Shown here: in pieces, positions 1-64,000 of the stretch | How the letters are laid out: the number at the start of each line of letters is the position of its first letter | Numbering within the stretch: the first letter of the stretch is position 1 | Virus record (IMG/VR): IMGVR_UViG_2675903313_000009 | Direction: 5' to 3' (one strand) | Source of the DNA: a virus | Taxonomy: Duplodnaviria > Heunggongvirae > Uroviricota > Caudoviricetes | Length of the DNA: 64,000 bases | Made by a program: the position numbers and the translations under genes | Notes under the pieces: model-generated | The model's input: the letters and a program-made list of their open reading frames with translations, nothing else | Told to the model about the DNA's origin: nothing | The model's database searches: none

Positions 1-1503
1 GTTTCTGGCGCTACGCCGGTAATGCGTGATTCTGAACACTTCTTCTTTGATCTGCCCTCTTTCAGCGAAATGTTGCAGGCATGGACCCGCAGCGGTGCGT
101 TGCAGGAGCAGGTAGCAAACAAAATGCAGGAATGGTTTGAATCCGGCCTGCAACAGTGGGATATCTCCCGCGATGCGCCTTACTTCGGTTTTGAAATTCC
201 GAACGCACCGGGCAAATATTTCTACGTCTGGCTGGACGCACCGATTGGCTACATGGGTTCCTTCAAGAATCTGTGCGACAAACGCGGCGACACTACCAGC
301 TTCGACGAATACTGGAAGAAAGACTCCACCGCCGAGCTGTACCACTTCATCGGTAAAGATATCGTTTACTTCCACAGCCTGTTCTGGCCTGCCATGCTGG
401 AAGGCAGCAACTTCCGCAAGCCGACCAACCTGTTTGTTCATGGCTATGTGACGGTGAACGGCGCAAAGATGTCCAAGTCTCGCGGCACCTTTATTAAAGC
501 CAGCACCTGGCTGAATCATTTTGACGCTGACAGCCTGCGTTACTACTACACTGCGAAACTCTCTTCGCGCATTGATGATATCGATCTCAACCTGGAGGAT
601 TTCGTTCAGCGCGTGAATGCCGATATCGTGAACAAAGTGGTGAATCTGGCGTCCCGTAACGCGGGCTTTATCAATAAGCGTTTTGACGGTGTGCTGGCAG
701 GCGAACTGGCTGACCCGCAACTGTACAAAACCTTTACTGATGCCGCTGAAGTGATTGGTGAAGCATGGGAAAGCCGCGAATTTGGTAAAGCGATTCGTGA
801 AATCATGGCGCTGGCTGATCTGGCTAACCGCTATGTCGATGAACAGGCTCCGTGGGTGGTGGCGAAGCAGGAAGGACGCGATGCCGATCTGCAGGCGATT
901 TGCTCTATGGGCATTAACCTGTTCCGCGTGCTGATGACGTACCTGAAACCGGTACTGCCGAAACTGACTGAACGTGCAGAAGCATTCCTGAATACAGAAC
1001 TGACCTGGGATGGTATCCAGCAACCGCTGCTGGGCCATAAAGTGAATCCGTTCAAGGCACTGTATAACCGTATCGATATGAAACAGGTGGAAGCACTGGT
1101 GGAAGCATCCAAAGAAGAAGTGAAAGCCACAGCTGCACCGGTAACTGGCCCACTGGCTGACGACCCGATTCAGGAAACCATCACCTTTGACGACTTCGCC
1201 AAAGTTGACCTGCGTGTGGCGCTGATTGAAAACGCGGAGTTTGTCGAAGGTTCTGACAAACTGCTGCGCCTGACGCTGGATCTCGGTGGTGAAAAACGCA
1301 ATGTCTTCTCCGGCATTCGTTCTGCTTATCCAGACCCACAGGCACTGATTGGTCGTCACACCATTATGGTGGCTAACCTGGCTCCGCGTAAAATGCGCTT
1401 CGGTATCTCCGAAGGCATGGTGATGGCTGCTGGCCCTGGCGGGAAAGATATCTTCCTGTTAAGCCCGGATGTCGGTGCTAAACCTGGCCACCAGGTTAAG
1501 TAA
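1..1503 (+). CDS. metG: Methionyl-tRNA synthetase, C-terminal portion (5' end outside window); includes C-terminal tRNA-binding domain
   Basis: Frame open from position 1; translation matches enterobacterial MetRS C-terminal region from memory; followed by hairpin terminator. Confidence 0.95.
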
Positions 1504-1524
1504 TTAAGCAACCATTCTTCACAA

Positions 1525-1549
1525 TGCCCAGCAATACGCTGGGCATTTT
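1525..1549 (+). terminator. Rho-independent terminator after metG
   Basis: Stem tgcccagc/gctgggca with 5-nt loop followed by TTTTC. Confidence 0.85.
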
Positions 1550-1586
1550 CATATAGACACAACCCCTTCTGACTTTAACAAACCCT

Positions 1587-1601
1587 AAAACAATTTGTTT
1601 T
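1587..1601 (+). promoter_or_regulatory. Early operator motif copy (AAAACAAnTTGTTT palindrome)
   Basis: aaaacaatttgtttt; one of about 10 near-identical palindromes in 5' leaders. Confidence 0.5.
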
Positions 1602-1636
1602 CTACCTTTTGTTAATTGAGATAATAAGCCACATAA

Positions 1637-1652
1637 GAAAACAAATTGTTTC
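1637..1652 (+). promoter_or_regulatory. Early operator motif copy
   Basis: gaaaacaaattgtttc, 12 nt upstream of ATG 1665. Confidence 0.5.
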
Positions 1653-1664
1653 GGAGTGGTTGAA

Positions 1665-1964
1665 ATGTTGAACATTACCCAAGCCTACCAGGTGGCATTG
1701 ATCAGTTCATCTCATACATCAGAGGAAGATGCTCGCCGATTCATGATCGCAAGCAATGAGCTGGATTGGGTTTCACAAATTGATGGCGGTTGTATTGTCC
1801 ACGCCGGGTTACAGGATGATGTCTGGAAAGACGACTTGCGTCGATATGGTATATCCGAAGGCGCGATTGCTAACATTCAGAAAGTACTTGATGTAGGCTT
1901 TGACTCTGTACATTTTGATTGTGGTGCACCGGTCGTTGAAGGGCTAGAGTGCTGGCAATGGTAA
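1665..1964 (+). CDS. Hypothetical early protein, acidic
   Basis: ORF with GGAG RBS; preceded by operator motif. Confidence 0.5.
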   Translation: MLNITQAYQVALISSSHTSEEDARRFMIASNELDWVSQIDGGCIVHAGLQDDVWKDDLRRYGISEGAIANIQKVLDVGFDSVHFDCGAPVVEGLECWQW

Positions 1965-2000
1965 TCCGGCAATCGCTTCATACTAGACAACGGAGAATTT

Positions 2001-2186
2001 ATGCTTAAAGAAGACTCATATCTACTAAAGGCGCTTGAAATGCGTGGCGTTGAACCTACAGTGAAAAACGCTCACGATATCTACCTTCAGTTTTCACCGG
2101 AGCTGAAACGGTTCATAAATCAATACGGGGTTAATGACTCAAGTGTTAAAGCAATGATAGATGATGAATTAGACCATCTCATCTAA
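2001..2186 (+). CDS. Hypothetical small protein
   Basis: 61-aa ORF with GGAG RBS. Confidence 0.4.
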   Translation: MLKEDSYLLKALEMRGVEPTVKNAHDIYLQFSPELKRFINQYGVNDSSVKAMIDDELDHLI

Positions 2187-2338
2187 TCGTTTCCTATGAT
2201 AATGGTTTTCACTTTGAGATTGTTATTTTTCATAGCTAAAGCTGATGTTTGTGGAAGGTGGATTGATAAACGGATGCGTATTTAGGTTATACAAGTGAGA
2301 AAATTGATAATATATAAACGCGATTTTTATGTGATGGA

Positions 2339-2908
2339 ATGGATGTGATGGAAACCCAGAACCAACAAACAAAACCTCTGAATAACATTTATGCGTGGAT
2401 TCTAGCGTTCATGCCTTTCTTCTTTGGAGTATCGCCGGAAGAGTATACCAATTACGCTATTATAATTGGGGGTGTAACTACCATCGGTTTGTTAGTAGCT
2501 GACAGAATGGCTCTATCGGAGTCTGGCTGTGAACCACCTTCAATTCTATGGGGGGTATTCCTCCTGCCTGTCTATCTCTGGAAGCGCGCGACTATTACAA
2601 AAGGCAGCAGAGTGCCATTTATCATAATCGTTGCGTCGCTGGCTTGGATTATCTTCATCGGCATCCCACACAAGGACGAGGTTGCTCTTGAAGAAGCAGC
2701 CTGCCCTCTCGTGACAACTATTCTGAAAGAGAATAACGGTTCGACTGCACCAAAATGTATGAAGGTGACAATAGAGGACAAGGTGACGGATAAGTTCTAT
2801 AGAGCAACGGCTACACTAGACAATGGTAATGACATTAACATTACTCTGGAACTTACCGGCGACAGGAACTTCTACGTCCGTGTTCCAAATGTTTATCTGA
2901 ACAACTAA
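2339..2908 (+). CDS. Predicted membrane protein, unknown function
   Basis: Several hydrophobic segments in N-terminal half; start codon uncertain. Confidence 0.5.
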   Translation: MDVMETQNQQTKPLNNIYAWILAFMPFFFGVSPEEYTNYAIIIGGVTTIGLLVADRMALSESGCEPPSILWGVFLLPVYLWKRATITKGSRVPFIIIVASLAWIIFIGIPHKDEVALEEAACPLVTTILKENNGSTAPKCMKVTIEDKVTDKFYRATATLDNGNDINITLELTGDRNFYVRVPNVYLNN

Positions 2909-2999
2909 CGGTTGTAACTTATTGATAATGGCGGTCACAATTTGATTCTTTTCTATAAGAATCCGTTGATCGCCACTACTCCCCTACCATACCCGCAAT

Positions 3000-3780
3000 C
3001 ACATCCTTAAATATCAATAAGTTATAGTTGTTTATACAATCAAGAAAACAACTGAATAACAGATCAACGAAACATCAACGCTTTCACCCGATTTGGTCTA
3101 AAAAATTGACGTTTTCACACATCACTTCTTATACCCGTAACTCTACGCAGCAGACAGCGCCACAGCGTCCAATTTTCACCACAGACGACCCAACACACTA
3201 CCAATAAAAACACACGCTCAAAATCGCTCCCGTTGCGTTACACAACCATATAAACAACTTATTTTCAGGCATAACAAAACAACTAAATAACACAAATGCC
3301 ATTCCCAAAAACAACCAACCTCTTTATGGCAGGCTACCGAAAAGACCCACCTCTTCTCCCCAGGCTACCGGACAACCAACCTAACTTTCACAGGCAATCC
3401 GAAAACATTCATACGCGCGATACCCACGACACGCCATTACCCAAACAGCGAAGAAACACCAGAATCACTGAAACCCCAACGAAGCCTGTAACCGCAAGGT
3501 TTCTCTCAATCCCAAAAGACACGAAACATAACAATCACGGGAAACGCCATTACCCAATACACGAATAACTACAAAAGCCTTTCACACACTCCAGACAAAC
3601 AACTCAAACACAATAACGAAAGGAATCGCCCACCTGCCATTACTCCATACACGGAGAAGAACAATCACCAAAACGACGAGAACACCCCATAGAAGAACCA
3701 CCGCAAAACGAACGAAACCACAGACACCGACAGAGAAAACAACACACCCAATTCACCAACAGAAATAGTCGCCGTATAGA
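3000..3780 (+). other. CA-rich, G- and T-poor non-coding tract (candidate long non-coding transcript)
   Basis: About 780 bp with strong A+C excess on + strand; only a low-complexity ORF without RBS; internal degenerate repeats (caaccaacct..ggctaccg). Confidence 0.4.
3106..3134 (+). promoter_or_regulatory. Candidate sigma70-type promoter reading into the CA-rich tract
   Basis: TTGACG, 17-nt spacer, TTATAC. Confidence 0.35.
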
Positions 3781-3892
3781 ACGTTCTGGAAGGAGTGAGC
3801 ATTAACGCCTATAGAGAGGTTGAGACAGATAAAACACGAAGAAAACACAACATGTATAGCGAACAAGACAGGTATGTATAAGTGGGGAGGGA

Positions 3893-3916
3893 AGGAGGGG
3901 TGTCGCCTCCTTTTTC
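3893..3916 (+). terminator. Rho-independent terminator at end of CA-rich tract
   Basis: Stem aggagg/cctcct with 7-nt loop then TTTTT. Confidence 0.7.
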
Positions 3917-3980
3917 GTATTTATTCAACTCCTGATTTTCATCCCCCGTAACACCCCTACGGTCAGCCTTCGGTCCATAC

Positions 3981-4120
3981 AGGGAAAAGGCTGCATCCCG
4001 CTACAGAAACGGCTGGGTTGCCTTCGGGGAACGGCTGGAGGTTTTCAGGGAAACGGTCGAGTTGCCTATGTGGATTTCGGGAAAAGGCTCGATGCCGGTT
4101 CAGGAACGGTGGCGTACCGG
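3981..4120. repeat. Direct-repeat array A: about 6 units of ~21 bp with core GGGAAACGGC
   Basis: Units agggaaaaggctg / agaaacggctgg / ggggaacggctgg / agggaaacggtcg / gggaaaaggctcg / aggaacggtgg at about two helical-turn spacing. Confidence 0.6.
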
Positions 4121-4445
4121 TATAGCGAGAGGGAGAGTTGCGGCTACCCACCTGTAATGTGCGGGAAGAAGAGAGGCGCTCACGTGCAGGCAGACTAACT
4201 TACCGTTGGACTCCCTTTGAATGCCCAACTACAGCGTAATTGTGCCAGAGAGTCAGCGGGTCACAATCGATTTCAGTAGGTTTTCGGGGAGAGGATTATT
4301 CTGCTCACCAGCCACTTTCGGCCACTAAATCAGAATAATGTAAAAAGTGTACTCGGTACTAAACCTGAAAACTCACTGCCAAAACCACATTCACCGGAAT
4401 AAAATCCTTTTTCGCCTGTGCGTTATTGCGATAATAACACCATCA

Positions 4446-4466
4446 AGAAAACATGTTGTTTAAGGA
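4446..4466 (+). promoter_or_regulatory. Early operator motif copy
   Basis: agaaaacatgttgtttaagga, immediately upstream of ATG 4474. Confidence 0.5.
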
Positions 4467-4473
4467 TTGCTTT

Positions 4474-4803
4474 ATGTTTGCAAATATCGACATCAACCAA
4501 ATCAAGAAAATGACTCAAAAAGAGTTTGACCAGTTTTATGAGTTAGAAGGTTGGTCTTCCACGCTGATCAATTCGCGCTGGGTGCTTGAGCTGATGACTC
4601 GTGATGATGCTCCTGCTTTGATTATTTGCGACCTGGGTGATGATGCTGACTTTATGGATATGAGCGAATTTTGTGTGGACACATACAACCGCAGCCAGAA
4701 GTACTACTTCACATGCGATAGCGAGAATGACGTTATTTCTAAGGTCTATCTTCACCTTGTCCAGCATTGGGACGTTCAGGAGTTTCTTGAAGTATTCGAG
4801 TAA
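4474..4803 (+). CDS. Hypothetical small acidic protein
   Basis: ORF with AAGGA RBS; Asp/Glu-rich. Confidence 0.5.
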   Translation: MFANIDINQIKKMTQKEFDQFYELEGWSSTLINSRWVLELMTRDDAPALIICDLGDDADFMDMSEFCVDTYNRSQKYYFTCDSENDVISKVYLHLVQHWDVQEFLEVFE

Positions 4804-4928
4804 CCCCAACCAAAGCCAGCATTGCTGGCTTAATTTCTCTATAGCCGCAGGGAAGAACCTGCATATCGCTCATGCACCTGATCAATATGCTTTGTAGCCG
4901 TTTTCTTACTGGTATTATTTACGCCATT

Positions 4929-4950
4929 GAGAAAACAAGTTGTTTACGGA
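4929..4950 (+). promoter_or_regulatory. Early operator motif copy
   Basis: gagaaaacaagttgtttacgga upstream of ATG 4957. Confidence 0.5.
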
Positions 4951-4956
4951 GTTGTA

Positions 4957-5268
4957 ATGAAAAAATCATTGGTTCTTGGTCTGGACAAAGACCAGAAGAA
5001 AAAAGAGAAGCCTGCGCTGGTTGCTCAATTAACTTTGCTGGACATCGTTGCCAATGGAACCTCTATTCGTCTGTTCCGTGAAACAGCGGTGTCTTTCGAT
5101 AAAAACACCTTTACTCGTTATGTAATGAATGTTCGTCGCCAGCGTGGAAAAGGCTGGGTGGCATTTCAAAGAATGTGGCCGGAACATCAGCTCGAACTGG
5201 CTTTGATGGAAGTTAACCGCGTGGCCCAGCAAGAAATTCAGAGAGCATCAGTGATGGCAATAGCCTGA
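4957..5268 (+). CDS. Hypothetical small basic protein
   Basis: ORF with RBS; followed by terminator. Confidence 0.5.
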   Translation: MKKSLVLGLDKDQKKKEKPALVAQLTLLDIVANGTSIRLFRETAVSFDKNTFTRYVMNVRRQRGKGWVAFQRMWPEHQLELALMEVNRVAQQEIQRASVMAIA

Positions 5269-5302
5269 TAATGTGCAAGTGGTAATTAGTCGACCGTACG
5301 AC

Positions 5303-5331
5303 AGCCCCGCCATCCTTACGGGGCTTTTTTT
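5303..5331 (+). terminator. Rho-independent terminator
   Basis: Stem agccccg/cggggct followed by T7. Confidence 0.85.
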
Positions 5332-5336
5332 GTATT

Positions 5337-5352
5337 GTAAGTACATACTTAC
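5337..5352. promoter_or_regulatory. Palindromic TAAGTA..TACTTA motif copy
   Basis: gtaagtacatacttac, perfect palindrome. Confidence 0.4.
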
Positions 5353-5395
5353 GATCATAGAATAGAAAAATAACCAATACACTACGGAGAGTGAA

Positions 5396-5791
5396 ATGAC
5401 CGTTAAACGCGAAAAACTGACAGTTGATGTTTACTATGCCTCTGAAACCGCCGAAGGTAAGAATGTGGCAAAAATCACCGTTGTTACGTACAACACCGAA
5501 ACTGGTGCCGAAGTCCAGGCCAGTACGATCGTGCGTAAAGGTGATGCCTCCGGCGGCGAGTACGCGACTCAATACCAGTCCATTCTCGATGCAACTGACC
5601 CGCTGCTGCTGAAAATCGAGAACTACTTCCGCCAGGTTGATGAAGAGGTGTTTGAAACCATGATGAATATGGTTAACACCGTATTCGCCTCCAGCCTGAA
5701 TACCAACACTACCTGGATTGGTCAGTACGGCCTGCGCATTACCTCTGGCATTCCTGCCGACACCTTAATCCCTGAAAGCGTATTCGCTTAA
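5396..5791 (+). CDS. Hypothetical protein
   Basis: 131-aa ORF with GGAGAG RBS. Confidence 0.5.
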   Translation: MTVKREKLTVDVYYASETAEGKNVAKITVVTYNTETGAEVQASTIVRKGDASGGEYATQYQSILDATDPLLLKIENYFRQVDEEVFETMMNMVNTVFASSLNTNTTWIGQYGLRITSGIPADTLIPESVFA

Positions 5792-5835
5792 TCCTCTTTA
5801 AATGGCGCGTAAACCGCGCCATTTTATTAAGCCCG

Positions 5836-5856
5836 ATAACAATTTGTTTTCTGCCT
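5836..5856 (+). promoter_or_regulatory. Early operator motif copy
   Basis: gataacaatttgttttctgcc. Confidence 0.5.
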
Positions 5857-5908
5857 TATCTGATTTGTGAAAATGATTTCACTGAAGCAAGTTAATAAGG
5901 AAACCATC

Positions 5909-6283
5909 ATGGGACTTGATATCTATATCGAGACACAGCCTAAAAACGATCTGAATAACGAGGCATCCAGAAAGCAGGTTGCTTACTTCCGTAAGTTCAA
6001 TGCGCTCGTTGGGTGGATGGAGCGCAACGTAGGTGAAGTCGAAAATTGTGAGCTTTTAGAATTAACGATGAATGACATTTGTTTTCTGAAGGCTCATTTG
6101 ATGCACATAAACGAAAGTAATTGCGAAGAGTACTTGCCTACCCGGGAAGGTTTTTTCTTCGGCAGTCAGGAGTACGATGAAGGTTACTGGCATGATGTGG
6201 GGCAGTTGAAAGAGCTTGTGGAAGATCTGATTAAGAACCACGACTTTCACAATAACAGACTGACCTTCTGCGCCTGGTGGTAA
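5909..6283 (+). CDS. Hypothetical acidic protein
   Basis: ORF with TAAGGAAA RBS; start chosen at ATG 5909 rather than upstream GTG. Confidence 0.5.
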   Translation: MGLDIYIETQPKNDLNNEASRKQVAYFRKFNALVGWMERNVGEVENCELLELTMNDICFLKAHLMHINESNCEEYLPTREGFFFGSQEYDEGYWHDVGQLKELVEDLIKNHDFHNNRLTFCAWW

Positions 6284-6285
6284 AT

Positions 6286-6429
6286 ATGGGCGATTTCAAG
6301 AAACGCCTGAAGGAAAGAGCCGAGATGGTCAGAAAGCAAAACGCCTCTTCTGTCATCAGATACGCAAGGCAGTTTAGTCGCAACAACAAATCAGTTGAGG
6401 AAAAGATCCTTAGCGTAATCGGTCGATAA
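6286..6429 (+). CDS. Possible small basic protein (47 aa), translationally coupled
   Basis: ATG 3 nt after upstream stop; below ORF-track size cutoff. Confidence 0.3.
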   Translation: MGDFKKRLKERAEMVRKQNASSVIRYARQFSRNNKSVEEKILSVIGR

Positions 6430-6434
6430 TTATT

Positions 6435-6458
6435 AAGGCCATCAATGCTGGTGGCCTT
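6435..6458 (+). terminator. Hairpin, possible terminator
   Basis: Stem aaggcca/tggcctt; weak T tract. Confidence 0.4.
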
Positions 6459-6483
6459 AAATGACCATCCTGTTTCCCGCAGG

Positions 6484-6560
6484 CTAAAAACACCAACCTC
6501 TTACCTCCAGGCAACCGACAAACCCACCTGTTCCCGTCCGGCTACCGCAACTTTCCACTT
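6484..6560 (+). repeat. Second copy of CA-rich element (about 75% similar to 3312..3395)
   Basis: caccaacctctt..ggctaccg..ctttccac shared with the large CA-rich tract. Confidence 0.45.
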
Positions 6561-6596
6561 TGACGCCTTATTCGTACAACGATAATTAACACCAAC

Positions 6597-6620
6597 AAGA
6601 AAACAATTTGTTATTTACGA
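6597..6620 (+). promoter_or_regulatory. Early operator motif copy
   Basis: caagaaaacaatttgttatttacga upstream of ATG 6634. Confidence 0.5.
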
Positions 6621-6633
6621 TAAGGAATTAATC

Positions 6634-7116
6634 ATGAATTTTATCGCTACTGTAAACGCACCCGCACATGGCAATATCGCTGTAACGTTCTCTGACATTG
6701 AAAAACGAGTACTTGGTGCATGGCGCGACAATGAGACGGTAGAACTGTCAGCACAAGAAAAATGCATTATTGCACGCGACATCATTGGCAATCGTCGTTA
6801 CTCGCGGGTATTTGAGAAAGCGTATGTGGTAAATTCTGGATTCGGAACGTTCGTCTTTCCGGTGCGCTCCGGGCGATTCTGCCAGTCCAAGCTGATTGAG
6901 TTCGCTACGCAGATTTCTGTCTGGATTAAAACTCAATCGTCGTTCAAATTTTCCGACGATGAAGCAGTATCGCAGGGGATGCGGATCGCCAACAATGCGA
7001 TTAAATGCAAAAACATTACGTATACCGCTGGCGTTGATACATGGAAACTGTTTTGCGCTAACTTTATGCTGAATGTATACGCAAGCAACCGCATCCACAT
7101 CCTTGATGGCGTGTAA
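6634..7116 (+). CDS. Hypothetical protein
   Basis: 160-aa ORF with TAAGGAA RBS. Confidence 0.55.
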   Translation: MNFIATVNAPAHGNIAVTFSDIEKRVLGAWRDNETVELSAQEKCIIARDIIGNRRYSRVFEKAYVVNSGFGTFVFPVRSGRFCQSKLIEFATQISVWIKTQSSFKFSDDEAVSQGMRIANNAIKCKNITYTAGVDTWKLFCANFMLNVYASNRIHILDGV

Positions 7117-7124
7117 CTGAGAAG

Positions 7125-7147
7125 AGGGCCAGAAACGGCCCTTTCTC
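7125..7147 (+). terminator. Hairpin terminator after 6634..7116
   Basis: Stem agggcc/ggccct then TTCTCT. Confidence 0.5.
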
Positions 7148-7255
7148 TATAGCCACCAGCTGCCGCAGGGAAATTTTCAGAAACGGCGAGGAACGTATTC
7201 ATGAGCCGACGGGGAACGGCCAGGATTTTTTCGGGAAACGGCTGCATTCGCCTTT
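7128..7255. repeat. Direct-repeat array B: about 4 units with core G(G)AAACGGC
   Basis: cagaaacggcc / cagaaacggcg / ggggaacggcc / gggaaacggctg; same core as array A. Confidence 0.55.
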
Positions 7256-7660
7256 GTGTAGAAAAAACATCGGGAAGCTGGTGGAATCCAACCAGCGGTT
7301 GTCGGACAGGTGAGCGGGGAAAATTATGATGACTTTCGTCACCTGAGACATCCAGATTTCTTTCGTGGCATAATCACATACGTGATTAAGTGGTGTGATT
7401 ATGTGAAAAATCACGCGCACATAATACGCGAGCGGATACAGAACAAAACAAAATGCCGATCCGCACCGACAAATAAACGCGGATCACATAGCAAGACTAA
7501 AAGCCAATGATTAACCATACTCTATAGCGCAATATAACGCGTTTTAAGCGCGTTAATGTGTTAAGTAATGGGCATGTACTGGTAAGGATATAAAAGCGCG
7601 TCTATGGCGTTATTTTGGCGCTTATTTTTATGTTGTTGGAGTGAGTTAAAGACAATAAAA

Positions 7661-7680
7661 ACGCGCCATCATTGGCGCGT
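7661..7680. promoter_or_regulatory. GC-core palindrome acgcgcca..tggcgcgt
   Basis: 20-bp inverted repeat in AT-rich intergenic region. Confidence 0.3.
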
Positions 7681-7707
7681 TATGGTGGGAGTATTGGAAA
7701 CGAAAAA

Positions 7708-7726
7708 AGCGCCCATAGTGGGCGCT
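7708..7726 (-). terminator. 19-bp palindrome agcgcccatagtgggcgct with flanking A/T runs (copy 1); likely bidirectional terminator
   Basis: Perfect inverted repeat directly downstream of minus-strand gene 7732..7962. Confidence 0.55.
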
Positions 7727-7731
7727 CGATT

Positions 7732-7962
7732 TTATTTGTGTAAACTGATTTTAAATCCCATTTCTACAAACGCTTTTAGCATTAAAAATATATCAGCGTC
7801 GTTCACGTCTGCTTTTTTTCGCTCCTGGTCGCTCAATAAGTCAATTTTGTGCGTCGTTTCATCTATAAGCTCGACTGCGCGCCCAGCGTAACCAGCGATC
7901 CCAGCGATGCGATTAACATAATATTCATTATGGACGTTAACGCCAGCGATAAGAACAAACAT
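7732..7962 (-). CDS. Hypothetical small protein
   Basis: 76-aa ORF in AT-rich minus-strand block. Confidence 0.4.
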   Translation of the reverse strand: MFVLIAGVNVHNEYYVNRIAGIAGYAGRAVELIDETTHKIDLLSDQERKKADVNDADIFLMLKAFVEMGFKISLHK

Positions 7963-7983
7963 GATTAAGCTCCTTAAAAAAAA

Positions 7984-8187
7984 TTAAATAGAATTTTGAA
8001 GTTTTCCGATTAATGCGCTTAAACGTAAGTATTCACGTTTGCGCTTGCAATCTCGCTTGCTGTTAAGCAAATCAGAAAACGTAAAATTTAATTGGTCGCG
8101 TTGCGCGATTAAATCATCGATTAATTCCAGTTTATAAGCGCGATACTTTGCGCGATATTCCGCGCGGATCTTGTCATAGCTGACCAT
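7984..8187 (-). CDS. Hypothetical small basic protein
   Basis: ORF with GGAG RBS before ATG at 8187; Lys/Arg-rich. Confidence 0.4.
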   Translation of the reverse strand: MVSYDKIRAEYRAKYRAYKLELIDDLIAQRDQLNFTFSDLLNSKRDCKRKREYLRLSALIGKLQNSI

Positions 8188-8204
8188 TTTTAAAGCTCCT
8201 TTAA

Positions 8205-8223
8205 AGCGCCCATAGTGGGCGCT
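8205..8223. promoter_or_regulatory. 19-bp palindrome agcgcccatagtgggcgct (copy 2)
   Basis: Identical to 7708..7726; lies between two minus-strand genes. Confidence 0.4.
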
Positions 8224-8235
8224 TGATTCCATTAA

Positions 8236-8895
8236 TTACGCTTTGAAAGCATCAGCTAAATAATTGTAGAAATCATTTTTAATGAAGCGATATTGCTGAG
8301 TACCAGCTTTCGCGCTCCCAGCTCCTTTGACTTTTTCAACAAGTCCAAGACGTTCGCAAAGATTGATCAACTGGTTGGCTTGAGTATAGCCAGCGTCCAA
8401 TTTAATTTCACACGCTTTTTTAGCTTCATTCATTAAATCGAAAACAGCGCCATTGGTGAACGTGTCGATCTCGTCGTTAATCATATCGATTAAAGCGAAT
8501 ACACGAGATCCTGACATATCAGCGATGGAATAAACGCATTTACCAGATTTAATTGATTTAACCAGATAAACCAGTTTTTCCAGAGAATAACTATTAGTCA
8601 TTGCATCACGGAAAAATACTTCTGGCGCTTGTTTGCTTGCTTTAATCGCATAGTAGAAAACAGAGCATAATTTTTCGTCTTCTACAGCGTTTACAACGTT
8701 GTTGATGAAGTAAGCAAGTTTCGTGGTCGCAGCTTGCATATTTGCTTTGTCTGTTTTAGTGTGCGTACCATTTTTATAATGTTCGTTATATGTTTGAGTC
8801 GCCAGATCTGCTTTTTCGCGCAGCTCGTCGGATACAATAGATGCAGCTTCAATGATGGACTTTTTAGAAATGATAACGTTAGCCATGATGGACAT
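8236..8895 (-). CDS. Hypothetical protein
   Basis: 219-aa ORF, AT-rich. Confidence 0.55.
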   Translation of the reverse strand: MSIMANVIISKKSIIEAASIVSDELREKADLATQTYNEHYKNGTHTKTDKANMQAATTKLAYFINNVVNAVEDEKLCSVFYYAIKASKQAPEVFFRDAMTNSYSLEKLVYLVKSIKSGKCVYSIADMSGSRVFALIDMINDEIDTFTNGAVFDLMNEAKKACEIKLDAGYTQANQLINLCERLGLVEKVKGAGSAKAGTQQYRFIKNDFYNYLADAFKA

Positions 8896-9140
8896 CCTTA
8901 CGAAAAATTAAAATGAATTTATTTTTTACTGTCGTTAGCTAGCTCGCTTTCGACGAGTTCAATTATCGATACGTGAAAAAAGATTGCAAGTATTTTTTTT
9001 AAATTTTTTGCAGGGATGAAAGCCCTAGAAATAAAAGCGAGATCGTCGAAGGTGTTCCCTAAATAAATAATCAATTCGGGCCTTTAACCTTATATATTTA
9101 TACAGAGTGGCATTGAAAGAGTTTTAAATGAATGGCATGT

Positions 9141-9168
9141 AAAATAATAACCGGGCTTAGCCGGTTAT
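9141..9168 (-). terminator. Rho-independent terminator (minus strand) after 9182..9706
   Basis: Stem aaccgg/ccggtt followed by T-run on minus strand. Confidence 0.65.
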
Positions 9169-9181
9169 TACCCTTATAGAT

Positions 9182-9706
9182 TTAAAATGGAAGGATTCGT
9201 TCAACCCAATCGAAGAAAACAAGTATTTTTCTGCCGTCTTCTAACTTAAGAGTGACCTGGCAAGCATCAACGCCTCTTGACACCCCTTCAATTTCACGAC
9301 CGTCTGCCATGTAGACCCTTATAGATTGGTCGTTTTGATAAGCCTTGCGACATATCGCAAAAAAGTCACGGCGTGATGGCTGATTGTCAACATAGTCTGG
9401 ATGTATTGTTAGCCTACCTTTGAACTCGCGAGCAATGCCATCGATTACACCTGATTCAATTGTGCTAATGCGCTCAAGTGGGAGTCTTATACGATTTTCT
9501 TTATCATATGGAAGCGGGCATAAATCTAGCTTATTGCGGGAAGGCATTGTCCCCTGAACGTACATGCAAAACACCTGACCGTCTTCAAGCGTGACTCTTA
9601 CAGGAATGTTGTTCTTCCGCCAGAACATAAGTATGTTTTCAGCATGTTCGTAGTCTCGCGGCCAGACTTCAGCCGGTATGCCGTAGGTGATGTCCAATGT
9701 TCTCAT
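9182..9706 (-). CDS. Hypothetical protein
   Basis: 174-aa ORF; overlaps upstream gene by 4 nt. Confidence 0.5.
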   Translation of the reverse strand: MRTLDITYGIPAEVWPRDYEHAENILMFWRKNNIPVRVTLEDGQVFCMYVQGTMPSRNKLDLCPLPYDKENRIRLPLERISTIESGVIDGIAREFKGRLTIHPDYVDNQPSRRDFFAICRKAYQNDQSIRVYMADGREIEGVSRGVDACQVTLKLEDGRKILVFFDWVERILPF

Positions 9707-10317
9707 TCTGATACTCTTAGAGGTGTTTTCAGCAACCCAAATTTAAATTCTTTGTTACCAACGACAAAGAAGGGAACCTCAACATAGATTTTTTTATCGA
9801 CGGATTTAGAGTTAGCTGTTTTCTGTATGTCACGAACGATACGTTTTGAGATATTTTCATCGATAAACAATACCTTTCCACTTGTATTCCCTTCAGCCTT
9901 GGCGTAAGTAACGATAGGCTCTTCATTGCCAACCCTAATGTTTACTTGGCAACCTGTTGTAGCCATTTCATCACAGTAAAGTGTGCCGTCTTGAACTTCT
10001 AAAACAATTCCAGATGGCTTCATGGCTTCGTCAGAGTTTACATTAACGTTTTCTGGTACAGCGGTCCCGTTAATTTGCAACCGTAATCTTTCTTTTCCTC
10101 CATTAAGTATTGTTTCTTCTGCGTTGTCTGAGAATCTGAACCAAACTGGCTGATTCAGACCTCGTGATTTGTATTCTACTACGTCTTCGGAGGTAAACAT
10201 GCTGTACGTTTTTTGCATGTCAGAGACGAAATCTGATAATGCGTTGGCGGAAAACGCCGGGAGGCATATACAAGCAAGGAGTAACGAAATTTTCATTTTC
10301 ATATCATGATAATCCAA
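9703..10317 (-). CDS. Predicted secreted protein (N-terminal signal peptide)
   Basis: N-terminus MKMKISLLLACICLPAFSANA; true start probably a few codons inside the ORF. Confidence 0.55.
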   Translation of the reverse strand: MDYHDMKMKISLLLACICLPAFSANALSDFVSDMQKTYSMFTSEDVVEYKSRGLNQPVWFRFSDNAEETILNGGKERLRLQINGTAVPENVNVNSDEAMKPSGIVLEVQDGTLYCDEMATTGCQVNIRVGNEEPIVTYAKAEGNTSGKVLFIDENISKRIVRDIQKTANSKSVDKKIYVEVPFFVVGNKEFKFGLLKTPLRVSE

Positions 10318-10806
10318 TTATTTAACATCACACTTTCTAAGTTTTTCTATTTGTTCTAATTTTTCATGATCATCATTTAGATTTCCTTCGACTATCTCCG
10401 TTTCAAGTTTGCTGATTAGCATGTTAAGTGCGTTGTAGTTATTGCATTTTACTTTGTAGGCGTAGTATGACCTTGTCCCTGGTTTTTGTACACCCATATC
10501 ATTAAAGTTAGAGCTTAAAGTATAACCTTCAAGTTCAACCCCTTTTATTGTTGGAAGAATTATATTTAATGGTTCTAATTTAAATGGGTAGATATAAATA
10601 TGTGATATGAAGTACTCTTCTGAAGAGATTTTCTTCATGTCTTTTGTGATTGAAGCTGAATATTTACGGTTCCGAGTGATATAAAATTTTGTGCATTTGT
10701 ACAACTCTAGGTTGAATAGATAATATTTATCTTTAAAAAGAACATCTTTTCCATGTGATATTTTATGTCGTAAAGAGTTAATTATTTTGTTTATGGAAAT
10801 ACTCAT
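10318..10806 (-). CDS. Hypothetical protein, Lys-rich
   Basis: 162-aa ORF abutting downstream gene; low GC. Confidence 0.5.
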   Translation of the reverse strand: MSISINKIINSLRHKISHGKDVLFKDKYYLFNLELYKCTKFYITRNRKYSASITKDMKKISSEEYFISHIYIYPFKLEPLNIILPTIKGVELEGYTLSSNFNDMGVQKPGTRSYYAYKVKCNNYNALNMLISKLETEIVEGNLNDDHEKLEQIEKLRKCDVK

Positions 10807-10951
10807 CTACAGTATCCGACCTTAGTTATCAATTGAAAAGCCTACAAATATCGTTCTGCCAATCAAGAAATTTTTTCAGCCGGAGGTGTGTGCTTCAAAA
10901 AATGTGATGAATATCACATGCAGGTGCTCTCATACACCTGCATGTAGACTA

Positions 10952-11551
10952 TTAATCATTCAATAATCTATATTTTCTTTTGATTAAATCTTCACCTTTT
11001 TTGGTGAACACAAAACCAAATTGCGATTTTTTGTTCAGCCTAAGTACTCTGTTATCCAACGCATCGGTTGATGGAATCAATGTTTGATCATCTATCCAAT
11101 TAAGTAGCGTAAGAAAGTTCAGCAGCCTCAACGTTGTTGTGCGAAGCTCTTTCGATATATTTTCAATGCTGGCAATTCGTCTTTCTTTTTTCTCAGGTGG
11201 TACAGATAATTGTTCTTGAGGTTTCGTGGATAGATAATCAATTTCGTTTGCTGCATCGAATGATATGTGTGGCGTAATTTTGCTAAAAAAGCCTTTCGCT
11301 GACTCACTTGATAATAAACCAGACCTATTCATATCGTTTGTTATTCTGTACAGGAGTGGACTGTGTTTCATTTCAGGATAACGTTGATAAAAGTTAAGCA
11401 ATTCAAAAGCAGCATTAGCGCCAACAAGAAAATCAGAAGGATCGCTGACTTTCCAGAAAGAATGATTTTTCTTAGCGCCAGTGGTGTCAACAAATGATAA
11501 TTCTTTTAACCAACTCATGATGTGCTCCTTTCTAACAAGTGAGCACATCAT
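10952..11551 (-). CDS. Hypothetical protein
   Basis: 199-aa ORF, low GC. Confidence 0.5.
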   Translation of the reverse strand: MMCSLVRKEHIMSWLKELSFVDTTGAKKNHSFWKVSDPSDFLVGANAAFELLNFYQRYPEMKHSPLLYRITNDMNRSGLLSSESAKGFFSKITPHISFDAANEIDYLSTKPQEQLSVPPEKKERRIASIENISKELRTTTLRLLNFLTLLNWIDDQTLIPSTDALDNRVLRLNKKSQFGFVFTKKGEDLIKRKYRLLND

Positions 11552-11583
11552 AGAATTAGTAGATAGGGGGTAAATATGAAATG

Positions 11584-11862
11584 TTACGGCAACCTGCTCA
11601 GTATTTCCTCTAGATCTTTTTTTGTCATATTGGAGTTCTCATAGATGCGCATGATTTTCTCACGCGTCTTAGCGGAAACCCCAACGGCAGATGTGACTTT
11701 GTCAAATTCAGCCATAGTCATCGTCTCCAGAATGGCATTGATAACTTCAGCCTTAGACATCTTGATTTTTTTCTCTTTGAGTTTTATTTGAAATTTTCCA
11801 AGTTTTTCATTGGCTTTATCAGACAATGCCACTTGGCAATAAGTTGTTTTTTTTTCGCTCAT
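11584..11862 (-). CDS. Hypothetical small protein
   Basis: 92-aa ORF overlapping helicase stop. Confidence 0.45.
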   Translation of the reverse strand: MSEKKTTYCQVALSDKANEKLGKFQIKLKEKKIKMSKAEVINAILETMTMAEFDKVTSAVGVSAKTREKIMRIYENSNMTKKDLEEILSRLP

Positions 11863-11864
11863 AA

Positions 11865-13424
11865 CTAATCTCGTTTCAGAACTCCAAAATCGAATGTGCC
11901 ATCAATTGGCAATACACCTTCTGCAAAGCCAGGTGTGGTGTCGATGATGTGTTTTCGCTCATAAGAGTGAGACAACAGGTATTTGTTGCTAATGTCAATG
12001 AAATCAGTGATAAAACACACGTTTGCCTGATTTTTTTTTGCTCGTAAGCCACGACCGACACGCTGTCTCATTTCAACTTCTGCTTTCCCACCACCAGCAA
12101 GAATGACCGCGCCCACGCTTGGCACATCAACACCGACATCCAGAATAGTCGAGCCTATTAAAACATCTATTTCGCCAGACGCTAAACTGTTCAGCTTTGC
12201 TTGCCTTGTCGCCTGGTTCGATTCCCCATAAATGAAGTCAACTCTAAGGCCGGACTCCTTCATCATCTCCATCAGGATTTGCCCGTGGCGTTTAAGACGA
12301 ACCAGAGTCATACAATTGAGAGAATGTTGCTTATAGAGCAATGCTTCGCGCACAATGGCCTCGTTACGTCCCAAATTATACACGATCCCCAACTGATAAG
12401 CCTTTTGGTAGGCAGTGCTCATACCAACTCTAAAATTGAGGTGTTTGTTGGCAAGTTCGGCCTTGATTCTGGCCTCGTCTGGCTTGTAGGCAACTTTATG
12501 ATAAAGGAAGTACGGCTTTGCCAGAATGCCTCGATCAATCAGGTACTTTTCTGTGACTTTAATTTCAATTCGCCCGGCCACCGCCATCAGGCGCATGTTG
12601 GCTTCCGTCGAATCCTTCATGAACGGCGTGGCTGTAAGCGCCAGACGATAGTCTGCGTTCACACATAATCTGGCAATGTCATAGAAATTAGAGCCTGAAG
12701 ACTCATGCGCTTCTTCCAGAATAAGCAGAGACACACTTGAAAGGAAGCGTTTCACTAGCTCCCGACGTTTGAGGTGGTAGCTCTTTTTATCTGGTGTTGC
12801 ATCGCGTGGTGGTTCTTCAAGGAAACTTGCCAGAGTTTGAACTGTAGCGACGTTGATATGTCGTGATACCTGGAACTCACCCGAGCCAATGACTCCAACC
12901 TTTTGGCCCTTTAACCACGGTTCGCCATTTTCGGCGCGGTAGTCGATGGATCTCTGGAAGTTTTCGGCCATTTGAAACATCAGAACAGAGCGGGTTGTTA
13001 AAAATAATGTCATTCGACCGATACGTGCAGCTGCTTTGCAGGCAACATTAGATTTCCCGCCACCAGTAGCGATCTGCGCAATCATCATTCCCTCTCGAAC
13101 CAGTGTTTCCACAGTCTGATCCTGATACGCATAATCAGGATTGTATGGGAATGGGTTAACCGCTGGATTTGGTTTTCCAAGCGCCGGGGCTTTGTCTTTG
13201 CGGATATGAACACATTTGATGCCCGCCTTGTTCAAGTTCGCCGCTACAGGCTTGGCAAAGCCAGCAGGGAACGAGTTTTTACTCCAGTTGAACATTGTGC
13301 TTGTGCCCTTCCAGTCGCCAGTCTCGACTTCGTAGCTCAACATCTGTTGCACCATTTGCTTTACCTTGTCATCTGCGCCAGAAATAAGCGCATTAACTGC
13401 GTTAGATACAATCCGAACAGTCAT
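11865..13424 (-). CDS. Superfamily-2 (DEAD/DEAH-like) helicase
   Basis: Walker A ATGGGKS, DEAH-like LILEEAH, motif III LTATP. Confidence 0.8.
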   Translation of the reverse strand: MTVRIVSNAVNALISGADDKVKQMVQQMLSYEVETGDWKGTSTMFNWSKNSFPAGFAKPVAANLNKAGIKCVHIRKDKAPALGKPNPAVNPFPYNPDYAYQDQTVETLVREGMMIAQIATGGGKSNVACKAAARIGRMTLFLTTRSVLMFQMAENFQRSIDYRAENGEPWLKGQKVGVIGSGEFQVSRHINVATVQTLASFLEEPPRDATPDKKSYHLKRRELVKRFLSSVSLLILEEAHESSGSNFYDIARLCVNADYRLALTATPFMKDSTEANMRLMAVAGRIEIKVTEKYLIDRGILAKPYFLYHKVAYKPDEARIKAELANKHLNFRVGMSTAYQKAYQLGIVYNLGRNEAIVREALLYKQHSLNCMTLVRLKRHGQILMEMMKESGLRVDFIYGESNQATRQAKLNSLASGEIDVLIGSTILDVGVDVPSVGAVILAGGGKAEVEMRQRVGRGLRAKKNQANVCFITDFIDISNKYLLSHSYERKHIIDTTPGFAEGVLPIDGTFDFGVLKRD

Positions 13425-13470
13425 AAACCTCTTTCCTTAGTGCCTTTTGTATGTTATTTGGCTATTATAA

Positions 13471-13489
13471 TAAGTAAGTGATTACTTAG
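13471..13489. promoter_or_regulatory. Palindromic TAAGTA..TACTTA motif copy in divergent promoter region
   Basis: taagtaagtgattacttag. Confidence 0.4.
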
Positions 13490-14187
13490 TGGATTGTAGC
13501 AATAAAATGGATGTAAAAATCACGATTTTGCAGGTTGATGTTGCCAACCTTCGCCCGAATACCTGGAACACCAATTCGGTTGGTGCGCAGAATTTTGAAA
13601 AACTGAAAGGTTCTATCGAAAAATTGGGCTTTTTTAAGCCAATTTTGGCTCGTGAACTTGAAGATGGATTTTTTGAAATCCTCGGCGGCGAACATCGCTG
13701 GCGTGCTGCTATTGAGCAAGGAATTTCAACGGTTCCAGTGCTTTCTGTGGGCAAAATTAGCGATGTCGTAGCTAAACAGATGTCACTGGTGGACAACGAG
13801 CGATACGGTGAAGACGACCAAATCGCATTGCAACGCTTCATTGAAGAAATTCAGTCAGAACTTGACTATCAACTGTCTGAAATCGCCCCGTATGACGACG
13901 AAATCTCGATGGTTTTAGCAAAAGAGGCGGCAATCGACCTTGAAGCACTGGAGGCGTTGTCTCGTGGTAGTGATGAGCCTGTCGATACCGACAAACGAGA
14001 GAAAACCGAACGTGTGGGTGCGGAACATCAGACCATGCGCTTCAAAGTAACTTTCGATGCGTCAGATCGTGTTGCAGAAACCATAAAAAACATCATCAAA
14101 GAGCAGGATATTAACACCGGTAATGAAATGGAGAACGCTGGTGAGGCTCTGGTGTGGCTGGTCGACTACTACAAGGAGCGTATGTAA
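13489..14187 (+). CDS. ParB N-terminal-domain (ParB/Srx-like) protein
   Basis: GGEHRWRAA resembles ParB box II; start codon uncertain (GTG 13489 or ATG 13507). Confidence 0.7.
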   Translation: MDCSNKMDVKITILQVDVANLRPNTWNTNSVGAQNFEKLKGSIEKLGFFKPILARELEDGFFEILGGEHRWRAAIEQGISTVPVLSVGKISDVVAKQMSLVDNERYGEDDQIALQRFIEEIQSELDYQLSEIAPYDDEISMVLAKEAAIDLEALEALSRGSDEPVDTDKREKTERVGAEHQTMRFKVTFDASDRVAETIKNIIKEQDINTGNEMENAGEALVWLVDYYKERM

Positions 14188-14855
14188 TGACCAAAAAGTT
14201 TGAAATCGTATATCGCGACCCGGCAGATCTTATTCCCTATGAGATGAATGCCAAAAAGCATGATGAACAGCAGATCCGAGATCTAGCCGCAGCCATTAAA
14301 AAGCGCGGATTTGACCAGCCAATTACGGTCGATAAGAACGACGTAATTATTACTGGCCACGGCCGCCGTGAGGCTGCAATTTTTGCTGGACTTGAGCGCG
14401 TACCGGTTATTGTTCGCGATGATCTTAGTGATGACGAGGTTCGTGCGAAGCGCCTTGAAGATAACCGACTTGCCAGCATTGATTACGATGCAATTAAGCT
14501 ACAGAAAGAGCTTGAGTCGCTTGTTCTGGACGATATCGAGGTTTTCGGCTTTGAAGAGCGTGAGTTGAATGTTCTCGTTGGCAGCATGACAGAAGAAATG
14601 GACACCGACTCGCTAGTTATCGATCTTGGCGAAGAAACTAAACGACAGAAGGATGAACACACCGAGATCAGTCGTGAAGTTGCAGCGGAAGAAGTACGTG
14701 TTGTCGACGTATTGGGCTTTAAAACGCTTCCTGCTGGCTCTGCCATTGTTGTTGGTGATTTGCTTGCCCACATGGAAGAAATGACGGGAGAAAGCGGGGT
14801 AGACGCATTTGTGGCATATGCGGAGAAGATCTCTTCCGGGGAGATGGCTGCATGA
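14187..14855 (+). CDS. Second ParB N-terminal-domain protein
   Basis: GHGRREAA motif; start overlaps upstream stop (TAATG). Confidence 0.7.
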   Translation: MTKKFEIVYRDPADLIPYEMNAKKHDEQQIRDLAAAIKKRGFDQPITVDKNDVIITGHGRREAAIFAGLERVPVIVRDDLSDDEVRAKRLEDNRLASIDYDAIKLQKELESLVLDDIEVFGFEERELNVLVGSMTEEMDTDSLVIDLGEETKRQKDEHTEISREVAAEEVRVVDVLGFKTLPAGSAIVVGDLLAHMEEMTGESGVDAFVAYAEKISSGEMAA

Positions 14856-15517
14856 GCAAATACATCATCAACGTATCGTTTCAGACACGCGTAAATAAAA
14901 CCACGCGCACGTTGGAAATCGCTGAGTCGTTCGGGCTTGGCCTGGACGAAAAAGAGTGGACGCTTTACGACAATCTGGAGCTGGATGTGAAGCAGGGCGA
15001 TGTGGTGTACATCACCGGCCAATCCGGTTCCGGCAAATCCGTTGTGCTGCGCGAGTTGCAACGACAGATGAAGGATGAAGGGCTGTCTGTAGCCTCCATC
15101 GATGATTTTACCTTCGATAATGAGGTTAACGTCATCGATCAGTTGGGCAAAACGACCAGTGATGCGCTTGGGTTGTTATCTATGGCTGGTCTGAACGATG
15201 CATATCTGTTTGTTCGCAAGCCTTCTGAAATGTCAGACGGCCAGAAATATCGTCTCAAGATTGCCAAACTGATTGAGTCAGGCGCTAAAGTATGGGCTGC
15301 TGACGAGTTCGGCGCTGTTCTCGACCGTGTAACCGCTCAGGTTGTGGCGTCTAACCTCCAGCGTGCCGCTCGAAAGGTTGGTGCGACGGTAATGGTGGCG
15401 ACGACTCACGAAGACCTGAAGAACGCGCTGCGCCCGGATATGCAGATCACCAAGCACTACAAAGAACGCGTGAAGGTGGAATATCACAATGGTAGTCATG
15501 ATGAGGTCCATTCATGA
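14852..15517 (+). CDS. Stand-alone ABC-type ATPase
   Basis: Walker A GQSGSGKS, signature-like SDGQ, Walker B AADEFGAVLD, H-loop ATTHE. Confidence 0.7.
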   Translation: MSKYIINVSFQTRVNKTTRTLEIAESFGLGLDEKEWTLYDNLELDVKQGDVVYITGQSGSGKSVVLRELQRQMKDEGLSVASIDDFTFDNEVNVIDQLGKTTSDALGLLSMAGLNDAYLFVRKPSEMSDGQKYRLKIAKLIESGAKVWAADEFGAVLDRVTAQVVASNLQRAARKVGATVMVATTHEDLKNALRPDMQITKHYKERVKVEYHNGSHDEVHS

Positions 15518-16404
15518 CGGACATCATCATTAAACGCTACCGCCCTGAAGAGTTTCCGCGTCATCTGGACTTTCTGGAGCGAATGACTGTTACAAAGGGA
15601 ACTGTAGAGGACTGGCACGCTCTTAAGTCGCTTCACTACAAAACAGACGGCAAACCTTTCGCGCCAACTTACTATCGCTGCGAACTTGATGACCGTCTGG
15701 TGGGCGTCGTGGTTATGGCTTACCCGAAACTACTGTTGGCACCTCGCCACCGCATGTTTCCTAAGTTGAAACCAACCACTAATACCACCGTGGCTAACCA
15801 GTACTGGGGTCGGTACGTGAATAACAACTTTGCGGTGATCAGTCGCTCAGTTGTGGATACTCAGTATCGTGGCGTAGGCGTCTCTTATCGAATGATTAAC
15901 CTGGTTAGCAGGATGCATGACCGGCCAATCATTGAGATCCAGTCCTCGATGAGCAAATACAATCCCTTCGCCATGAAAGCAGGGTTTAAGTTCATCCGCC
16001 CTGAGCGACCGAAGAGCTATGAAAGTGCACTGCGTGTATTCCAGCGCCATTTCCGTTCCGACCCTGGTGATAACGAGGCGATCGTCAAAGAGTTGTTCGC
16101 AATGAGCGAGTCTCGTCGTCGCCGTGCACTGCGTGATCTGGTGGCGGACTACCACAAGAACAGTTCCCTGGCAAAAGCTGGGCGGAATCGTGGCACGACG
16201 ATTCAGGACATTGCCGACAGTCTGGTGGACGAGGCCAGCATTGTGAAGCTGCTCAAGGACATTCACAACCTGAGCTTTACGTCTCCGTTGTATGGTGTGT
16301 ACCGAAACCCTGACTTTGGTCGTCGACTGCCTGACACGCTGCCACTGCTGGCATTCGACAAACAACCTTTGGATAAACCGTTAGAAATTGCTTTACCGGC
16401 ATAA
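15514..16404 (+). CDS. Hypothetical protein with possible GNAT acyltransferase core
   Basis: YRGVGVS resembles GNAT motif A (R-x-x-G-x-G/A); C-terminal 150 aa unassigned. Confidence 0.45.
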   Translation: MTDIIIKRYRPEEFPRHLDFLERMTVTKGTVEDWHALKSLHYKTDGKPFAPTYYRCELDDRLVGVVVMAYPKLLLAPRHRMFPKLKPTTNTTVANQYWGRYVNNNFAVISRSVVDTQYRGVGVSYRMINLVSRMHDRPIIEIQSSMSKYNPFAMKAGFKFIRPERPKSYESALRVFQRHFRSDPGDNEAIVKELFAMSESRRRRALRDLVADYHKNSSLAKAGRNRGTTIQDIADSLVDEASIVKLLKDIHNLSFTSPLYGVYRNPDFGRRLPDTLPLLAFDKQPLDKPLEIALPA

Positions 16405-16413
16405 GGATTTGCC

Positions 16414-16680
16414 ATGACGTTAACCGACAAACAAAAGGACATCATCAAAACGCTCAATCTCGGTTATGAGCGAGGTCATCTACTTGATCTGGACGAATTG
16501 CTTGAAGTTTTGCCGTACAAGACAACAAAGCAAAGTATCCAGTTCTCAATTCGCGCTCTGATAAAAAAGGGGCTGGTGGAGAAAGGGCATACGCGCCAAC
16601 GCAGTGACAATCGCTATCACCGCCGGACTCTTGGGTTAACCACTTTAGGTCGAGCCAAAGCGAAGTTACTGGTGATGTAA
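16414..16680 (+). CDS. Small putative DNA-binding (winged-helix-like) protein
   Basis: 88-aa basic ORF with helix-turn-helix-like segment. Confidence 0.4.
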   Translation: MTLTDKQKDIIKTLNLGYERGHLLDLDELLEVLPYKTTKQSIQFSIRALIKKGLVEKGHTRQRSDNRYHRRTLGLTTLGRAKAKLLVM

Positions 16681-16704
16681 TCGGTCTGGGAGCTTATTTA
16701 AAGA

Positions 16705-16761
16705 CCTGCTTCTGTATATATAAATAATAAGTAACTTATTAAATATATATACGGAAGCAGG
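16705..16761. repeat. 57-bp AT-rich near-palindrome with GC clamps (copy 1)
   Basis: cctgcttc..gaagcagg arms around AT-rich palindromic core; second copy at 50433. Confidence 0.7.
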
Positions 16762-16796
16762 CTTAGTAAGACATGCCAGACCTAATTAAACACCCC

Positions 16797-16815
16797 AGAA
16801 AACAAGTTGGTTAGC
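16797..16815 (+). promoter_or_regulatory. Early operator motif copy (degenerate)
   Basis: cagaaaacaagttggttagc. Confidence 0.4.
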
Positions 16816-16832
16816 AGATGCAGTAAACAAGT

Positions 16833-16850
16833 TGTTTTAGAGCGCATGGA
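16833..16850 (+). promoter_or_regulatory. Early operator motif copy upstream of terminase small subunit
   Basis: gtaaacaagttgttttag. Confidence 0.45.
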
Positions 16851-16877
16851 CGCGCTCTGTGTGTTTTAGAGGGATCT

Positions 16878-17510
16878 ATGACGGTCGAAAAAGACGAGGT
16901 AAAAACTCGCCTGACACCAGCGGAGTGGGCCGAAGCTGAAGCCAAATGGACGTCAGGCGAATATACACTCTCAAAGCTGGAGGAAGAGTACGGCATTCGT
17001 CGTGAAACACTCTCCAGACATTTCAAAAAGCGAGGATTAGAGAAAGGCGCGGACTCTGTTGGGAAGATGGTTCGTGAGTCTCTTAAATCTGACGCAGAGC
17101 TTCGCGCTAAAGCCCGTGCGGAAAAGATAGAAGAACGTCGTACACGTTATGACGGCTGGGCGTATGCGTTGGGGCAGATGGTGATGGTCGAAGTCACTAC
17201 GGCCAAACGTGAGGGTAAGCCTTTAGGGGCGATTGAGGATTCTCTCAAGAGCTTACAGAGAGCCAGTAATACTCTTGCAAAATGCTTTGAAGTTTCGTCC
17301 AAAGCATTGGGCATGGATCATGCGGAAAATGACGAGGAAGAAATTCCGAACCTGGTATTTGGTGAGCTTACGCCTTCCCAGGTGGCGAAATTACGTCAGG
17401 AAGACGACGAGCCTGAAATCATCGATGACGAATTGCTTGAGACGTTGGAAGAAGAAGCTCTAAGCGAATTTGATGCGACAGATGATGGAAGTGAAGGGGA
17501 GGACGAATAA
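16878..17510 (+). CDS. Putative terminase small subunit
   Basis: HTH-like N-terminus, acidic C-terminus; directly upstream of large terminase. Confidence 0.6.
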   Translation: MTVEKDEVKTRLTPAEWAEAEAKWTSGEYTLSKLEEEYGIRRETLSRHFKKRGLEKGADSVGKMVRESLKSDAELRAKARAEKIEERRTRYDGWAYALGQMVMVEVTTAKREGKPLGAIEDSLKSLQRASNTLAKCFEVSSKALGMDHAENDEEEIPNLVFGELTPSQVAKLRQEDDEPEIIDDELLETLEEEALSEFDATDDGSEGEDE

Positions 17511-18766
17511 TGGCAATCCCGTCCTCGCTCAGTCTTGTGCAACTGCATTCTGGACAGATGAAAGTCTTCCAGTCTCCGCATCGATTTAAAGTTGTTTGTG
17601 CTGGTCGACGCTGGGGAAAATCCCGGTTGTCGATCTCCACTATTATTCGTGCGGCGGCAAAGGAAAAAAAGCAAAGAGTCTGGTATGTCGCTCCTACTTA
17701 CCAGATGGCTCGCCAGATTTTGTGGGACGATCTACAGGAAGTTCTGCCTCGTAAGTGGGTTAGGAAAAAGAACGACACCACGATGACAATCGTGTTGAAG
17801 AACGGTTCGGAGATCGCCCTCAAAGGTGCTGATAAGCCTGACACTCTGCGCGGCGTAGCGTTGCATTTTGTAGTGCTTGATGAATTTCAGGATATGAAGG
17901 CTGACACCTGGTACAAGGTGTTACGACCTACTCTTTCATCGACACGCGGCGGTGCACTGATCATTGGTACGCCAAAAGGCTTCTCGGAATTTCACAAACT
18001 GTGGACTATAGGCCAGAACGTAGAGCTGCAAAGAAAGGGACAGTGGAAGAGCTGGCAGTTTGTAACTGCCGATTCTCCGTTTGTACCTACGGCGGAAATT
18101 GAAGCTGCTAAGAACGATATGGACCCGAAATCGTTCGCTCAGGAGTACCTGGCTAGCTTTGAGAACATGTCCGGGCGCGTTTACTACCCGTTCGATCGTA
18201 ACGTGCATGTAAAACCGCTTCAGTTCAACCCTCGGTTGCCTATATGGGTAGGGCAGGACTTCAACATTGACCCGATGTCTTCCGTAATTTTGCAACCTCA
18301 GCCAAATGGTGAGCTATGGGCAATTGATGAATTGGTGCTCTTTTCCTCTAACACGGCAGAGGTTTGTGATGAGCTTGAGAGACGCTTCTGGCGCTGGAAA
18401 TCACAGATAACGGTATTTCCAGATCCGGCAGGTGCTTATCGCCAACATGCTCGCGGGGAGTCTGACGTCGACATATTCAAAGAGAAGGGATTCTTACGTG
18501 TCGATTATTCGAAAAAGCACCCGCCAATTGCGGATCGTGTTAATGCTGTTAACCGAATGCTGATGACCGCATCTGGAGATATCCGGTTGTATATCGATCC
18601 GAAGTGCAAGCATTTGATTGATTCACTGGAAAAAGTCATCTACAAGCCTGGAACACGAGATATGGATAAGACAGGTGGCATTGAGCATAGTGCAGACGCA
18701 TTGGGCTATCCAGTACATCGTAGGTATCCAGTCAAAAACCGTGTTATTCTTGGTGGTTCTCGATAG
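17510..18766 (+). CDS. Terminase large subunit
   Basis: Walker A-like CAGRRWGKS; position before portal. Confidence 0.8.
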   Translation: MAIPSSLSLVQLHSGQMKVFQSPHRFKVVCAGRRWGKSRLSISTIIRAAAKEKKQRVWYVAPTYQMARQILWDDLQEVLPRKWVRKKNDTTMTIVLKNGSEIALKGADKPDTLRGVALHFVVLDEFQDMKADTWYKVLRPTLSSTRGGALIIGTPKGFSEFHKLWTIGQNVELQRKGQWKSWQFVTADSPFVPTAEIEAAKNDMDPKSFAQEYLASFENMSGRVYYPFDRNVHVKPLQFNPRLPIWVGQDFNIDPMSSVILQPQPNGELWAIDELVLFSSNTAEVCDELERRFWRWKSQITVFPDPAGAYRQHARGESDVDIFKEKGFLRVDYSKKHPPIADRVNAVNRMLMTASGDIRLYIDPKCKHLIDSLEKVIYKPGTRDMDKTGGIEHSADALGYPVHRRYPVKNRVILGGSR

Positions 18767-18784
18767 GTAAGTAATTATCTAAGG
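18762..18784. promoter_or_regulatory. GATAGGTAAGTA motif copy
   Basis: gataggtaagtaattatctaagg before portal gene. Confidence 0.35.
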
Positions 18785-18792
18785 TTATTCAA

Positions 18793-20367
18793 ATGGAATT
18801 GAACGACAAACAAATTAAGGATCTGGTGGCGCGACGCCACCCGGAATACGAAAAGAAAAAAGAACATTGGGACTTCCTCGCCAGCACTTACGCTGGCGGG
18901 CGTGGTTGGTTTACAGACAATATCTTTCGTTACTTTAAAGAGGGAGATCAGGAGTTTAAGGAGCGAGTTGAACGTGCTTATCGCTTCAACCACACTCGTG
19001 AGGTGGTAAACCTCATCAACAAATATCTCTTTAAAGAAGATATTCATAGAAATATCGAAGAGGCACCAGAGCAGATCCGCAATTTCTGGAAACGTGCGAC
19101 TCGCCAGAATGCCTCTATTGACTCATTTATGGCCGCTATTGATTTGCAGTCGTCTATTTACGGTCGCATATGGGTTGTTGTCGATAGCACGATGAGTGGT
19201 GATGTTGAGTCAGTAGCTGACGAGAAAAAGAAAGATGCTCGCGCCTACGCCTACTGGATTTCACCTCAGCAAATGCTGGATGTGGCATGGGACGACGACG
19301 GGAATATGTTGTGGGCGTTAATTGTGGAAGTCGCTCGTGATGACGCAGATCCTTTTACTTCTACAGGTCAGGAATACCAACGTTATCGTCTGTGGACACA
19401 AAACGAGTGGTATCTGCTCCGTGAGGAAGTGAAGAAGGGCGCTGGTGGAGCAGGTCGCCGTCAGGCAAAAGTTATTTTAGAGGATAGCGGTGAGCATAAT
19501 CTCGGCGTAGTTCCTGTGTTTCCTGTTGATTGTATTGGAGAAAGTGAATCACCGTATTTCAGCCCATCGTTGATCGATGATATCGCTTATCTTGATCGTG
19601 CGGTTGCAAACTATCTGTCAAACCTTGATGCCATTATTCAGGATCAGACATTTAGCCAGTTGGCTATACCGGTACAGTCGCTTTTACCTGGTGATGAAAA
19701 CCACACTAAAGTGCTTGAAATGGGCACAAAGCGAGTCTTCACCTACGATTCTGAAGGTGGAAACCAGCCGTTTTATCTGTCACCAGACCCGAAACAAGCT
19801 CAGATGATCATCACTACAATTAAGACGGTGATTAACGAAATCTACCATTCAGTTGGTGTAGCTGGTGAGCGAACGAAGCAGGACAACGCACAGGGAATCG
19901 ATAATTCATCTGGTGCCGCAAAAATGTATGACTTCCAGCGTGTAAATAGCTTGCTTGTCACAAAAGCAGAGCGTCTGGAAAGGGCTGAACGCCAAATCAT
20001 GCTACTGGTTGCGAAATGGATGGGGGTAGATCTGGACGAAGACCACTCTTTAATTGCGTATCCAGAAAGTTTCGATATTCGTGGCCTTACTGATGAATTT
20101 TCTGTTGCCGAGAAACTGTCATTACTTCAGGCACCGGACTCTGTACGTCGTCACCAGATGGAAATGCTTATTGAGAAGATTTTCCCGAACATTACTGAGG
20201 CGATGAAAAAGGAATTTGATAAAGATCTCTTGAATTTTCCTCCAAAAAATGATCTAAATACCCTTGAAAATAAGTCAGTACTTACTTATGATCGTGGTGC
20301 AGCCCAAGAAAGCGGGCAAGATCAACCCCGAGGGAATGGGGACTCATCTACTCAAGAGAACGAGTGA
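18793..20367 (+). CDS. Portal protein
   Basis: 524-aa ORF after terminase; size and gene order. Confidence 0.75.
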   Translation: MELNDKQIKDLVARRHPEYEKKKEHWDFLASTYAGGRGWFTDNIFRYFKEGDQEFKERVERAYRFNHTREVVNLINKYLFKEDIHRNIEEAPEQIRNFWKRATRQNASIDSFMAAIDLQSSIYGRIWVVVDSTMSGDVESVADEKKKDARAYAYWISPQQMLDVAWDDDGNMLWALIVEVARDDADPFTSTGQEYQRYRLWTQNEWYLLREEVKKGAGGAGRRQAKVILEDSGEHNLGVVPVFPVDCIGESESPYFSPSLIDDIAYLDRAVANYLSNLDAIIQDQTFSQLAIPVQSLLPGDENHTKVLEMGTKRVFTYDSEGGNQPFYLSPDPKQAQMIITTIKTVINEIYHSVGVAGERTKQDNAQGIDNSSGAAKMYDFQRVNSLLVTKAERLERAERQIMLLVAKWMGVDLDEDHSLIAYPESFDIRGLTDEFSVAEKLSLLQAPDSVRRHQMEMLIEKIFPNITEAMKKEFDKDLLNFPPKNDLNTLENKSVLTYDRGAAQESGQDQPRGNGDSSTQENE

Positions 20368-20388
20368 TAAGTAACAAAAGGAATTTTT

Positions 20389-21276
20389 ATGAATCTGTGG
20401 CAAATGCTTTTGGCCCGTCGTGGTCTGATGGATGTCGCTGAAGCGCATGAGCGTGGAGGCGCTGGCGGTGTAGCTGCTGATGATGAGCAGAGTACACAAG
20501 ATCCTGACAAACAGGGTGAACAAAAAGAGCAGCCGAAGGGCGATGACGAATACGCTGGCATGACTCAGGAAGAGTTACTGGCCGAACTTCGTAAAACCAA
20601 GAAAGCTGGTGCTGAACTGCTGAAGGAGAACATGAAGCGCAAAGAGAAAGAGCGCACATTGGCCGATCAGCTTGCTCAGTACGGTGAAATCGACCCGGCG
20701 CGTGCTCGCCAGCTTTTAGAAGCTGAACAGGCCGCAGAAAACGCACGTCGTGAGGCGGAGCAAGCTGAACTGGAGCGTCGTGGTGAGTTCGATGCTGTTA
20801 AAAAACAGATGATCGAAGCACACCAGGCAGAGCTGGCACAGCGTGACGAACGTTATGCAGCACTGGAAAGTGAAAACGCATCACTGAAATCTCAATTAGT
20901 CGAGATGACCGTGGGCGCTTCCTTCAGTAACTCTCTCTTCCTACGTGACAAAGTTCTGATGACTCCGGCAAAAGCCCGCGTGATCTACGGTTCTCATTTT
21001 GAAGTGGGTGAAGACGGTAGCGTAGTGGGTTATGACAAACCGGCAGGTCATAAAGAACGAGCTGTTCTGGTTGACGGTGAAGGTAAGCCGTTGCCGTTTG
21101 AATCCGCGATTGAACGCATTGTGCGGGCAGATCCGGAAGCTGACGCATTGATGCGTAGCGAAGCCAAGCAGGGTGTAGGCTCACATTCCAAATCGACCTA
21201 CACAATATCCCGACCGAAGAACAAGTCGACTATGGATAAGTTGGCCTCCGGTCTGGGGAAAATTGGACTTAAGTAA
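20389..21276 (+). CDS. Scaffolding protein
   Basis: Charged, coiled-coil-like (EAEQA/ELERR repeats); between portal and capsid. Confidence 0.6.
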   Translation: MNLWQMLLARRGLMDVAEAHERGGAGGVAADDEQSTQDPDKQGEQKEQPKGDDEYAGMTQEELLAELRKTKKAGAELLKENMKRKEKERTLADQLAQYGEIDPARARQLLEAEQAAENARREAEQAELERRGEFDAVKKQMIEAHQAELAQRDERYAALESENASLKSQLVEMTVGASFSNSLFLRDKVLMTPAKARVIYGSHFEVGEDGSVVGYDKPAGHKERAVLVDGEGKPLPFESAIERIVRADPEADALMRSEAKQGVGSHSKSTYTISRPKNKSTMDKLASGLGKIGLK

Positions 21277-21301
21277 CATCTAAATCAAAGGGAATTGATA
21301 G

Positions 21302-22177
21302 ATGCCATTACTGCGTGAAGAAGCTGAAAAGCTGTCTAACAACGAACTCGAACAGGGTGTGATCGAAACTATCATTGATCGCGATGACCTGTTTGCCATC
21401 CTGCCTTTTATGAAAATTAATTCAAAGGCATATCTGTACAATCGTGAAAAAACGCTGAGTGAAGCTACCTTCATCGACGTTAACGACACCATCACTGAAG
21501 GTGCAGCAACCTTCGAAGAATGCGTTGCGAAACTGCGTATTCTGGCTGGTGACGTAGACGTTGATAAATTCCTGGCGACCACTATGGCCGACACCAATAA
21601 CCAGTTGGCTATTCAGGTTCGTCAGAAAGTTAAAGGTCTGGCTCGTGCGTTCCGCCGCAACCTGATTTTGGGTGACTCCAGCTCCAACAACAAAGCGTTT
21701 GACGGCATTCCACGCCTGATGCACGCAGATCAGAAGATCGATATCGCCGGTGCATCTATGACTTTCTCTATGTTCGACGAACTGGTCGATGCGGTGAAAG
21801 ATCTTGGTGCTGACTGCATCATGATGCGTTCAGAGCACCTGCGTGCTTATCGTGCGCTGCTGCGTACAGTAAACGTAGGTCCGTCTGAAATCATGATGGA
21901 GAACTTTGGTCGTCCGATGCTGTGTCATAACGGCGTTCCGTTCATCATCAACGACTTCATCCCGACCGATGCTGGTAAAGCAAGCATCTACTGCCTGCAT
22001 CTGTCAGAAGAGAACGGCGTTACTGGTCTGTATGGCGGCGACAACGCAGGTATCGTTGTTGAAAACATTGGTACTGTACAGAACAAAGACGCAGTACGTA
22101 CCCGTGTGAAGTGGTACTGCTCTCTGGCGAATAAGCACGATAAGGCTATCGCTGCACTGACCAATGTAAAAATTTAA
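21302..22177 (+). CDS. Major capsid protein
   Basis: 291-aa ORF after scaffold, followed by strong terminator. Confidence 0.75.
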   Translation: MPLLREEAEKLSNNELEQGVIETIIDRDDLFAILPFMKINSKAYLYNREKTLSEATFIDVNDTITEGAATFEECVAKLRILAGDVDVDKFLATTMADTNNQLAIQVRQKVKGLARAFRRNLILGDSSSNNKAFDGIPRLMHADQKIDIAGASMTFSMFDELVDAVKDLGADCIMMRSEHLRAYRALLRTVNVGPSEIMMENFGRPMLCHNGVPFIINDFIPTDAGKASIYCLHLSEENGVTGLYGGDNAGIVVENIGTVQNKDAVRTRVKWYCSLANKHDKAIAALTNVKI

Positions 22178-22188
22178 TCAGAGTAGTA

Positions 22189-22202
22189 GATAAGTAGTTA
22201 TC
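22189..22202. promoter_or_regulatory. Palindromic GATAAGTA..TTATC motif copy
   Basis: gataagtagttatc. Confidence 0.35.
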
Positions 22203-22211
22203 TATGTTAAA

Positions 22212-22238
22212 GGGTGGGCTATACGCCCACCCTTTTTG
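22212..22238 (+). terminator. Rho-independent terminator after capsid gene
   Basis: Stem gggtgggc/gcccaccc then TTTTT. Confidence 0.85.
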
Positions 22239-22250
22239 TAGGAGCGAGAA

Positions 22251-23171
22251 ATGCCAGAACAAAAGATGAAGATTACGGAAGAGGCATTTTCGGATTTTAC
22301 GGGGCATATGTGCCGCGCCGGATTTACCAATTCTATCTCCGATGAACCTTTAACCGAGCGGCAACAAAGTCAGCTATCTGCTTGTTTGCAGGCGGTTCCC
22401 CTCTCCCAATCCGTAAACATAACCCCGGCTTCACCGTCAGTTTTGGTTGGGAAAACTGTTCAACTTAGTGCAGGTATTAGTATGGGTAAGAGTGCCAGTT
22501 CATTCACCTGGAAGTCAGCAAATGACCAAATTGCAACCGTTAACGGCACTGGATTAGTAACTGGCGTAGCACCAGGCAAAGTAAAAATTACTGCAACTGA
22601 TCAGGAAACCCAGCTTTCCGCTTCAGTGGAAGTCACCGTAAATCCGGTAGCCGTTCAATCCGTAACGGTAACGCCAGCATCAACGTCTGTTGAGAAAGGG
22701 AAATCAGTCAGTCTGAAAGCGAATGTTCAGCCGTCAAATGCGACGAATAAGGCTGTTACCTGGTCTTCCAAAAATGAAGATAAGGCAACGGTAGACCAGA
22801 GCGGGAACGTTACTGGTGTAGAAGTTGGCACTGCGACGATTGAGATCGTTTCCCAAGATGGTAGCAAAAAGGCAACTGCAACGGTGGAAGTAACTGCGCC
22901 TGTTGTGGCTGTTACAGGCGTCGAAATCGACCCAAATAGCACAACCGTTGAGGCAAACAAAACTGTTCAGCTGACCGCAAATGTCGAGCCGGCAGGAGCC
23001 ACAAATAAAACCGTTACTTGGGAATCTAAAAATACCGAGTTTGCAACGGTTGACAGCGAAACCGGTGTTGTAACTGGTGTTGCGGCTGGTACTGCCACAA
23101 TCGAGGTTACTACCCAAGATGGTAGCCACAAAGCGACAGCGACCGTAGAAGTCACTGCTGCACAGGAATAA
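22251..23171 (+). CDS. Ig-like (Big_2-type) domain protein, probable head decoration or fibre
   Basis: Three tandem ~80-aa Ig-like repeats (VTVTPASTSV..TATVEVTA). Confidence 0.7.
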   Translation: MPEQKMKITEEAFSDFTGHMCRAGFTNSISDEPLTERQQSQLSACLQAVPLSQSVNITPASPSVLVGKTVQLSAGISMGKSASSFTWKSANDQIATVNGTGLVTGVAPGKVKITATDQETQLSASVEVTVNPVAVQSVTVTPASTSVEKGKSVSLKANVQPSNATNKAVTWSSKNEDKATVDQSGNVTGVEVGTATIEIVSQDGSKKATATVEVTAPVVAVTGVEIDPNSTTVEANKTVQLTANVEPAGATNKTVTWESKNTEFATVDSETGVVTGVAAGTATIEVTTQDGSHKATATVEVTAAQE

Positions 23172-23179
23172 TCAATATT

Positions 23180-23197
23180 GGGCGGCGAAAGCCGCCC
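23180..23197 (+). terminator. Hairpin, possible terminator
   Basis: Stem gggcggc/gccgccc with GAAA loop; no T tract. Confidence 0.4.
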
Positions 23198-23215
23198 ATG
23201 TAGAGAGAATGCGTT

Positions 23216-23650
23216 ATGAAACCAGCAAAAATTGTTTTATTAGAACCGCAATTTTCCGGTTATTCGGGAATGTTGTGCGGCGTTCAGTTCGAGAACGGGT
23301 TGTCCGTAGCGGAGTTGCCTTTTATCGATCAGCAAAGGATTTGTGCCTCAATGCGAGCATCAACAGTCGAGGGCAAAAATGTTTCTCCGTCTGCCGCATA
23401 CAGTGATCGTGGCGAGTTGACCGCAGACCTGATTACCGAGCCAGCAGCACCTGACATTGTGCCAATGAAACGTGGGACACCAGATGAACCGGCCAAACAG
23501 ATCCAGACTTTCACACGAGAAGAGTTGGAGTCAATTGCAGACAATGAAGGCATTGCCGGTCTACGTGTGATTGGTAATCAGGTTGGTGTCAAAGCGAAAG
23601 GAATTGTCGAGATGATTGAAGGCATCCTGAAAGCACAAGGCGGTGAGTAA
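23216..23650 (+). CDS. Hypothetical virion morphogenesis protein
   Basis: ORF in head-tail connector region. Confidence 0.4.
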   Translation: MKPAKIVLLEPQFSGYSGMLCGVQFENGLSVAELPFIDQQRICASMRASTVEGKNVSPSAAYSDRGELTADLITEPAAPDIVPMKRGTPDEPAKQIQTFTREELESIADNEGIAGLRVIGNQVGVKAKGIVEMIEGILKAQGGE

Positions 23651-24483
23651 TGGCGCAGATCGACTCGTATCGTAGCGGTGAAGCTGTTTCCCTTTCATTT
23701 GCCTTCAACGTGCTGGATATCGAATCTGCTACCTACACAGTAAAGGACAGCACCGGGGCTATTCTCGTTGATGGCGAGCCGCTAGAAATTACCAGCGGTC
23801 AAATGTCGATTCCGGTTGTCGTGTCGGCTGAATATAACCAGCTCTCTGAGAAAGAACGCGATCTGCGGTACGTCATTGTGAAGGCTGTTGCATCGGGTCT
23901 GACGCATGAAGAGCGGCAAATGTATGTTCTGCTGAATAGTTTTGAACTGTCGATACCAGAACAGTCGTTTGCAACTGTCGCTGATGCTCAAATGCAGGCG
24001 ATCGATATGCTGAATGGGGACACTTTGCTGTCGGATGGTGAAGGCTTAATGCGCAAGCGTCTCATTGAGGCTACCAGACGAATTAAAACTTTACCGTTCT
24101 CAATCCGCAAAATTCTACGTATCGACTTTGACCGATACGATCGCCCTCAAAATATGCTGAATGTGTATGACATTCCGTGGGGAGCAGATGGAGCGTACCG
24201 GCATGATTTAGTCGATTGGGAAAAGATGACGCAGGAGAAGTTTGAAGAGTTCCCTGACTACTTCAAAGAAGCGTTGATGCTTGCCGTTGTCAACGAAGCG
24301 TGTGAGATCGCAAATGGCAATGATGTAGCCGCAGCACGAGAGGATGGCATTTTGTCAGAGTCCATCGGTGAAACAACCAACATGTACCGTACCGGTAAAG
24401 CTGCAAACGTGCATGTGGCTCGTAGTACCTGGCGCTTGCTGGTCAGTTACATCAACAACCGTATGATTGTTCGCCGTGCGTAA
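23650..24483 (+). CDS. Hypothetical virion morphogenesis protein
   Basis: 277-aa ORF, start overlaps upstream stop. Confidence 0.45.
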   Translation: MAQIDSYRSGEAVSLSFAFNVLDIESATYTVKDSTGAILVDGEPLEITSGQMSIPVVVSAEYNQLSEKERDLRYVIVKAVASGLTHEERQMYVLLNSFELSIPEQSFATVADAQMQAIDMLNGDTLLSDGEGLMRKRLIEATRRIKTLPFSIRKILRIDFDRYDRPQNMLNVYDIPWGADGAYRHDLVDWEKMTQEKFEEFPDYFKEALMLAVVNEACEIANGNDVAAAREDGILSESIGETTNMYRTGKAANVHVARSTWRLLVSYINNRMIVRRA

Positions 24484-24562
24484 CGCCAGTCGCATTATTT
24501 ACTTTTGGTCGAAAGGTTTTTTGGCCAGTAATGAGAGCGACCGACAACAACAGGGAGAGAGC

Positions 24563-24907
24563 ATGAATATTTCATGGCAAACAGAAATTGCGATATACCG
24601 ATTTGGCGCAAAGAATGTTTACGGCGAGGCGCAATTGCAATTCGTCAGGAAGACGAATGTCGGCGTGGTTAAGTTCGAACAGAGTAATGAGAAATCGTCA
24701 GTTCGTGCTGATAGCTCTGGTAGTCGTGGTAAGGCGAGCCTGGAACTGTTTGATGCTGTGTTAGTTGTCCCTTTGGAAGCGGCTGTACAACTTGATGATG
24801 TACTGATCCTTGAAGGTCAAAAATTAAAGGTGTCCAGTGTTCATCGCCGCTGGGGGCTACGAGGAAGACCTGGGCATCTTGAAGTGGGGGCGAATATATG
24901 GGTCTGA
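24563..24907 (+). CDS. Hypothetical head-tail joining protein
   Basis: Start set at ATG 24563 with GGGAGAG RBS. Confidence 0.4.
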   Translation: MNISWQTEIAIYRFGAKNVYGEAQLQFVRKTNVGVVKFEQSNEKSSVRADSSGSRGKASLELFDAVLVVPLEAAVQLDDVLILEGQKLKVSSVHRRWGLRGRPGHLEVGANIWV

Positions 24908-25371
24908 AATACGATGCGCATCAGTTCAAACGTGCGGGGAATAGACTCAACAACAGCCAGAAAGCATTTAAGCGATATCTTATTCGGGACATGGAAAAGC
25001 TGGCGCGTTTGGTTGAGCGTCTCAGCCGTGCAATGGCCCCGCTGGAAACCGGATCTCTGGAGACAGCCATCTTTGCCAGGGTGATTAAAGAAGGTTATTC
25101 AGGGCTGCGCATTGAGCTTTCTGTGTCTGGAGCAAAACCACGTCAGGGGCATCCGGGCGTAGAAGTCGGTGACTATGCTAAGTACATGGAGCTGGGTAAA
25201 TACCGACTCGGTTATCTTTCTCGAATGAAGAACGTGACAAACCCACCAATTGCCGGTGTTAAACCCCGTGTTGGGCCACACTTTCTGGAAAGAGCGGTGG
25301 AAATTAGCGAGAAGCAGTTCTCAGAAGCGATTCTTGAGGCTGCCAGAAAAGCCGGATTTACGAGAGGTTAA
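24898..25371 (+). CDS. Hypothetical head-tail joining protein
   Basis: 157-aa ORF overlapping neighbours. Confidence 0.45.
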   Translation: MGLKYDAHQFKRAGNRLNNSQKAFKRYLIRDMEKLARLVERLSRAMAPLETGSLETAIFARVIKEGYSGLRIELSVSGAKPRQGHPGVEVGDYAKYMELGKYRLGYLSRMKNVTNPPIAGVKPRVGPHFLERAVEISEKQFSEAILEAARKAGFTRG

Positions 25372-25372
25372 T

Positions 25373-25756
25373 GTGTTTATTGAAGCGTTTGCAAGTTTGA
25401 TGCAGAAGGCAAAGATTGGCACGGTCGGGACTGACATTTTCTGTCACTACTTGCCTGCCAATGTGAAATCTGGCGTCCTGCTTATTAACCCAAATACCGG
25501 TATCAGCATCGATCATGAGCTACAGGGCTTTTATCACGAATCATTCACAATCATTGTGCGTGGTTCGTCAATTACTACGACGGTTGAGAAAGCCAATAAA
25601 ATCATTGAGATGTTTCCAGTAGAGGAAACGGAATCTGGTGGTGTTTATTTTCGACTTGTACGACCGATGGCGATGCCAATCATTTATCCCAAAAATGATG
25701 GGGCATTAATAGAAGCAGGCATTCCTGTTGAATTTGCTGGCTATTTATTGAATTAA
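25373..25756 (+). CDS. Hypothetical tail completion protein
   Basis: GTG start with GAGG RBS immediately after upstream stop. Confidence 0.4.
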   Translation: MFIEAFASLMQKAKIGTVGTDIFCHYLPANVKSGVLLINPNTGISIDHELQGFYHESFTIIVRGSSITTTVEKANKIIEMFPVEETESGGVYFRLVRPMAMPIIYPKNDGALIEAGIPVEFAGYLLN

Positions 25757-25762
25757 CTCAAT

Positions 25763-25782
25763 TAGTAAGTATATACTTACTA
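25763..25782. promoter_or_regulatory. Palindromic TAAGTA..TACTTA motif copy (perfect 20-bp palindrome)
   Basis: tagtaagtatatacttacta upstream of major tail gene. Confidence 0.45.
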
Positions 25783-25830
25783 TTAGCGCAATGAATGCGT
25801 AGAATTAACGGAAAAAGGAGTTTTCCATCA

Positions 25831-26577
25831 ATGTCTAATACCCATGTAAAAAACATCAAACTTGGTGCCTGTAAGGTGTCGTTTGGTGGTGTGGATTTGG
25901 GTTACACCAAAGGTGGTGTTCAGGTTGAAATCGCAACCGAAACGCTGAAAGTGACCGTAGACCAGCTGGGCCAGACCACGATCTCCGAGCTGATCCAGGG
26001 CCGCAACATCACCATTACTGCGCCGCTGGCTGAATCCGTGTTGAAAAACATGGTCGATCTGATGCCAGGTTCCACGCTGAGTTCTGGCGAAGATACCGTA
26101 ACCATCACGTCTGCGCAGGGAGTGAACCTGATCGACGTTGCGAAAGAGTTGGTGCTGACCCCGCAGGATGCGACGGATTATGTTCTGACCATCCCTAAAG
26201 CAGCAACCGCGGGTAACTTCACCATGACCTACCAGTCTGACGACGTTCGCGTGTTCTCAGTTGAGTTTTCCGCTTACCCGGACGACGCTGGCGTGTTGGG
26301 GAAAATGAGCCTCCCAAAGCCGGTTGAGAGCGTCACGCTGACCCCGTCTTCACCGACCGTAAAAGTGGGCACTAAAGTTCAATTGAGCGCAACCTTCACC
26401 CCGGCCGATGCAACCAATAAGACTGGCGTGTGGAGCTCTGATGCGACTGATAAAGCGACCGTAGATCAGAACGGACTGGTAACTGGTAAAGCTGTCGGTT
26501 CAGCCAATATCACCTTCACAACTAATGACGGTGCCAAGAAGGCGACCAAAGCCGTCTCTGTAACTGCCGCAAGCTAA
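25831..26577 (+). CDS. Major tail protein with C-terminal Ig-like (Big_2-type) domain
   Basis: AAAGGAG RBS; C-terminal Ig-like segment; position before chaperone and tape measure. Confidence 0.7.
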   Translation: MSNTHVKNIKLGACKVSFGGVDLGYTKGGVQVEIATETLKVTVDQLGQTTISELIQGRNITITAPLAESVLKNMVDLMPGSTLSSGEDTVTITSAQGVNLIDVAKELVLTPQDATDYVLTIPKAATAGNFTMTYQSDDVRVFSVEFSAYPDDAGVLGKMSLPKPVESVTLTPSSPTVKVGTKVQLSATFTPADATNKTGVWSSDATDKATVDQNGLVTGKAVGSANITFTTNDGAKKATKAVSVTAAS

Positions 26578-26592
26578 ATTGTGATAACCCAA

Positions 26593-26612
26593 GAGGCCCA
26601 TGGATGGGCCTC
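26593..26612 (+). terminator. Hairpin after major tail gene
   Basis: Stem gaggccca/tgggcctc. Confidence 0.45.
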
Positions 26613-26638
26613 TGTATGAGTTTAAAAGGATTTAAACC

Positions 26639-26956
26639 ATGACCAAATTACTCGATCTCGACTCCATTCTGCCGCCGAAAAAAAGCATCAAATTTGGTGG
26701 CAAAGAATATCCCATCGTTGAAATGACCGTCGGCCTCTTTGTTTCCATCAAGCAGATGGAAGGCAAAGATCTCATGAACATGTCTCCTGTTGAGCAAGTG
26801 ACAGCTTATGCAGATCTGGTTCGTAAGGTTATCCCTTCAGTACCTGACGAAGTTCTTGAAAAACTGACTGTTCCGCAACTCCAGCAGATCTTCACCTTCG
26901 CTATGGAAGTGATTGATGAAGAAAACGAAAAAGCGGCTGGCGAAGGGGCAAAGTAA
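26639..26956 (+). CDS. Tail assembly chaperone (lambda G-like position)
   Basis: Small acidic ORF between major tail and tape measure. Confidence 0.55.
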   Translation: MTKLLDLDSILPPKKSIKFGGKEYPIVEMTVGLFVSIKQMEGKDLMNMSPVEQVTAYADLVRKVIPSVPDEVLEKLTVPQLQQIFTFAMEVIDEENEKAAGEGAK

Positions 26957-27036
26957 TTTCCCGTGATGAATCCGGGACAAGGACCGTCTCAATAGATCTC
27001 GGATTCTATTTCAGTCGTGTAGTTGCTCACTACGCC

Positions 27037-27306
27037 GTGTCGCCATTAGAGCTACTGAACGTTCCTCTCACGATGTTCTGGATGCTCAGTCGCAATATAG
27101 ACCGTCTGCGTGCGGAAGAGGATGTCCGCAACTTACAAGTCGCTCGTGCGTCCCAGGCGGATGGCGAGGCTGTGAAGGCGTTCATGGAGGGTTTGCAACT
27201 CAGGATTGGAAGACCTGTCGTAACAGATAAAGTCTACGATCCAAGCCAGGATAAGGCAGACCCTGACGCCAAAGAGCAACTGATGCAAATATTTGGCAGA
27301 GGATGA
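27037..27306 (+). CDS. Possible tail assembly chaperone extension (T-like)
   Basis: Frame is -1 relative to 26639..26956 and open from 26920; no canonical slippery heptamer found. Confidence 0.35.
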   Translation: MSPLELLNVPLTMFWMLSRNIDRLRAEEDVRNLQVARASQADGEAVKAFMEGLQLRIGRPVVTDKVYDPSQDKADPDAKEQLMQIFGRG

Positions 27307-30300
27307 CAAGGGAATGTCACAAAACGTAGAGTTTATCCTGTCGCTGGAAGACAAACAGTTTACAGCGTCAATCGATCGTGCGGGGAAACTGCTTACTCGA
27401 TTTGGTGAGCAGGTAACAAAGCCTGCTCAAAAAATCCAAACCTTTGAACGCTCTTTGGGTTCGGTCGCCCGTATCATTGGCGTTCTGGAAAGCAAGCTCG
27501 ATTCTACGGCAGATAAACTACAGGATGTAGCTGCCGGTTTTGAGCTTGCTTCAGATGCTACGCGTAAAATGCGTGGCAACATCACCAGCCTCAATTCTGG
27601 TCTTAAAGCCCTGATTGAGCGCGTCGATACGACAACTTCTTCAGTAGATAAACTCACCGCGTCATTACGTAAAGTGCAATCAGAGCTAAATGATTTCTCT
27701 GATTGGGCGACCTATGCAAGCAAAAGCGCAAGCCGCTTTGGTACGGAGGTCAAAGAAGCCTCTGCGTCCGTGAGTGGCATGAATACGCGCCTTAATACCA
27801 CGACGAAGCGACTCAGTAATTGGGGTGTCACAACGAGTCAGGCTGCCGAGGGACTGAAAAAGGTTCGTGAGCAGATGGACGAAGTTATCGGACGTCAGCA
27901 ACTGATTAGCAAGCCGGTACGCGTTCGTACATCTGGAAGTGGCGATGGTGGCAGCGGGCGGCGTAGCGGCTCTGGCCATAGCGGTAAAAGTAACGAAGGA
28001 GGTATGTTCTCTGGCCTTCGTGGCAACATTTTCCTGCTTGGCGAGATCGGAGATGCAGCCAGAACGGTTACTGACATCATGTTTGGGTGGCAGAAGCCTA
28101 TTGTTGAAGCTGCGGCCGAAATGGAACGTATGCGGGTGATGCTTCGAGGGTTGAATAAGGATAAGCCCAACCCTGGCCAGGCTGCCGCTGATGATATGAA
28201 GTACATCGTAGACATGGCGCAAAATGCGCCGTTCGCGATGCAGGCGTTAACAGACTCCTTCGTGAAGTTTCGTTCTGCTGGCTTAGATCCAACCGATGGT
28301 TCTCTGAAGGCGCTGGTGGACTCCGTTGCTCGTTTTGGTGGTGATAGTGAGCTGTTGAAACGTGCGGCTGTGGCCGTTCAGCAGATGTCCGGTAAGGGCG
28401 TTGTGTCAATGGAAGAGCTACGTCAGCAATTAGGTGAAGCCGTTCCTAACGCGATGCAGGCAATGGCAGACGCCGCAGGCATCACTATGGGGGAACTGAC
28501 TAAAGCCGTTGCCAGCGGTACGGTTGAGGCAAAACAGGCGTTGTCTCTGATGTTTGTTGGTCTGCGTGCGGAGAATGAGAACGCAGCGAAAGACATGATG
28601 CAAACCTACACAGGTGCGCTGGCGCAACTTCAGACGTCATTCACGTTATTTGCTGATCGGGTTGGTCAGGCCGGATATCTGGATTCTCTATCGAAGGGGA
28701 TGAAAGAACTGGCTTCAATCATGAATAGCGCCGAAGGGATTTCGTTTGCCAATTCTTTAGGTTCGGGGTTAACAACGGCAATCGATGGGTTGCGTCAGCT
28801 TGCTCAATGGTTAGCAAAGAACCAAGAGCTGGTAATTAATCTCGGTAAGGTCGTGGCCGCGATGGTTGCGTTCAAACTGATGCGAGCAGGGATCATGGGG
28901 GTAGTTGGCGCAGGCAGCCAGATGGTTAGCACCTTTGCCACGATGGCGACAGCCATACAGACTCCATTTAACCTCGGCGCTACAGCAGCAACCCGATTCA
29001 ATCGTGCGGCACGTATGGGGCTGGCTCCGATCCCCTCTCTTATTTTCGCCATCCGTGGGGCGATTACGGGGCTTAAAGGCGCTTTTGCTGGATTAACGGC
29101 GTTCATTGCAGCAAACCCTATAGGGGCAGCATTTACAGTTGCCACTGTAGCTGTTGCTGGCCTAATCACGTACATGACCATGCTCCGCAGCGAAACTTCA
29201 AAGGTCGTTGACGAGATTAGGAAAATACCAGAAGCGATGACAGCGGCCAAACGTGCACAGATGGCGGAGTATAAAGCGCGTCTTGAGCAACAAATCACGC
29301 AAAAGGAACAAGAGTTAAAATCTGGCGAAAAGGTGGTTTATGGGCCGGGTATGGCCGGAACTACAGTAAAGATTAATCAGGATGAACGTAAGCGTATAGA
29401 AAATGAGCTAAATGACCTTCGTAAGAAACGCGATAAAACTACTGGGGCAATTGAACGCGGAGACATTGCTGTAGCCAAACGTCTTGCAAAAGATGCGGCA
29501 GAATCACAGATAGAGAAAATACGGGAAGAGAATAGAGACTTTGCGGCAACATTCGTGAAAGCCCGGCAGGAGGCTCTGGATAAGATCCAGAAAATCAATG
29601 ATGACGGTTCACTTTCAGATGACGAAAAGAACAAGCTATTGGCACCGTTACGTGAAACGGTAAACAAAAGCTATCTGGAGCCTGCGCAAAAACTGGTTGA
29701 TTCACTTTCTTCTCGTAAGAATGCTGTCGAGGGGCAAATAGCCACTCTTAATGATCAGCTTGAAAAAGCGAAAAAGGAAGGAAACACCGAGCAGATCAAG
29801 AAACTGCAAGGCAGTATTCGTGGTTATCAGGAGAATTTGGAAGTCGTCGCTCAGGAACTGACTCAGGCAGAGTTCGAGAGAGATAACGCTGCCAAAACTG
29901 GTAAGGGCGTAATGTCAAACCAGGGGACTGTTCTGGGGTTAGGTACAACTGATAAAGCTGCTCAGAAGGCGCTGGCGCAATATATGCGAAACCAGATGGA
30001 TTCTGCGACTTATCAGCGTACTCTGCCTGACGGCACTCCGATGATGGACTTCGAAGGTAAGCCGATTATTGGGCCTAAACAACTCAAGACGCAGCTTAAT
30101 TTGCAGAAAGCATCCAGCGCCAGCTCTCTGGAGAAAATGAGCGATGAAGAGCGTGCCGCAGCCATTGCTGCACTAACTAAAGCTCGTGAACAGGATGCAG
30201 CAGCTGCCGAGAAAGCAGCCCAACGATCAGCTAACGCCTCGCAGCGTGCGGCCAAGAAGGAACAGGCAGCGCAACAGAAACTGGCAGCCGGATACCAGAA

Positions 30301-31870
30301 GGCTCTGGACAAAGCCGATCAGCTTATGGGGCAAATGGGTGAAAGCTCTAAGGCTACGGTATCGTTTGATCAGTCTCTTCGCGATACAACGAAATCGCTG
30401 TCAGATTTGGCTAATGCGGTTCCTAACGAGTTCATCACTCAAGAGATGATCGACAAGGCGAAAAAACGTCTTGAAGACCTCAAAAATGCGACACCTGAAT
30501 ATCGCGAGATGTTTAATCGCCGCAATGTTGAGCAGATGATCTCCACTTGGGCACCGGAGGCGGATTCCATTATTAGTGCTGGCTATACGCCGTCTCGCGA
30601 AGAGAAAGTTGCTGATTTCGAAGACACCTACAACCGCAATCTCAAAGCGTTGATAGAACTTCGTGATAAGGCGTCTGATCCTAAAGTTGTGGCGCTTTAT
30701 ACAAAGAAAATCAATCAACTGATTGCTGCTGGCAATACCGCGCTCATTAAAGAGACGGGGACTGCGACGCAGAAGTTGGCACTGGAATACGAAAACTTGG
30801 CAGAGCAGATCGAAAGCACCTGGACTGATTTGTTTAGTGGCTTAACTGATGTCCTGACTGATTTCGTTATTAACGGGAAGATGAGCTTCTCCAGCCTATC
30901 TCAGTCCATTTTGAAAGATATCACCAATATGGTCGTGAAGTCGCAGATCACGCTGCCTCTAATGAACATGTTGGGGATGGGAACCACCGCAGCTGGTAGT
31001 TCACAGAGTGGTAATTTGCTGACCGGGGTTGCTTCCGCCGTTGCCAATCAAGGGGTACGAATGGGCAACACTGTTAACGGCGACAAGTCGGTAGGAGAAG
31101 CCACGAAGGAGACGTCCAGTTCGGTAACTGGATTGGGGCAAACAACACAGCAGACCACTAGCGCAATTGGCACTGCAACAAATGCGATTGGTAGCTGGGT
31201 ATCAGGGCTATTTGATAGCACTGAAGCCAAAGATGCCGAGACAAAAGCCGTGAAGGACTCCATCTTCTCGATGCAGAACCTCAGCTCTGTTACCGGCGCG
31301 CTGTCTGCCGCGTTTGCAATGCTTGGAGCTAATGCTTCCGGCTCTGGTAATAAGTGGTTGAGTTTTGGAGCAACGGTTGCATCTGGTCTTGTTTCAGCTT
31401 GGGCTGGCGGTGGTTTCGACAGCGTGACATCAAGCTCTGCTAAAACCGCAACCAGCAGTGTGGCTGACGGAACTAAAGGCATTCCTGCAATCCCGAAGTT
31501 TGCAAATGGAGGAATATTCGGAAAAGACGGCGTGATCCCACTCCGGGCATACCAGAAAGGCGGTATTGCTAACTCGCCTCAATTAGCGTTATTTGGGGAA
31601 GGTTCTATGAATGAGGCGTATGTTCCATTGCCTGATGGTCGAACAATCCCTGTAACGCTCAGTACCGATGGTATGAGTGGAGGAGGAAATGTTCTTTCTC
31701 CGGTATCAATTGAGATCAACGTCCATAGTGACGGTAGCACAACTGAATCCGGCGATACAGAAAGCATATGGAACAATGCCGCTCAACGGATGAAAGCAAT
31801 CGTGCTTGAGACTATCGCTCAAGAGAAACGCCCTGGCGGATCACTCAACCCAAACACTCAACGTAACTAA
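27293..31870 (+). CDS. Tail tape measure protein
   Basis: 1525-aa ORF, helical N-terminal two-thirds, Gly/Ser-rich C-terminus; start may be ATG 27314. Confidence 0.9.
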   Translation: MAEDDKGMSQNVEFILSLEDKQFTASIDRAGKLLTRFGEQVTKPAQKIQTFERSLGSVARIIGVLESKLDSTADKLQDVAAGFELASDATRKMRGNITSLNSGLKALIERVDTTTSSVDKLTASLRKVQSELNDFSDWATYASKSASRFGTEVKEASASVSGMNTRLNTTTKRLSNWGVTTSQAAEGLKKVREQMDEVIGRQQLISKPVRVRTSGSGDGGSGRRSGSGHSGKSNEGGMFSGLRGNIFLLGEIGDAARTVTDIMFGWQKPIVEAAAEMERMRVMLRGLNKDKPNPGQAAADDMKYIVDMAQNAPFAMQALTDSFVKFRSAGLDPTDGSLKALVDSVARFGGDSELLKRAAVAVQQMSGKGVVSMEELRQQLGEAVPNAMQAMADAAGITMGELTKAVASGTVEAKQALSLMFVGLRAENENAAKDMMQTYTGALAQLQTSFTLFADRVGQAGYLDSLSKGMKELASIMNSAEGISFANSLGSGLTTAIDGLRQLAQWLAKNQELVINLGKVVAAMVAFKLMRAGIMGVVGAGSQMVSTFATMATAIQTPFNLGATAATRFNRAARMGLAPIPSLIFAIRGAITGLKGAFAGLTAFIAANPIGAAFTVATVAVAGLITYMTMLRSETSKVVDEIRKIPEAMTAAKRAQMAEYKARLEQQITQKEQELKSGEKVVYGPGMAGTTVKINQDERKRIENELNDLRKKRDKTTGAIERGDIAVAKRLAKDAAESQIEKIREENRDFAATFVKARQEALDKIQKINDDGSLSDDEKNKLLAPLRETVNKSYLEPAQKLVDSLSSRKNAVEGQIATLNDQLEKAKKEGNTEQIKKLQGSIRGYQENLEVVAQELTQAEFERDNAAKTGKGVMSNQGTVLGLGTTDKAAQKALAQYMRNQMDSATYQRTLPDGTPMMDFEGKPIIGPKQLKTQLNLQKASSASSLEKMSDEERAAAIAALTKAREQDAAAAEKAAQRSANASQRAAKKEQAAQQKLAAGYQKALDKADQLMGQMGESSKATVSFDQSLRDTTKSLSDLANAVPNEFITQEMIDKAKKRLEDLKNATPEYREMFNRRNVEQMISTWAPEADSIISAGYTPSREEKVADFEDTYNRNLKALIELRDKASDPKVVALYTKKINQLIAAGNTALIKETGTATQKLALEYENLAEQIESTWTDLFSGLTDVLTDFVINGKMSFSSLSQSILKDITNMVVKSQITLPLMNMLGMGTTAAGSSQSGNLLTGVASAVANQGVRMGNTVNGDKSVGEATKETSSSVTGLGQTTQQTTSAIGTATNAIGSWVSGLFDSTEAKDAETKAVKDSIFSMQNLSSVTGALSAAFAMLGANASGSGNKWLSFGATVASGLVSAWAGGGFDSVTSSSAKTATSSVADGTKGIPAIPKFANGGIFGKDGVIPLRAYQKGGIANSPQLALFGEGSMNEAYVPLPDGRTIPVTLSTDGMSGGGNVLSPVSIEINVHSDGSTTESGDTESIWNNAAQRMKAIVLETIAQEKRPGGSLNPNTQRN

Positions 31871-31877
31871 CTCTCGA

Positions 31878-31895
31878 CTGCCCCGGTCGGGGCAG
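31878..31895 (+). terminator. Hairpin after tape measure gene
   Basis: Stem ctgcccc/ggggcag. Confidence 0.45.
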
Positions 31896-31912
31896 TCTCA
31901 CAAGGATGTGAG

Positions 31913-32248
31913 ATGGAAAGACAAACGTTTAATTGGTATCCAGATTACGAATCTGAAAAGAGCGTAAAACCGAATGTAACGGTACTTAATTTTGGTGATG
32001 ACTACGAGCAGCGACAGGCTCAAGGTCTTAATCGTATTAAAGAAGAATGGTCGTTAACCTTTACCAGATCATACAACGAAATTAATGCAATCGATGACTT
32101 CCTGACTGAGCGATCAGGCGTTGAATCGTTCTATTGGGTTAATCCAAGAGGCAAGCAGATTGTAGTTGTATGTGACAGTCATACGGTCAAGCGATATCAG
32201 GGGTACTGTGTCTTAACTGCTACATTCAGACAAGTATTTGAGGCTTAA
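31913..32248 (+). CDS. Minor tail protein (lambda M-like position)
   Basis: 111-aa ORF immediately after tape measure. Confidence 0.65.
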   Translation: MERQTFNWYPDYESEKSVKPNVTVLNFGDDYEQRQAQGLNRIKEEWSLTFTRSYNEINAIDDFLTERSGVESFYWVNPRGKQIVVVCDSHTVKRYQGYCVLTATFRQVFEA

Positions 32249-32255
32249 GTATCTG

Positions 32256-32280
32256 GATAAGTAAGTACTAATTTACTATC
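32256..32280. promoter_or_regulatory. GATAAGTAAGTA motif copy
   Basis: gataagtaagtactaatttactatc. Confidence 0.35.
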
Positions 32281-32330
32281 ATTGTGGCGCTGACAGGATG
32301 TTAGCGCCTACTTATTTCAAGGATGAAACA

Positions 32331-33029
32331 ATGGGAATTAAAGCTGATATTCAGAGCTTATCTCCCTCTGCACTCATTGAGTTGTTCGTACTGGATATGT
32401 CGAACACAACTTCAGGGGGGAAGCTATTCTTCCACGCCGGAACAAACGAACTGATGCAACCGGTCGTCTGGCAAGGAGTGACATACGAGCCGTGGCCAAT
32501 CAAAGCATCAGGCTTTGACAAAACTGGCCAGGGAACGTTGCCACGTCCAAAAATTCAGGTATCGAACTTTGCCGGAACCGTCTCTGCGGAAGTTCAGGCG
32601 AACGACGATCTTGTTGGCTGCCGCATTATTCGCAAGATGACGCTGGCTCGCTTCCTCGATGCCGTTAATTTTAAAGACGGCAACCCAACAGCAGATCCAA
32701 ACCAACATTTCCCGGATGAAATGTGGTTTATCGAACAGAAAACTCTCGAAACTCATCAGGTTGTCGAGTTTGAATTGTCCAGTGTGTTCGATTTGATGGG
32801 GGTGCAACTGCCGTATCGTCAGATCATTAAAAACACCTGCCCGTGGAAATACCGAGGGCCAGAATGCGGCTATACCGGTCCATATTTCGACAAAAATAAC
32901 CAGCAGACGTCTATGTCTGGTGCTGATTACTGCACAAAACGTTATGACGCCTGTAATGCGCGTCGGAATTATTTTGCCAACGGAGTGATCCATTTTGGCG
33001 GGTTTATTGGAGCTACGCGATATGGGTAA
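32331..33029 (+). CDS. Minor tail protein (lambda L-like position)
   Basis: Gene order; start set at ATG 32331. Confidence 0.65.
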   Translation: MGIKADIQSLSPSALIELFVLDMSNTTSGGKLFFHAGTNELMQPVVWQGVTYEPWPIKASGFDKTGQGTLPRPKIQVSNFAGTVSAEVQANDDLVGCRIIRKMTLARFLDAVNFKDGNPTADPNQHFPDEMWFIEQKTLETHQVVEFELSSVFDLMGVQLPYRQIIKNTCPWKYRGPECGYTGPYFDKNNQQTSMSGADYCTKRYDACNARRNYFANGVIHFGGFIGATRYG

Positions 33030-33819
33030 TAAAGCAATCCCTGAGCTTGGCTCTGATGTTATGCAGCAAATCTATCTCTGCGCCATAAATCGCTACCCTA
33101 ATGAAGCGTGTGGCTTTCTGGTGAGAACTAATGGCGACAAATATCGCTTTATGGAAGCGCGAAATGTTTCGGAGAACCCGCAGAACACTTTTGTAATGCA
33201 CGTTGACGACATTATGGCGGCAGAGGATGCGGGTGATGTTATCGCAATCTGGCATTCACATACTGATGAATCAGCAGAAGCATCTGATGCCGATCGTGCA
33301 GGCTGCGAAGCGACGGAAGTTCCGTGGATGATTCTGGCTATTCGCAAGAATGTTGAGGGAGATGCCCCTTTCCATTTTAGCGAGATGAATGTGATCACAC
33401 CTGATGGTTTCGAAATGCCATACCTGGGTAGACCGTATGTATTTGGCGTATTCGATTGCTGGATGTTGTGTCGGGACTATTTGAAGCGTGAGTTTAACGT
33501 CGAACTAAACCCGAACGCACACCTGCATATTCCATCGTGGTACACCGGCGATAACGACATTCTCGATCAGAACTACCGTAACGAGGGATTGGTGCGTCTT
33601 GCGCCCGGAACAGAGCCTCAACGTGGGGACATCTTCTTTATCCAATACGGGAAAATGCCTGACCACTGCGCGGTTTATATCGGCGATGGAATGATTCTTC
33701 ATCACCAGATCGACCGCCTTAGTTGTCGTGCTTATTACGGCGGGATGTATCAGAAACATACGACGCATCACTTGCGTCACAGAGACTTGCTCAAGGGAGA
33801 TGAGACGTGTCTGAGTTAG
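33022..33819 (+). CDS. Tail assembly protein K-like (JAB/MPN plus NlpC/P60-like)
   Basis: AIWHSHTD metal-binding-like motif; conserved Cys/His in C-terminal half; gene order. Confidence 0.75.
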   Translation: MGNKAIPELGSDVMQQIYLCAINRYPNEACGFLVRTNGDKYRFMEARNVSENPQNTFVMHVDDIMAAEDAGDVIAIWHSHTDESAEASDADRAGCEATEVPWMILAIRKNVEGDAPFHFSEMNVITPDGFEMPYLGRPYVFGVFDCWMLCRDYLKREFNVELNPNAHLHIPSWYTGDNDILDQNYRNEGLVRLAPGTEPQRGDIFFIQYGKMPDHCAVYIGDGMILHHQIDRLSCRAYYGGMYQKHTTHHLRHRDLLKGDETCLS

Positions 33820-34400
33820 TTCATGTGCAGCTTGGCGGCCCTATGGCCAAACATTTTGGCCGCCACTGGCATCTAAAGGTGCGCAATACAAAACAGGCTC
33901 TGGATTTAATTGAGGCCAACAAGCCTGGGTTTAAAGCATGGATGAAGCGCAACATCAAAACCTATGACAGATACCACATCCAGATCACCAATAAACAGGG
34001 CCACAAGTGGTCTGTGGACGAGAGTGAATATCAGATGATGGGGCAGTCTGACAACATAGCCAAAATCCGCATTACCCCTGTTCCGCGAGGAAGCGGCGGT
34101 TCTGCTTTTGGGTGGTTTCAGACGGTAGTAGGAGCCGCTTTGTTGGTTGTATCGGCGGTAATGATGCCCGCTCTTGCGCCTCTCGGTTTGTCACTGATGA
34201 TGGGCGGTATAGCGCAAATCATATCTCCGCAAGCCACTAACGAAAGTGTGAGGCAGGCGGATAACTCGAACTCTTATTACTTTGATGGACCTCAAAACAC
34301 AACAAACCAGGGGAACCCTGTACAGCTTATCTATGGCGAGGAAATTTTAGTTGGCTCACAGGTCGTGAGTTCTTCTATCACCATCGATCAGCTTATGTAA
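33807..34400 (+). CDS. Tail assembly protein I-like
   Basis: C-terminal hydrophobic segment; position before J-like gene. Confidence 0.65.
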   Translation: MSELVHVQLGGPMAKHFGRHWHLKVRNTKQALDLIEANKPGFKAWMKRNIKTYDRYHIQITNKQGHKWSVDESEYQMMGQSDNIAKIRITPVPRGSGGSAFGWFQTVVGAALLVVSAVMMPALAPLGLSLMMGGIAQIISPQATNESVRQADNSNSYYFDGPQNTTNQGNPVQLIYGEEILVGSQVVSSSITIDQLM

Positions 34401-34411
34401 TCAAGGATTTT

Positions 34412-37400
34412 TTGGACATGGAACAGTTCAAGAAGAAAAAATTACCGCTTCTTATTGCCGGTGCTGGTGGCAAGAAAAGTAAAAGCTCCAGCCGTACCCC
34501 GGTTGAAGCTGATGATACTGTCAATTCTCGTGCTATGGCAGCCATCCTCGACCTTCTTGGCGAGGGGGTTATCGGTGGCCTGGTAAATGGCGCAAAGTCG
34601 ATCTTCATCGACGATTTACCGATCTTGAATGAAGATGGCTCTTCCAACTTCAGCGGTATTACATGGGATTTTCGTGACGGCTCACAAGACCAGACGCCAA
34701 TGGCTGGTTTTGATTTTGTTGAAACGCCTAAGTCCGTAAATATTCAGCTTAAAAAAACACACGACGTTACGGTTTCAATCGATAACGATGAAGCTGATCG
34801 CGTTCGTGTCATCATGAAATTCCCCTCTTTACGTAGCGTTGATAAAAGCTCTGGCGATACAAATGGCACTACGGTGAAGTACAAATTCCAGATCGCCAAC
34901 GCAGACGCAACATTTTCTGATGTAGTGGCAGAAGGTGAGAAAAGCGTTGATATCACGCTAACGGCAAAGAAAACCGGCGTGTATTACCGTAGCCATGAGC
35001 TGAAACTGCCTAAGCCTGGTCGTGCATACAAGGTTAGGGTGATTCGTCTTACAGATGATAATAGTAGCCAGTACCTCTACAACGACACATGGGTTGATTC
35101 CATCGGTGAGATTGTCGACACGCCAATGAACTACCCTAACTCTGCTCTTGTTGGCTTGAAGGTCAATTCAGAGCAGTTTGGTAGCACAATGCCTTCCCGT
35201 TCGTATTTGGTGCGCGGTATCAAAATCCGAGTACCGTCAAACTACAACGAATACACCAATACTTATGTCGGCGTATGGGACGGTACTTTTAAGCTGTTGT
35301 CTTCTTCAAACCCTGCGTGGATTCTCTACGATTTGCTTACCAATACTCGGTATGGTCTTGGGCAATTTGTGTCGGAATCCATGATTGACCTCGGCCAGCT
35401 CTACCAGATTGGTCGATATTGTGACGAAGAGGTCGATGATGGCTTTGGGGGTAAAGAGAAACGCTTTGCAATCAATACGCAGATCACCAGTCGACAAGAC
35501 GCATACCGATTAATTCAGGATATTGCCGGTGCATTCCGCGGCATGGTGTTTTGGGCTGGTGGCATGGTTAACATCATGCAGGATAGCCCATCAGATCCGG
35601 TAATGATGTTTACCAACTCCAACGTCAAAGATGGACTGTTTACCTATAAAGGTTCTGCGCGTAAAGATCGCCCATCCGTTGCGCTCGTAACCTACAACAA
35701 CAAGGAGGACGGTTATAAGCAAAATATCGAGTACGTTGAAGATCAGGACGCAATGCGCCGTTATGGTGAGCGTAAAACAGAAGTCGTAGCATTTGGATGT
35801 ACAAGCCGAGGCCAGGCTCACCGAGTTGGTTTGTGGCTTTTGTATACCGCCAGAATGGAGTCGGATGTAATTACATTTACTGCCGGCTTAGACGCCTCAT
35901 TTCTGATGCCCGGTGAAACCGTTCTGATTCAGAACAAATATCGTGCAGGTAAACGTAACTCCGGTCGAATTGTGGAGTTTACCAAAAACAGCATCACTCT
36001 CGATGCGCCTGTGTCGTTAGCTAAAAGCGGCAGCTTTATTCGGATATTGAATCAGGAAGGCAAAATCGTTGAACGCGATGTTCTTGAAACTGGCGAAAAC
36101 ATAACAAAGGTTACGTTTTCAAAAGCCCTGTCGTCAGCGGAAACGCCTGTTTTGAACGGTGTCTGGACAATTACAGAACCAGATCTCGAACCTATGCGCG
36201 TTCGCATCGTTAACATCGCGCAGGGGGAAACGCCGGGTAGCTTTGACATCACCGCTGTTGAGAACAATCCGTCTAAATATGAGGCAATCGACAATGGTGC
36301 AACGCTGATCCCGCAGAATACGACGGTATTGGACCCAACTTACTCCAAGCCATCTAATCTGCAAATCACTGAAGGGACTTATCTCTCAAGCCCGGGCAAC
36401 CTGTCAGTAAAACTGACTGCAACATGGGAAGGAAAATCTCCAGAGTATTGGATCAGTTGGCGACGTTCTGATGAAAACAATGTATCGAACTGGCAATCGG
36501 CGCGTGTAACCGAAGAGCAATACGAAATCGTTAATGTCGCGGAGAATGGACGCTACGACTTCCAGCTGTATGCGGTTTCATTCAACGGTAAAAAAACAGA
36601 GATTATCAGTACCGTTTATCAGGTGTTGGGCACAATGACACCGCCGGATGCCCCAACGTCATTAACGGCCGTTGGAGACTATCGTAATGTGATACTGAAT
36701 TGGGTTAATCCAGATTCGGTAGACCTTGATCACATTAATGTTTACGCATCCCAGACCAACAATCTGGATACGGCGAAACTGATCGCAGAGTCTGCAAGCA
36801 CCACCTTTACACATGCTGGTCTTGGGGATAGCGAAACGTGGTATTACTGGGTTCGAGCATCGAACAAGCGAGGTATGTTAAGTCCTCCGAACTCAAACTT
36901 GGGTACAGAGGCGGCAACTCGCGATGTACTGTCGTTCCTGACTGGCAAAATTACATCTTCCGAGCTTGGTCAGGCTCTGCTTGAGGACATCAACAGCAAA
37001 GCCTCTCAAGAAGCAGTTGACGAGTTAAATGAGCATATCAACCAGAGCGTCGAATCTTTGGAGGGGGCGGTAAACGACGTTAAGGAAGATATAGCTGAAT
37101 TAGATAAGCAGTTCAGCGATAACCTCGCGAATTTTGAAATAAAATTCAACGAGCGTAGCGATGCTTTGGAGAACGCACAAACCGAGCTTAAAGGTGAGGT
37201 TTCGGCAACGATCGACAAGGTCAATGAAGCGTTTGAAAAAATTGATGCTACTGATGCTGCAATTGTTGAAATCGAAAACACCGTATCTGAACACGATAAA
37301 GCTCTCGCTAATACAGTCGAGGCAATAAAGGCTGCAAGAGATGAAGCGGCGGCTCTTATTGCTAAGGAAAGCGAGGCTCGTGTTGAAGGCGATGCTGCAA

Positions 37401-39142
37401 ACGCTAAACAACTGGAAGTGTTGCAGTCAACGGTAGAGGAAAGCTCCGCTGCCGTTGAAGAAATGAAAAAGACGGTTGCAGAGGTCGATCGTGCCAGTGC
37501 AGAACTGACTACGAACATTGAGGCGTTAGCCAAAACAAATATTGACTTGGCTCTTCGTCAAGATGAAGACCAGCACAAGCAGATGGTCAATAACGCGAAG
37601 ATCGCAACAACACAGAAAACCTTTGCTGATGATATGTCTGCAATGGCCACGAAGGTTGAGGAAATTCGCGTAGAAATTGGCGAAGACATTAAGGCCAGTA
37701 TTCTGGAAGAGTCCACCGCTCGTGCCGATGGCGATGAAGCGTTGGCAAAGCGTGTCACTCAGCTGCAATCTAAGTTTGAAGGAGATATCAGCGCGGCGAT
37801 TAGTACAGAGCAGGAGGCTCGTACATCTGCCGATGAAGCTCTGACGACACAGATCACTCAGCTTGAGTCGAAAGTAAGCAACGATATCGTCGCAGCTATT
37901 AAGGAAGAGCAAGAAGCCCGAGCAACGGAAGATTCGGCTCTGGCAAGCCAGATCACCCAACTTCAGGCAAAGGTTGATGATGATATTTCTGCTGCAATAC
38001 GTAGTGAGCAGGAGGCCCGAGCAAGCGGGGACTCTGCGTTAGCCAAACAAATAAACCAGCTTCAGTCAAAGGTTGACGGTGATATATCCGCTGCCATCAC
38101 TCAGGAGCAGGAGGCCAGAGCAAGTGCTGACCAGGCGCTCTCACGAGAAATTAACAGCCTGCGAGCACAAACCGGAACTGATATTGCCGCAGCGGTTGCT
38201 GTAGAGACAAAAGCAAGGACTGATGCCGATAGTGCATTGTCTACCCAGATTACGTCTCTTACAGCAAAAGCTAATGATCTCAAGGCGTCTCTTGCCAGAG
38301 AAACAACGGCTCGTGCAGATGGTGATACCGCTTTAACAAAAGAGGTTTCAAGTTTAAAAGCACAGACAGCGAAAGATATTAGTGCGGCCGTTGCAGTTGA
38401 AACGCAGGCTCGAACTGATGCTGACTCGGCGTTGTCGTCTCAGATCACCAAGCTGACCTCTCAATACAAAGAGGATATTAAAGCGGCTGTAGCAACCGAA
38501 ACGAAAACGCGTACAGAGCAAGATGCTGCATTGGCAACTCAAATCACAAACTTAGAGTCTCAAACGGCAGCCAACATTTCCGCGGCGGTCACAACTGAAA
38601 CGACAGCGAGAACGCAGGCAGATAATGCTCTGAGTGGGCGAATCGATACTCTGAAAGCAGAGGTGAATGGAAATACCGCGACAATTCAACAGCAGGCAAC
38701 AGCTATTGCTGATACCAACAAAAAAGTGTCAACCGCGTGGACGTTGAAAATGGAGACTTCAACGAGCGGAGGGCAGAAGTATGTTGCCGGTATTGCGCTT
38801 GGTATTGACACCACTGGGCTATCTCAGTTTTTGGTTCAGGCGGACAGGTTTGGTTTGGTCAACTCTGTTAACGGGAAGATCACAACGCCATTTGTTATCG
38901 AAAACAGTATCGCCTATATGAATGGAGCGTATATCAAGGATGGCACAATCACCAATGCAAAAGTAGGCGATCTGCAATCTACCAATTTTGTTAGCGGTAG
39001 ATCTGGATGGCGGTTCGGCAAAAATGGAACGCTTGAGATCAACGGTAATAGCGGCGGCAATGGGCGATTGGTTATAAATGGTCAGCGGATTGACGTTTAT
39101 GACGATAACAACGTCCTACGAGTAAGAATTGGCCGTCTGTGA
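34412..39142 (+). CDS. Tail tip / host specificity protein (J-like) with long coiled-coil repeat domain
   Basis: 1576-aa ORF after I-like gene; about 11 tandem 28-aa repeats. Confidence 0.85.
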   Translation: MDMEQFKKKKLPLLIAGAGGKKSKSSSRTPVEADDTVNSRAMAAILDLLGEGVIGGLVNGAKSIFIDDLPILNEDGSSNFSGITWDFRDGSQDQTPMAGFDFVETPKSVNIQLKKTHDVTVSIDNDEADRVRVIMKFPSLRSVDKSSGDTNGTTVKYKFQIANADATFSDVVAEGEKSVDITLTAKKTGVYYRSHELKLPKPGRAYKVRVIRLTDDNSSQYLYNDTWVDSIGEIVDTPMNYPNSALVGLKVNSEQFGSTMPSRSYLVRGIKIRVPSNYNEYTNTYVGVWDGTFKLLSSSNPAWILYDLLTNTRYGLGQFVSESMIDLGQLYQIGRYCDEEVDDGFGGKEKRFAINTQITSRQDAYRLIQDIAGAFRGMVFWAGGMVNIMQDSPSDPVMMFTNSNVKDGLFTYKGSARKDRPSVALVTYNNKEDGYKQNIEYVEDQDAMRRYGERKTEVVAFGCTSRGQAHRVGLWLLYTARMESDVITFTAGLDASFLMPGETVLIQNKYRAGKRNSGRIVEFTKNSITLDAPVSLAKSGSFIRILNQEGKIVERDVLETGENITKVTFSKALSSAETPVLNGVWTITEPDLEPMRVRIVNIAQGETPGSFDITAVENNPSKYEAIDNGATLIPQNTTVLDPTYSKPSNLQITEGTYLSSPGNLSVKLTATWEGKSPEYWISWRRSDENNVSNWQSARVTEEQYEIVNVAENGRYDFQLYAVSFNGKKTEIISTVYQVLGTMTPPDAPTSLTAVGDYRNVILNWVNPDSVDLDHINVYASQTNNLDTAKLIAESASTTFTHAGLGDSETWYYWVRASNKRGMLSPPNSNLGTEAATRDVLSFLTGKITSSELGQALLEDINSKASQEAVDELNEHINQSVESLEGAVNDVKEDIAELDKQFSDNLANFEIKFNERSDALENAQTELKGEVSATIDKVNEAFEKIDATDAAIVEIENTVSEHDKALANTVEAIKAARDEAAALIAKESEARVEGDAANAKQLEVLQSTVEESSAAVEEMKKTVAEVDRASAELTTNIEALAKTNIDLALRQDEDQHKQMVNNAKIATTQKTFADDMSAMATKVEEIRVEIGEDIKASILEESTARADGDEALAKRVTQLQSKFEGDISAAISTEQEARTSADEALTTQITQLESKVSNDIVAAIKEEQEARATEDSALASQITQLQAKVDDDISAAIRSEQEARASGDSALAKQINQLQSKVDGDISAAITQEQEARASADQALSREINSLRAQTGTDIAAAVAVETKARTDADSALSTQITSLTAKANDLKASLARETTARADGDTALTKEVSSLKAQTAKDISAAVAVETQARTDADSALSSQITKLTSQYKEDIKAAVATETKTRTEQDAALATQITNLESQTAANISAAVTTETTARTQADNALSGRIDTLKAEVNGNTATIQQQATAIADTNKKVSTAWTLKMETSTSGGQKYVAGIALGIDTTGLSQFLVQADRFGLVNSVNGKITTPFVIENSIAYMNGAYIKDGTITNAKVGDLQSTNFVSGRSGWRFGKNGTLEINGNSGGNGRLVINGQRIDVYDDNNVLRVRIGRL
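37690..38650 (+). repeat. Tandem ~84-bp (28-aa) repeats inside the J-like gene
   Basis: Repeating (D)ISAAI..EQEARA..D.ALA.QI.QLQSKV units visible at DNA and protein level. Confidence 0.8.
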
Positions 39143-39177
39143 TGGTGGAAAAAAAAATTTATATCGGTAAAAATAGG

Positions 39178-39191
39178 TAAGTATTTACTTA
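39178..39191. promoter_or_regulatory. Palindromic TAAGTA..TACTTA motif copy
   Basis: taagtatttactta upstream of tail fibre gene. Confidence 0.4.
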
Positions 39192-39235
39192 ATGGCGGGC
39201 AAGGTTGGCCCGCCAAATCAAGGAGCATATTCAAC

Positions 39236-42200
39236 ATGTGGTACAGGGAAGGTACTATCACATTTACACAGGGTAGCAATACTCTGGTTGGGGCAGGGAC
39301 AGCCTGGAATGTAACAGCTAATGGTGTGTTGCCGGGGATGATCGTCATTGGCCCCGACAATAAGCTGTATGAGATCAAGCGCGTAATAAGCGATACGAAT
39401 ATTGTTCTCTCAGAACCTTATACCGGCGAAACTCAGTCTGAGGTTCCGTGCCGAATCATTACGACCTATGAAGGCGACTTAACACAGTTTAGCGCGCGCT
39501 TTACTGCGCTAATGTCGCGTATGTCGGCTGATTCCAAGTCCATACGCAGTTGGTTGACTGCGCTGGATGAGGTGACAATCGAGCGTGAAGACGGTACAGA
39601 AGTGACCGTTAAGCCGCTAATGCAGATCGTCAACGAGCACAACGAAAACGTTGAGTGGTATAAAAATAACACTGACGCGATTGATGCTGCTGGCGACAAA
39701 GCTCGTGAGGCGGCGGCCAGTGCTGCCGCAGCAGCAAAAAGCGCCAATGTCGCTGGAGAAAAAGCCTCTCAAGCGTCTCAAAGTGCATCCGCTGCGGCAT
39801 CCTCACAAAGTGCCGCAAGTGCGAGTGCAACTGCTGCGAAAAAATCTGAAACGAATGCTGCAGCGTCACAAAAATCTGCAGCCACTTCTGCATCCACCGC
39901 GACCACGAAGGCGTCAGAAGCTGCCACCTCAGCCCGGGATGCGGCGGCCTCAAAAGAGGCAGCGAAATCATCAGAAACGAGCGCTGCCTCGAGCGCCGGC
40001 AGTGCAGCTTCCTCGGCAACGGCGGCAGGAAATTCCGCGAAGGCCGCAAAAACGTCTGAGACGAATGCGGATAACAGCGCACAGGCGGCAGCAGACTCAC
40101 AAACTGCATCGGCAAACTCCGCGACAGCAGCCAAAAAATCAGAAACCAACGCGAAAAATAGTGAGGCAGCAGCAAAGGTCAGCGAAACCAACGCTAAAGC
40201 GTCAGAGAACAAGGCGAAAGAATATCTCGACAAGGTCGGGGGACTCGTCAGCCCGATGACGCAATACGATTGGCCCGTTGTTACTGGTAATGAGTCTTTT
40301 TACATAAAGATCGCGAAACTTTCCGATCCCGGAAGCAACAATTGCCATGTAACGCTAATGGTTACTAACGGCGGTGACTACGGCTCCCCTTACGGAAACA
40401 TTGACTTTATCGAGATCTCGGCGCGCGGTCTGCCTTCTTCGCTTACTGCTGATAATGTATCTCGTTACCTGAGTATACGCCGTTTAGGGCCAACCGGGCT
40501 AATCAATAGCATGCAAATGCGTTACGGCCTGGTTAAAGGTGATGGCTTTATTGAGGTTTGGGCCTTCCAGCGTGCATTTATCAACGGCGCAAAGGTTGCG
40601 GTACTGGCGCAGACGGCACGCACGGAATTATACATTCCAGACGGATTTGTTAAGCAAACCGCCGCGCCTTCTGGATATGTTGAAGGCAACGTTGTAAGGA
40701 TTTACGACCAGGTAAACAAGCCGTCGAAATCGGATGTTGGACTTGGCAACGTAACGAACGATGCGCAGGTAAAAAAAACCGGCGATACAATGACCGGTGG
40801 GCTTACTTTTGCAAACGACTCAATCCTTGCCTGGATTCGGAATACTGACTGGGCGAAGATTGGATTTAAAAATGATGCCGATGGTGACACTGATTCATAC
40901 ATGTGGTTTGAAACAGGCGACAACGGCAATGAATATTTCAAATGGAGAAGCCGCCAGAGCACCACAACAAAAGACCTGATGAATCTTAAATGGGATGCTT
41001 TGTCTGTTCTTGTTAAAGCCCTTTTCAGCAGTGAAGTAAAAATATCGACAGTCAATGCACTGAGGATTTTTAATTCATCCTTTGGTGCTATTTTTCGCCG
41101 TTCTGAAGAAAGCCTGTATATCATCCCTACACGAGAAAATGAGGGTGAAAATGGAGATATTGGGCCATTAAGGCCATTCAACATCAACTTAAGAACAGGA
41201 GTTGTGTCTGTTGGTCATGGACTAAATGTTACTGGTGGCGTTAATGGTAGTTTGAACGGTAATGCTTCAACAGCTACGAAGTTGCAGACTGCGCGTACTA
41301 TTAATGGGGTGTCGTTTGACGGTTCTAAAAACATTGAGCTAACTCCAAGGTCTATAGGAACGATCAACTCAGCAACAATGTCTTTTAGTGGTGGTGCCGG
41401 ATGGTTCAAGCTGGCAACTGTAACCATGCCACAGGCCAGTTCCGTGGTTTACATAAGCCTGATTGGTGGTGCAGGGTATAACGTTGGCGCCCCGCAGCAA
41501 GCAGGCATCTCTGAGCTGGTTCTGCGTGCCGGAAATGGAAATCCAAAGGGTATTACTGGTGCATTATGGCGACGGACATCGGTTGGATTTACTAATTTTG
41601 CATGGGTGAATACATCCGGTGATACCTATGATGTTTATGTTGAAATAGGTAATTACGCCACAGGTGTTAATATTCAGTGGGATTATACCAGTAACGCCAG
41701 CGTAACGATTCATACATCACCAACTTATACAGCGAATAAACCAACTGGTCTTACTGATGGAACGGTATATGTCATTTACAGTTCGCACATTAAACCGACC
41801 GCCACGGATGTCGGCGCATTACCAATAACCGGAGGAAATCTCAACGGCGGTTTAACGGCTACTGGTGAGATCATTTCAAAATCGGCGAATGGTCTGCGCA
41901 TTGCCTATGGCAACTATGGATTCTTTATCCGTAATGACGGCGGCAGCACATATTTCATGCTAACAGCATCAGGAGATACATTAGGTTCATGGAACGGTTT
42001 GCGACCTATTACAATTAATAATACCAGCGGTGCTGTATCAATTGGTAATGGACTAAATGTGACTGGTGGCGTAAATGGTAGTTTGAACGGTAATGCTTCA
42101 ACAGCTACGAAGTTGCAAACAGCGAGAAACATCAATGGTGTTAAGTTTGATGGTTCAGGCGATATCAATATTAATACATTGGTATCTCGTGGCCGAGTTA

Positions 42201-43150
42201 CGGCGTTAAGCGGCTCTACTCAAGGCACTGCTGGCATTCAAATGTATGAGGCGTACAACAATAGCTACCCGACCACGTATGGCAACGTATTGCACATGAA
42301 AGGTGCGAGTGCTGCTGGTGAGAGCGAGTTGCTTATTGGCTGGAGTGGTACGAGCGGTGCACATGCGCCAGTTTTCATTCGCTCACGAAGAGATAACACA
42401 GGTGCAGCATGGTCAGCGTGGGCGCAGGTATATACCGCTAAGGATTCAATCCCTGGTGTGAATACAACTGGTAATCAGAACACTACTGGTAATGCCGCAA
42501 CCGCCACAAAATTGCAGACAGCAAGGAAAATTGCTGGTGTGGCGTTTGATGGCTCTGCCGATATAACTTTGACTGCGGCTAACCTTAATGCTTACACGAA
42601 AACAGAGGTAGCAAACCTTCTAAGTTCCTATGCAAGCAGATCATCACTGACAGGCTATAGTGGCAACCTGGATATTGTTGCTGAAACACTGGTTGTCAAA
42701 TCAGGCGGTAGTGGAGGGTTTGCTATATGGGATATTGGCACAACTACTAGCGGTGCCAATATGTACATTGATCCAAACCCAGGTATCAATACAGTTTGGC
42801 GTTCAACGTCTTCAAGGCGCTATAAAAAGGATATTGAAACATTACAAGATCGATATGCTGATGAACTTTTGTCATTAAGACCTGTTTGGTATCGTTCAAT
42901 TTGTCGAGGTGACCGAAAGAATTGGGGGTATTACGGCCTTATTGCTGAAGAGGTTGGTGAGATTGCCCCGCAATATGTCCATTGGCGTGAACCAACAAAT
43001 AATGATTCTCCAGAAGATATTTCCTCAAATGGTATGGTCGCTGAAGGAGTGATGTATGAGCGTTTGGTTGTACCACTCATTCATCATATTCAGCAATTGA
43101 CCAAAAGGGTTGAGGAGCTTGAAACGAAGTTAAATTCACCTAAAGAATAA
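39236..43150 (+). CDS. Long tail fibre protein with Ala/Ser-rich region and C-terminal intramolecular chaperone (peptidase S74-like)
   Basis: Ala/Ser-rich low-complexity block; three internal repeats containing [13 protein letters not shown]; C-terminal segment resembles auto-cleaving fibre chaperone domains. Confidence 0.8.
41203..42570 (+). repeat. Three dispersed internal repeats in tail fibre gene
   Basis: [33 protein letters not shown] near 41215, 42055 and 42480. Confidence 0.7.
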
Positions 43151-43163
43151 ACAACTTCAATCG

Positions 43164-43186
43164 GGGCTGGAGCTAAACCAGCCCCT
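43164..43186 (+). terminator. Hairpin after tail fibre gene
   Basis: Stem ggggctgg/ccagcccc. Confidence 0.5.
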
Positions 43187-43210
43187 GCTTAAAAGTATAA
43201 GGATATATTT

Positions 43211-43465
43211 ATGAGCTATGGTGCACAGGTTTGGTCGCCATCAAGACAGGAGATGGTCAATGCGTTGGCCCCTGTTTATTACCTCGATTATTTTACTCCC
43301 TCTGGTTCAGGAAGTAGAACATATGAGGTTGAGGCGGGATTGGGAATCGACTATTACATAATGGACGTAACCAATGGAAAGTACACAAGTCTTACGGTTT
43401 CTGGAAATACCATTTCGTGGTCTGGAGCTAGTGGTAATTTAAACATATTGGTTTTTCAAAAATAA
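43211..43465 (+). CDS. Hypothetical protein (possible fibre accessory)
   Basis: 84-aa ORF downstream of fibre. Confidence 0.4.
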   Translation: MSYGAQVWSPSRQEMVNALAPVYYLDYFTPSGSGSRTYEVEAGLGIDYYIMDVTNGKYTSLTVSGNTISWSGASGNLNILVFQK

Positions 43466-44073
43466 TGTACGGAAGCAAGATATATCGATCTGACGGGAAG
43501 GTCTGGATGTCTCCTTCTTTGTCTCCTATCGTTTTTCAGAGAAAGCAGGTTGTTTCTTTGTCCGGCGGAACAGAGTTTAACACCAAAATATCTCCAGATC
43601 GTTCACCGATTATTTTTGTTGCCTATTCGAAAGCTGTTTCATTAATAGCCAACAGAATAGTGCGTAACAACCAGGTGATTTACAGTTTCGGAGGTCGGGG
43701 TAGCGACTCTAGTGCCACGATATACGTATTTTCGAAAGGTATAGCCAAAAAAGAAACTTGGGGCATGAGTTTTTTCAATGCACAAGGGGGGGAAATCTAT
43801 AATACGGCAAATATCCCACTTTCATTTACCTTTCTTAATAATACGGAGTGGAACAGCTCTGGAGGGCATGTTTTTGATTACCCTCCAGCGATAATCCCAA
43901 CATATGCGAATGTGTTCGCTGTTCCAGTACCGGGCGGAGCCATGACAATGGTTTATGGATATGCGGCGTATGGAAATACTGTTAGCTCGATATTCGTAAA
44001 CCAACTTAATGGCGGCCATAGTTTTAGCGTAAATGGCAGAGTACCGGTAATAAATAGAAATCTGTATAACTGA
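43465..44073 (+). CDS. Hypothetical protein (possible fibre assembly or adhesin)
   Basis: 202-aa ORF, start overlaps upstream stop. Confidence 0.45.
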   Translation: MYGSKIYRSDGKVWMSPSLSPIVFQRKQVVSLSGGTEFNTKISPDRSPIIFVAYSKAVSLIANRIVRNNQVIYSFGGRGSDSSATIYVFSKGIAKKETWGMSFFNAQGGEIYNTANIPLSFTFLNNTEWNSSGGHVFDYPPAIIPTYANVFAVPVPGGAMTMVYGYAAYGNTVSSIFVNQLNGGHSFSVNGRVPVINRNLYN

Positions 44074-44080
44074 TGAGTAA

Positions 44081-44314
44081 ATGATGAAAAGATTATTTCT
44101 AACAATAGCTGTTGTTCTCTCTCTTACTGGCTGCCAGAAATTGCCGACACCTATATGTTATGGTGAAGCTATCATTGGTGGACAGGAGACAGTCATACCC
44201 ATATATGCTGTTAAAAAAGTGAACGACTATACCTTATACAAAGCGGGTAGCATCTATAACTGGCGATGGGTTGGAGTAGGTGCTTTCTCATCAATCGGTT
44301 GCAATGCTGAATGA
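44081..44314 (+). CDS. Small lipoprotein
   Basis: Signal peptide with lipobox LTGC (MMKRLFLTIAVVLSLTGCQ). Confidence 0.6.
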   Translation: MMKRLFLTIAVVLSLTGCQKLPTPICYGEAIIGGQETVIPIYAVKKVNDYTLYKAGSIYNWRWVGVGAFSSIGCNAE

Positions 44315-44333
44315 TAGGTAAGTACACACCTAC
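44313..44333. promoter_or_regulatory. GATAGGTAAGTA motif copy
   Basis: gataggtaagtacacacctac. Confidence 0.35.
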
Positions 44334-44395
44334 AACAAAAGGGTGAAATGTGATATAAATCCGCCATCCCGATTTGACTTTTCATGGAGGAAAAC

Positions 44396-44719
44396 ATGTC
44401 GAACGAGATGGCGGGCGTTACAACAGAGCAAGTTGAGCGTATTGCCGCGATCGTTGCTCGGGAGGTTGTTGGCAAATTAGGTAAAGAGCTACGTGAAGAA
44501 ATTGGCCAGGAGGTCAATGATCAGCTGAAAACCTACTTTGGTGATATGACCCCGGCGCAACATAGTATTCAACACTCCAATCTGGACAAACTCCTTAACC
44601 GGTTAGATTCCATCTCAAGTGGGTTCTTTGGCGGCATTGTTTCTAAAATAACGTCGTTCATTATTACCGCACTGCTTTTGGGGTTAGCCGCGTATGGCGT
44701 AAAAAGTGGACTGCAATAA
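44396..44719 (+). CDS. Putative holin or lysis regulator
   Basis: Single C-terminal transmembrane segment; directly upstream of endolysin-position gene. Confidence 0.4.
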   Translation: MSNEMAGVTTEQVERIAAIVAREVVGKLGKELREEIGQEVNDQLKTYFGDMTPAQHSIQHSNLDKLLNRLDSISSGFFGGIVSKITSFIITALLLGLAAYGVKSGLQ

Positions 44720-44732
44720 CAGGAGATCAAGG

Positions 44733-45425
44733 ATGAAGACTCCGAGAGGCATTCGTAATAATAACCCCGGTAATCTTGATAAAGGATCACCGTGGCAAGG
44801 TCTGGTTGCGAATCCAGACGAACCGCGCTTTTGCACGTTTAAAGACCCTGTTTGGGGGATTCGTGCGCTGGCGGTGACTCTAATTACCTACCACGATAAA
44901 CGTCGCGCAAAAGACGGCTCAAGTATCGATACCATTCGTGAAGTTATTGAACGCTGGGCACCGCCGAATGAAAACAATACTGACGCCTACATTAATGAGG
45001 TGTCTAAAGCCGTTGGTGTAACCGCAGACATGATCATCGATCTGCATGATTACGACATCCTTCGACCTTTGGTTGAGGCAATCATTCGCCACGAGAATGG
45101 CCGAGGCCCGCTAAAAACGCTGAACACCTGGTATGCGGCAGAAGTTATTGAGGAAGGTCTGCGTCGAGCTGGCGTTGTTAAGCCGGTGAAAACCGTGAAG
45201 GCTGTTCCTGTAACTAAAGAAACCGCAGGCGCAACTGTTACAGCAGGTATTGGTCTGGCGCAGCTGGCCGATGTTATGCCGCAGGTTTCCGCTGCTATGG
45301 ATAAAGCACAAGGTCATATCTCTAGCGGGGATACAGTACGCATCATCTTCGGTATTGCCACTATTGTTGTGGCAGGATTCATTGCCTGGTCGCAGGTAAG
45401 AAAACACCAGAAAGGGATGGTCTAA
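44733..45425 (+). CDS. Putative endolysin (by position), C-terminal hydrophobic segment
   Basis: AGGAG RBS; lies between holin-like and spanin genes; enzymatic family not assignable. Confidence 0.45.
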   Translation: MKTPRGIRNNNPGNLDKGSPWQGLVANPDEPRFCTFKDPVWGIRALAVTLITYHDKRRAKDGSSIDTIREVIERWAPPNENNTDAYINEVSKAVGVTADMIIDLHDYDILRPLVEAIIRHENGRGPLKTLNTWYAAEVIEEGLRRAGVVKPVKTVKAVPVTKETAGATVTAGIGLAQLADVMPQVSAAMDKAQGHISSGDTVRIIFGIATIVVAGFIAWSQVRKHQKGMV

Positions 45426-45426
45426 T

Positions 45427-45678
45427 ATGCTAGGCAGCCTGATGACAAAGCTAAAAGTTGCTTTGATTACGCTGGCTGCCGTTCTTTTCGTTCTGGTCGG
45501 CGCTTACACGATGGGCGGAAATGCGGCGCGACGAGCAATGGAAGAGAAGGCAAAACAGGAAGACAGGAAACGACTTCAAAGCACAGTGGATGTCAAAAAT
45601 GAAACGGTTAATGAAGTGCGGCAAAAAGATGCCTCTGGTGTTCATCGCGAGCTGTTTGATAAATGGGTGCGTGATTAA
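45427..45678 (+). CDS. Inner-membrane spanin (Rz-like)
   Basis: N-terminal TM helix then charged helical region. Confidence 0.6.
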   Translation: MLGSLMTKLKVALITLAAVLFVLVGAYTMGGNAARRAMEEKAKQEDRKRLQSTVDVKNETVNEVRQKDASGVHRELFDKWVRD

Positions 45679-45826
45679 GACGCAGGCTCCAGGCGTGCTA
45701 TTCTGCGATGCTGCAAATCCTATCTATGTGAGTAGAGAGGATTTTATGACTGAGGAAACGGAGCGACAGTTGCTTATCCACAATACGATAGGTGAAAGGC
45801 TGTGTGAGTGGGGGCACCTGAACTGA
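45599..45826 (+). CDS. Outer-membrane lipoprotein spanin (Rz1-like), overlapping Rz in +1 frame
   Basis: Lipoprotein signal ending LINGC; overlaps Rz 3' half and extends beyond it. Confidence 0.5.
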   Translation: MKRLMKCGKKMPLVFIASCLINGCVIKTQAPGVLFCDAANPIYVSREDFMTEETERQLLIHNTIGERLCEWGHLN

Positions 45827-46050
45827 GTCGATGATTGATGAGTGGTCTCAGTTTACCTTTTATCCTAAAGATGGCATCTTCACTCATATACACGCCTGTT
45901 CACTCAAGCTCATGTTGAATCATTTAGTAATTTGATGTAGATTTATTAGGCATCCACGTAAGTGGGCACATACAGGCTACGCATCCTCGTAGCCTTCAAC
46001 CCCGAGAGGGGTGCCGCAATGACACTTGTGTTAACGGCTAAGGTGGATAT

Positions 46051-46470
46051 ATGCTAAATTATCATGACAATACGCGTTCTATGCAGACGATCCGCACCAA
46101 TACTGCGGTCATCGACAGCTTTCCTATGCGTATTCACAACAGTGAAGACGCAGTAGAAGTGCGACGTATGTTGTGCCGTGAATCAGCTAACCGCCAGCAC
46201 TTCATCGTCACTTTTAAGAGCGATGTGGCGCGTGCCGAAAAGATCTCTAATTCTACGTCACTGGTTAAACCGTTGGCCGAGGTTGTCGCTAACGGTAAAC
46301 GAACCTCTTTTGTTTTAGATGTTGCTGAACAATATCCTGACTTGAAGTGTTTAGATCGTGATATTTCTTCACGAATCAAACAAGTTGTAGAGTCTTTTAT
46401 GAAGAAATTCTGTAAAATCGATGATATGGAACCATCAACGGCACAGAATACTTCATGGCACCATCTCTAA
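46051..46470 (+). CDS. Hypothetical protein
   Basis: 139-aa ORF. Confidence 0.45.
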   Translation: MLNYHDNTRSMQTIRTNTAVIDSFPMRIHNSEDAVEVRRMLCRESANRQHFIVTFKSDVARAEKISNSTSLVKPLAEVVANGKRTSFVLDVAEQYPDLKCLDRDISSRIKQVVESFMKKFCKIDDMEPSTAQNTSWHHL

Positions 46471-47228
46471 TTGGTCAGGCGAACAGATTAATCCCTGAAA
46501 TAGAAGACTACAGCAAGGTCTTGTCTGAAATGCCGAGAGCGACGAGAATTATCGCTCTCGGTGAGTTCTATTTTATCTCCCGAGGTTTCGATCTAATTCG
46601 ATTTACCGAATACGAGCTTGTTGATTCGGCCTATGAACGCTGTATTGTTGGCGAGTGTCTTGAGTCATGTGATCCTGATTACCAAGAGCAGGAAGTTAAG
46701 CGACTCAAACGTGCTGGTTACACACCTCTTGAGATAGGAGCAGAAATTGAATCCTACAAGTTGCATGTGGGGCAGCCAGTCCAAACAGTCTTCCGCGTGG
46801 CCTACTGCGAGTTTCCAATCAAGGATAAATCTGGAGTAAAAGTCAGCGCCAAGCAGATTAGAGGGGTTTTTACTCATGCTGATTATATGGGATTAGGCAT
46901 CGCAAGTTTTGCTTACCTTTATCTCGTAGATAAGTATCAGTACTTGGTTTGCGATACGTTACAGACGGTAAAAGGCGCAACTCTTTGGGCTGTGAGTATG
47001 CGCAAACATGGACTGGTCGAAATTTACGATACGAAGAACGAAAATTTTATAGAGGAATTGGGTGAGGATGCCTGTGGCGTAAGTGGTTTTATTCCGTGGG
47101 ATATCGGTAAGTCTGACGGAGGCCAGATGCGAAGACGTGAAGAGTGGGGGACTAATAAAATCAATCTCACCCCAGGTGCTTGTACTCATATAGTGAACAT
47201 TCTGACTAAACGATCTATGAATCAATAA
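46455..47228 (+). CDS. Hypothetical protein with possible GNAT-like motif
   Basis: HADYMGLGIAS weakly resembles acetyltransferase motif A; overlaps upstream gene. Confidence 0.45.
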   Translation: MAPSLIGQANRLIPEIEDYSKVLSEMPRATRIIALGEFYFISRGFDLIRFTEYELVDSAYERCIVGECLESCDPDYQEQEVKRLKRAGYTPLEIGAEIESYKLHVGQPVQTVFRVAYCEFPIKDKSGVKVSAKQIRGVFTHADYMGLGIASFAYLYLVDKYQYLVCDTLQTVKGATLWAVSMRKHGLVEIYDTKNENFIEELGEDACGVSGFIPWDIGKSDGGQMRRREEWGTNKINLTPGACTHIVNILTKRSMNQ

Positions 47229-47250
47229 ACCCGCTACGGCGGGTTTTTTG
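47229..47250 (+). terminator. Rho-independent terminator
   Basis: Stem acccgc/gcgggt then T6. Confidence 0.85.
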
Positions 47251-47325
47251 TTATTAAGCCCCCCCTATGTACCTATCATTAAACCTTTACACCGCAGCCG
47301 TAGGCATTTAGGCTATATCACATAT

Positions 47326-47348
47326 AAGAAAACAAGTTGTTTCAGACG
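47326..47348 (+). promoter_or_regulatory. Early operator motif copy upstream of parA-like gene
   Basis: taagaaaacaagttgtttcagacg. Confidence 0.5.
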
Positions 47349-47377
47349 ATAATTATATACGCAAAGGGAACTCTCCA

Positions 47378-48046
47378 ATGACCAAGATCTTTGTGGTTGG
47401 CGGCACAAAGGGCGGGCCTGGCAAATCCACCGTTGCCCAGCAAATTGCCGTTTGCCTGAAAGTCAAAAAGAAGAAGAAGGTTTATATTACCGATATAGAT
47501 ATTCAGCGCACGACAACGAGCTGGTGTGAAGACCGTCGACAGAACGAAGACCTTGAGCTGATTCCTTTTGCATACGTTCAGGATGACATCATTAAGCACC
47601 TAAAATCGCTTCAGGGTAGAGCTGAGTTTGTAGTGGTAGATGCTGGTGGCTTCGACTCCGAAATTCAGCGACAAGCGATGCTGATGGCTGACGTTATCAT
47701 TATCCCGCTGCGTCCTAAGCGTCGTGATTTGAAATCTTTACGTGACATCGATCCTATTATCGACAATGTTCGCAATGTAAACGATAAAGTGAAGGTCCGC
47801 GCGGTCATGAACCAGTGCCCGGCTTTGCCATCACAAGTGTCTCGCATTCTGGCGGCTAAAGAGATTGTTGAGACGTTTGGCATCGAGTCTGCGCCAGTCA
47901 ATCTATATAACCGCAACGTCTATGATGATGCGGAAGAGTCTGGTCGTTCTATCTTTGAAATGACCGGTAGCGAGCGCGACAAAAAGGCGGAAGCCGAGTT
48001 TGAAGAATTTGTAGATTATCTGTTGAGTCTGGAGGAAGAAGAATAA
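47378..48046 (+). CDS. parA: ParA/MinD-family partition ATPase
   Basis: Deviant Walker A GGTKGGPGKST; 222 aa. Confidence 0.85.
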   Translation: MTKIFVVGGTKGGPGKSTVAQQIAVCLKVKKKKKVYITDIDIQRTTTSWCEDRRQNEDLELIPFAYVQDDIIKHLKSLQGRAEFVVVDAGGFDSEIQRQAMLMADVIIIPLRPKRRDLKSLRDIDPIIDNVRNVNDKVKVRAVMNQCPALPSQVSRILAAKEIVETFGIESAPVNLYNRNVYDDAEESGRSIFEMTGSERDKKAEAEFEEFVDYLLSLEEEE

Positions 48047-48405
48047 TGTCCATGAAAATGGGTGACCTAGCAAAGCGCAAAGAGCCTGATGCACCGGCTA
48101 AGAACACAACTCCTTTGCGCCAACCAGTCAGACCACAGGGACGCCCGACTCGTGGCAAAGAGAAAATTAAAAGCCGCACAATGTCACTGGAGGACGAATA
48201 CTTCGAACTGCTGGAGATGATGAAGTTCATCCCTCGCTTCGAGAAGTTCACTCGTTCTGACGTGATTCGTGCTGCTATTTTCCATCTTGCGGAGAAGACA
48301 CCGCAGGAAATCGAGGACATCGTGAAACTTAACGAGGCGATCACAGCTGCCGATGTCACGATGCGTACCGATGAAATCAAACGCGAGTTGATGAAGAAAG
48401 GTTAA
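48046..48405 (+). CDS. Small partition partner (ParG/ParB-like centromere-binding candidate)
   Basis: 119-aa basic protein coupled to parA (ATGTCC overlapping stop). Confidence 0.5.
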   Translation: MSMKMGDLAKRKEPDAPAKNTTPLRQPVRPQGRPTRGKEKIKSRTMSLEDEYFELLEMMKFIPRFEKFTRSDVIRAAIFHLAEKTPQEIEDIVKLNEAITAADVTMRTDEIKRELMKKG

Positions 48406-48412
48406 TTTTATT

Positions 48413-48437
48413 GAGGTGCTGCTTGGCACCTCTTTCT
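48413..48437 (+). terminator. Terminator after partition operon
   Basis: Stem gaggtgc/gcacctc then TTTCT. Confidence 0.65.
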
Positions 48438-48449
48438 ATAGGTTCCCTA

Positions 48450-49169
48450 ATGCTCTACAAATATATTGGAAGTGAAGATTCGCAAAAAGTGTTACGTAAC
48501 CTCAAACGGTTTGTAGAGGACGGCACTATCTCTGCTAGCGCACCTTCTTCATTCAACGACCCATCAGAGTTCAAAGTTTCGATAACGATGGGAGGTACAG
48601 AAGTGGAGCACCGGAAACACTTTGAAGACAATGGATGTAAGGATTTTTCCTTTGAAGACTGGGATGCTGTAGCTCCTGAAGCTGCAAAATCGTTGGCTGT
48701 GGATTTGCGGAAAGAATCATTAGGGGCTTTTGGTGTGGTGTGCTTGTCACCAAACGAAGATAACATCTTGATGTGGTCACATTACTCAGTGTCGCATAAA
48801 GGTTTCTGCATAGGCTTTGATGATGATTTTGTTACCTCTATTGAGGGGTATCACAGCTTTGATAATGTGAAATATATACCTTCTGTTCCCGTGTTCGATG
48901 AAGTTACAGATGAGTTTAAGGTACTTTTTGATAAGCTCTTTTTCTACAAGCACGAATGCTGGAAATATGAGGAAGAACAAAGGGTTATTACTAAAAAAAT
49001 AGGCGCTCAGGCATTTGATAAGAAATATATTAGAGAGATCATTCTTGGACATAACGTTTCTCCTGAAGTAGAAGAATATGCCCGGACACAGCTAGACACG
49101 AGCATCGAGGTTTACAAAATGAGTACACCTGATGATGGTTATCTTCTTGTCAAAGAAAAGCTGAAGTAG
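48450..49169 (+). CDS. DUF2971-like protein
   Basis: N-terminal LYKYIGSED and FNDPSEF, later MWSHY; recalled as DUF2971 hallmarks, not verified. Confidence 0.5.
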   Translation: MLYKYIGSEDSQKVLRNLKRFVEDGTISASAPSSFNDPSEFKVSITMGGTEVEHRKHFEDNGCKDFSFEDWDAVAPEAAKSLAVDLRKESLGAFGVVCLSPNEDNILMWSHYSVSHKGFCIGFDDDFVTSIEGYHSFDNVKYIPSVPVFDEVTDEFKVLFDKLFFYKHECWKYEEEQRVITKKIGAQAFDKKYIREIILGHNVSPEVEEYARTQLDTSIEVYKMSTPDDGYLLVKEKLK

Positions 49170-49235
49170 CTCCAGACTTTCCTCAAATGATTATGTTGGG
49201 CGCTTTTCTTATTGAACTGGTTAGTGAGGCTAATA

Positions 49236-50408
49236 ATGGATTTGTTCTCAACCAAAATAGCAAAAAACAAGCTGCACGAATCTTTTAAACAGATTTATCA
49301 AGATAATACATATGCTCCAGTAAGAGAAGTGATACAGTCGTGGGGGCGTGGGTTACTGGAGCGTAGCGGTGAGCAGACTAAATTCGTTAAAGAGTTTCAG
49401 ACAACCTTCAATTCCGCCTTATGGGAATTGTATCTGAACGAAATGTTTATTCGTCTCGATTATTCTGTCGACTACACAAAAGACAGTCCCGATTTCTGTG
49501 TTACTACACCGTCAGGCTACCAGTTTAACGTCGAAGCTGTGATATCAGATCGGCCACATAATCCACCTGCAGGTGTTCTTTTTAGCGAATCAAAATTCAA
49601 ACATCAATCAACGCTAAAATTAATCGGAAAAATCAAAGACAAACATGATCTTTTTACAGGAGTTAATGGCAAAAAATTCCCGTACTCTACGATGTCTCAT
49701 GTAGTTAATAAGCCGTTTGTTCTGGCGCTTGCACCCTTTGACTCCGATTTATCATTGTCTCAAAATAACACAATCATCAATCGAGTGTTGTTTGGCATTG
49801 AGGAACCTACCACCAGAAATTTGGTGACTGGCAGCCAAACTAAAGTTACCTCAATCAAAAAGAATGAAGACGTTGAAATTCCATTAGGTATATTTACTAA
49901 CGACTCATATAAAGAAATAAGTGCGGTTATTTTCTCCACCACCGGCACTTTTGGAAAAGCCGTGGTTCAAAGCGGTATCGGTAGATATGTAAGGTCAACA
50001 CGATATCGAGCCATTGATGTGAATGATTTCATCGCCAATGAAGGGATGAAAAACGAGGGAAAGCACACACAAAGGATAGGACCTGATCATTTCATCACTA
50101 CATATCGGCATTTTTTAAATAACGAAGTCACTGGTGCGGATATTGTAGTTTGTCATTCCACTGCTCATGAAGAGACGCACTTTGACGGCCTTCATATTTA
50201 CTACAATCCTTTTGCGACAGTGCCACTGGACAGAAATATTTTCTTCCCCCCAGAGATAACTCATAATTTTTACGATATGGAAAAAGAACAGTCTGTTCAG
50301 AATCATCCTGATGGAGCGCTGGTATCTAGACAGGTTTTTGAACCAACTAGAGCACATTTTAGGTATATCATGAAACATTGGTTTCCAGGCTTTCTAAAAG
50401 ATGTTTAA
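49236..50408 (+). CDS. Hypothetical 390-aa protein, partner of DUF2971-like gene
   Basis: GTGAGG RBS; no recognisable motifs; lower GC than neighbours. Confidence 0.55.
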   Translation: MDLFSTKIAKNKLHESFKQIYQDNTYAPVREVIQSWGRGLLERSGEQTKFVKEFQTTFNSALWELYLNEMFIRLDYSVDYTKDSPDFCVTTPSGYQFNVEAVISDRPHNPPAGVLFSESKFKHQSTLKLIGKIKDKHDLFTGVNGKKFPYSTMSHVVNKPFVLALAPFDSDLSLSQNNTIINRVLFGIEEPTTRNLVTGSQTKVTSIKKNEDVEIPLGIFTNDSYKEISAVIFSTTGTFGKAVVQSGIGRYVRSTRYRAIDVNDFIANEGMKNEGKHTQRIGPDHFITTYRHFLNNEVTGADIVVCHSTAHEETHFDGLHIYYNPFATVPLDRNIFFPPEITHNFYDMEKEQSVQNHPDGALVSRQVFEPTRAHFRYIMKHWFPGFLKDV

Positions 50409-50432
50409 GCATCCTGCTGGTTGAATTTGGAA

Positions 50433-50486
50433 CCTGCTTCTGTATATAAATACTAAGTTACTTATTATTATTTATACGGAAGCAGG
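50433..50486. repeat. 54-bp AT-rich near-palindrome with GC clamps (copy 2)
   Basis: About 85% identical to 16705..16761; followed by TCTTTTT. Confidence 0.7.
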
Positions 50487-50572
50487 TCTTTTTCTATGCC
50501 AACTTCCCAGACACATTCCCTTCCGTTTCCACTTCCAAAAACTGCCACCAGTCGCTATCATCCGCTCATTGC

Positions 50573-50594
50573 AATAAGTAAGTAACTACCTATC
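50573..50594. promoter_or_regulatory. TAAGTAAGTA / GATAGGTA motif copy (inverted orientation)
   Basis: aataagtaagtaactacctatc. Confidence 0.35.
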
Positions 50595-50605
50595 TGGTGA
50601 GCCAC

Positions 50606-51346
50606 ATGAGCCAAATCTTTTTTGATACCATTGACAACGACCAGTACGACTTCATGACAGAGTGGAATACCGCTGTTATGGACAAGTGGGTCGCTGAAAA
50701 CATTGGTTTGTCGCGCTGCAAAGACGAGGCTGAACTCTTCGAGACGAAGTGGTTTGATTACCGCGATATGCATCCTCTCATGGCCACCTGTCTGTTTACG
50801 GAGGCGTACAAACGTCAGTACTCAAATATCATGCTGACGCACGGTCGCGAACACTTTGAAACAGCTCCGTTCACCACCGGGTTAAAACGCCTGCCTTATC
50901 AGGAGTTGTCGACTGCCAATAAAACGTCGCTATGGAAAGCACGCCAGTTTGCTGATCGCTATTGCTGTTCATACGACTACTTTATCTCCACGGTTCTTTC
51001 CGCAGCTGCACGGCGTCTGTGGGACAAGTTGCCGCGCCCACAGCATTTATGGCAGCCAGAACTGGTTGAGATATTCGAAGAGAAATTATCCAGACGCGCA
51101 ACAACCCGTCTGGATGACTCTCTGGTTAGCTTTAAGCATATGGGAGACATGCAGTTCAACCCGATTCAGGAAAGCTATTTTGAGTGGATTCTGGAGCGTT
51201 TGCGCATCATCCCCCGCAGCAAGCGCATACGCGCAATTTTCTCTGCTATCTGGCTAATGGAAATCGTTCCAGAGCGCCTTATTTCCGCCCACTTTCCAGA
51301 AGAACTGGAAGAAGCACGGCGGTTTATTGATCCCCTATCTAATTAA
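50606..51346 (+). CDS. Hypothetical protein (possible replication initiation or helicase loader, by position)
   Basis: ORF immediately upstream of DnaB-like helicase. Confidence 0.45.
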   Translation: MSQIFFDTIDNDQYDFMTEWNTAVMDKWVAENIGLSRCKDEAELFETKWFDYRDMHPLMATCLFTEAYKRQYSNIMLTHGREHFETAPFTTGLKRLPYQELSTANKTSLWKARQFADRYCCSYDYFISTVLSAAARRLWDKLPRPQHLWQPELVEIFEEKLSRRATTRLDDSLVSFKHMGDMQFNPIQESYFEWILERLRIIPRSKRIRAIFSAIWLMEIVPERLISAHFPEELEEARRFIDPLSN

Positions 51347-51353
51347 CTAATAC

Positions 51354-51378
51354 TAGAAAACAATTTGTTTAAAAAACA
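51354..51378 (+). promoter_or_regulatory. Early operator motif copy upstream of helicase
   Basis: ctagaaaacaatttgtttaaaaaac. Confidence 0.5.
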
Positions 51379-51389
51379 AAGGAAAGCAC

Positions 51390-52730
51390 ATGACCGAACT
51401 TTGCCATACAGGACGCGGGCTGTCCGAAGAGTTTGATGAAGATTTCCAGAACAGACTGACGGCATATTTTTGTCGTGATCACGAGTTTCTTACTCGTGCG
51501 GGAGATCTGGTTGTGCCTAGCCAATTTGCCAATGCGGCCAATGCCATATTGGTTAATATGGTTTCGGGCTATTACCGTATGTACAAGAGCGCGCCTTCTT
51601 CATCTGCGATTCTGGATATGCTTAAGCGCGCGAAACGCGATAAGACCATCCGTGAGGAACTCTTCCCGGATGTTGTTGCTGCGTTTAAGCGCATCCTTGC
51701 AGAAAAATTGTCTGATACCACGTACATGGTTGACCAGGTATCCACATTCGCAAAAAGTGTAGCGTTTGATGATGCTCTGATTAAAGCTGCTGAACTGAAA
51801 GAGAAGGGCGACTTTCAGGGGGCGATGGCAATCATGGCCAAGGTTCAGCAGATAGGCTCGAACGAAGCGACCGGAATCTATGACTACTACACCTCCGCAA
51901 GTGAGCGATTGAAAGCGCGTGAATATGAGGCTTCAGAGGAGTATGTGCCAAACAGCATTACAACTGGACTCCCTCTGCTCGATAGGTTGCTGTACCAAAA
52001 AGGCTGGGCGAAGCGTGAAATGGTGCTCTTCATGGGGTTCGCTAAATCCGGCAAATCGACCGCAATGGGTGAGTTTTCCATAAACGCAACGCTTGCTGGC
52101 TACAATGTTCTGTATCTCTCGCTGGAGGTTCACACCACCATTTTATCCGACCGTTTTGATGCAAGATTGTCGGAGACAGAAATGTCCAAGCTGGTGGAAC
52201 GGCGCGATGAGGTTCATCGTAAGTTGGCAGAGTTGGGAGCCACGAAGGGGATTGGTAGTTTGTGGGTGGTTGAGCGTCCGTCAGGAAGTATGTCACCGGC
52301 AGATCTGGACCGTATGCTTAACAGCATGAAAGCCAACGGCATGGTGCCTGACATGGTTGTTGTCGACTACGCAGATTTGATGCGTGCCAGTTATGACCTT
52401 CGTGATGATCGCGCCAACATTCGTAGTATCTACACCGATTTACGTGCTCTTTATGACAAGCATAACGTTGCTGGGATTACGGCATCGCAGACAAACCGTG
52501 AAGGTGGCGCGTCAGAAGTTGCCACAATGATGCACGCTGCCGACAACATCGAAAAAGTACGTATTGCTGACCTGGTAATAACGATCAACAAAACCGAAGA
52601 AGAAGAAGCGAAAGGAGAGGCTCGTCTCTACTTTGCTGGTTCACGTAACCAGCAGGGAGGGATCAGCATTCGCGTTAAACAAAACCTCGAACAAATGCGC
52701 TTCATTGAGCGAATCTTAGACGTTACCTAA
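51390..52730 (+). CDS. DnaB-like replicative helicase
   Basis: Walker A GFAKSGKST, Walker B MVVVDYADLM; 446 aa. Confidence 0.8.
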   Translation: MTELCHTGRGLSEEFDEDFQNRLTAYFCRDHEFLTRAGDLVVPSQFANAANAILVNMVSGYYRMYKSAPSSSAILDMLKRAKRDKTIREELFPDVVAAFKRILAEKLSDTTYMVDQVSTFAKSVAFDDALIKAAELKEKGDFQGAMAIMAKVQQIGSNEATGIYDYYTSASERLKAREYEASEEYVPNSITTGLPLLDRLLYQKGWAKREMVLFMGFAKSGKSTAMGEFSINATLAGYNVLYLSLEVHTTILSDRFDARLSETEMSKLVERRDEVHRKLAELGATKGIGSLWVVERPSGSMSPADLDRMLNSMKANGMVPDMVVVDYADLMRASYDLRDDRANIRSIYTDLRALYDKHNVAGITASQTNREGGASEVATMMHAADNIEKVRIADLVITINKTEEEEAKGEARLYFAGSRNQQGGISIRVKQNLEQMRFIERILDVT

Positions 52731-52736
52731 AAAATA

Positions 52737-52759
52737 AGCGTGGAGAACACCTCCACGCT
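52737..52759 (+). terminator. Hairpin after helicase gene
   Basis: Stem agcgtggag/ctccacgct. Confidence 0.45.
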
Positions 52760-52877
52760 TGATTCATTGGTGAAACAACTTTTCTTTTGCCAAACCACAA
52801 AAGAAAAACACATGAACCTTTATATTATATCAACATTTAGGTTGGTCACAATATTGCCTATTAAAAGTGGAATTATC

Positions 52878-53993
52878 GTGAGCGAGCTGAAAGAGCTAAT
52901 TACCGAATTAGATTTTGAACAATGGTTGGACACTGAAGGTATCGTTTATCGACGTGGAGGCGTGAGTGCTCGCGGTCGTGAAGTGAATATCAAGGAGTGT
53001 CCGGTATGTGGCAGCTCCAACTGGAAGGTATATTTCAATCTGACCAGTGGCGTCGGCAAATGCTTTGCTGGTGATCATCCCGAAGAGATTCAGTTCAATA
53101 AGCTGATCTTCCTCAAGCACTACAGCGGTAAATCACGACGACAGTTCGAGGAATATGTGCAGAACGCGCTGATCTCACAAGGATGGGCGCCGAAGAAGGA
53201 AGAGGTCGTGCTGGCCAGCAAGGTTGAACTCGAAGGGCCAGTAGCTCTCCCTCGACATTACGAACTCCCCATTGACGGTCGTCTTCCTGATTATCTGGTG
53301 GAGCGCCATATCTCCCCGGATCTGGCCAAATACTTTGATCTGCGTTACTGCGTCGAAGGCAAGCACGCATACGTCGATCCGTACACAGACCAGGTCAAAG
53401 GGCAGGTGTTTGATATGCGCATCCTGATACCGGTTTACGATCTGGATGGCGTGATGAAGACCTTCCAGGGGCGTGACATTACCGGTGCAGCAGAACGTCG
53501 CTACCTCTTTCCTATGCAGCTTCCAGCTTCAGGTAGGTTTCTCTACAACGGCCATAATGCAGTCGGCAAACAGACTGTAGTTGTCTGTGAGGGGGCGTTC
53601 GATGTTATGGGGGTCAAACGAGCTATTTTTGACGAAGAAACATTACGTGATTACGTGGAACCAATAGGAACGTTCGGGATGCATCTATCTGGTAACACCA
53701 CTCAGGATGCAGAAGATCAGCTGGGCGCGTTCCTGACGCTCAAGGCGCGTGGGCTACGTAATGTGATTATGATGTGGGATAGTGAAAAGCAGGCTATACG
53801 CAACACTATGGCCGCAGCCAGGCGACTGAGCAGTATTGGTCTTAATGTGAAAATTGCATGTTTGGGCGAGGAAGGACTCGACCCCGGCGATGCGACCCCG
53901 GGGCAGATTATCAAAGCCTACTATTGCGCAAAACCTTACTCACGACAGCTTGAACTTTTAAGCAAGGTAAAAGGCATAGCTGCATTAGTTTGA
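52878..53993 (+). CDS. DNA primase (zinc-finger plus TOPRIM)
   Basis: CPVCGSS..CFAGDH zinc-binding motif; TOPRIM-like VVVCEGAFDVMG; start codon uncertain. Confidence 0.75.
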   Translation: MSELKELITELDFEQWLDTEGIVYRRGGVSARGREVNIKECPVCGSSNWKVYFNLTSGVGKCFAGDHPEEIQFNKLIFLKHYSGKSRRQFEEYVQNALISQGWAPKKEEVVLASKVELEGPVALPRHYELPIDGRLPDYLVERHISPDLAKYFDLRYCVEGKHAYVDPYTDQVKGQVFDMRILIPVYDLDGVMKTFQGRDITGAAERRYLFPMQLPASGRFLYNGHNAVGKQTVVVCEGAFDVMGVKRAIFDEETLRDYVEPIGTFGMHLSGNTTQDAEDQLGAFLTLKARGLRNVIMMWDSEKQAIRNTMAAARRLSSIGLNVKIACLGEEGLDPGDATPGQIIKAYYCAKPYSRQLELLSKVKGIAALV

Positions 53994-55130
53994 ACCAGTA
54001 TTAGTCACATACACATTGACCGAAAATGATTTAACTTCAGTATTGAAGTTGTCAGTCATTACCGCGAGGTAGGCATTTTTGGTATCTCTGAATTGCTTCA
54101 GGATGATTTGAACGTTATCTGTGCAAACAAACGAGGTAGCCAGATTGCCTCCTTTCTCTGAAAAATCCTTCAGGAATGTGCAGTCAACTTTGCCATCATT
54201 AGCGGTGAAGGTAGCATCATCACCCTGCCAGGTAAATGTAGCGTTAACGCCCTTATCAATGGATTTAGCAATAAGTCGCTGGGTGGCGGATTTTGTTTTG
54301 GCTTTGGAAGCCGGCGCTCGATATTTGCCGCTTTCTTTCAGTTCTGCAATGTAATCGCAGCCTCTTTTTTCTCCTTTATCGCAAGCAGTCTGATAAAGGT
54401 CGGCTGCTTTTTTATAGTCCTTTTTTACACCTTCCCCATTCTCATACATAATGCCAAGATTGGTTATGGCGTCGGCGTTTCCAAGTTCCGCTGCCTTTTT
54501 ATACCACTTAACTGCTTCTGCATCATTGCGTTTAACGCCTAACCCATCATCGTATAGTATTCCTAATCCTATCATAGCTTCTGAACTGCCTTGGTCTGCC
54601 GCCTTTTTGTAATAAGTAAAAGCCTTTTTATAATTCTTTTTAACGCCTTTACCATATTGGTAATACGCCCCAAGAACTGAAGTTGCTTTAACATACCCGG
54701 CATCAGAGGCTAGTTTGAAGTATTTAATGGCGAGTGCATGATCTACTTTACCAAGCAACCCCTTTTGATAAATAGCACCAAGATTGTTGTAGGCTCTACC
54801 TTCACGAGCATCCCCCGCAAGTTTGTAGTACTCAACAGCTTTATTTAGGTCTTTATCTACACCCTCGCCAAATGTGTACATAACCCCAAGTGCATAATAT
54901 GCTACTTTGTCTCCCTTTTCTGCAGCGAGATCAATCCACTTCTTGGCCTCAACTACATCCTTATCAAAACCATTGATACCATCAAAATAATTTGTCCCTA
55001 ACTCACTTTGTGCTGCGGTATCCCCTGCGGTAGCGGCTTCTATCAGCGTTTGTTTATTGTCTGCGTTAACGAATCCAGAGCTAAAAAGCAAAGTTAATGC
55101 CAGCAACGATGAAGATTTTATGTATTTCAT
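53985..55130 (-). CDS. Secreted Sel1-like repeat protein
   Basis: Signal peptide MKYIKSSSLLALTLLFSSGFVNA; about 7 Sel1-type repeats; C-terminal ~120 aa unassigned. Confidence 0.8.
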   Translation of the reverse strand: MKYIKSSSLLALTLLFSSGFVNADNKQTLIEAATAGDTAAQSELGTNYFDGINGFDKDVVEAKKWIDLAAEKGDKVAYYALGVMYTFGEGVDKDLNKAVEYYKLAGDAREGRAYNNLGAIYQKGLLGKVDHALAIKYFKLASDAGYVKATSVLGAYYQYGKGVKKNYKKAFTYYKKAADQGSSEAMIGLGILYDDGLGVKRNDAEAVKWYKKAAELGNADAITNLGIMYENGEGVKKDYKKAADLYQTACDKGEKRGCDYIAELKESGKYRAPASKAKTKSATQRLIAKSIDKGVNATFTWQGDDATFTANDGKVDCTFLKDFSEKGGNLATSFVCTDNVQIILKQFRDTKNAYLAVMTDNFNTEVKSFSVNVYVTNTGSN

Positions 55131-55363
55131 ATTTTTTGTTCTGTTGATATAGGATGAACAGTTTAGACGCGGCAAGCGTCAAGTGTGCGAAAAAGGGTAC
55201 TTAAATTTAGTTAATATGTCAGCTTTGTTGATTTAGTTTATGGTCGGTAAAGTTACTAGGAAACTAATAACCATAAGAAATAGTACGCCATTTAATTATT
55301 GTGGCACTGCTCGTGTTTTGATTAACTAATACCTGCGATAAATATAAATAAAGGGAAGCCAAC

Positions 55364-55777
55364 ATGAGCAAAAATAAGCTGATTTTAACAGGAGCTTTAT
55401 TGTCTTTGTTTGCTTTAGTGGGGTGTAAGCCTACAGACGAGAAGGCTATTGCTCTGGGCCAACAAGCAATTGCGGATGATATGAAAGATCCCACGTCGGT
55501 GATGTTTAGGAAAGATAAGTTTGTCAGGACTGATCATGACGATGGGAGTGTGACAGGCTTTGTGTGCGGAGAATTGAACGCCAAAAATGGCTTTGGTGCA
55601 TACGTGGGCTATCACTCATATGTTGTTGAACTCGAAATGAAGCCAAAGGGCATGTTTTCGAAAGGGGTGGTATACAAAATCCTATCGAAGTCGTTGGCAC
55701 CTAATGATCCTCATGACTTACAGCGTTATAAGCAGGTCTACAGAAAGATGTGCAACAGTGAGGCTGTAGCTCATTAA
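55364..55777 (+). CDS. Lipoprotein
   Basis: Lipobox LVGC in N-terminal signal peptide. Confidence 0.65.
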   Translation: MSKNKLILTGALLSLFALVGCKPTDEKAIALGQQAIADDMKDPTSVMFRKDKFVRTDHDDGSVTGFVCGELNAKNGFGAYVGYHSYVVELEMKPKGMFSKGVVYKILSKSLAPNDPHDLQRYKQVYRKMCNSEAVAH

Positions 55778-55783
55778 TGGTGA

Positions 55784-55815
55784 ATGCCGGGCAGACTATA
55801 AGCCCGGCATCTTCG
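55784..55815 (+). terminator. Hairpin terminator after lipoprotein gene
   Basis: Stem atgccgggc/gcccggcat. Confidence 0.6.
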
Positions 55816-55840
55816 TATAGGGAACTATTGCGCCTAAAAT

Positions 55841-55861
55841 GATAAGTAGATACATACTTAG
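55841..55861. promoter_or_regulatory. Palindromic GATAAGTA..TACTTA motif copy
   Basis: gataagtagatacatacttag. Confidence 0.4.
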
Positions 55862-55902
55862 TTTTTTGTAAGAATACTTTCATCTGTTAGCTAGGAGTTG
55901 GT

Positions 55903-56679
55903 ATGAAAGACGAAATTCAGAAATTGGCCTGTGACATCATTGATAAAACAGGTTTAGAAATCAGCGAGGGCAGTCGACTAGACATCATTGGAAAGGCCGT
56001 CAATACAGCAATGAATCATATCGCTGCTCGTATGGACGAGATCCCGCTACCAGGGTTGCCTTATCTGAAAGTTGAGTTACACGTATGGGGCGAACCTTCT
56101 TGTGCACGGCGTTCTGCATTAGTTGTTTTTATTAGCAAAGAAAACCCGCTCAGTCTTAAAGTGCAGGTTGGAGCATGGCTTGATGGCAGAGTGATCTACA
56201 CAAATACCGTTTTTTGTCTTTCAAACGACGAAACTATTGAAGCGGCCATTCAAGAAGCAGTTCTAGCAATGCGCAGCAGCGGTTTGATGAAGAATAACTA
56301 CGAAGAGTACTTGCGTTCGATAAGTGGTGAAAAGACATTATCTCTGAAAGCAGATTTCGTTACCCCGAAAAATCTGTTGGAAGTTTTGATTAATAAAGGG
56401 GCTAATAGTGCCGTAAATGTAATCAGAGAGAGTGAATACGCGTCTCTTTGGGATATGTGCAAAAGCCAGTTGGATCTTGTGCATATCGTTGTAGATGCGG
56501 GGAAGGCTTGTGATGGCGTAATGGCGGAATTTACTGGGAAGATGGTCAGGATTGCTAACGAATTACCGATGATTAAACAAGAGGCTAAATCATACGCCAC
56601 CAATCATGTCACAGAGCTTCTTGCCCCTTATCGCTTAGAAAGCGATCAGCGCAAGATGATTAGCTGGGGAAGTTGGTAA
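55903..56679 (+). CDS. Hypothetical protein
   Basis: 258-aa ORF. Confidence 0.5.
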   Translation: MKDEIQKLACDIIDKTGLEISEGSRLDIIGKAVNTAMNHIAARMDEIPLPGLPYLKVELHVWGEPSCARRSALVVFISKENPLSLKVQVGAWLDGRVIYTNTVFCLSNDETIEAAIQEAVLAMRSSGLMKNNYEEYLRSISGEKTLSLKADFVTPKNLLEVLINKGANSAVNVIRESEYASLWDMCKSQLDLVHIVVDAGKACDGVMAEFTGKMVRIANELPMIKQEAKSYATNHVTELLAPYRLESDQRKMISWGSW

Positions 56680-56746
56680 GCTCTCTGTGTGTCGTTTTTT
56701 ACGCAAACAATGATAGGTAAGCACAAGATTATTTCTGGCGGTAATT

Positions 56747-57217
56747 GTGAAAGCTGATTTGTCAAAAATCCCTTCTATTTCAGGAAATAACGGTTATTCA
56801 CTTCGTTGTGAGGAAGTAAAGATAAACGGTGAGTCGGCATATTGCAGCTACTCCGTTTGCCAGCACACCATTCTTGCCTTCAAAGAAAACCGTCTTCCTC
56901 GAACTTCATTCCAGTCGTGCGCAACCGCTATCAAAGCAGGCAAATGCAAGGCGTTAAAAATGATGGTTGAAGAGATTCGTAAAGGAGAATCTCTGTATTT
57001 CGAAGATATGACCGCGCTCATTAAGGAGGTTGAAGAACGGAATAAACAAGCCAGAACTTTAAAACGAAAACGTGACAGTGTAACGATTAATAGCATGGTT
57101 AAGAAGAGCACCACATCACAAACAGCGATCACTGACGTGTATGCGGCGTTGCTTGAAGAAACAACAAAAGAAACACATGAGCAAATCGATCAACATATGG
57201 AGGTAAAACAACAATGA
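56747..57217 (+). CDS. Hypothetical protein
   Basis: 156-aa ORF (GTG start in track). Confidence 0.4.
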   Translation: MKADLSKIPSISGNNGYSLRCEEVKINGESAYCSYSVCQHTILAFKENRLPRTSFQSCATAIKAGKCKALKMMVEEIRKGESLYFEDMTALIKEVEERNKQARTLKRKRDSVTINSMVKKSTTSQTAITDVYAALLEETTKETHEQIDQHMEVKQQ

Positions 57218-58536
57218 AAAAGTTGATCGCACTTAAGCATAAGCTGGACGAAATGAAAGCTATGGGAACCAATGCAAAAAAAGAGGCATTGGCCAACATG
57301 GATGACTTCGAGCAAAGCATGGTTTCATTGATGCTCAACCCTTTCATCCGTTTTGGGGTAAAGAAATACAAAGTGGCAGAGCCGCTTAGTGAGTCCATCC
57401 CAAGTGACGAAAAAGCCATTGATGTACTGAATAAGCTGGCCTCTCGCGAGCTAACGGGGAACGCAGCAATAGCTGCTGTTGAGTCTATCGTGGCGTCAAT
57501 GTGCGCCGATGGGCAGGACGTGTTCCGTCGTTTCCTCTTAAAAGACCCGAAAGCGGGTGTTGGGATTAGCCTATGCAACAAGGTTTTTGAAAATCCCATT
57601 CCGAAATTCGAGGTGCAGCTGGCGTCACCGTATAAAGAAAAAGGCGACAAATACCCCTTCAAGCCAAATCCTAAAGCAAAATGGCCGATGATTGGCAGCC
57701 TTAAGCTCGATGGTTTGCGAGTAATTTGCGAGGTTATTGTTGACGAAGAAGAGGTTAACTTCCTTTCTCGTACTGGTAATCCAATCACGTCTCTCGATCA
57801 CCTAAAGCCAGCCATGCTCGAATTAGGCAAACTTTCAGGCCACAAACACATCTTCTTCGATGGTGAAGGCACAGCCGGTTCATTTAACCAGTCCGTATCT
57901 GCATTGCGCAAAAAGAACGTGCAGGCAATTGGCGCTATTTATCATATTTTCGACTTCTTCCTACCGGAATGGCGAGCACAGGCTAAATCCAAAGAGTATG
58001 CAAAGACAGGTATGAAGCTGAAAGAGCGCCTGGCTATGCTGGTGGCGTTGTTCAAAAACGATCGCAGTGAAGGCTACACACAAGACATTCACCTGCATCC
58101 GTTCTATATCATCCATAGCCACGAAGACTTCATCGAACGCTTCATGAAACGCCTGGACGATAACGAAGAAGGGGAGATGGGCAAAGATCCGAACTCTGTT
58201 TACGAGTTTAAACGTACCCGCAGCTGGTGGAAGTTAAAAGACGAAGATTCAGAAGATGGTGAAATTATCGACTTTGAGCCGGGCGATCCGGACTCTGGTT
58301 TTGCCAACACGCTTGGAAAAATTGTTATTCGCCTTGAAAACGGTGTGATTGTTCGTGCGAGCGGCATTAAGCATAAATATCTGGACGAGATCTGGAACAA
58401 CAAAGAGAAGTACCGTGGTCGTATTGTCGAGGTTCATTGTCACGAGAAAACGCCGGATGGCAGCTTACGCCACCCACGACTGAAATGGCCGCGTTGCTTA
58501 CGCGATACAGAAGATCGAATCGGAGATAAAGAATGA
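57214..58536 (+). CDS. ATP-dependent DNA ligase
   Basis: Adenylation motif I KLDGLR (SLKLDGLRV); about 150-aa N-terminal extension. Confidence 0.85.
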   Translation: MKKLIALKHKLDEMKAMGTNAKKEALANMDDFEQSMVSLMLNPFIRFGVKKYKVAEPLSESIPSDEKAIDVLNKLASRELTGNAAIAAVESIVASMCADGQDVFRRFLLKDPKAGVGISLCNKVFENPIPKFEVQLASPYKEKGDKYPFKPNPKAKWPMIGSLKLDGLRVICEVIVDEEEVNFLSRTGNPITSLDHLKPAMLELGKLSGHKHIFFDGEGTAGSFNQSVSALRKKNVQAIGAIYHIFDFFLPEWRAQAKSKEYAKTGMKLKERLAMLVALFKNDRSEGYTQDIHLHPFYIIHSHEDFIERFMKRLDDNEEGEMGKDPNSVYEFKRTRSWWKLKDEDSEDGEIIDFEPGDPDSGFANTLGKIVIRLENGVIVRASGIKHKYLDEIWNNKEKYRGRIVEVHCHEKTPDGSLRHPRLKWPRCLRDTEDRIGDKE

Positions 58537-58712
58537 TGCTCGGTTGGATGATTGCATTTTTAGCAGTTGGTTTTTTCATAGGTATTGTGGTGATGTCCAG
58601 TTGCATCAATGACTACATTAAAAGCGGTGTTATAGAAAGACGCGGTCGTATTTATCGCATTGTAGAAATAACCAACACCGTGAAGGAGATTAAGGATGAT
58701 CGTATTAAGTAA
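58536..58712 (+). CDS. Small single-pass membrane protein (paralog 1)
   Basis: 58-aa ORF found by eye; TM helix then RIYRIVEIT; start overlaps ligase stop (ATGA). Confidence 0.45.
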   Translation: MLGWMIAFLAVGFFIGIVVMSSCINDYIKSGVIERRGRIYRIVEITNTVKEIKDDRIK

Positions 58713-58911
58713 ACGGGAGAAGGAAACGCTTCATGAAATCAGTAAGTGGCCGGAGTTCCCTGAGTACTGGAAGCCTAAAACGCGAGCTAAGTTAGAGCGT
58801 TTAGGGTTGGTTGCAAACGTTTCTGAAACGTGGTGTTCGGCCAACTACCAGTTAACTGATAAAGGGAAAGTATTGCTACAGCAATTAGTAGAATCAGGAG
58901 TGTTAAAATGA
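58696..58911 (+). CDS. Hypothetical small protein
   Basis: 71-aa ORF overlapping neighbours. Confidence 0.4.
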   Translation: MIVLSKREKETLHEISKWPEFPEYWKPKTRAKLERLGLVANVSETWCSANYQLTDKGKVLLQQLVESGVLK

Positions 58912-59060
58912 TTCCATACATCTCATTAGCTTTTATGGGTGGCTTCCTTATCGGCTTCGGCATCTGTCGTGATTTAATTAAGCAGGAACTTAAAACCAAA
59001 ACACTGTGCATCGGAAAGCGTGTGTATCGGGTAGTTCATGAAACAAAGGTGAAAAAATGA
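58908..59060 (+). CDS. Small single-pass membrane protein (paralog 2)
   Basis: 50-aa ORF found by eye; TM helix then RVYRVVHET; ATGA overlaps at both ends. Confidence 0.45.
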   Translation: MIPYISLAFMGGFLIGFGICRDLIKQELKTKTLCIGKRVYRVVHETKVKK

Positions 59061-59347
59061 TCAATTTGACTTCTTGGAACTGGTGGTTGGCCACCTATTT
59101 CTTAGCGGCCGGAGTCGCATTCGCCTTTTACGTAGGTCAGTTAGTCGTAAAACTGTTGCTGATTAAATTTGCTAGTCATAAACGTATCGATGATGGTCTG
59201 TGGCGTCTTGGCACCCTGGTGGAAATTCGCTACGGGCAACTTAAGGAGAACGAAACCATTACTATCCAAGCGAAACGATTCACTGCCACCATTACAAGAA
59301 CACCTAGTCGTAGAGTGGCCTTGATCAAAAAAGTCACAACCGAATAA
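59057..59347 (+). CDS. Small membrane protein (paralog 3)
   Basis: N-terminal TM helix; basic C-terminus. Confidence 0.5.
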   Translation: MINLTSWNWWLATYFLAAGVAFAFYVGQLVVKLLLIKFASHKRIDDGLWRLGTLVEIRYGQLKENETITIQAKRFTATITRTPSRRVALIKKVTTE

Positions 59348-59356
59348 AAACATATT

Positions 59357-59378
59357 GATAAGTATTTACTTACTTATC
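59357..59378. promoter_or_regulatory. Palindromic GATAAGTA..TACTTATC motif copy (full 8-bp arms)
   Basis: gataagtatttacttacttatc. Confidence 0.45.
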
Positions 59379-59553
59379 TTTTGTGTATAAGATGACTTTG
59401 TTTTCGTTGAGACGCGACTGTTTGAACTTAAATACAAGTGCAAACGAAGAAGTCTATCTGGCAGTAGCCTAATAAGCCAAACACCAGCGAGGTCAGTTTC
59501 CAGCCTCGTTACCGAAATGGGACACACTGAGCGAGTGTGATTGCAGAACGCAG

Positions 59554-59576
59554 GAGGGAACATTCATGTTCCCTCC
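59554..59576 (+). other. Perfect 10-bp-stem hairpin
   Basis: ggagggaaca/tgttccctcc with 4-nt loop. Confidence 0.5.
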
Positions 59577-59582
59577 GATGAA

Positions 59583-59661
59583 GTAACAGAATGGGCGGTT
59601 GGTATATTTTCAACTCCATATGACTCCCGGATTCTTAGCCACTGACCGCCCATCCTGTTAC
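59583..59661 (+). other. Long-range stem-loop (17-bp stem around ~45 nt), candidate structured RNA
   Basis: gtaacagaatgggcggt pairs with accgcccatcctgttac. Confidence 0.4.
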
Positions 59662-59736
59662 GTCATTTTGTTCAATTATGTCGTTTATACTGGGTTAAAA
59701 AGCGGCGACGTAGCCCGGCTGGTATGGTTAGCCAGC

Positions 59737-59859
59737 ACACAACGTTGAGGCCATTACATTTTTATCAATTCTAAGGTTCTATTCACAGAGATACCGGCGA
59801 ACGTTGATATGTAACATGTTGGGCAAACATTCAATCGGAGTAGTGGCCTCAACGTTGTG
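59737..59859 (+). other. Long stem-loop H1 (ACACAAC..GTTGTG termini)
   Basis: 16-bp stem acaacgttgaggcca/tggcctcaacgttgt around ~90 nt. Confidence 0.45.
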
Positions 59860-60125
59860 AAGACGGGATTGTTGTGTAGGTTTAACCACTGTTGCCATTG
59901 GTGCCTGTTTTCACAACAAATGATTCCATACATCACATAGTATAAATTACAAAGTAGGTGCTGTCCTCAGAAACATCATCTACTTAAAGATTTTGCCTTC
60001 TACTATTGAGCGAAGTCGAAAGCGTCTGGCACTAACGAAAAGTGCAAGTAGCGGTGCGTTTCCTGGCAGAAACTAAACCGTCGCGATTGGCACTGTTGAG
60101 TAATAAATACTGGCAGTGCTGAATT

Positions 60126-60200
60126 GATGGTGTAGCTCAGCGGTAGAGCAGTTGGCTGTTAACCAACTGGTCGGTGGTTCGAATCCACCCACCATCGCCA
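60126..60200 (+). tRNA. tRNA-Asn (anticodon GUU)
   Basis: Cloverleaf folds by hand; anticodon loop CUGUUAA; CCA encoded; not the E. coli Asn tRNA sequence. Confidence 0.85.
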
Positions 60201-60205
60201 ATTTA

Positions 60206-60292
60206 GGGGAGTTAGTCCGTAGAGGTAGCGGTGTAGACTGTAAATCTACTGTCATGGCGACTCGGGTGGTTCGACTCCATCACTCCCCACCA
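60206..60292 (+). tRNA. tRNA-Tyr (anticodon GUA), long variable arm
   Basis: Anticodon arm gtaga-CUGUAAA-tctac; acceptor ggggagt/actcccc; CCA encoded. Confidence 0.75.
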
Positions 60293-60296
60293 AATT

Positions 60297-60372
60297 GCCG
60301 GTTTAGCTCAGTTGGTAGAGCAGTCGCTTTGTAAGCGAATGGCCAGCGGTTCAAGTCCGTTAACCGGCACCA
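60297..60372 (+). tRNA. tRNA-Thr (anticodon UGU; assignment tentative)
   Basis: Acceptor gccggtt/aaccggc; anticodon loop UUUGUAA with one mismatch in stem. Confidence 0.65.
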
Positions 60373-60462
60373 ACACAACAGGTAAGAGCATTGGGCGAAT
60401 CGGCGATACTGACCCACAAGGCCGTAAATCGATAGAGTCAGACCAGTGCTCTTACCGTTGTG
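60373..60462 (+). other. Long stem-loop H2 directly after tRNA-Thr
   Basis: acacaacaggtaagagcattgg pairs with ccagtgctcttaccgttgtg. Confidence 0.45.
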
Positions 60463-60562
60463 ATGAATGCACAGGCTGATGTGCCGCAACTACAGTAGTG
60501 CGCGCTTTGCGGGGCTTGCTACAACCCTGTGTCGGAGTTCAGTACCGACCATCACAATAGCT

Positions 60563-60649
60563 GGAGAGTAGGGAGCATGGTGCTCAAGCGGTCTTGAAAA
60601 CCGTTCCATTGTGCAAACGATGATGGTTCGATTCCATTACTCTCCGCCA
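60563..60649 (+). tRNA. tRNA-Ser (anticodon UGA), long variable arm
   Basis: Acceptor ggagagt/actctcc; anticodon loop CUUGAAA; CCA encoded. Confidence 0.8.
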
Positions 60650-60650
60650 G

Positions 60651-60729
60651 ACACAGCGTTGAGCGGTTTGGCCTTTTAATCAACTCGATTAAGACTCCGC
60701 TAACATAAACCAGACCGCTCAACGCTGTG
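60651..60729 (+). other. Long stem-loop H3 directly after tRNA-Ser
   Basis: acacagcgttgagcggtttgg pairs with ccagaccgctcaacgctgtg. Confidence 0.45.
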
Positions 60730-60803
60730 ATAGATAATTACGGCAGACGTTCTTAACCATAGCTTGCTAACATCTTAGCAACACTTTTTTCAGCGCAAAA
60801 TTC

Positions 60804-60826
60804 AAAGGGGCTTCGGCCCCTTTTTT
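60804..60826. terminator. Bidirectional rho-independent terminator
   Basis: aaaggggc ttcg gcccc tttttt, A/T runs on both sides. Confidence 0.9.
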
Positions 60827-60841
60827 GTTGAACAGTGCAAT

Positions 60842-62104
60842 TTACTTTACATAGTCGCCCAGTTTTAATATTTCGCGCTTATATTCTTTAACCATGCTAC
60901 TGGATTCAGTATAAATTCGATTTAAAAGATTATCGCTATCTTTATTCTCATTTATCTTAATGAGTGATAATTTAAATTCATAGTCATCAAATGCCACAAT
61001 CAAATGGTGGCCTGGGATTATATCTTCGTCACTCTTGAAGTATATATCTTCAAGTATGTAATCTAGTTGATTAGATTTTCTTTTCTCGATGTAATCTTCA
61101 GCCATAGCTATTACATCATTCCTGTCATTTAACCTGTTTTTTTCGGAAGGCACATCTTCGTAATGTTGCACGATTGAACAACCAATAAGGCGTGGGATGT
61201 AAACGTCAAAATGAGTAACTCTATCATTCGCGGTTTTAAGTTGTTCCTCAAAGTAGTTTCTTACATGTAAAGGCAACTTCTCAAAGTAATCATTAATTAT
61301 AGGAGAACAAGGAGTTTTATAATTCATAAGAACCGACGGTACGAGCTGTGGGCGTCGAAACATCCAGTCCCTTTTAACGTCCGATGGAACATAATAACTT
61401 TTAATGATATTATCAAAATAATTTATCATTCGAGATTTGAATATTTTATTGAATCTAAGGTTTATGAATGTATCCAGATAAGGCATATTTGAATAAGCAT
61501 CATCAAAAAATATTTCATCATTGAAAAAATCATATTTATTCAATAAACAACACAGTTTTTCCGAATTAATATGTTCACAATAATCGATTTTTAATCCAAA
61601 GATAGCAATGATCAACTTCATCTGAGGTGGGATTTTAAAAATTAATTGTGATACATACGCTCTTTTTTCCTTGAGACATTCCCCATCAATATAAAATGAA
61701 CTATCCACATACTCAAATATATTAATAATATGCTTCACATACTGTATTACCTCATGCTGTTTTACCAATGGGTAATAGAGTCTATGTAACTCATCGCTGT
61801 TTAAATTAATTTTGTGTTTATCGATAATTTGTTTTGCAAGAAGACATAACGCATCATGTTGATTTAATAAGGAATCAAACCATTGTTTAAATGCACTCTT
61901 TCGCATTTCGAACAATGATTCAGTTGTTAATTGAAGGGCTGAAAAAGCTGCTTTTGCACTTTTTCTCGCTTCGTAGGCATTCCATGCTGTTGCTATAAAA
62001 GCAAATGCTGTAGCCAATGTTCCAACAGTTTGACCATTTAAAACAACCCAATCCCAAAAAATAACGGTGAGCAGTAGTATAATAATGAAAATTAAAAAAG
62101 GCAT
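60842..62104 (-). CDS. AT-rich membrane-anchored protein of unknown function
   Basis: 420-aa minus-strand ORF; two N-terminal hydrophobic helices; GC far below neighbours; own terminator. Confidence 0.6.
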   Translation of the reverse strand: MPFLIFIIILLLTVIFWDWVVLNGQTVGTLATAFAFIATAWNAYEARKSAKAAFSALQLTTESLFEMRKSAFKQWFDSLLNQHDALCLLAKQIIDKHKINLNSDELHRLYYPLVKQHEVIQYVKHIINIFEYVDSSFYIDGECLKEKRAYVSQLIFKIPPQMKLIIAIFGLKIDYCEHINSEKLCCLLNKYDFFNDEIFFDDAYSNMPYLDTFINLRFNKIFKSRMINYFDNIIKSYYVPSDVKRDWMFRRPQLVPSVLMNYKTPCSPIINDYFEKLPLHVRNYFEEQLKTANDRVTHFDVYIPRLIGCSIVQHYEDVPSEKNRLNDRNDVIAMAEDYIEKRKSNQLDYILEDIYFKSDEDIIPGHHLIVAFDDYEFKLSLIKINENKDSDNLLNRIYTESSSMVKEYKREILKLGDYVK

Positions 62105-62278
62105 GTATGTATTTCACTCTACTAACTATAAATTATTAGGCTAATGTTAACCAAACAATGCCTTAATTAATAGATTGATCGAGGCTTTAATAGCTTTATA
62201 ATGCAGACTGCAAAGATAAGTATGCACATACCTATCTTCTTTGTAAGTAAAGTTGCATATCAATTCTATGAGGTAACA

Positions 62279-62524
62279 ATGACGATCACTATCTACGGAC
62301 GAGATAACTGCTCATACTGCAAACGTGCGGTCGAGCTGGCGAAGCAACTAAAGGGACATGGCTACGGTGATTATGAGTACATCGACATCACCACTGCCGG
62401 TATCAACAAGGAAAAACTAAGTGAAATTGTTGGTAAACCGGTAGAGACTATCCCCCAGGTGCTGATCGATGGCCAGCCGATTGGCGGATACACAGAACTG
62501 GCTGCATACGTCAGCACCCTCTGA
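62279..62524 (+). CDS. Glutaredoxin (GrxA/NrdH-like)
   Basis: CSYC active site in YGRDNCSYCKRA; GKPVETIPQ and GGYTE motifs resemble E. coli glutaredoxin 1 from memory. Confidence 0.8.
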   Translation: MTITIYGRDNCSYCKRAVELAKQLKGHGYGDYEYIDITTAGINKEKLSEIVGKPVETIPQVLIDGQPIGGYTELAAYVSTL

Positions 62525-62529
62525 TTTTA

Positions 62530-62552
62530 ACGGCTCACAGGAGCCGTTTTTA
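62530..62552 (+). terminator. Rho-independent terminator after glutaredoxin
   Basis: Stem acggctc/gagccgt then TTTTT. Confidence 0.85.
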
Positions 62553-62603
62553 TTCCCACCAAACTCACTCCCATTTCCCTTAAAATTCAAAAAACAACGT
62601 CAA

Positions 62604-62630
62604 AATGATTCCATACCTACTATGTATGGA
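62604..62630. promoter_or_regulatory. Inverted repeat upstream of integrase
   Basis: attccata..tatggaat. Confidence 0.3.
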
Positions 62631-62734
62631 ATCATTACTGAAAATGAGTTACTTTTACTCTTGATCCTATAAGAATCTATGCCTAATATACTGTTTACTT
62701 ATACAGTGAATCGGCGTAACTCGGTGATTGTCAT

Positions 62735-63838
62735 ATGAAAAATAGCTTTGACAGAGCACGCGCTGCGGAGAACACCTCAAAAGAGGCGATTGAGTATCTC
62801 GAAAGAGCATCTCAAATGCAGGCCGTTATGATCTCGCAGGTCAGCAATGACATGAGATTCTCGGACGCATTCATGTTATTCACTCGCTTATCTCTGCTGA
62901 TAACAAGACGTCGGCCAGAGATCGCTGTTCATTGTATTTTGATACATGTTTTGCCGCACATTGCCGATGTAAAAGTAAGTGACATTAATAGGTTCATGGT
63001 GAACCAACTGGTCAACCCACTAATACTGGATGGCAAAATTGTTATGGGCCGCCGCGTTTTCTCTCTGATGAAGCAGTTCCTTAGCTGGTGCGCCTTCCAG
63101 GGGATGATAGACGTGTCACCGTTAAACGATATGTCACTAAACAAAGTTGCCGGTGGCGCAAAGCCCACACCTCGCGAGCGGAAGCTGACCGACGCAGAGG
63201 TATGGGTGTTCTGGAATATATGGGACTACTTCAATGTGTGCGCTGGTACAAAATGGGCGGCCAGGCTGTGTCTTGTATCCGCAAGACGACCTGACGAAGT
63301 ACTGCGGGCTAAAAAAAGTGAGTTCAATCTTAAGCGTGGGGTTTGGAATCAAGGCAAGAGGAACAAATCTGCCCGTGAGCATTCGCTGCCTTTAAGCACA
63401 TTAATGCGCACATGTATTGAAGAGTTGTTCGAATACGGTAAAGGCAGCCAGTGGCTCGTGCCTTCGAATAAAAAAATCGGGAAAGACCTTCCTATGTCTA
63501 AAGTGGCAATAGCCCAGGCATTACGTCGTATCCTGGAACGACCAGAACTGATGGAGCTTGAGCCATTTACACCCCGAGACTTGCGCCGTACTGCGCGTAG
63601 TTACTTCCCAGCATTAGGCATAAGCCAGGAGGTATCACGCAAAATCATGAACCACAGTCTTGAGGGGATAGATCGAGTCTACGACCGGCACGATTATATG
63701 GACGAGATGCGAGACGCCTTAGAAAGTTTCTCGACGTACATCGCATCAATCGTAGAGCAACCGGATTTAGACGAAATTGACCACAAATTCAAGGGAGATC
63801 GTCTATCAACAGAGCTTATTCGTGTAAATTTTTCATAG
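62735..63838 (+). CDS. int: Tyrosine-type site-specific recombinase / integrase
   Basis: C-terminal catalytic signature (TPRDLRRT, MNHSLEGI, RVYDRHDY); N-terminus atypical. Confidence 0.8.
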   Translation: MKNSFDRARAAENTSKEAIEYLERASQMQAVMISQVSNDMRFSDAFMLFTRLSLLITRRRPEIAVHCILIHVLPHIADVKVSDINRFMVNQLVNPLILDGKIVMGRRVFSLMKQFLSWCAFQGMIDVSPLNDMSLNKVAGGAKPTPRERKLTDAEVWVFWNIWDYFNVCAGTKWAARLCLVSARRPDEVLRAKKSEFNLKRGVWNQGKRNKSAREHSLPLSTLMRTCIEELFEYGKGSQWLVPSNKKIGKDLPMSKVAIAQALRRILERPELMELEPFTPRDLRRTARSYFPALGISQEVSRKIMNHSLEGIDRVYDRHDYMDEMRDALESFSTYIASIVEQPDLDEIDHKFKGDRLSTELIRVNFS

Positions 63839-64000
63839 AGACTTTATGGCCTCAACAACCTTTTGTGATGCGCCTTTCTCTTTACCGAATCGCTCGTTAT
63901 ATGCAGCAAGAACCTGTTTTTCGTCCTCGTTAAGAGGAGCGGTGCCTTCTTTGTATAAAAATGCTGCGAGTTCAGGTTGGCGTTCTTCCAGCACCATCAT
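63832..64000 (-). CDS. Hypothetical protein, C-terminal fragment (start beyond window)
   Basis: Minus-strand open frame ending ..VVEAIKSL; overlaps integrase stop. Confidence 0.35.

Follow-up and report, generated by a model that had tools for sequence, protein, structure and literature searches.

A long, conserved CA-rich and G-poor non-coding tract in SSU5/pHCM2-type phage-plasmids as a candidate Rho-loading zone

Why would a phage-plasmid keep some 780 nt of CA-rich, G-poor DNA without a credible gene? The question arose at positions 3000-3916 of a 64-kb stretch of phage DNA (the window), which is part of the circular, ~110-kb genome of an E. coli SSU5/pHCM2-like phage-plasmid with 98% identity to phage Cyrano of strain LF82. 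Clinical Enterobacteriaceae commonly carry phage-plasmids of the SSU5/pHCM2 type, and cargo such as resistance genes sits next to the tract region in these replicons. An earlier reading of the window (the sequence-only reading) had described the region as non-coding DNA with its own promoter and terminator, and had suggested a Rho-dependent leader, a decoy RNA or a role at the DNA level.

Base counts bore out the CA-rich, G-poor description; the earlier estimate of 40% A was right and that of 35% C slightly high. On the + strand, positions 3000-3780 contained A, C, G and T at 0.40, 0.31, 0.12 and 0.17, respectively, the most extreme strand composition in both the window and the replicon, and the tract is the most unusual sequence of the latter. 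The corresponding counts were 0.394, 0.287, 0.148 and 0.171 over 3000-3916, and 0.404, 0.330, 0.127 and 0.139 over the core at 3135-3780. The A+C fraction of 700-nt segments peaked at 0.726 in the tract, more than 7 sd above the window mean of 0.498 (sd 0.031), and nowhere else in the window exceeded 0.62. C exceeded G over 739 contiguous nt (3049-3787; C 0.32, G 0.12), the longest such run on the + strand, the next longest being 248 nt. The GC content was 0.43-0.50, so the tract is not AT-rich. The features of the region were as follows:

2929-2975, + strand: two-tier hairpin or inverted repeat, with outer stem TGGCGGTCA / TGATCGCCA, inner stem GATTCTT / AAGAATC and loop TTCTAT
3040-3136, + strand: highly conserved block with AAGAAAACAA.T.AATAACA, a GTTGAY/RTCAAC hexamer cluster and promoter-like TTGACG...TATACC
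3140-3780, + strand: core CA-rich, G/T-poor tract (A 0.40, C 0.33, G 0.13, T 0.14), non-coding and predicted to be unstructured as + strand RNA
3250-3266, palindromic: copy, with 3 mismatches, of the phage-wide operator GAAAACAAnTTGTTTTC; near-perfect in the SSU5 and Klebsiella lineages
3314-3405, + strand: three tandem 31-nt modules, ACC(A/C)ACCTCTT-N5-CAGGCTACCG (CAGGC, 4 observed against 0.5 expected)
3433-3664, + strand: three dispersed modules, GCCATTAC(C/T)C(C/A)A(T)ACACG(G)AGAAGAAC, at 3433, 3546 and 3636
3877-3916, + strand: purine-rich block TATAAGTGGGGAGGGAAGGAGGGG and hairpin AAGGAGG-loop-CCTCCTT followed by a T-run, an intrinsic-terminator-like 3' boundary
3976-4125, + strand: six repeats of ~22 nt, GGGAAA(A/C)GGCTGG..., in a G-skewed segment just downstream, within the same 1.55-kb gene-free region
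6433-6551, + strand: second short C-rich element, with a hairpin at 6433-6460 and then two 31-nt modules (6492 and 6522)

The long non-coding stretch held up in every analysis of coding capacity. ORFs within the tract matched no Pfam or PHROG family, whereas all 8 flanking small genes matched PHROGs, and PGAP annotation left ~1.55 kb (2909-4452) without gene calls in every relative examined. An Rfam scan of 1-12000 returned nothing in 2900-4460 at E <= 1, with weak sub-threshold matches elsewhere only, and no tRNA or tmRNA was detected in 2500-4600. A low-complexity protein rich in Thr, Pro, Asn, Gln, His and Lys was also considered. The Cyrano annotation, unlike PGAP, has ORFs called in the tract. 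Open frames of 227 codons occur in pHCM2, a Citrobacter plasmid and L016, and one of 192 codons in Klebsiella, which is longer than ~4% stop codons would predict. However, substitutions per codon position in the alignment of relatives were flat (12/13/12 for the longest open frame; also 13/14/10 and 15/15/12), whereas the neighbouring genes, serving as positive controls, showed a 3- to 5-fold third-position excess (10/15/45, 11/16/41 and 7/4/33). Stops break the frame in SSU5, L021 and the window, the indels are not multiples of three, and no Shine-Dalgarno (SD) sequence was present. A protein-coding gene was rejected on the codon-position test, and we regard this explanation as scarcely credible.

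A search of related genomes revealed that the element is conserved in SSU5/pHCM2-type phage-plasmids of enterobacteria. It was present in 839 PLSDB plasmids from at least seven genera, including pHCM2 of Salmonella Typhi, and in 243 of 5,426 complete E. coli genomes (4.5%). Sequence identity among homologues dropped to ~67%; composition and length were nonetheless kept, with all 52 distinct homologues within A 0.34-0.40, C 0.28-0.32, G 0.12-0.18 and T 0.15-0.19 and the tract measuring 740-818 nt (within ~5%) despite ~76-80 gap positions between lineages. Conserved blocks were 90-100% identical. The least conserved alignment columns still contained A 0.29, C 0.31, G 0.20 and T 0.19, and lineage-specific insertions A 0.33, C 0.375, G 0.12 and T 0.18. 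The commonest substitution was the A<->C transversion (348, against 284 and 268 for the two transition classes). Judged from these alignments, the composition itself appears to be under selection, because homologues, variable columns, insertions and substitution spectrum all keep the A/C bias and the length is held. Beside homologues of the gene at 5396-5791 in phiKO2, a Proteus phage and a Klebsiella N15-like phage no comparable tract was found, and the maximum A+C over 300 nt there was 0.60-0.65. A search of literature and annotations returned no description of the element, which thus appears not to have been described previously.

A decaying remnant or neutral spacer, its composition left by mutational or duplication bias, would agree with the lack of any demonstrated function to date, with the adjoining recombination-prone cargo hotspot and with a fragment passively carried into a non-phage Klebsiella plasmid. 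Such a functionless stretch is very improbable given its retention across at least seven genera at nearly constant length with near-identical blocks, a bias unmatched anywhere else in the 110-kb replicon, and a substitution spectrum that preserves the A/C alphabet.

At the upstream end, conservation among relatives starts in the alignments with the hairpin at 2929-2975, which lies 21 nt past the upstream gene's stop codon, has C-rich DNA behind it in place of a T-run, and folds in all lineages tested. Its outer stem is invariant, so covariation gave evidence neither for nor against it. The sequence-only reading had placed a sigma70-type promoter at the start of the tract. Its sequence (TTGACG at 3106-3111, an 18-nt spacer and TATACC at 3130-3135) proved almost invariant in relatives, but it matches sigma-70 poorly, with a -10 lacking the final T in all lineages (TATACC or TATATC); the consensus promoter scan did not call it, and no downstream transcript was seen in lysogen RNA-seq. 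The clean terminator reported at the other end is present in the window, where the terminator scan called the hairpin and T-run at 3889-3916 as an intrinsic terminator, but this clean form is lineage-specific: relatives have a purine-arm/pyrimidine-arm hairpin with an interrupted T-run. The hairpin showed no formal covariation, with one-sided pair changes only. Between 2908 and 3889 no intrinsic terminator was predicted.

Transcription could be followed in published RNA-seq of LF82/Cyrano lysogens, the only data set that turned up when the literature was searched for lytic-phase expression studies of SSU5-like elements. The literature searched contained no data set on termination at the tract under bicyclomycin, in a rho mutant or with purified Rho. 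Public strand-specific reads are available as GEO GSE154648, and the region falls in 94,200-95,900 of Cyrano (OV696614). On the same strand as the tract, the upstream gene CYRAN_102 reached log2(FPKM+5) values of 5.6-9.2 (PMC9928086 Table S1). CYRAN_103, which covers the first ~360 nt of the tract (window ~3028-3384), was at the floor of 2.32, equal to 0 FPKM, in LB and at most 4.3 across the 10 lysogen samples (PMC9928086 Table S1). It stayed close to zero (FPKM roughly <= 14) in samples in which the genes that follow had ~40-220 FPKM (PMC9928086). The gene-level table, which reads the tract over ~3028-3384 only, likewise gave ~57 normalised counts for CYRAN_102 and the floor of 5 for CYRAN_103 (PMC9928086). 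Its annotated features skip the middle of the tract, ~3385-3873. The decoy RNA proposed earlier is therefore unlikely as a constitutive product, since the lysogen signal over the first ~360 nt was zero.

The predicted RNA of the + strand was the least structured in the window, with 150-nt minimum free energies of -7 to -19 kcal/mol against a mean of -36.6 kcal/mol (sd 8.0). Among the 20 least-structured 150-nt segments of the 64 kb, 13 fell in the tract, and the second C-rich element (at 6451) was also in the top 20. The whole-tract fold was -122.8 kcal/mol over 777 nt (z = -1.1). Start codons occurred at 4.7 per kb against 54 per kb (11-fold fewer), and SD-like words were also sparse (3.1 per kb against 9.8). 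The RNA favoured by Rho is untranslated and unstructured, rich in C and poor in G, and ~80 nt long or longer. The tract is C-rich and G-poor well over the ~70-80 nt of a rut (Rho-utilisation) site, has little predicted structure and shows no sign of translation, and in these sequence properties the earlier view of it as a Rho substrate was upheld. From its predicted properties, the RNA would be a near-ideal Rho loading site. These RNA-level properties all follow from the A/C-only composition and are not independent evidence.

The tract sits at the seam of a circle whose genes are almost all co-oriented. On its upstream side is a variable cargo region (here metG/apbC and small morons) that is expressed in the plasmid state, and on its downstream side comes a silent cluster of small phage genes, followed by the genes for packaging and structure. 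The explanation that we tentatively prefer, at a probability of roughly 0.4, is a cis-acting, oversized zone of Rho loading and termination, a barrier or attenuator at this seam and in effect a ten-fold oversized rut zone. A polymerase crossing it on the + strand would make C-rich, G-poor RNA that could not fold, because the A/C alphabet offers no pairing partners, and that would recruit no ribosomes, because almost no start codons or SD-like words are present. Rho would load on such RNA, unfolded and ribosome-free as it is, and release the polymerase, and exonucleases would trim the naked RNA back to the conserved hairpin at 2929-2975, as Rho-terminated 3' ends are trimmed back to upstream hairpins. 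The lower lysogen signal of CYRAN_103 than of CYRAN_102, with no predicted intrinsic terminator in between, would fit such a barrier, as would the seam position and the apparent selection on composition. The 31-nt modules, the GCCATTAC modules and the operator copy are probably sites for a phage or host factor that would modulate passage in lytic growth. Rho action at the tract and regulated passage through it are what we infer, beside the observed composition, non-coding status, predicted unfoldedness, conservation, seam position and silence in lysogens.

Several observations weigh against a Rho barrier. At ~780 nt the tract is about ten-fold longer than a rut site has to be, and insulation by an intrinsic terminator would cost less. 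Several relatives have an opposite-strand upstream gene, which leaves little to insulate against, and still keep the tract. Reads had already fallen to zero within ~120 nt of the upstream stop, sooner than is usual for Rho, and this must be explained by 3' trimming. Repeated modules and tight length conservation are not needed by a simple rut site, and no antiterminator or Rho inhibitor was recognised among the neighbouring genes. If the Rho barrier is true, it would explain how the phage genes next door stay silent when cargo is expressed in the plasmid state, and why transcription does not run around a circle in which all genes share one orientation. It would also offer studies of Rho loading a natural rut element of great length and modular build. 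An action in trans or as an origin would instead make the tract a phage regulatory element of a new kind.

The operator GAAAACAAnTTGTTTTC had 12 sites in the window against 0.84 expected, and the copy at 3250-3266 lies just downstream of a -10-like box, TTGCGTTA(T/C)A, as at other transcription-unit starts of the genome. The GCCATTAC modules were present in 3-6 copies in relatives; GCCATT was observed 4 times against 0.12 expected, and CCATTAC in 3-6 copies against 0.1 expected in six lineages. The arrangement of the modules in the putative Rho-loading zone would resemble lambda nutR embedded in the rut site of tR1, where boxB lies between rutA and rutB and boxA lies upstream. As in lambda, an untranslated CA-rich, G-poor stretch lies downstream of repressor-controlled promoters, short conserved modules sit inside the predicted Rho-loading region, and the region would gate entry to downstream phage genes. 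The 31-nt modules also hold CCUCUU(U/A), which resembles boxA (GCUCUUUA / CGCUCUUA). Unlike nutR/tR1, the tract is ~ten times longer, a hairpin of the boxB kind is absent from its modules, the boxA-like word deviates in the first base, no counterpart of N was identified and the role of Rho is predicted from sequence. In a search for a lambda-type nut site no exact boxA (YGCTCTTTA / CGCTCTTA) was found, the modules carrying only CCTCTT(T/A/C) and no stable hairpin.

The same modules could instead act in trans. A non-coding RNA of lytic development would start at TTGACG-N18-TATACC or at the operator-linked promoter near 3230 and end at the hairpin at 3889-3916. It would either be a decoy or sponge for an RNA-binding factor, most obviously Rho, or form a scaffold to which factors bind at the GCCAUUAC and 31-nt modules. 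The conserved promoter-like sequences upstream, the terminator-like hairpin downstream, the conserved length and the repeated modules in an unstructured context, as in sponge RNAs, are consistent with this, and the operator copy at 3250 could confine expression to the lytic phase. Against it stand the lack of lysogen reads over ~3028-3384, the non-canonical -10, an operator-linked promoter that is degenerate in the lineage of the window, a terminator canonical in that lineage only and the lack of an Rfam match. The CsrA-type GGA (4 observed in the window tract against 5.0 +/- 2.1 expected; 6-16 in five other lineages, all within ~2 sd) and the Hfq-type (ARN)x4 (1-2 against 0.7-1.5 expected) and (AAN)x4 (0) did not exceed composition-matched shuffles in six lineages, and a CsrB-like CsrA sponge and an Hfq/Crc-type sponge were rejected on these counts. 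The tract is like CsrB/CsrC and CrcZ in being non-coding with many short repeated motifs in single-stranded context, and unlike them in its composition-expected motif levels, the absence of an Rfam match and the lack of visible expression in the carrier state. Rho translocates off the RNA, which makes simple titration inefficient. Overall, we consider a trans-acting RNA quite unlikely.

A bolder variant, in which the tract is the core of an RNA-based control of Rho by the phage-plasmid, is equally doubtful. Here a lytic transcript would trap or titrate Rho or another ssRNA-binding factor via the modules, which could bring about antitermination across the genome with no need of a protein like Psu or N; alternatively, a one-way gate for Rho could be opened by a factor at the 31-nt and GCCAUUAC modules and so switch between plasmid maintenance and lytic growth.

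A DNA-level element, either part of a lytic origin (for example, an R-loop zone) or an array of protein sites for replication, packaging or regulation, is unlikely but deserves weight. In the first form, leftward transcription could displace the G/T-rich strand; in the second, the GCCATTAC and 31-nt modules and the GTTGAY hexamers could act together with the GGGAAACGGCTGG repeats downstream. Repeated motifs, some with an iteron-like spacing of 21-31 bp, are crowded into the 1.55-kb gene-free region, 31-nt modules at 6492-6551 lie directly upstream of a conserved promoter, like activator sites, and the silence in lysogens is equally compatible. The replicon also encodes RNase HI (frameshifted and truncated in the relative examined), a 5'-3' exonuclease, RecA and DnaE, the kinds of protein used in R-loop- or recombination-primed replication. 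The GC skew changes from strongly negative at 3000-3780 to positive at 3800-4250, and in the reconstructed circle the cumulative skew falls to its global minimum at 3760, at the start of the co-oriented gene array; this minimum is largely produced by the tract itself and the gene co-orientation, and was set aside as origin evidence since it is not independent. The CA-richness reaches non-conserved columns and insertions, which binding sites alone do not explain, the tract lacks the AT-richness of unwinding elements, and no DnaA boxes lie in it (DnaA boxes and Chi were both looked for and none was found). The resident RepFIB-type iteron origin was rejected as an explanation, rep being ~33 kb away with 15 copies of a different iteron, GTATGCTGTCAGCGGT, none of which is in the tract. 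Like the R-loop origins of ColE1 (RNA II), T4 (oriF/oriG) and T7 (primary origin), the region is promoter-flanked and non-coding with extreme strand asymmetry, in a replicon with an RNase HI gene and a 5'-3' exonuclease; unlike them, its conserved rightward promoters would yield a G-poor RNA, which disfavours R-loops, no leftward promoter is convincingly conserved, and the region is not known to act as an origin.

The Rho barrier was also compared with leaders known to be exposed to Rho. The immunity leaders of P4 (timm), P1 (immI c4/icd-ant) and N15 (CA RNA) are likewise long and untranslated, belong to a phage-plasmid or satellite, and are used to silence lytic functions in the carrier state. 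Those leaders need a small antisense RNA from the same leader that pairs with repeated targets; none was found here, the sequences are unrelated, and the purine block at 3883-3899 fits the CCACCUCUU modules only loosely. Antisense immunity as in P4/P1 was accordingly discarded, the match of this block to the CCACCTCTT modules being a loose purine/pyrimidine one that does not track between lineages. The bacterial Rho leaders of mgtA, corA and rho and the Rho-antagonising element of mgtCBR share a C-rich, unstructured 5' leader that decides between termination and read-through, but they are 100-300 nt long, chromosomal and switched by alternative structures or ligands, whereas the tract is essentially structureless.

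As a minor resemblance, the reverse complement of the module, CGGTAGCCTG, fits 9 of the last 10 positions of the RfaH ops element GGCGGTAGnnTG, with the first two G missing; none of the neighbouring genes and promoters is on its strand, and it was treated as chance. The GGGAAA(A/C)GGCTGG motif of the downstream repeats recurs only at 7212-7250 and 5146.

The sequence-only reading had also noted a shorter related element at 6484-6560, and two more copies of the 31-nt module were indeed identified there; together with the three at 3314-3405, they are the only copies in the whole replicon. The complete element, at 6433-6551, lies directly upstream of a conserved promoter (TTTGAC at 6559-6564, a 16-nt spacer and GATAAT at 6581-6586) and an operator at 6599-6615. 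Its layout is like that of the tract, with a hairpin without a T-run followed by C-rich modules after a lysogen-expressed gene, and this shared arrangement would speak for the Rho barrier.

The segment 2900-4450 was matched in 243 of 5,426 complete E. coli genomes, in every case on a plasmid of ~100-120 kb and never on a chromosome (0 matches). It was 97.5% identical to Escherichia phage Cyrano, the phage-plasmid of strain LF82, and ~68% identical to Salmonella phage SSU5. A distant search found the CA-rich part in 839 PLSDB plasmids from Klebsiella, Escherichia, Enterobacter, Salmonella, Citrobacter, Cronobacter and other hosts, including pHCM2 of S. Typhi CT18. These matches indicate that the window belongs to a phage-plasmid of the SSU5/pHCM2 type and is not chromosomal. 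The window opens with an ORF for the C-terminal 493 aa of methionyl-tRNA synthetase; metG and apbC are carried as cargo. Homology to NZ_CP195946.1 (58008-61299) places full-length metG and apbC/mrp, which are also neighbours on the E. coli chromosome, at 1-1503 and upstream; the cargo at this position differs in other relatives, e.g., DUF262 or DUF4145. Klebsiella pneumoniae pC51_001 (locus L011; NZ_CP042482.1, 2040-3140), a large non-phage IncFIB/IncHI1B plasmid, had no more of the tract than its first ~700 nt, accompanied by a neighbouring DUF262 gene and an IS5. This piece is a recombinational fragment from a phage-plasmid.

Base fractions across 3000-3916 were A 0.394, C 0.287, G 0.148 and T 0.171, and in the core (3135-3780) A 0.404, C 0.330, G 0.127 and T 0.139, bearing out the strong A+C richness of the + strand claimed in the sequence-only reading. 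A+C in 700-nt windows peaked at 0.726 (mean of the window 0.498, sd 0.031) and exceeded 0.62 nowhere outside the tract, either in the window or in the rest of the ~110-kb replicon. A conserved word was used to gather 62 further loci from IMG/VR, and the resulting set comprised 52 distinct homologues, with 20 representatives at less than 95% identity. This search of related genomes, which had been proposed as a check, recovered the tract with its composition and length kept. Sequence identity among relatives went down to ~67%, all homologues had A 0.34-0.40, C 0.28-0.32, G 0.12-0.18 and T 0.15-0.19, and the spacing from TTGACG to the downstream TATAAG block was 740-818 nt (median 787). The left conservation edge was abrupt, at ~2918, and gene content beyond it varied (metG/apbC in the window; DUF262, DUF4145 and others in relatives). 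The following blocks were conserved:

2929-2975, two-tier hairpin or inverted repeat
3040-3136, promoter-like element and cluster of GTTGAY hexamers
3212-3275, block with a copy of the putative palindromic operator
3314-3405, 31-nt modules
3625-3785, long A/C block
3877-3916, purine-rich block and hairpin
Modules beginning GCCATTAC, three copies in the window and up to six in relatives, against 0.1 expected

The composition is not merely that of conserved motifs, because the alignment columns of lowest conservation were still CA-rich (A 0.29, C 0.31, G 0.20, T 0.19), as were insertions missing from the window (A 0.33, C 0.375, G 0.12, T 0.18). Among substitutions, A<->C transversions were the most frequent class (348, vs 284 for A<->G and 268 for C<->T). 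The A/C alphabet itself thus appears to be under maintenance. Conservation and maintained composition weigh against a neutral remnant, which we regard as very improbable.

The absence of a credible gene, noted from the sequence, was upheld by annotation, family searches and a codon-position test; the tract is not a gene. The NCBI pipeline left 1.4-1.9 kb empty at the tract in all relatives fetched, and the two ORFs of Cyrano in it are automatic calls. ORFs within the tract had no match to Pfam or PHROG families, while all eight flanking small genes (8/8) matched PHROGs with E-values of 1e-44 to 1e-124. Long open frames occur because T is scarce and stop codons are rare. That the tract is a coding region is scarcely credible: the longest frames, of 227 codons in pHCM2 and 192 codons in a Klebsiella plasmid, are interrupted in SSU5 and in the window, and indels between lineages have lengths that are not multiples of three. 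Substitutions by codon position were flat in the tract (12/13/12, 13/14/10 and 15/15/12), whereas three neighbouring genes showed the expected third-position excess (10/15/45, 11/16/41 and 7/4/33).

The + strand RNA of 3140-3916 folded no better than shuffled sequences (-122.8 kcal/mol over 777 nt; z = -1.1). Folds of 150 nt averaged -36.6 kcal/mol (sd 8.0) across the 64-kb window, compared with -7 to -19 kcal/mol in the tract, which held 13 of the 20 least-structured windows; the second element (6451) was also among the 20. Start codons (4.7 vs 54 per kb) and SD-like words (3.1 vs 9.8 per kb) were depleted in the tract. C exceeded G without a break across 3049-3787 (739 nt), and the next longest such run on the + strand was 248 nt. 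Unfolded, untranslatable RNA with more C than G is the textbook substrate of Rho, and all of these properties follow from the single fact of the A/C alphabet.

The one experimental data set found, strand-specific RNA-seq of E. coli LF82 carrying Cyrano, covers ten carrier-state samples, LB and macrophage included, with values given as log2(FPKM+5) (PMC9928086). CYRAN_102, upstream on the same strand (2339-2908), had values of 5.6-9.2 and was classed there as a 'moron' with expression 6-fold above background. CYRAN_103 (~3028-3384) was at 2.32, equal to 0 FPKM, in both LB samples and at or below 4.3 in all ten, and CYRAN_104 (~3874-4278) was at 2.6-4.7 (PMC9928086). CYRAN_105, the next real gene downstream of the tract, reached 7.5-7.8 in macrophage samples (PMC9928086), and the tract feature at ~3028-3384 was near zero even where CYRAN_105 was expressed. 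CYRAN_103 is silent beside expressed CYRAN_102 in this gene-level table (features ~3028-3384 and ~3874-4278); therefore, cargo-side transcription in the carrier state appears to halt where the tract begins. No intrinsic terminator was predicted between 2908 and 3889.

The tract had been credited with its own promoter and a clean terminator, and with a possible role as a decoy RNA. A promoter-like sequence is present (TTGACG 3106-3111, 18 nt, TATACC 3130-3135), but its -10 is non-canonical and it yielded no stable RNA in the carrier-state samples. The hairpin with its following T-run at 3889-3916 is also real, but lineage-specific. Given silence in 10 of 10 samples, all of them carrier-state, these promoter and terminator features, the lack of enrichment of CsrA- or Hfq-type motifs and the lack of an Rfam match, a trans-acting decoy or sponge RNA is disfavoured and seems unlikely.

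Almost every gene of the replicon lies on the + strand of the window. On the reconstructed circle (~111 kb; the window plus locus L013), cumulative GC skew rose almost monotonically from a global minimum at 3760, with no inflection at the RepFIB origin (~80 kb). This places the tract at a seam: before it comes the tail of the gene array, with DNA-metabolism genes and cargo, and after it the head, where small genes are followed by packaging and structural genes. The skew switch at ~3800, the dense repeats and the iteron-like GGGAAACGGCTGG repeats at 3976-4125 would suit a DNA-level element, such as a lytic origin, an R-loop zone or a protein-binding array. However, DnaA boxes and an AT-rich unwinding element were absent, the search for a conserved leftward promoter was negative, and the CA-richness of variable columns goes beyond what binding sites alone explain, leaving this alternative doubtful. 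The plasmid replication gene is ~33 kb from the tract, and its iterons are unrelated.

The best-supported reading, to which we give a probability of roughly 40%, is that the tract acts in cis as a zone of Rho loading and termination at the genome seam, as suggested by sequence properties and one expression table. Polymerases coming from expressed cargo genes or weak internal promoters would produce unfoldable, untranslatable RNA, Rho would load on it and terminate transcription, and the naked RNA would undergo trimming as far as the conserved hairpin at 2929-2975. Such trimming would explain zero coverage so near the upstream stop codon. Against a Rho barrier, the tract is about ten-fold larger than Rho needs, a plain rut site does not account for the length conservation and the modules, and the tract is kept in relatives whose immediate upstream gene runs in the opposite direction.

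The 31-nt module, ACC(A/C)ACCTCTT-N5-CAGGCTACCG, occurs in three tandem copies at 3314-3405 and two at 6492-6551, in identical orientation and with no further copy in the replicon. The second site is also kept in the SSU5 and Klebsiella lineages; the related element noted earlier at 6484-6560 is real and shares this module with the tract. The second element (6433-6551) has the layout of the tract: a hairpin that lacks a T-run comes first and C-rich modules come next. It lies after CYRAN_109, a small gene expressed in the lysogen, just ahead of the next promoter. In lambda nutR/tR1, the nut elements lie inside the rut site. By analogy, the embedded modules suggest that passage across the tract may be modulated by a bound factor. 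CYRAN_109 was 6-fold above background in LF82 lysogens (PMC9928086).

No description of the CA-rich element was found in the literature, and annotations are blank at the tract. By composition and context, the closest kind would be the Rho-dependent leader terminators of phages and phage-plasmids, such as lambda tR1 and the immunity leaders of P4, P1 and N15. The tract differs from these in its size, its modular repeats and its seat at the seam of a circular genome with co-oriented genes, and it has no alternative structure or antisense RNA. It is a real and extreme element that occurs widely in replicons of clinical relevance, and LF82 offers a direct way to test it.

The window contains 12 copies of the 17-bp palindrome GAAAACAAnTTGTTTTC (1586, 1637, 3250, 4447, 4931, 5835, 6599, 9215, 16798, 16823, 47328 and 51356), where 0.84 would be expected. 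Every one is 10-14 nt past a -10-like box and 15-35 nt ahead of a start codon, and the copies precede the tract-flanking small genes, a parA-like gene and packaging genes. The one copy in the tract, at 3250, is degenerate in the window and near-perfect in relatives. The palindrome is a probable genome-wide operator or partition-site motif: it could be a master-repressor operator, like that of P1 C1, or could mark partition sites dispersed in the manner of N15 and phiKO2.

G-rich ~22-nt repeats, GGGAAA(A/C)GGCTGG, occur in six copies directly 3' of the CA tract (3976-4125), in about four intergenic copies at 7160-7250 after the gene at 6634-7116, and at 4850 and 5146, only at these places in the replicon; they bear no relation to the RepFIB iterons. 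The word TTTCTATAG(C/G)C directly follows terminator hairpins at three gene ends (4830-4845, 7138-7155 and 48428-48442). Related words lie at 2950-2959, within the conserved hairpin at 2929-2975, whose loop is the similar TTTCTATAAGA, and at 7522; (C/G)TATAGC(C/G) words cluster in 3.8-8.4 kb. Exact IHF-consensus matches TATCAATAAGTTA at 2915-2927 (-) and 3012-3024 (+), two of the six in the window, form a perfect 13-bp inverted repeat around this hairpin; the pair is kept in this lineage, partly in one other E. coli lineage, and is absent from SSU5.

The small gene at 5396-5791 belongs to phrog_2473, and its homologues in other phages lie in or adjoin lysis cassettes: in phiKO2, Gp62 follows a holin-like gene, and in a Proteus phage the homologue is located between Q and the lysozyme. 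Late or lysis functions may therefore be present in the 'early-looking' cluster of small genes downstream of the tract. Directly upstream of the second element, a strongly basic 47-aa ORF beginning MGDFKKRLKERAEMVRKQ (6286-6429), without PGAP annotation, is the equivalent of CYRAN_109. In Pfam, a 61-aa ORF at 2001-2186 matched the T7 gp5.9 RecBCD inhibitor weakly and below threshold (E = 0.006, 16.9 bits vs a cut-off of 24.5). Four tRNA genes (Asn-GTT, Tyr-GTA, Thr-TGT and Ser-TGA) are clustered at 60126-60649. The matching region of Cyrano is annotated on the opposite strand as the hypothetical protein CYRAN_43, a reported 'moron' 723-fold above background, and this signal is most likely tRNA.

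Follow-up and report, generated by a model that had tools for sequence, protein, structure and literature searches.

Two arrays of short direct repeats bracket the block of small early genes in an SSU5/pHCM2-like phage-plasmid, represented here by the 64,000-nucleotide stretch of DNA that was analyzed as a whole (the window). The arrays share one core, are phased along the helix, are conserved among relatives, differ from the iterons of the element's own RepA and adjoin a gene for a winged-helix protein. We propose, tentatively and with a probability of about 0.4, that they are orphan iteron-like arrays with a 219-aa winged-helix protein as candidate binder, that the two arrays pair, and that they serve what appears to be their likeliest use, namely to control either a second replication function, for the phage mode, or the early block between them.

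An earlier note on this DNA had described two arrays with a common core, of about six and about four units, at roughly 21-bp spacing and in a single orientation. All units indeed lie on the plus strand, array A does contain six of them, and the two clusters are the only ones in the window; the measured period, in contrast, is 22 bp, and array B comprises three canonical units. The loose core reads G[AG]AA[AC]GG and the fuller consensus of the array units is TTCGGGAAACGGCTG. The repeat features are:

3982..4110, plus strand: array A, six units, spacing 22, 22, 22, 31 and 22 bp
3982-3991 GGGAAAAGGC, 4004-4013 CAGAAACGGC, 4026-4035 GGGGAACGGC, plus strand: array A, cores 1-3
4048-4057 GGGAAACGGT, 4079-4088 GGGAAAAGGC, 4101-4110 CAGGAACGGT, plus strand: array A, cores 4-6
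7166..7255, plus strand: array B, three canonical units, spacing 33 and 22 bp
7178-7187 CAGAAACGGC, 7211-7220 GGGGAACGGC, 7233-7242 GGGAAACGGC, plus strand: canonical units of array B
7164-7172 and 7250-7252, plus strand: conserved half-unit CGCAGGGAA before array B, and GCC after it

Matches to the loose core start at 3984, 4006, 4028, 4050, 4081 and 4103 in the array A cluster and at 7132, 7180, 7213 and 7235 (48, 33 and 22 bp apart) in the array B cluster, together 10 of the 22 plus-strand matches in the window. The 7132 unit (7130-7139), which would be the fourth of array B, is probably no genuine site, because it sits in the loop of a terminator hairpin and reads GAAACGC in other lineages; degenerate half-units were also seen near array B at 7168 (GGGAAAT) and 7272 (GGGAAGC). 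Clustering of this kind was rare in randomized sequence: at least three loose-core matches came together in only 3 of 500 shuffles, and never more than three. Likewise, GGGAAACGGC with at most one mismatch occurred 11 times in 64 kb as compared to 3.3 expected, a count reached in none of 100 shuffles. No loose-core cluster was found on the minus strand of the window, and none beyond A and B in its 64 kb or in the 110 kb examined of a 112.8-kb plasmid that is 98% identical to it. Tandem Repeats Finder missed the arrays, since conservation extends to only about 10 bp in every 22.

Absence from related genomes, which the earlier note had named as evidence against a function, was not what we observed, as the arrays are conserved across the family. 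Their position, orientation and spacing are kept in Salmonella, Citrobacter, Enterobacter, Kluyvera and about 40 viral (IMG/VR) contigs; for array A, the spacing in pHCM2, in the Citrobacter and Enterobacter plasmids and in the approximately 40 contigs equals that of the window, and the Kluyvera locus shows 22, 21, 22, 31 and 22 bp. Throughout the E. coli, Salmonella, Citrobacter, Enterobacter and Kluyvera lineages the core is invariant, with spacers substituted but free of indels. It persists in Klebsiella relatives, among them a K. ozaenae plasmid having a different replicon type, and in Moellerella (Morganellaceae), where spacers again diverge by substitution. Family-wide, units are spaced by 22 bp (n=177), 31 bp (n=34), 33 bp (n=15) or 34 bp (n=19), other values occurring at most three times each, and in array B the block TTTTCGGGAAACGGC is nearly invariant in all lineages. 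From sequence comparison, this pattern is best described as a phylogenetic footprint. Scanning viral collections with the repeat pattern returned members of the family together with unrelated 22-bp iteron origins, and a scan of genome collections was swamped by microsatellites and high-GC chance matches. The arrays are unannotated in every record that we inspected, and our literature search found no description of them.

Both arrays lie in noncoding DNA, each behind a terminator-like hairpin, on either side of the early block:

2909..4473, plus strand: noncoding region 1, holding a hairpin and array A; 2922-4143 conserved family-wide
3107-3135, plus strand: conserved promoter-like TTGACG-17-TTATAC, in noncoding region 1
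about 3000-3870: A+C-rich stretch, in noncoding region 1
3308-3400 (R1) and 3433, 3546, 3636 (R2): repeat families in noncoding region 1
3889..3916, plus strand: terminator-like hairpin and T-run, 10-pair stem, T5, 65 bp upstream of array A
4474..7116, plus strand: early small-gene block between the arrays
4474-4803, 4957-5268, 5396-5791, 5909-6283, 6286-6429, 6634-7116, plus strand: genes of the early block
6462..6548, plus strand: second copy of the R1 triplet (blastn, 78% over 64 nt, E 2e-8)
7117..7731, no strand: noncoding region 2, where plus- and minus-strand transcription converge; holds array B, a conserved CCTGAGMCATCCAGAT block, inverted repeats TAATCAC/GTGATTA (7369-7416) and several hairpin terminators
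7125..7146, plus strand: terminator hairpin of the 160-aa gene, GGGCC AGAAAC GGCCC then TTTCTCT
8236..8895, minus strand: gene for the 219-aa protein, an N-terminal helical domain and a C-terminal winged helix, about 1 kb beyond array B

The hairpin before array A is predicted in four of four lineages, although only that of the window folds clearly better than shuffles, and the hairpin at 7125..7146 is the sole well-supported structure in the array B alignment. The two R1 copies each lie about 580 bp upstream of an array, the first of A and the second of B. The early-block genes matched no Pfam family and all fall into PHROGs of unknown function; most are preceded by a promoter-like element that contains the palindrome AGAAAACAnnTTGTT. 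No conserved open reading frame runs over the arrays, and their 22-bp period means that they are no peptide-coding repeat.

The suggestion that such arrays are protein-binding sites is supported by the contrast between conserved core and diverging spacers, by the quantized spacing (22 or 31-34 bp), by the non-coding period and by the lack of covariation. Sites two or three helical turns apart would therefore all face one side of the helix. The predicted sites measure about 12-15 bp with consensus TTCGGGAAACGGCTG at these intervals, and an element-encoded sequence-specific DNA-binding protein would occupy them side by side, each array presumably being kept largely transcription-free by the upstream hairpin. 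Our candidate for this protein is the 219-aa product, which has a winged-helix fold and an invariant recognition helix and whose gene adjoins array B in every lineage examined. Like the ParB-like and 160-aa proteins, it showed no context outside this plasmid family, to which all three are confined. Its helical N-terminal domain could pair the complexes formed on both arrays, and pairing would loop out the 3.2-kb early block, in the manner of iteron handcuffing or of the P4 ori-crr pair. The idea of handcuffing, raised in the earlier note, is thus a reasonable mechanical one, with a protein other than RepA.

The same evidence can be read in other ways. The ParA and ParB-like genes noted earlier are indeed present:

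13489-14855: two ParB_N-domain proteins
47378-48046: ParA, type Ib
48046-48405: small ParB-like, ribbon-helix-helix (RHH)-like partner of 119 aa

The arrays might accordingly be dispersed parS-like centromere sites for the type Ib ParA and its RHH-like partner, a reading that we consider unlikely on balance. The par operon has no adjoining repeat array of its own, neither in the window nor in the K. ozaenae relative; the partner looks RHH-like, with strand-helix-helix following a basic tail and a weak match to aCcr1; and KSRTMS(L/I)EDE, its putative DNA-reading strand, is retained where overall identity has dropped to 48%, paralleling the invariant DNA core. Direct-repeat arrays shielded from transcription are typical of centromeres. 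However, parAB lies 40 kb away, and type Ib centromere-binding proteins usually autoregulate via centromere-like repeats, whereas the region upstream of parA has the palindrome AGAAAACAAGTTGTT and neither the GGGAAACGG repeat nor a GRAAMGG array. A spacing of 22 bp is moreover long for RHH dimers, and the co-occurrence of arrays and par genes is uninformative, because both belong to the family core. Position and par-promoter comparison lend no support to a centromere role, though they do not refute it. As to a canonical ParB-parS pair, similarity of the two ParB_N proteins to Spo0J, ParB and Noc is confined to the N-terminal domain; we rejected them as array binders, both being acidic (pI 4.5-4.6) and their aligned helix-turn-helix region not being conserved.

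Rather improbable, too, is that the arrays are transcription-factor sites or boundary elements through which a regulator activates, represses or insulates the early block, for instance through looping or a block to read-through, and that they have no part in replication or segregation. They bracket exactly the operator-controlled early genes, with a terminator-like hairpin before each array, and winged-helix regulators do bind direct repeats of such periods (10-11 or 21-22 bp for OmpR/PhoB and LytTR proteins). In addition, R1 repeats immediately precede the -35 element in the promoter of the 160-aa gene and occur in noncoding region 1 as well. Against this, the promoter-like site nearest to array A is 250-400 bp downstream of it, array B comes only after the last gene, a row of six phased sites exceeds the needs of most operators, and the early promoters already have a different operator.

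That the repeat acts in RNA, as a transcribed sponge or landing pad (the tail of the A+C-rich RNA and a 3' UTR) for an RNA-binding protein such as CsrA or the element's FljA-family protein, is very unlikely. All units are oriented along transcription, several contain the CsrA-site-like AGGGA or CAGGA, a gene of the FljA family, which includes a weak Hfq-like stretch, is located at a distance of 2 kb, and unit B3 has the 11-mer GAGCCGACGGG in common with the E. coli fliC leader. Yet both arrays follow a terminator-like hairpin, a CsrA site fits only three to four of nine units, and the spacing is base-pair exact across lineages and quantized in helical turns, neither of which RNA sponges need. 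The arrays matched no Rfam family and gave RNAalifold covariation terms of +0.15 and -0.04; on these counts and the upstream hairpins, they do not resemble a structured or sponge RNA of the CsrB kind. The 11-mer match is real, but with about 1.5 expected by chance (an estimate) and none in other lineages, the link to the fliC leader and FljA was discarded as chance-level and lineage-specific.

A role as terminase recognition sites (pac or cosB-like) for the small terminase subunit, another function proposed earlier, is very doubtful because of the position of terS (16878-17510): the arrays lie 9.6-12.9 kb upstream of it, whereas known pac and cos sites are within terS or adjoin it. This holds even though small terminase subunits bind clustered short repeats, GGAAACG occurs in the R sites of lambda cosB and the TerS encoded here appears to have an N-terminal helix-turn-helix. 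In the Cyrano study, virion reads could not be separated from plasmid reads (PMC9928086).

It is extremely unlikely that the arrays are additional RepA sites with incA-like copy-control or handcuffing function, despite an architecture of 22-bp repeats in two clusters that matches P1 oriR/incA and RepFIB. The earlier idea of replication or copy-control iterons for the element's Rep fails on the real repA region, which we read from the 98%-identical plasmid: the family repA, of the P1/RepFIB type, lies outside the window about 36 kb from the arrays and is flanked by its own iterons (CTCTATAGTGGATA; CTCTMTAGTGGATA) at 21-bp spacing, which have nothing in common with GGGAAACGGC. Words of the CTCTATAG type occur near the arrays at chance level, and a relative assigned to another replicon cluster carries the arrays without change. 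Conversely, the replicon region of the related plasmid holds no GRAAMGG cluster; words beside the RepA iterons may be read as DnaA boxes. As the earlier note had stated, no rep gene is adjacent to the arrays, and Pfam and NCBIfam searches of the open reading frames at 1.6-11.6 kb gave no Rep domain. In form the arrays nevertheless fit an iteron replicon, whose tandem direct repeats measure 17-22 bp and recur about every 22 bp. On reading their flanks (GC 0.39-0.42), we found no good match to the DnaA box TTATNCACA and no clear unwinding element. GC skew follows a monotonic curve and is uninformative for origin position.

Few noncoding features of the SSU5/pHCM2 family are as well conserved as the arrays, and more than 800 plasmid-collection records carry the array region. 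Phage-plasmids of this type are common in their hosts, Klebsiella, E. coli, Salmonella (including Typhi), Enterobacter and Citrobacter, and according to papers retrieved in our literature search, phage-plasmids are frequent carriers of resistance genes. A short conserved cis element with a named candidate binder offers a direct handle on replication, segregation or early-gene control.

Among known systems, the N15 sopC-like and pSM19035 omega sites resemble the arrays in being placed at several positions, far from the par genes, and in regions that also control phage or plasmid genes. They match the operator of the par promoter, which the arrays do not, and they differ in unit size and spacing, pSM19035 using 7-bp heptads and N15 single palindromes. 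The iterons of lambdoid origins, found by the pattern scan inside O-type initiator genes at three loci (L021, L067 and L107), have the same 22-bp architecture; their units read GGAAACGGCA-N4-YGCCGAAT and recur every 22 bp. Both GGAAACGGC and a GCC some 6 bp downstream are present in several units of arrays A and B too, a resemblance that is partly forced by the search pattern. Unlike the arrays, lambdoid iterons lie within an initiator gene; they precede DNA rich in GATC and AT and the word TGTGGATAA, which may be read as a DnaA box. A lambda O-type initiator was considered and rejected, as phmmer found no homologue among the open reading frames of the window and three stretches of the related plasmid. 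The 249-aa gene that precedes the DnaB-like helicase showed no iterons, either within it or next to it.

Satellite phage P4 carries the same short repeat in two noncoding clusters, ori and crr, which lie several kb apart, loop and are bound by one phage protein through a winged-helix domain. The arrays likewise form two noncoding clusters of one short repeat; in P4, however, octameric units occur in both orientations and are bound by the alpha primase-helicase, whereas the primase and DnaB-like helicase of the present element are ordinary separate proteins encoded 45 kb from the arrays. That arrays and winged-helix protein form an unrecognized bipartite second replication or control locus of the P4 ori/crr kind, used when the element changes from RepA-driven plasmid replication to the phage mode, or holding this switch off by pairing copies, is rather unlikely. 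If true, it would mean that medically widespread elements carry an orphan iteron system with a new type of initiator or organizer.

Compared to theta-plasmid iterons (P1 oriR/incA, RepFIB, F ori2/incC and R6K gamma with its distant alpha and beta), the arrays differ in that no Rep gene lies between or beside them, the element's RepA using other iterons elsewhere, and in that the 219-aa candidate has a single winged helix behind a helical domain instead of the WH1-WH2 fold of theta-plasmid Rep proteins. Common to both are 22-bp direct repeats with a conserved core of some 10-12 bp, now and then set apart by one additional helical turn, and the presence of two like-oriented clusters within a few kb of each other, an arrangement that suggests pairing or looping.

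Searching the window for GGGAAACGGC with at most one mismatch returned 11 matches against 3.3 expected, and the motif G[AG]AA[AC]GG formed exactly two clusters, both on the + strand, while the largest cluster of the core in shuffled sequence held three copies and never more. The core starts of these two arrays, A and B, are as follows:

3984, 4006, 4028, 4050, 4081, 4103 (+): array A, spacing 22, 22, 22, 31 and 22 bp
7132, 7180, 7213, 7235 (+): array B, spacing 48, 33 and 22 bp

In the 98%-identical plasmid p15ODDR (110 of 112.8 kb examined), the same pair of clusters was present, with no further ones. The two arrays described in the earlier note were thus recovered, with a measured period of 22 bp instead of the ~21 bp that it gave. 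Its first unit of array B did not hold up: the copy at 7132 forms the loop of the preceding gene's terminator hairpin and reads GAAACGC in other lineages, which leaves array B with three good units alongside degenerate half-units. The fuller unit consensus is TTCGGGAAACGGCnRG, and its version in a Moellerella plasmid, GGTTTCGGGAAACGG, is a partial palindrome (GTTTC-GG-GAAAC).

Comparison with relatives revealed 98% identity of positions 3400-7800 with Escherichia phage CMS-2020a and Cyrano (pLF82), with Klebsiella phage-plasmids and Salmonella phage SSU5 as further relatives. The noncoding DNA that precedes the small genes has matches, at 66-98% identity, in 839 plasmid records, which come from Klebsiella, Escherichia, Enterobacter, Salmonella (pHCM2), Citrobacter and Cronobacter. 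Judged by these similarities and plasmid matches, the element is a phage-plasmid of the SSU5/pHCM2 type; Cyrano itself is reported to be a siphovirus inducible by ciprofloxacin and maintained at ~5.5 copies per cell (PMC9928086). Around the arrays, identity to the window is only ~67% in pHCM2 and in one plasmid each from Citrobacter and Enterobacter, and despite this divergence the spacing of array A is exactly kept in all three, with array B spaced 34, 22. The arrays are likewise kept in one Kluyvera genome (array A 22, 21, 22, 31, 22) and about 40 IMG/VR contigs. Alignments showed invariant cores and spacers that diverge by substitution, indels being almost absent. Across all family sequences, adjacent units lie 22 bp (n=177), 31 bp (n=34), 33 bp (n=15) or 34 bp (n=19) apart, any other value occurring at most three times. 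A typical Klebsiella plasmid keeps the core, with array A one unit shorter and in a changed register, and two far more distant plasmids, from K. ozaenae (different replicon type, ParB-like protein only 48% identical) and from Moellerella (Morganellaceae), carry GGGAAACGG units at both places, in smaller number and with other spacing. Beside array B, the Moellerella plasmid pW18-2-b (~10990-11090 of its sequence, reverse strand) has six YTCATTTGAK copies in AT-rich DNA, a repeat zone that looks origin-like.

Several observations bear on whether the arrays work as DNA or as RNA. A 22-bp period encodes no peptide repeat, and no ORF is conserved across the arrays in the lineages compared. An Rfam search of the arrays gave no match, and RNAalifold on divergent copies yielded covariation of +0.15 for array B and -0.04 for array A, the sole supported helix in these alignments being the terminator. 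Each array is preceded, 20-65 bp upstream, by a terminator-like hairpin, which ahead of array A is predicted in all four lineages folded and clearly beats shuffles only in the window. Moreover, the spacing is exact to the base pair and comes in multiples of ~10.5-11 bp, as proteins bound side by side on one helix face require, and an RNA sponge would not need it. From the non-coding period, the missing Rfam match, the near-zero covariation, the upstream hairpins and the phased spacing, we conclude that the arrays act at the DNA level, and we put the probability that they are protein-binding sites at about 0.8.

To find candidate binders, we asked which proteins are present in every relative that has the arrays. 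A search of 35 kb of the Moellerella plasmid detected none of the 160-aa, 103-aa and FljA-like proteins, whereas it recovered the 131-aa protein, the 219-aa protein, the 92-aa protein (window 11584-11862), the helicase, both ParB_N proteins, the 88-aa protein (window 16414-16680) and TerS; AF2 modelled the 160-aa protein confidently, and no structural neighbour of the model turned up. In each lineage examined, the conserved gene closest to array B is that of the 219-aa protein (8236-8895, -). In its AF2 model (pLDDT 85), an N-terminal helical domain is followed by a canonical winged helix (residues 131-204), whose putative recognition helix has T171, Q172, Q175, L179 and G184 invariant even in the Moellerella homologue (34% identity overall), paralleling the invariant DNA core. 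The case is circumstantial: winged helices are widespread folds, arrays and protein alike are part of the core genome, and a viral structure library gave no significant match. The assignment is possible, if doubtful. In the mechanism that we propose, an element-encoded protein, with the 219-aa protein as first choice, would fill the phased sites cooperatively, and its oligomerisation through the helical domain could bring the two arrays together, with the 3.2-kb early block looped out between them, in the manner of iteron handcuffing or the P4 ori/crr pair.

Several roles come into question for the arrays. The earlier note had considered plasmid-type replication or copy-control iterons. That the arrays serve the element's own Rep is contradicted by the region of the plasmid-mode initiator gene:

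p15ODDR 52089-53144: repA (P1/RepFIB type), outside the window

On the flanks of this gene are two sets of 21-bp iterons, together with GATC-rich DNA and sequences read as DnaA boxes. The RepA iterons read CTCTMTAGTGGATA and are unrelated to GGGAAACGGC, and words resembling them occur close to the arrays at chance frequency only. With no Rep gene adjacent and repeats unlike the RepA iterons, the arrays fail as a Rep-iteron replicon. A replication-related role of another kind, as a second origin or in control, is possible, if doubtful.

A regulatory or boundary function is rather unlikely. The surroundings of the arrays contain the following:

2922-3370: promoter-and-R1 part of noncoding region 1, kept in some large Klebsiella plasmids
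3107-3135 (+): conserved promoter-like TTGACG-17-TTATAC within the noncoding module
3308-3400 and 6462-6548: repeat R1, ACCCACCTCTTnnnnnCAGGCTACCG, three copies at ~32-bp spacing
3433, 3546, 3636: repeat R2, GCCATTACYCMATACACGGAGAAGAAC, 3-5 copies in the A+C-rich stretch
1589, 1636, 4446, 4930, 5838, 6598, 16797, 16822, 47327, 51355: sites of palindrome AGAAAACAnnTTGTT

Array A ends a family-conserved noncoding module (2922-4143) that comprises the promoter-like element, ~800 bp with a strikingly A+C-rich + strand, the R1 and R2 repeats, the hairpin and then the array; the A+C-rich stretch and R1 are still discernible in Moellerella. Because R1 recurs at 6462-6548, the distance from each R1 triplet to the GGGAAACGG array downstream of it is ~580 bp. 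The arrays are separated by six small genes without known function, and array B starts a 615-bp noncoding zone on which + and - strand transcription converge. In most early genes the palindrome (11 matches in the window vs 0.18 expected) follows the promoter-like -10 element and precedes the start codon, and it also occurs upstream of terS, parA and a DnaB-like gene; by analogy with P1, it looks like the dispersed operator of a master repressor.

Further features of the region deserve mention. The ~800 bp of conserved noncoding DNA (3000-3916) have a GC skew of about -0.5 and an AT skew of about +0.5 on the + strand and terminate in a G-rich run and hairpin (3889-3916); they could encode a long noncoding RNA without structure or serve as a giant Rho-loading site. 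In some Klebsiella plasmids of 200-430 kb, noncoding region 1 is represented by its first ~450 bp alone, and the arrays are missing. Within the zone 3' of array B, a cluster of four half-sites of the inverted repeats TAATCAC/GTGATTA (7369-7416) is probably bound by another DNA-binding protein. The window has 13 copies of Chi (GCTGGTGG) vs 1.3 expected, 11 of the 13 on the + strand, with copies around array B at 6447, 7153 (-) and 7277; that at 7153 (CCACCAGC) is kept in most lineages. A 174-aa protein (9182-9706, -) matches Pfam Flag1_repress (FljA family, phase-1 flagellin repressor; E 5e-81), has a weak Hfq-like stretch and may allow the phage-plasmid to silence host flagellin. Array B unit B3 (7205-7220) and the E. 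coli fliC 5' leader, verified in 3187 E. coli genomes, have the 11-mer GAGCCGACGGG in common, a match that is specific to the plasmid's E. coli lineage and by estimate at chance level. At the window's start, which falls within the gene, lies a metG homologue (full methionyl-tRNA synthetase, 22-1503), adjoining an ApbC/Mrp-like ATPase and an S24 peptidase in related records.

That the arrays are a centromere of the ParA system is unlikely. The par genes lie 40 kb away:

47378-48046: parA, within the window
48046-48405: 119-aa ParA partner resembling a ribbon-helix-helix protein, within the window

In place of the array repeat, their promoter has the palindrome AGAAAACAAGTTGTT, which is also found ahead of most early genes, terS and the DnaB-like gene. 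Canonical ParB sites do not fit either, as the two 'ParB' proteins (13489-14855) are acidic, match only the N-terminal domain of Spo0J/ParB/Noc and have no evident conserved helix-turn-helix. Together with an ABC-type ATPase and a basic protein of 296 aa, whose Cyrano homologue has the annotation of an ABC-type ATPase with a fused acetyltransferase domain, they occupy 13489-16404, upstream of terS; this module is not a partition system and may serve DNA modification or anti-defence. Terminase sites, given that terS starts at 16878, away from the arrays, and an RNA-level role are each very improbable.

Our literature search found no description of these arrays; the 'iterons' published downstream of repA in IncpKPHS1 plasmids (PMC6735626) we judge to be RepA iterons and distinct from these arrays. 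The nearest likenesses to the arrays are plasmid iteron arrays (P1, RepFIB, F, R6K), P4 ori/crr, the dispersed centromeres of N15 and pSM19035, and lambdoid O-type iterons. The last, in three unrelated IMG/VR prophage contigs (L021, L067, L107), comprise five 22-bp iterons GGAAACGGCA-N4-YGCCGAAT within the O-type initiator gene, followed by GATC-rich DNA, and have the GGAAACGGC core in common with the arrays. None of these systems fits as a family, and the finding is one of orphan iteron-like arrays conserved across a large, clinically relevant family of phage-plasmids.

Follow-up and report, generated by a model that had tools for sequence, protein, structure and literature searches.

In the plasmid prophage P1 a single repressor, C1, acts at many operators spread over the genome (P1 record annotation), which overlap the sigma-70 promoters of separate lytic operons as well as the repressor's own promoter. 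The late operons of P1 are under the separate control of Lpa, at promoters where a 9-bp box (AAGTnACTT) at -22 is followed by TAnnnT, 4 nt away in six of the seven annotated promoters and 9 nt away in LPhot. Lambdoid HTH repressors (P22 c2, 434, lambda cI) bind as dimers to 14-18 bp operators confined to the immunity region, and the KorB operators (OB) of RK2 and the Sop centromeres of N15 are dispersed palindromes bound by a ParB-family protein through which many operons are influenced. Each genome of the cluster A mycobacteriophages (L5, Bxb1) has twenty to thirty-odd repressor sites, the stoperators, which frequently abut start or stop codons and are believed to halt polymerase during elongation (PMC9283540).

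The window analysed here, the whole stretch of 64,000 nucleotides, is from an SSU5-like phage-plasmid with about 96.5% identity to the E. coli phage Cyrano/pLF82. It carries 14 copies of a 24-bp palindrome, TGATARGTAAG-nn-CTTAYCTATCA, of which there are 22 copies in Cyrano and 26 in SSU5, and this conserved site occurs in more than 20 copies per genome in SSU5-like phage-plasmids. The likeliest reading, to which we give about an even chance (roughly 0.5), is that the motif is a multi-copy operator, at which the dimer of a phage repressor would bind duplex DNA and silence many lytic promoters. The copies are as follows, with left (L) and right (R) arm scores.

5335-5354, + strand: variant copy TTGTAAGTACATACTTACGA with arms 4 bp wider apart (GTAAG-N6-CTTAC), preceded by a GC hairpin plus T-run and upstream of the ORF at 5396-5791; it lies inside a sigma-70-like promoter, TTGTAA-17-TAGAAT (5335-5363), and the geometry is unchanged in the SSU5 ortholog (TTGTAA-17-TAATAT).
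13468-13491, + strand: copy TAATAAGTAAGtgATTACTTAGTG (pair scan L 16.0, R 7.3) in the 64-bp divergent region between a UvsW-like helicase gene (11865-13424, -) and the ParB_N operon (+), adjoined by a minus-strand TATAAT.
18761-18784, + strand: copy CGATAGGTAAGTAATTATCTAAGG at the junction of the large terminase and portal genes, with the TerL stop codon TAG (18764-18766) in its left arm and 8 nt from the site end to the portal ATG (18793); its orthologs in SSU5 (AGATAGGTAAGtgCTTACCTAACG), Klebsiella (AGATAAGTAAGtaCTTACCTATCA) and Acinetobacter (TATTAGTAAGCGCTTACTAATAT) are nearer the consensus.
20268-20291, + strand: copy AAATAAGTCAGtaCTTACTTATGA within the portal ORF at its 3' end, with the next gene (20389) 97 nt away, and identical at 24/24 positions in Cyrano and SSU5; it forms the spacer of TTGAAA-17-TATGAT (10/12), the top sigma-70-like match in the 20-kb structural region.
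22188-22203, + strand: short variant AGATAAGTAGTTATCT after the major-capsid stop codon (22177) and before a terminator hairpin (22212-22228 plus T-run), which is followed by an Ig-like gene (22251); the order capsid gene, site, terminator recurs in SSU5, Klebsiella and Acinetobacter.
25759-25782, + strand: copy CAATTAGTAAGtaTATACTTACTA upstream of the major tail gene, holding a perfect 20-bp palindrome TAGTAAGTATATACTTACTA and overlapping the -10 of TTGAAT-18-TATACT (25748-25777).
32255-32281, + strand: extended copy GGATAAGTAAGTACTAATTTACTATCA in the gap separating tail genes M and L, with a hairpin (32286-32308) behind it; both outer arms coincide with TGGATA-17-TATCAT (32254-32282).
39171-39194, + strand: copy AAATAGGTAAGtaTTTACTTAATG (L 15.9, R 6.4) where tail gene J is separated from the tail-fibre gene, with a GC hairpin directly 3' and an ortholog in SSU5.
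44312-44335, + strand: copy TGATAGGTAAGTACACACCTACAA with a strong left arm only (L 16.3, R 1.8), overlapping the TGA at which the upstream ORF stops, with the holin gene (44384) 48 nt further on; in SSU5 the orthologous copy, GTAGGTAAGCGCTTACCTAC, is perfectly palindromic.
50572-50595, + strand: copy CAATAAGTAAGtaACTACCTATCT (L 14.6, R 12.6), ending about 10 nt upstream of a conserved 246-aa gene, the first of a helicase/primase operon.
55840-55863, + strand: copy TGATAAGTAGAtaCATACTTAGTT upstream of the ORF at 55903-56679; an extended -10, TGTAAGAAT, begins 4 nt downstream (TAGATA-17-AAGAAT with TG).
56711-56734, + strand: left half-site only, TGATAGGTAAGCACAAGATTATTT (L 16.3, R -4.5), 12 nt from the GTG at 56747 of the ligase operon, with orthologs in Cyrano and SSU5.
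59356-59379, + strand: copy TGATAAGTATTtaCTTACTTATCT, the highest-scoring in the window (total 29.2), preceding a tRNA cluster (Asn, Tyr, Thr, Ser; 60126-60649), with TTTACT-17-TAAGAT.
62214-62237, + strand: copy AGATAAGTATGcaCATACCTATCT (L 14.3, R 14.2) upstream of the glutaredoxin-cluster genes, directly downstream of TTGATC-16-TATAAT (62175-62202, 10/12) and thus at about +5 to +28.

A preliminary description of the window had listed twelve AT-rich inverted repeats with arms TAAGTA/TACTTA. The motif was present at all twelve coordinates; the exact arms were found at only six of them (5338, 13471, 25766, 39178, 55843 and 59359; 0.03 expected). At 18762, 22189, 32256 and 50573 a good left arm was paired with an imperfect right arm, and 44313 and 56712 were approximately left half-sites. 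The copies at 20268 and 62214 were absent from that list. The proposed enrichment scan gave a strong signal by several measures: GATARGTA occurred 14 times in the window (2.6 expected), TAAGTA ranked first among hexamers for intergenic enrichment (20 of 31 copies, p = 3e-11, given an intergenic fraction of 13%), the first motif obtained by de novo EM on intergenic DNA was the palindrome, and the half-site pair scan returned 11 sites compared with 0.6 in shuffled sequences. The family is thus real and far above chance. As had been proposed, it is distinct from the other palindrome family of the window (AGAAAACAAnTTGTTT). Similar frequencies inside coding sequence had been named as an argument against a late-promoter or activator element, and 13 of the 14 copies were intergenic (p about 7e-11).

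Among the arm pairs that deviated from symmetry, 82/98 were changed on one side only, and the R/Y position varied independently between the two arms. On average 7.4 of 11 arm positions were able to pair, and RNA folding was clearly better than in shuffled sequences for two of eight copies (-8.3 and -6.1 kcal/mol), the other six folding no or barely better and in differing registers. Given that the half-sites were conserved without compensatory changes and that most copies were poor RNA folds, this points to a symmetric dimer that would read the palindrome in duplex DNA. An mRNA hairpin for processing, stability or translational control near ribosome-binding sites would agree with the many copies in intercistronic gaps, near Shine-Dalgarno sequences or terminator hairpins, and the minus strand encodes, at 9182-9706, an FljA-like protein whose family carries the annotation repressor of phase-1 flagellin; FljA is an mRNA binder. 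We regard such an RNA element as very improbable, given the one-sided, uncompensated deviations, a conserved stem with a free centre (the reverse of protein-recognised hairpins), the location of some copies ahead of the predicted transcription starts, which would leave them out of the transcript, and the presence of the motif in the Acinetobacter relative, which has no FljA-like gene.

For all 22 copies in Cyrano an ortholog exists in SSU5. Site identity between the two genomes was 85.7% compared with 72.7% for the flanks (35 bp on either side; p = 9e-10), which indicates purifying selection on the sites. The same core was found at matching intergenic positions in Klebsiella and Acinetobacter relatives: in Klebsiella pJN2-26 the consensus is identical to that of the window palindrome, and in the Acinetobacter relative the core GTAAGYRCTTAC lies at equivalent junctions (27 copies versus 0.4 expected).

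The observation that the copies sit directly upstream of + strand genes was confirmed. They had also been described as often following a terminator, which is clear only at 5337 and loose at 55841; at 22189, 32256 and 39178 the order is reversed, with the motif first and the hairpin second. The copies were not placed mostly before structural and late operons, since only six of the 14 precede structural or lysis genes (a minority genome-wide too) and the other eight precede replication, nucleotide-metabolism, tRNA and ParB-like operons. Genes behind the element include a helicase-operon gene, ligase-operon genes, the tRNA cluster, cobS, SSB, sbcD, nrdA, thyX, dam and the ParB-like operon. Given that the sites stand ahead of early-type as well as late-type genes, late specificity and the proposed late-promoter element were not supported.

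The most likely binder is the conserved HTH prophage repressor encoded beside the integrase gene, a candidate suggested by position and co-occurrence. Its gene enters the window at the very end:

63833-64000, - strand: the window's last 168 bases, which hold about 55 codons from the 3' part of the gene for the HTH prophage repressor; this gene adjoins the integrase gene and maps to Cyrano CYRAN_45.

The HTH_19 match of this protein is weak (E 7.8e-4, under the curated cut-off). The repressor promoter and putative operator lie about 250 bp past the window end, and a plasmid that is 100% identical over window positions 62600-64000 has TTTACA-N16-TAATAT-C-GGTAAGCACTTACC before the repressor gene. 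The core GGTAAGnnCTTACC is at about +1 of this promoter, which is kept as TTTACA-N16-TAATAT-C-[A/G]GTAAG[C/T]ACTTACC in four sources (Cyrano, the plasmid identical to the window end, Klebsiella pJN2-26 and S. Typhi pHCM2) before repressors that are merely 56-66% identical. The repressor-promoter copy shares its inner 14 bp with the dispersed copies and lacks the outer TGATA/TATCA arms, which in the dispersed copies are as conserved as the core; a related but different protein could therefore be involved. The repressor family was found in 865 plasmids, with counts per genus matching those of the structural backbone, and an Acinetobacter homolog (38% identity) co-occurs with the Acinetobacter version of the motif. 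The core is retained between lineages with repressors of only 38% identity, which is not usual for immunity operators and counts against the repressor reading. The repressor-integrase module is missing from SSU5, yet its 26 copies are undecayed, so the sites could be needed for lytic growth.

Sigma-70-like matches of at least 9/12 on the gene strand overlapped 6/18 sites in Cyrano and 8/21 in SSU5, compared with 1/18 and 3/21 on the opposite strand and 1% of control intergenic windows, which bears out the suggested tie to transcription signals. At the divergent site all strong minus-strand matches point toward the minus-strand helicase gene: the Cyrano ortholog of the 13468 copy has the only strong minus-strand match (TCCACT-18-TATAAT), and at the Acinetobacter ortholog TTGAAA-18-TATAAT (11/12) lies on the same strand as the helicase gene. 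A separate promoter scan gave matches at 5335, 20264, 25748, 32254 and 62175. Promoter-like matches were rarer than in shuffled sequences in all three regions scanned, and about half of the copies had no convincing sigma-70-like promoter, a point against the operator reading. The register varied, with the site at the -35/spacer, in the spacer, at the -10 or just past the start site, and, measured from the site, the -35 began anywhere between -15 and +9. Such variability gives no support to a promoter core or an activator box, either of which requires a fixed distance to the -10.

The chief rival to a repressor operator is an activator-dependent middle or late promoter box of the P1 Lpa type, in which an activator dimer on the inverted repeat would replace the -35 and host sigma-70 polymerase would take the downstream outer arm (TATCAT/TATAAT) as -10. 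The motif core (AAGT-ACTT, AAGYRCTT) is similar to the P1 late promoters (AAGTnACTT-N4-TAnnnT), and the outer arms resemble -10 hexamers (TATCAT in enterics, TAATAT/TATAAT in Acinetobacter), and about half of the enteric copies have a TAnnnT-like downstream arm, which in Acinetobacter is often TATAAT. Conservation is stronger in the upstream half than in the downstream one, following gene direction, and with these -10-like arms a directional promoter element would fit too. SSU5 retains every copy without the repressor, and RNA steps up at the sites preceding CYRAN_12 and CYRAN_60 (PMC9928086). We nevertheless consider an activator box unlikely. The spacing to -10-like hexamers is variable, a terminator-type hairpin comes immediately after four of the conserved copies, and four copies lie 8-12 nt from a start codon, where a downstream start would be futile or lack a ribosome-binding site. 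Several overlapping promoters are already complete, with good -35 and -10 elements and 16-18-bp spacers, so that an activator would be unnecessary. At the repressor promoter the core lies at about +1, a repressing position that argues against an activator box, and the sites are not limited to late genes. A tblastn search gave no Lpa homolog, and a scan of about 30 proteins revealed no activator-like family. The activator site proposed in the preliminary description was thus not supported, and a repressor operator fits the data better than a late-promoter or activator element.

Less probable still is a role as dispersed binding sites of two ParB_N-domain proteins, whose genes lie at 13489-14855 beside that of an ABC-type ATPase; such a system, like KorB/parS or N15 Sop, would organise, silence or help to package the genome and not act through a classical operator. 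RK2 KorB and N15 SopB use dispersed palindromic sites, and scattered intergenic palindromes without a fixed promoter relation would fit. The operon of the two ParB_N proteins and the ATPase is directly behind the 13468 copy, the N-terminal domain is similar to Spo0J/ParB/KorB/Noc, and operon and promoter site are conserved out to Acinetobacter (36-54% identity). Against this, no HTH DNA-binding domain was detected in the two proteins by domain search, and the gene-strand promoter enrichment, the core at the repressor promoter and the asymmetry following gene direction would be left unexplained. The ParB-like genes were at background expression in lysogens (PMC9928086) and therefore cannot be what silences the prophage.

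In LF82 lysogens the repressor was expressed and nearly all genes behind sites were at background (PMC9928086). In the RNA-seq values of that study, CYRAN_12, the ortholog behind the 25759 copy, was about 2.5 log2 units over its upstream gene, and CYRAN_34, behind the 55840 copy, was above its upstream neighbour. Two loci preceded by sites, CYRAN_34 and the tRNA cluster, had detectable expression in lysogens in these data (PMC9928086), which counts against the repressor-operator reading.

Under a repressor operator, for which we infer a repressing role of the sites, the plasmid-prophage state would be maintained by repressor bound to more than 20 copies. Copies over sigma-70-type promoters of lytic operons would exclude RNA polymerase, those between cistrons or before terminators might act as roadblocks to read-through, and negative autoregulation would result from the weaker copy of the core situated at about +1 of the promoter that drives the repressor gene. 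After DNA damage and loss of the repressor, the replication, nucleotide-metabolism, structural and lysis operons would be released together.

Compared with the KorB and Sop systems, the palindrome is likewise dispersed over a phage-plasmid with ParB_N proteins encoded behind one copy, whereas its sequence and length differ and the ParB-like genes are silent in lysogens (PMC9928086). With the P1 late promoters it shares an AAGT..ACTT-type inverted repeat in the -35 place, repeated ahead of many phage-plasmid operons; unlike the 9-bp Lpa box, which mostly keeps its spacing and occurs before late genes only, the window motif spans 24 bp, varies in register and is found before all gene classes. 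Like lambdoid operators it has two half-sites, a free centre, a putative dimeric HTH reader and a copy at the promoter of the repressor gene, and the P22 c2 half-site likewise ends in TTAAG; here more than 20 copies of 24 bp are spread over about 100 kb. With the stoperators it has in common many sites in short intergenic gaps of early and late regions. A stoperator is asymmetric, 13-14 bp long and bound in a single orientation by a monomer, whereas the window site is palindromic, its upstream-half bias is only quantitative, many copies lie over promoters and an elongation block is putative. A C1 homolog was not found by tblastn. The arrangement resembles that of P1 C1 in that one repressor would act in a plasmid prophage at many genome-wide operators, over sigma-70 promoters of separate lytic operons and its own promoter; P1 has 17-bp asymmetric sites and a large repressor, whereas here a 24-bp palindrome is combined with a 128-aa HTH candidate, and the sites stand also before structural and lysis genes.

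In the window, an AT-rich palindrome recurs in 14 copies, 13 of them intergenic, and it occurs 22 times in Escherichia phage Cyrano (pLF82) and 26 times in Salmonella phage SSU5. After these two genomes had been added the full element was seen to be a 24-bp palindrome, TGATARGTAAG-nn-CTTAYCTATCA. The preliminary description had claimed twelve TAAGTA/TACTTA inverted repeats, and reading of the sequence found the motif at 12/12 of these positions. Of the twelve, 44313 and 56712 consist of a left half-site alone, and two further copies had been missed, at 62214-62237 and, within the portal gene, at 20268-20291. The motif was far commoner than expected: exact TAAGTA-N0-12-TACTTA was observed 6 times versus 0.03 expected and GATARGTA 14 times versus 2.6, and a scan for half-site pairs with variable spacing gave 11 sites in the window, 22 in Cyrano and 26 in SSU5 compared with 0.4-0.6 in dinucleotide shuffles. 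De novo EM on intergenic DNA ranked it first, and TAAGTA was the most intergenic-enriched hexamer (20/31 occurrences, p = 3e-11). In a simple gene map, 11.6% of the window is intergenic.

The arms are mostly 2 bp apart; in a minor class they are 4 bp nearer to each other, and in rare copies (5335, 25759) 4 bp further apart. These shifts retain part of the match because the half-site repeats internally every 4 bp (TAAG-TAAG). Half-site variants are ATARGTAAG and ATTAGTAAG. The upstream half is more conserved than the downstream half, a bias that is partly circular because the scoring matrix was trained on left halves; support free of the matrix comes from the orphan GATARGTA half-sites (8 on the plus strand, 1 on the minus strand) and from the analysis of Acinetobacter flanks. 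The left arm, TGATAAGTAAG, has stop codons in two reading frames, and the preceding gene often terminates within it. This stop-rich arm (TGA-TAA/TAG-G-TAA) ends the upstream gene at 18764-18766 and 44312-44314, for example, and the portal stop codon (20365-20367) lies within an orphan left half-site, GTGATAAGTAAC, at 20364-20375 that is kept in SSU5. A three-frame stop spacer was considered; conservation of the right arm and of the orthologous positions suggests, however, that the stop codons are incidental.

The DNA of the window is that of an SSU5-like phage-plasmid. A 10-kb structural segment is 96.8% identical to Cyrano and 81% identical to SSU5, and the window is collinear with Cyrano, positions 16745-40065 corresponding to Cyrano 1-23340 and positions 1-16742 to the end of the Cyrano record. 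Gene names were taken from the Cyrano annotation and gene calls were heuristic. Cargo unlike Cyrano was found at 45807-47270, 48411-50408, 53985-55175 (minus strand) and 60842-62104 (minus strand), including a DUF2971 protein, a 398-aa ORF, a minus-strand Sel1-repeat protein (Pfam E 1e-54) and a 420-aa minus-strand ORF, and the KacT toxin-antitoxin pair and the very highly expressed gene CYRAN_43 of Cyrano had no match in the window. A tRNA cluster (Asn-GTT, Tyr-GTA, Thr-TGT, Ser-TGA) lies at 60126-60649, 3' of the best motif copy; the Cyrano annotation has tRNAs Asn, Thr and Ser only. SSU5-like elements have been described as forming the largest phage-plasmid supergroup (PMC9600943), and resistance genes and induction by DNA damage have been described for some of them (PMC9600943, PMC9928086). 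In the plasmid collection searched, 968 plasmids matched the SSU5-like backbone, including plasmids of Klebsiella, E. coli and Enterobacter, pHCM2 of S. Typhi, pMT1-type plasmids of Yersinia pestis and more distant Acinetobacter plasmids. No description of the motif or of SSU5-type transcriptional regulation was found in the searchable literature.

All 22 Cyrano sites (22/22) have orthologs in SSU5, and aligned sites are 85.7% identical versus 72.7% for the flanks of +-35 bp (Fisher p = 9e-10). The Klebsiella phage-plasmid pJN2-26 has the same consensus and junctions. In a much more distant Acinetobacter baumannii relative, whose TerL, portal and capsid proteins show 52-60% amino-acid identity, the motif takes the form AWTATTA-GTAAGCGCTTAC-TAATAWT, with 27 core matches versus 0.4 expected and sites that include the helicase/ParB, TerL/portal, capsid-terminator and tail-gene junctions. 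Upstream flanks are more regular than downstream flanks, as in the enteric genomes.

The palindrome could act as duplex DNA or as an RNA hairpin. Among 29 sites, 82/98 deviating arm pairs were changed on one side, and changes on both sides (16) were barely above the 11 expected under independence; the frequencies at which the A/G arm position faces T and C are those of independence, and a mean of 7.4/11 arm positions can pair. RNA folding was clearly better than in shuffles for 2/8 copies. Both the arm-pair analysis and the folding disfavour an RNA hairpin, which we consider very improbable. As in operators of lambdoid type, the half-sites are conserved independently, with no compensation between arms; the conserved feature is the half-site sequence and not the pairing, the hallmark of duplex DNA read by a symmetric dimer. 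We give a probability of roughly 0.8 to the motif being a protein-binding site on duplex DNA that controls transcription of lytic operons.

The copies had been described as lying mostly before structural and late operons, which did not hold: structural or lysis genes lie behind only six of the 14 window copies (portal, Ig-like, major tail, tail L, fibre and holin). The copy inside the portal gene is ahead of the scaffold and capsid genes, and seven are ahead of a small early-region ORF, a helicase/ParB-like divergent pair, a helicase-operon gene, two ligase-operon genes, the tRNA cluster and a glutaredoxin cluster. Cyrano copies beyond the window precede cobS, SSB, sbcD, nrdA, thyX, dam and others. 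In RNA-seq of LF82, the E. coli lysogen carrying Cyrano, transcripts of the prophage repressor are present and almost no site-linked gene rises above background; expression steps up at CYRAN_12, CYRAN_34 and CYRAN_60, at a resolution too low for start sites, and the capsid gene and CYRAN_12 are higher in 6-h macrophage samples (PMC9928086 supplement 2).

The copy at 13468 lies directly before a conserved ParB_N-ParB_N-ABC operon, and the motif might accordingly be a set of sites for a ParB-like protein. Systems such as ParB/KorB with parS/OB combine a CTPase N-domain with an HTH and are expressed in the plasmid state; here the ParB_N domain is present, but both genes are at background in LF82 lysogens and no HTH was detected in the two ParB_N proteins. 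Binding by such a protein would also leave the promoter association unexplained, and we regard it as quite improbable. Besides the two ParB_N-domain proteins and the ABC-type ATPase, the operon (13489-16680) encodes a 296-aa protein, which the Cyrano annotation gives as an ATPase fused to an acetyltransferase fold, and a protein of 88 aa; the operon lies directly 5' of terS/terL, and its order and sequence are kept in the Acinetobacter relative (36-54% identity).

Promoters were called solely as matches to the sigma-70 consensus. Each of the three regions scanned had fewer such matches than its shuffles, and the deficit was clearest in the structural region (window 20001-40000; 9 matches versus 23.2 +- 6.4), where 3/9 overlie motif copies.

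Sigma-70-like matches at or near motif copies in the window
5335: TTGTAA-17-TAGAAT
20264: TTGAAA-17-TATGAT, match 10/12, on a motif copy
25748: TTGAAT-18-TATACT, on a motif copy
32254: TGGATA-17-TATCAT, on a motif copy
Ending 12 nt 5' of the copy at 62214: TTGATC-16-TATAAT, match 10/12

With uniform scoring, promoter matches >= 9 were found on the gene strand at 6/18 Cyrano and 8/21 SSU5 sites, compared with 1/18 and 3/21 on the opposite strand and 1% of control intergenic windows. At the divergent helicase/ParB site, strong minus-strand matches point at the minus-strand helicase gene in both the enteric genomes and Acinetobacter. The best matches begin -15 to +9 relative to the site, and the register is variable, the overlap falling on the -35 plus spacer, on the spacer alone, on the -10 or on the initial transcribed bases. 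Some copies leave no space for a downstream start, ending 8-12 nt from the start codons of the portal, CYRAN_31-like and CYRAN_35-like genes. The claim that the motif often stands just after a terminator is clear for 5337 only; at 22189, 32256 and 39178 the hairpin is 3' of the motif. The order stop codon, motif, terminator-type hairpin, which likewise leaves no such space, occurs after the capsid gene, at tail M/L, at J/fibre gene and before nrdA, and at the capsid gene it is retained as far as Acinetobacter. For three of the four, we infer that initiation about 7 nt past the nearest TAnnnT would land in the 5' arm of the hairpin, and such transcripts would escape the terminator that stops upstream read-through.

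The motif had originally been read as a late-promoter element or activator site, and a box for an activator like Lpa of phage P1 would fit a core that is like the P1 box AAGTnACTT and an outer arm that resembles a -10. This is nevertheless unlikely given the variable register, the copies that precede terminators or adjoin start codons and the absence of late specificity; tblastn against Cyrano and SSU5 found no Lpa homolog (best E 0.29), a weak test for a small and fast-evolving protein.

Returning to a dimeric regulator on duplex DNA, the window ends within the gene for a 128-aa putative HTH protein adjoining the integrase gene (CYRAN_45 in Cyrano). It matches Pfam HTH_19 at E 7.8e-4, weaker than the curated cut-off, some records label it an XRE-family or HTH regulator, and no solved-structure match was found. 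TTTACA-N16-TAATAT-C-GGTAAGCACTTACC stands ahead of the gene in Cyrano and in a plasmid that matches the final 1.4 kb of the window exactly, so that a perfect inner motif core falls at about +1. In four enteric lineages TTTACA-N16-TAATAT is followed by the core, GGTAAGnnCTTACC, as expected for an operator at the regulator's own promoter; this copy, outside the window, is limited to the inner 14 bp, without the outer arms. Klebsiella pJN2-26 and S. Typhi pHCM2 share the arrangement, with repressors 56% and 66% identical, and the Acinetobacter relative has a homolog with 38% identity. The repressor family was found in 865 plasmids, and counts per genus are almost one to one with the structural backbone.

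Plasmids per genus with the repressor and with the structural backbone
Klebsiella: repressor 348, backbone 342
Escherichia: repressor 230, backbone 208
Enterobacter: repressor 92, backbone 91
Yersinia: repressor 63, backbone 62
Salmonella: repressor 49, backbone 49

In the free phage SSU5 the integrase-repressor module is missing altogether and all motif sites are kept; a recent deletion, or a function of the sites during lytic growth, might account for this. Integrase, HTH repressor and a small divergent ORF, a module present in almost all plasmid-borne relatives, are missing at about 42.5-42.8 kb of SSU5 (NC_018843) relative to Cyrano 41.0-43.1 kb, and SSU5 may be a repressor-deletion derivative; its cobT is preceded by a copy of the other palindrome family (AGAAAACAAnTTGTTT) instead. 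In Pfam and PHROGs scans for a binder, about 30 candidate proteins were of 'unknown function' save the FljA-like protein, ParB_N, the ABC ATPase and the weak HTH, and a homolog search with the 88-aa protein before terS gave unannotated close relatives only. We give about even odds to the motif being the operator of a phage-encoded dimeric regulator, for which the HTH prophage repressor is the most probable candidate.

Bound to copies that overlap promoters, the repressor would silence lytic operons by promoter occlusion, and at copies elsewhere by a roadblock, the weaker core copy serving autoregulation of its own gene. More tentatively, and with the odds somewhat against it, one small lambda-like repressor might directly gate the whole lytic programme of SSU5/pHCM2/pMT1/Acinetobacter 'AB-like' phage-plasmids, structural and lysis operons included, through >20 deeply conserved palindromic operator copies over sigma-70 promoters and intercistronic gaps, with no need for a dedicated late activator. 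On this reading several copies would insulate neighbouring operons, the promoter under each initiating within the 5' arm of the next terminator. A defined operator would give a regulon map with predicted locations of lytic promoters, a handle to induce or lock SSU5-like elements and a simple test of direct repressor control over late genes.

Other repeated elements occur in the window. A second palindrome family, AGAAAACAAnTTGTTT, presumably the 'early operator' of the preliminary description, is found at 1590-1600, 1641-1651, 4935-4945, 5839-5849, 6603-6613, 16827-16837, 47332-47342 and 51360-51370. In the several copies read it lies at a near-constant 15-16 nt (one: 12 nt) past a -10-like hexamer and just 5' of the Shine-Dalgarno sequence; at 1590 and 5839 there is also a copy over the -35 region. 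A FljA-like gene (9182-9706, minus strand; Pfam 'repressor of phase-1 flagellin', E 5e-81) co-occurs with this family, both being in the enteric genomes and both absent from the Acinetobacter relative. Since FljA binds the fliC mRNA leader, the FljA-like protein might use AGAAAACAAnTTGTTT as an operator, either in RNA or in DNA. Long GC-clamped AT-rich palindromes, CCTGCTTCTGTATATA...TATATACGGAAGCAGG, lie at 16705-16761 and 50432-50487 with a motif-like core at the centre (ATAAGTAACTTAT; TAAGTTACTTA), one 5' of terS and the other separating the lysogen-expressed ParA operon from the silent helicase operon, at a point where Cyrano RNA-seq falls by about 6 log2 units. Such structures also occur in Klebsiella and, in front of terS, in Acinetobacter, and may serve as bidirectional terminators or insulators, or else as special binding sites.

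Several known elements were compared with the motif and rejected. For a T4 late promoter, GATAAGTA versus TATAAATA agrees at 6/8 positions, but gp55, gp33 and clamp genes are not annotated. MotA and Fur boxes differ in the interior. The enteric arm agrees with the NarL heptamer TACYYMT, but the arrangement of the heptamers is opposite to that of a 7-2-7 site, and the Acinetobacter arm TACTAAT departs from the heptamer. A phage sigma factor was considered from an Acinetobacter candidate that is without counterpart in Cyrano, SSU5 or the window; on plasmid p5734_2 (sequence L011, 18092-18757) a gene between a cobS-like gene and dnaE is annotated as a sigma-70 family factor, and Sigma70_r2 matched it weakly (E 0.0026).

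In P1 late promoters the 9-bp AAGTnACTT replaces the -35; the core here (AAGT-ACTT / AAGYRCTT) is similar, though it lacks the central base and lies within a 24-bp palindrome. P1 has N4 from the repeat to TAnnnT in 6/7 promoters read (9 nt in LPhot), but the motif has no such fixed spacing, with TAnnnT at the equivalent position in about half of the copies. P1 late promoters are limited to late operons, while the motif also precedes genes for SSB, sbcD, nrdA, thyX, dam, the ligase operon, tRNAs, cobS and ParB-like proteins. The motif is outside the P1 late-promoter class because it shows neither that spacing nor late specificity nor an accompanying Lpa homolog. Mycobacteriophage stoperators, like the motif, occur in many copies in short intergenic gaps of early and late regions, but a stoperator is an asymmetric 13-14 bp sequence in one orientation, whereas the 24-bp palindrome has a quantitative upstream-half bias only. 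Stoperators are described as sites at which the immunity repressor halts elongating polymerase. The P1 C1 operator is 17 bp, asymmetric and different in sequence, and tblastn for a C1 homolog gave a best E of 1.6; the C1 network likewise has operators dispersed over a plasmid prophage, over sigma-70 promoters of separate operons. The closest systems in logic are the P1 C1 operator network and the mycobacteriophage stoperators and, in form, the HTH operators of lambdoid phages.
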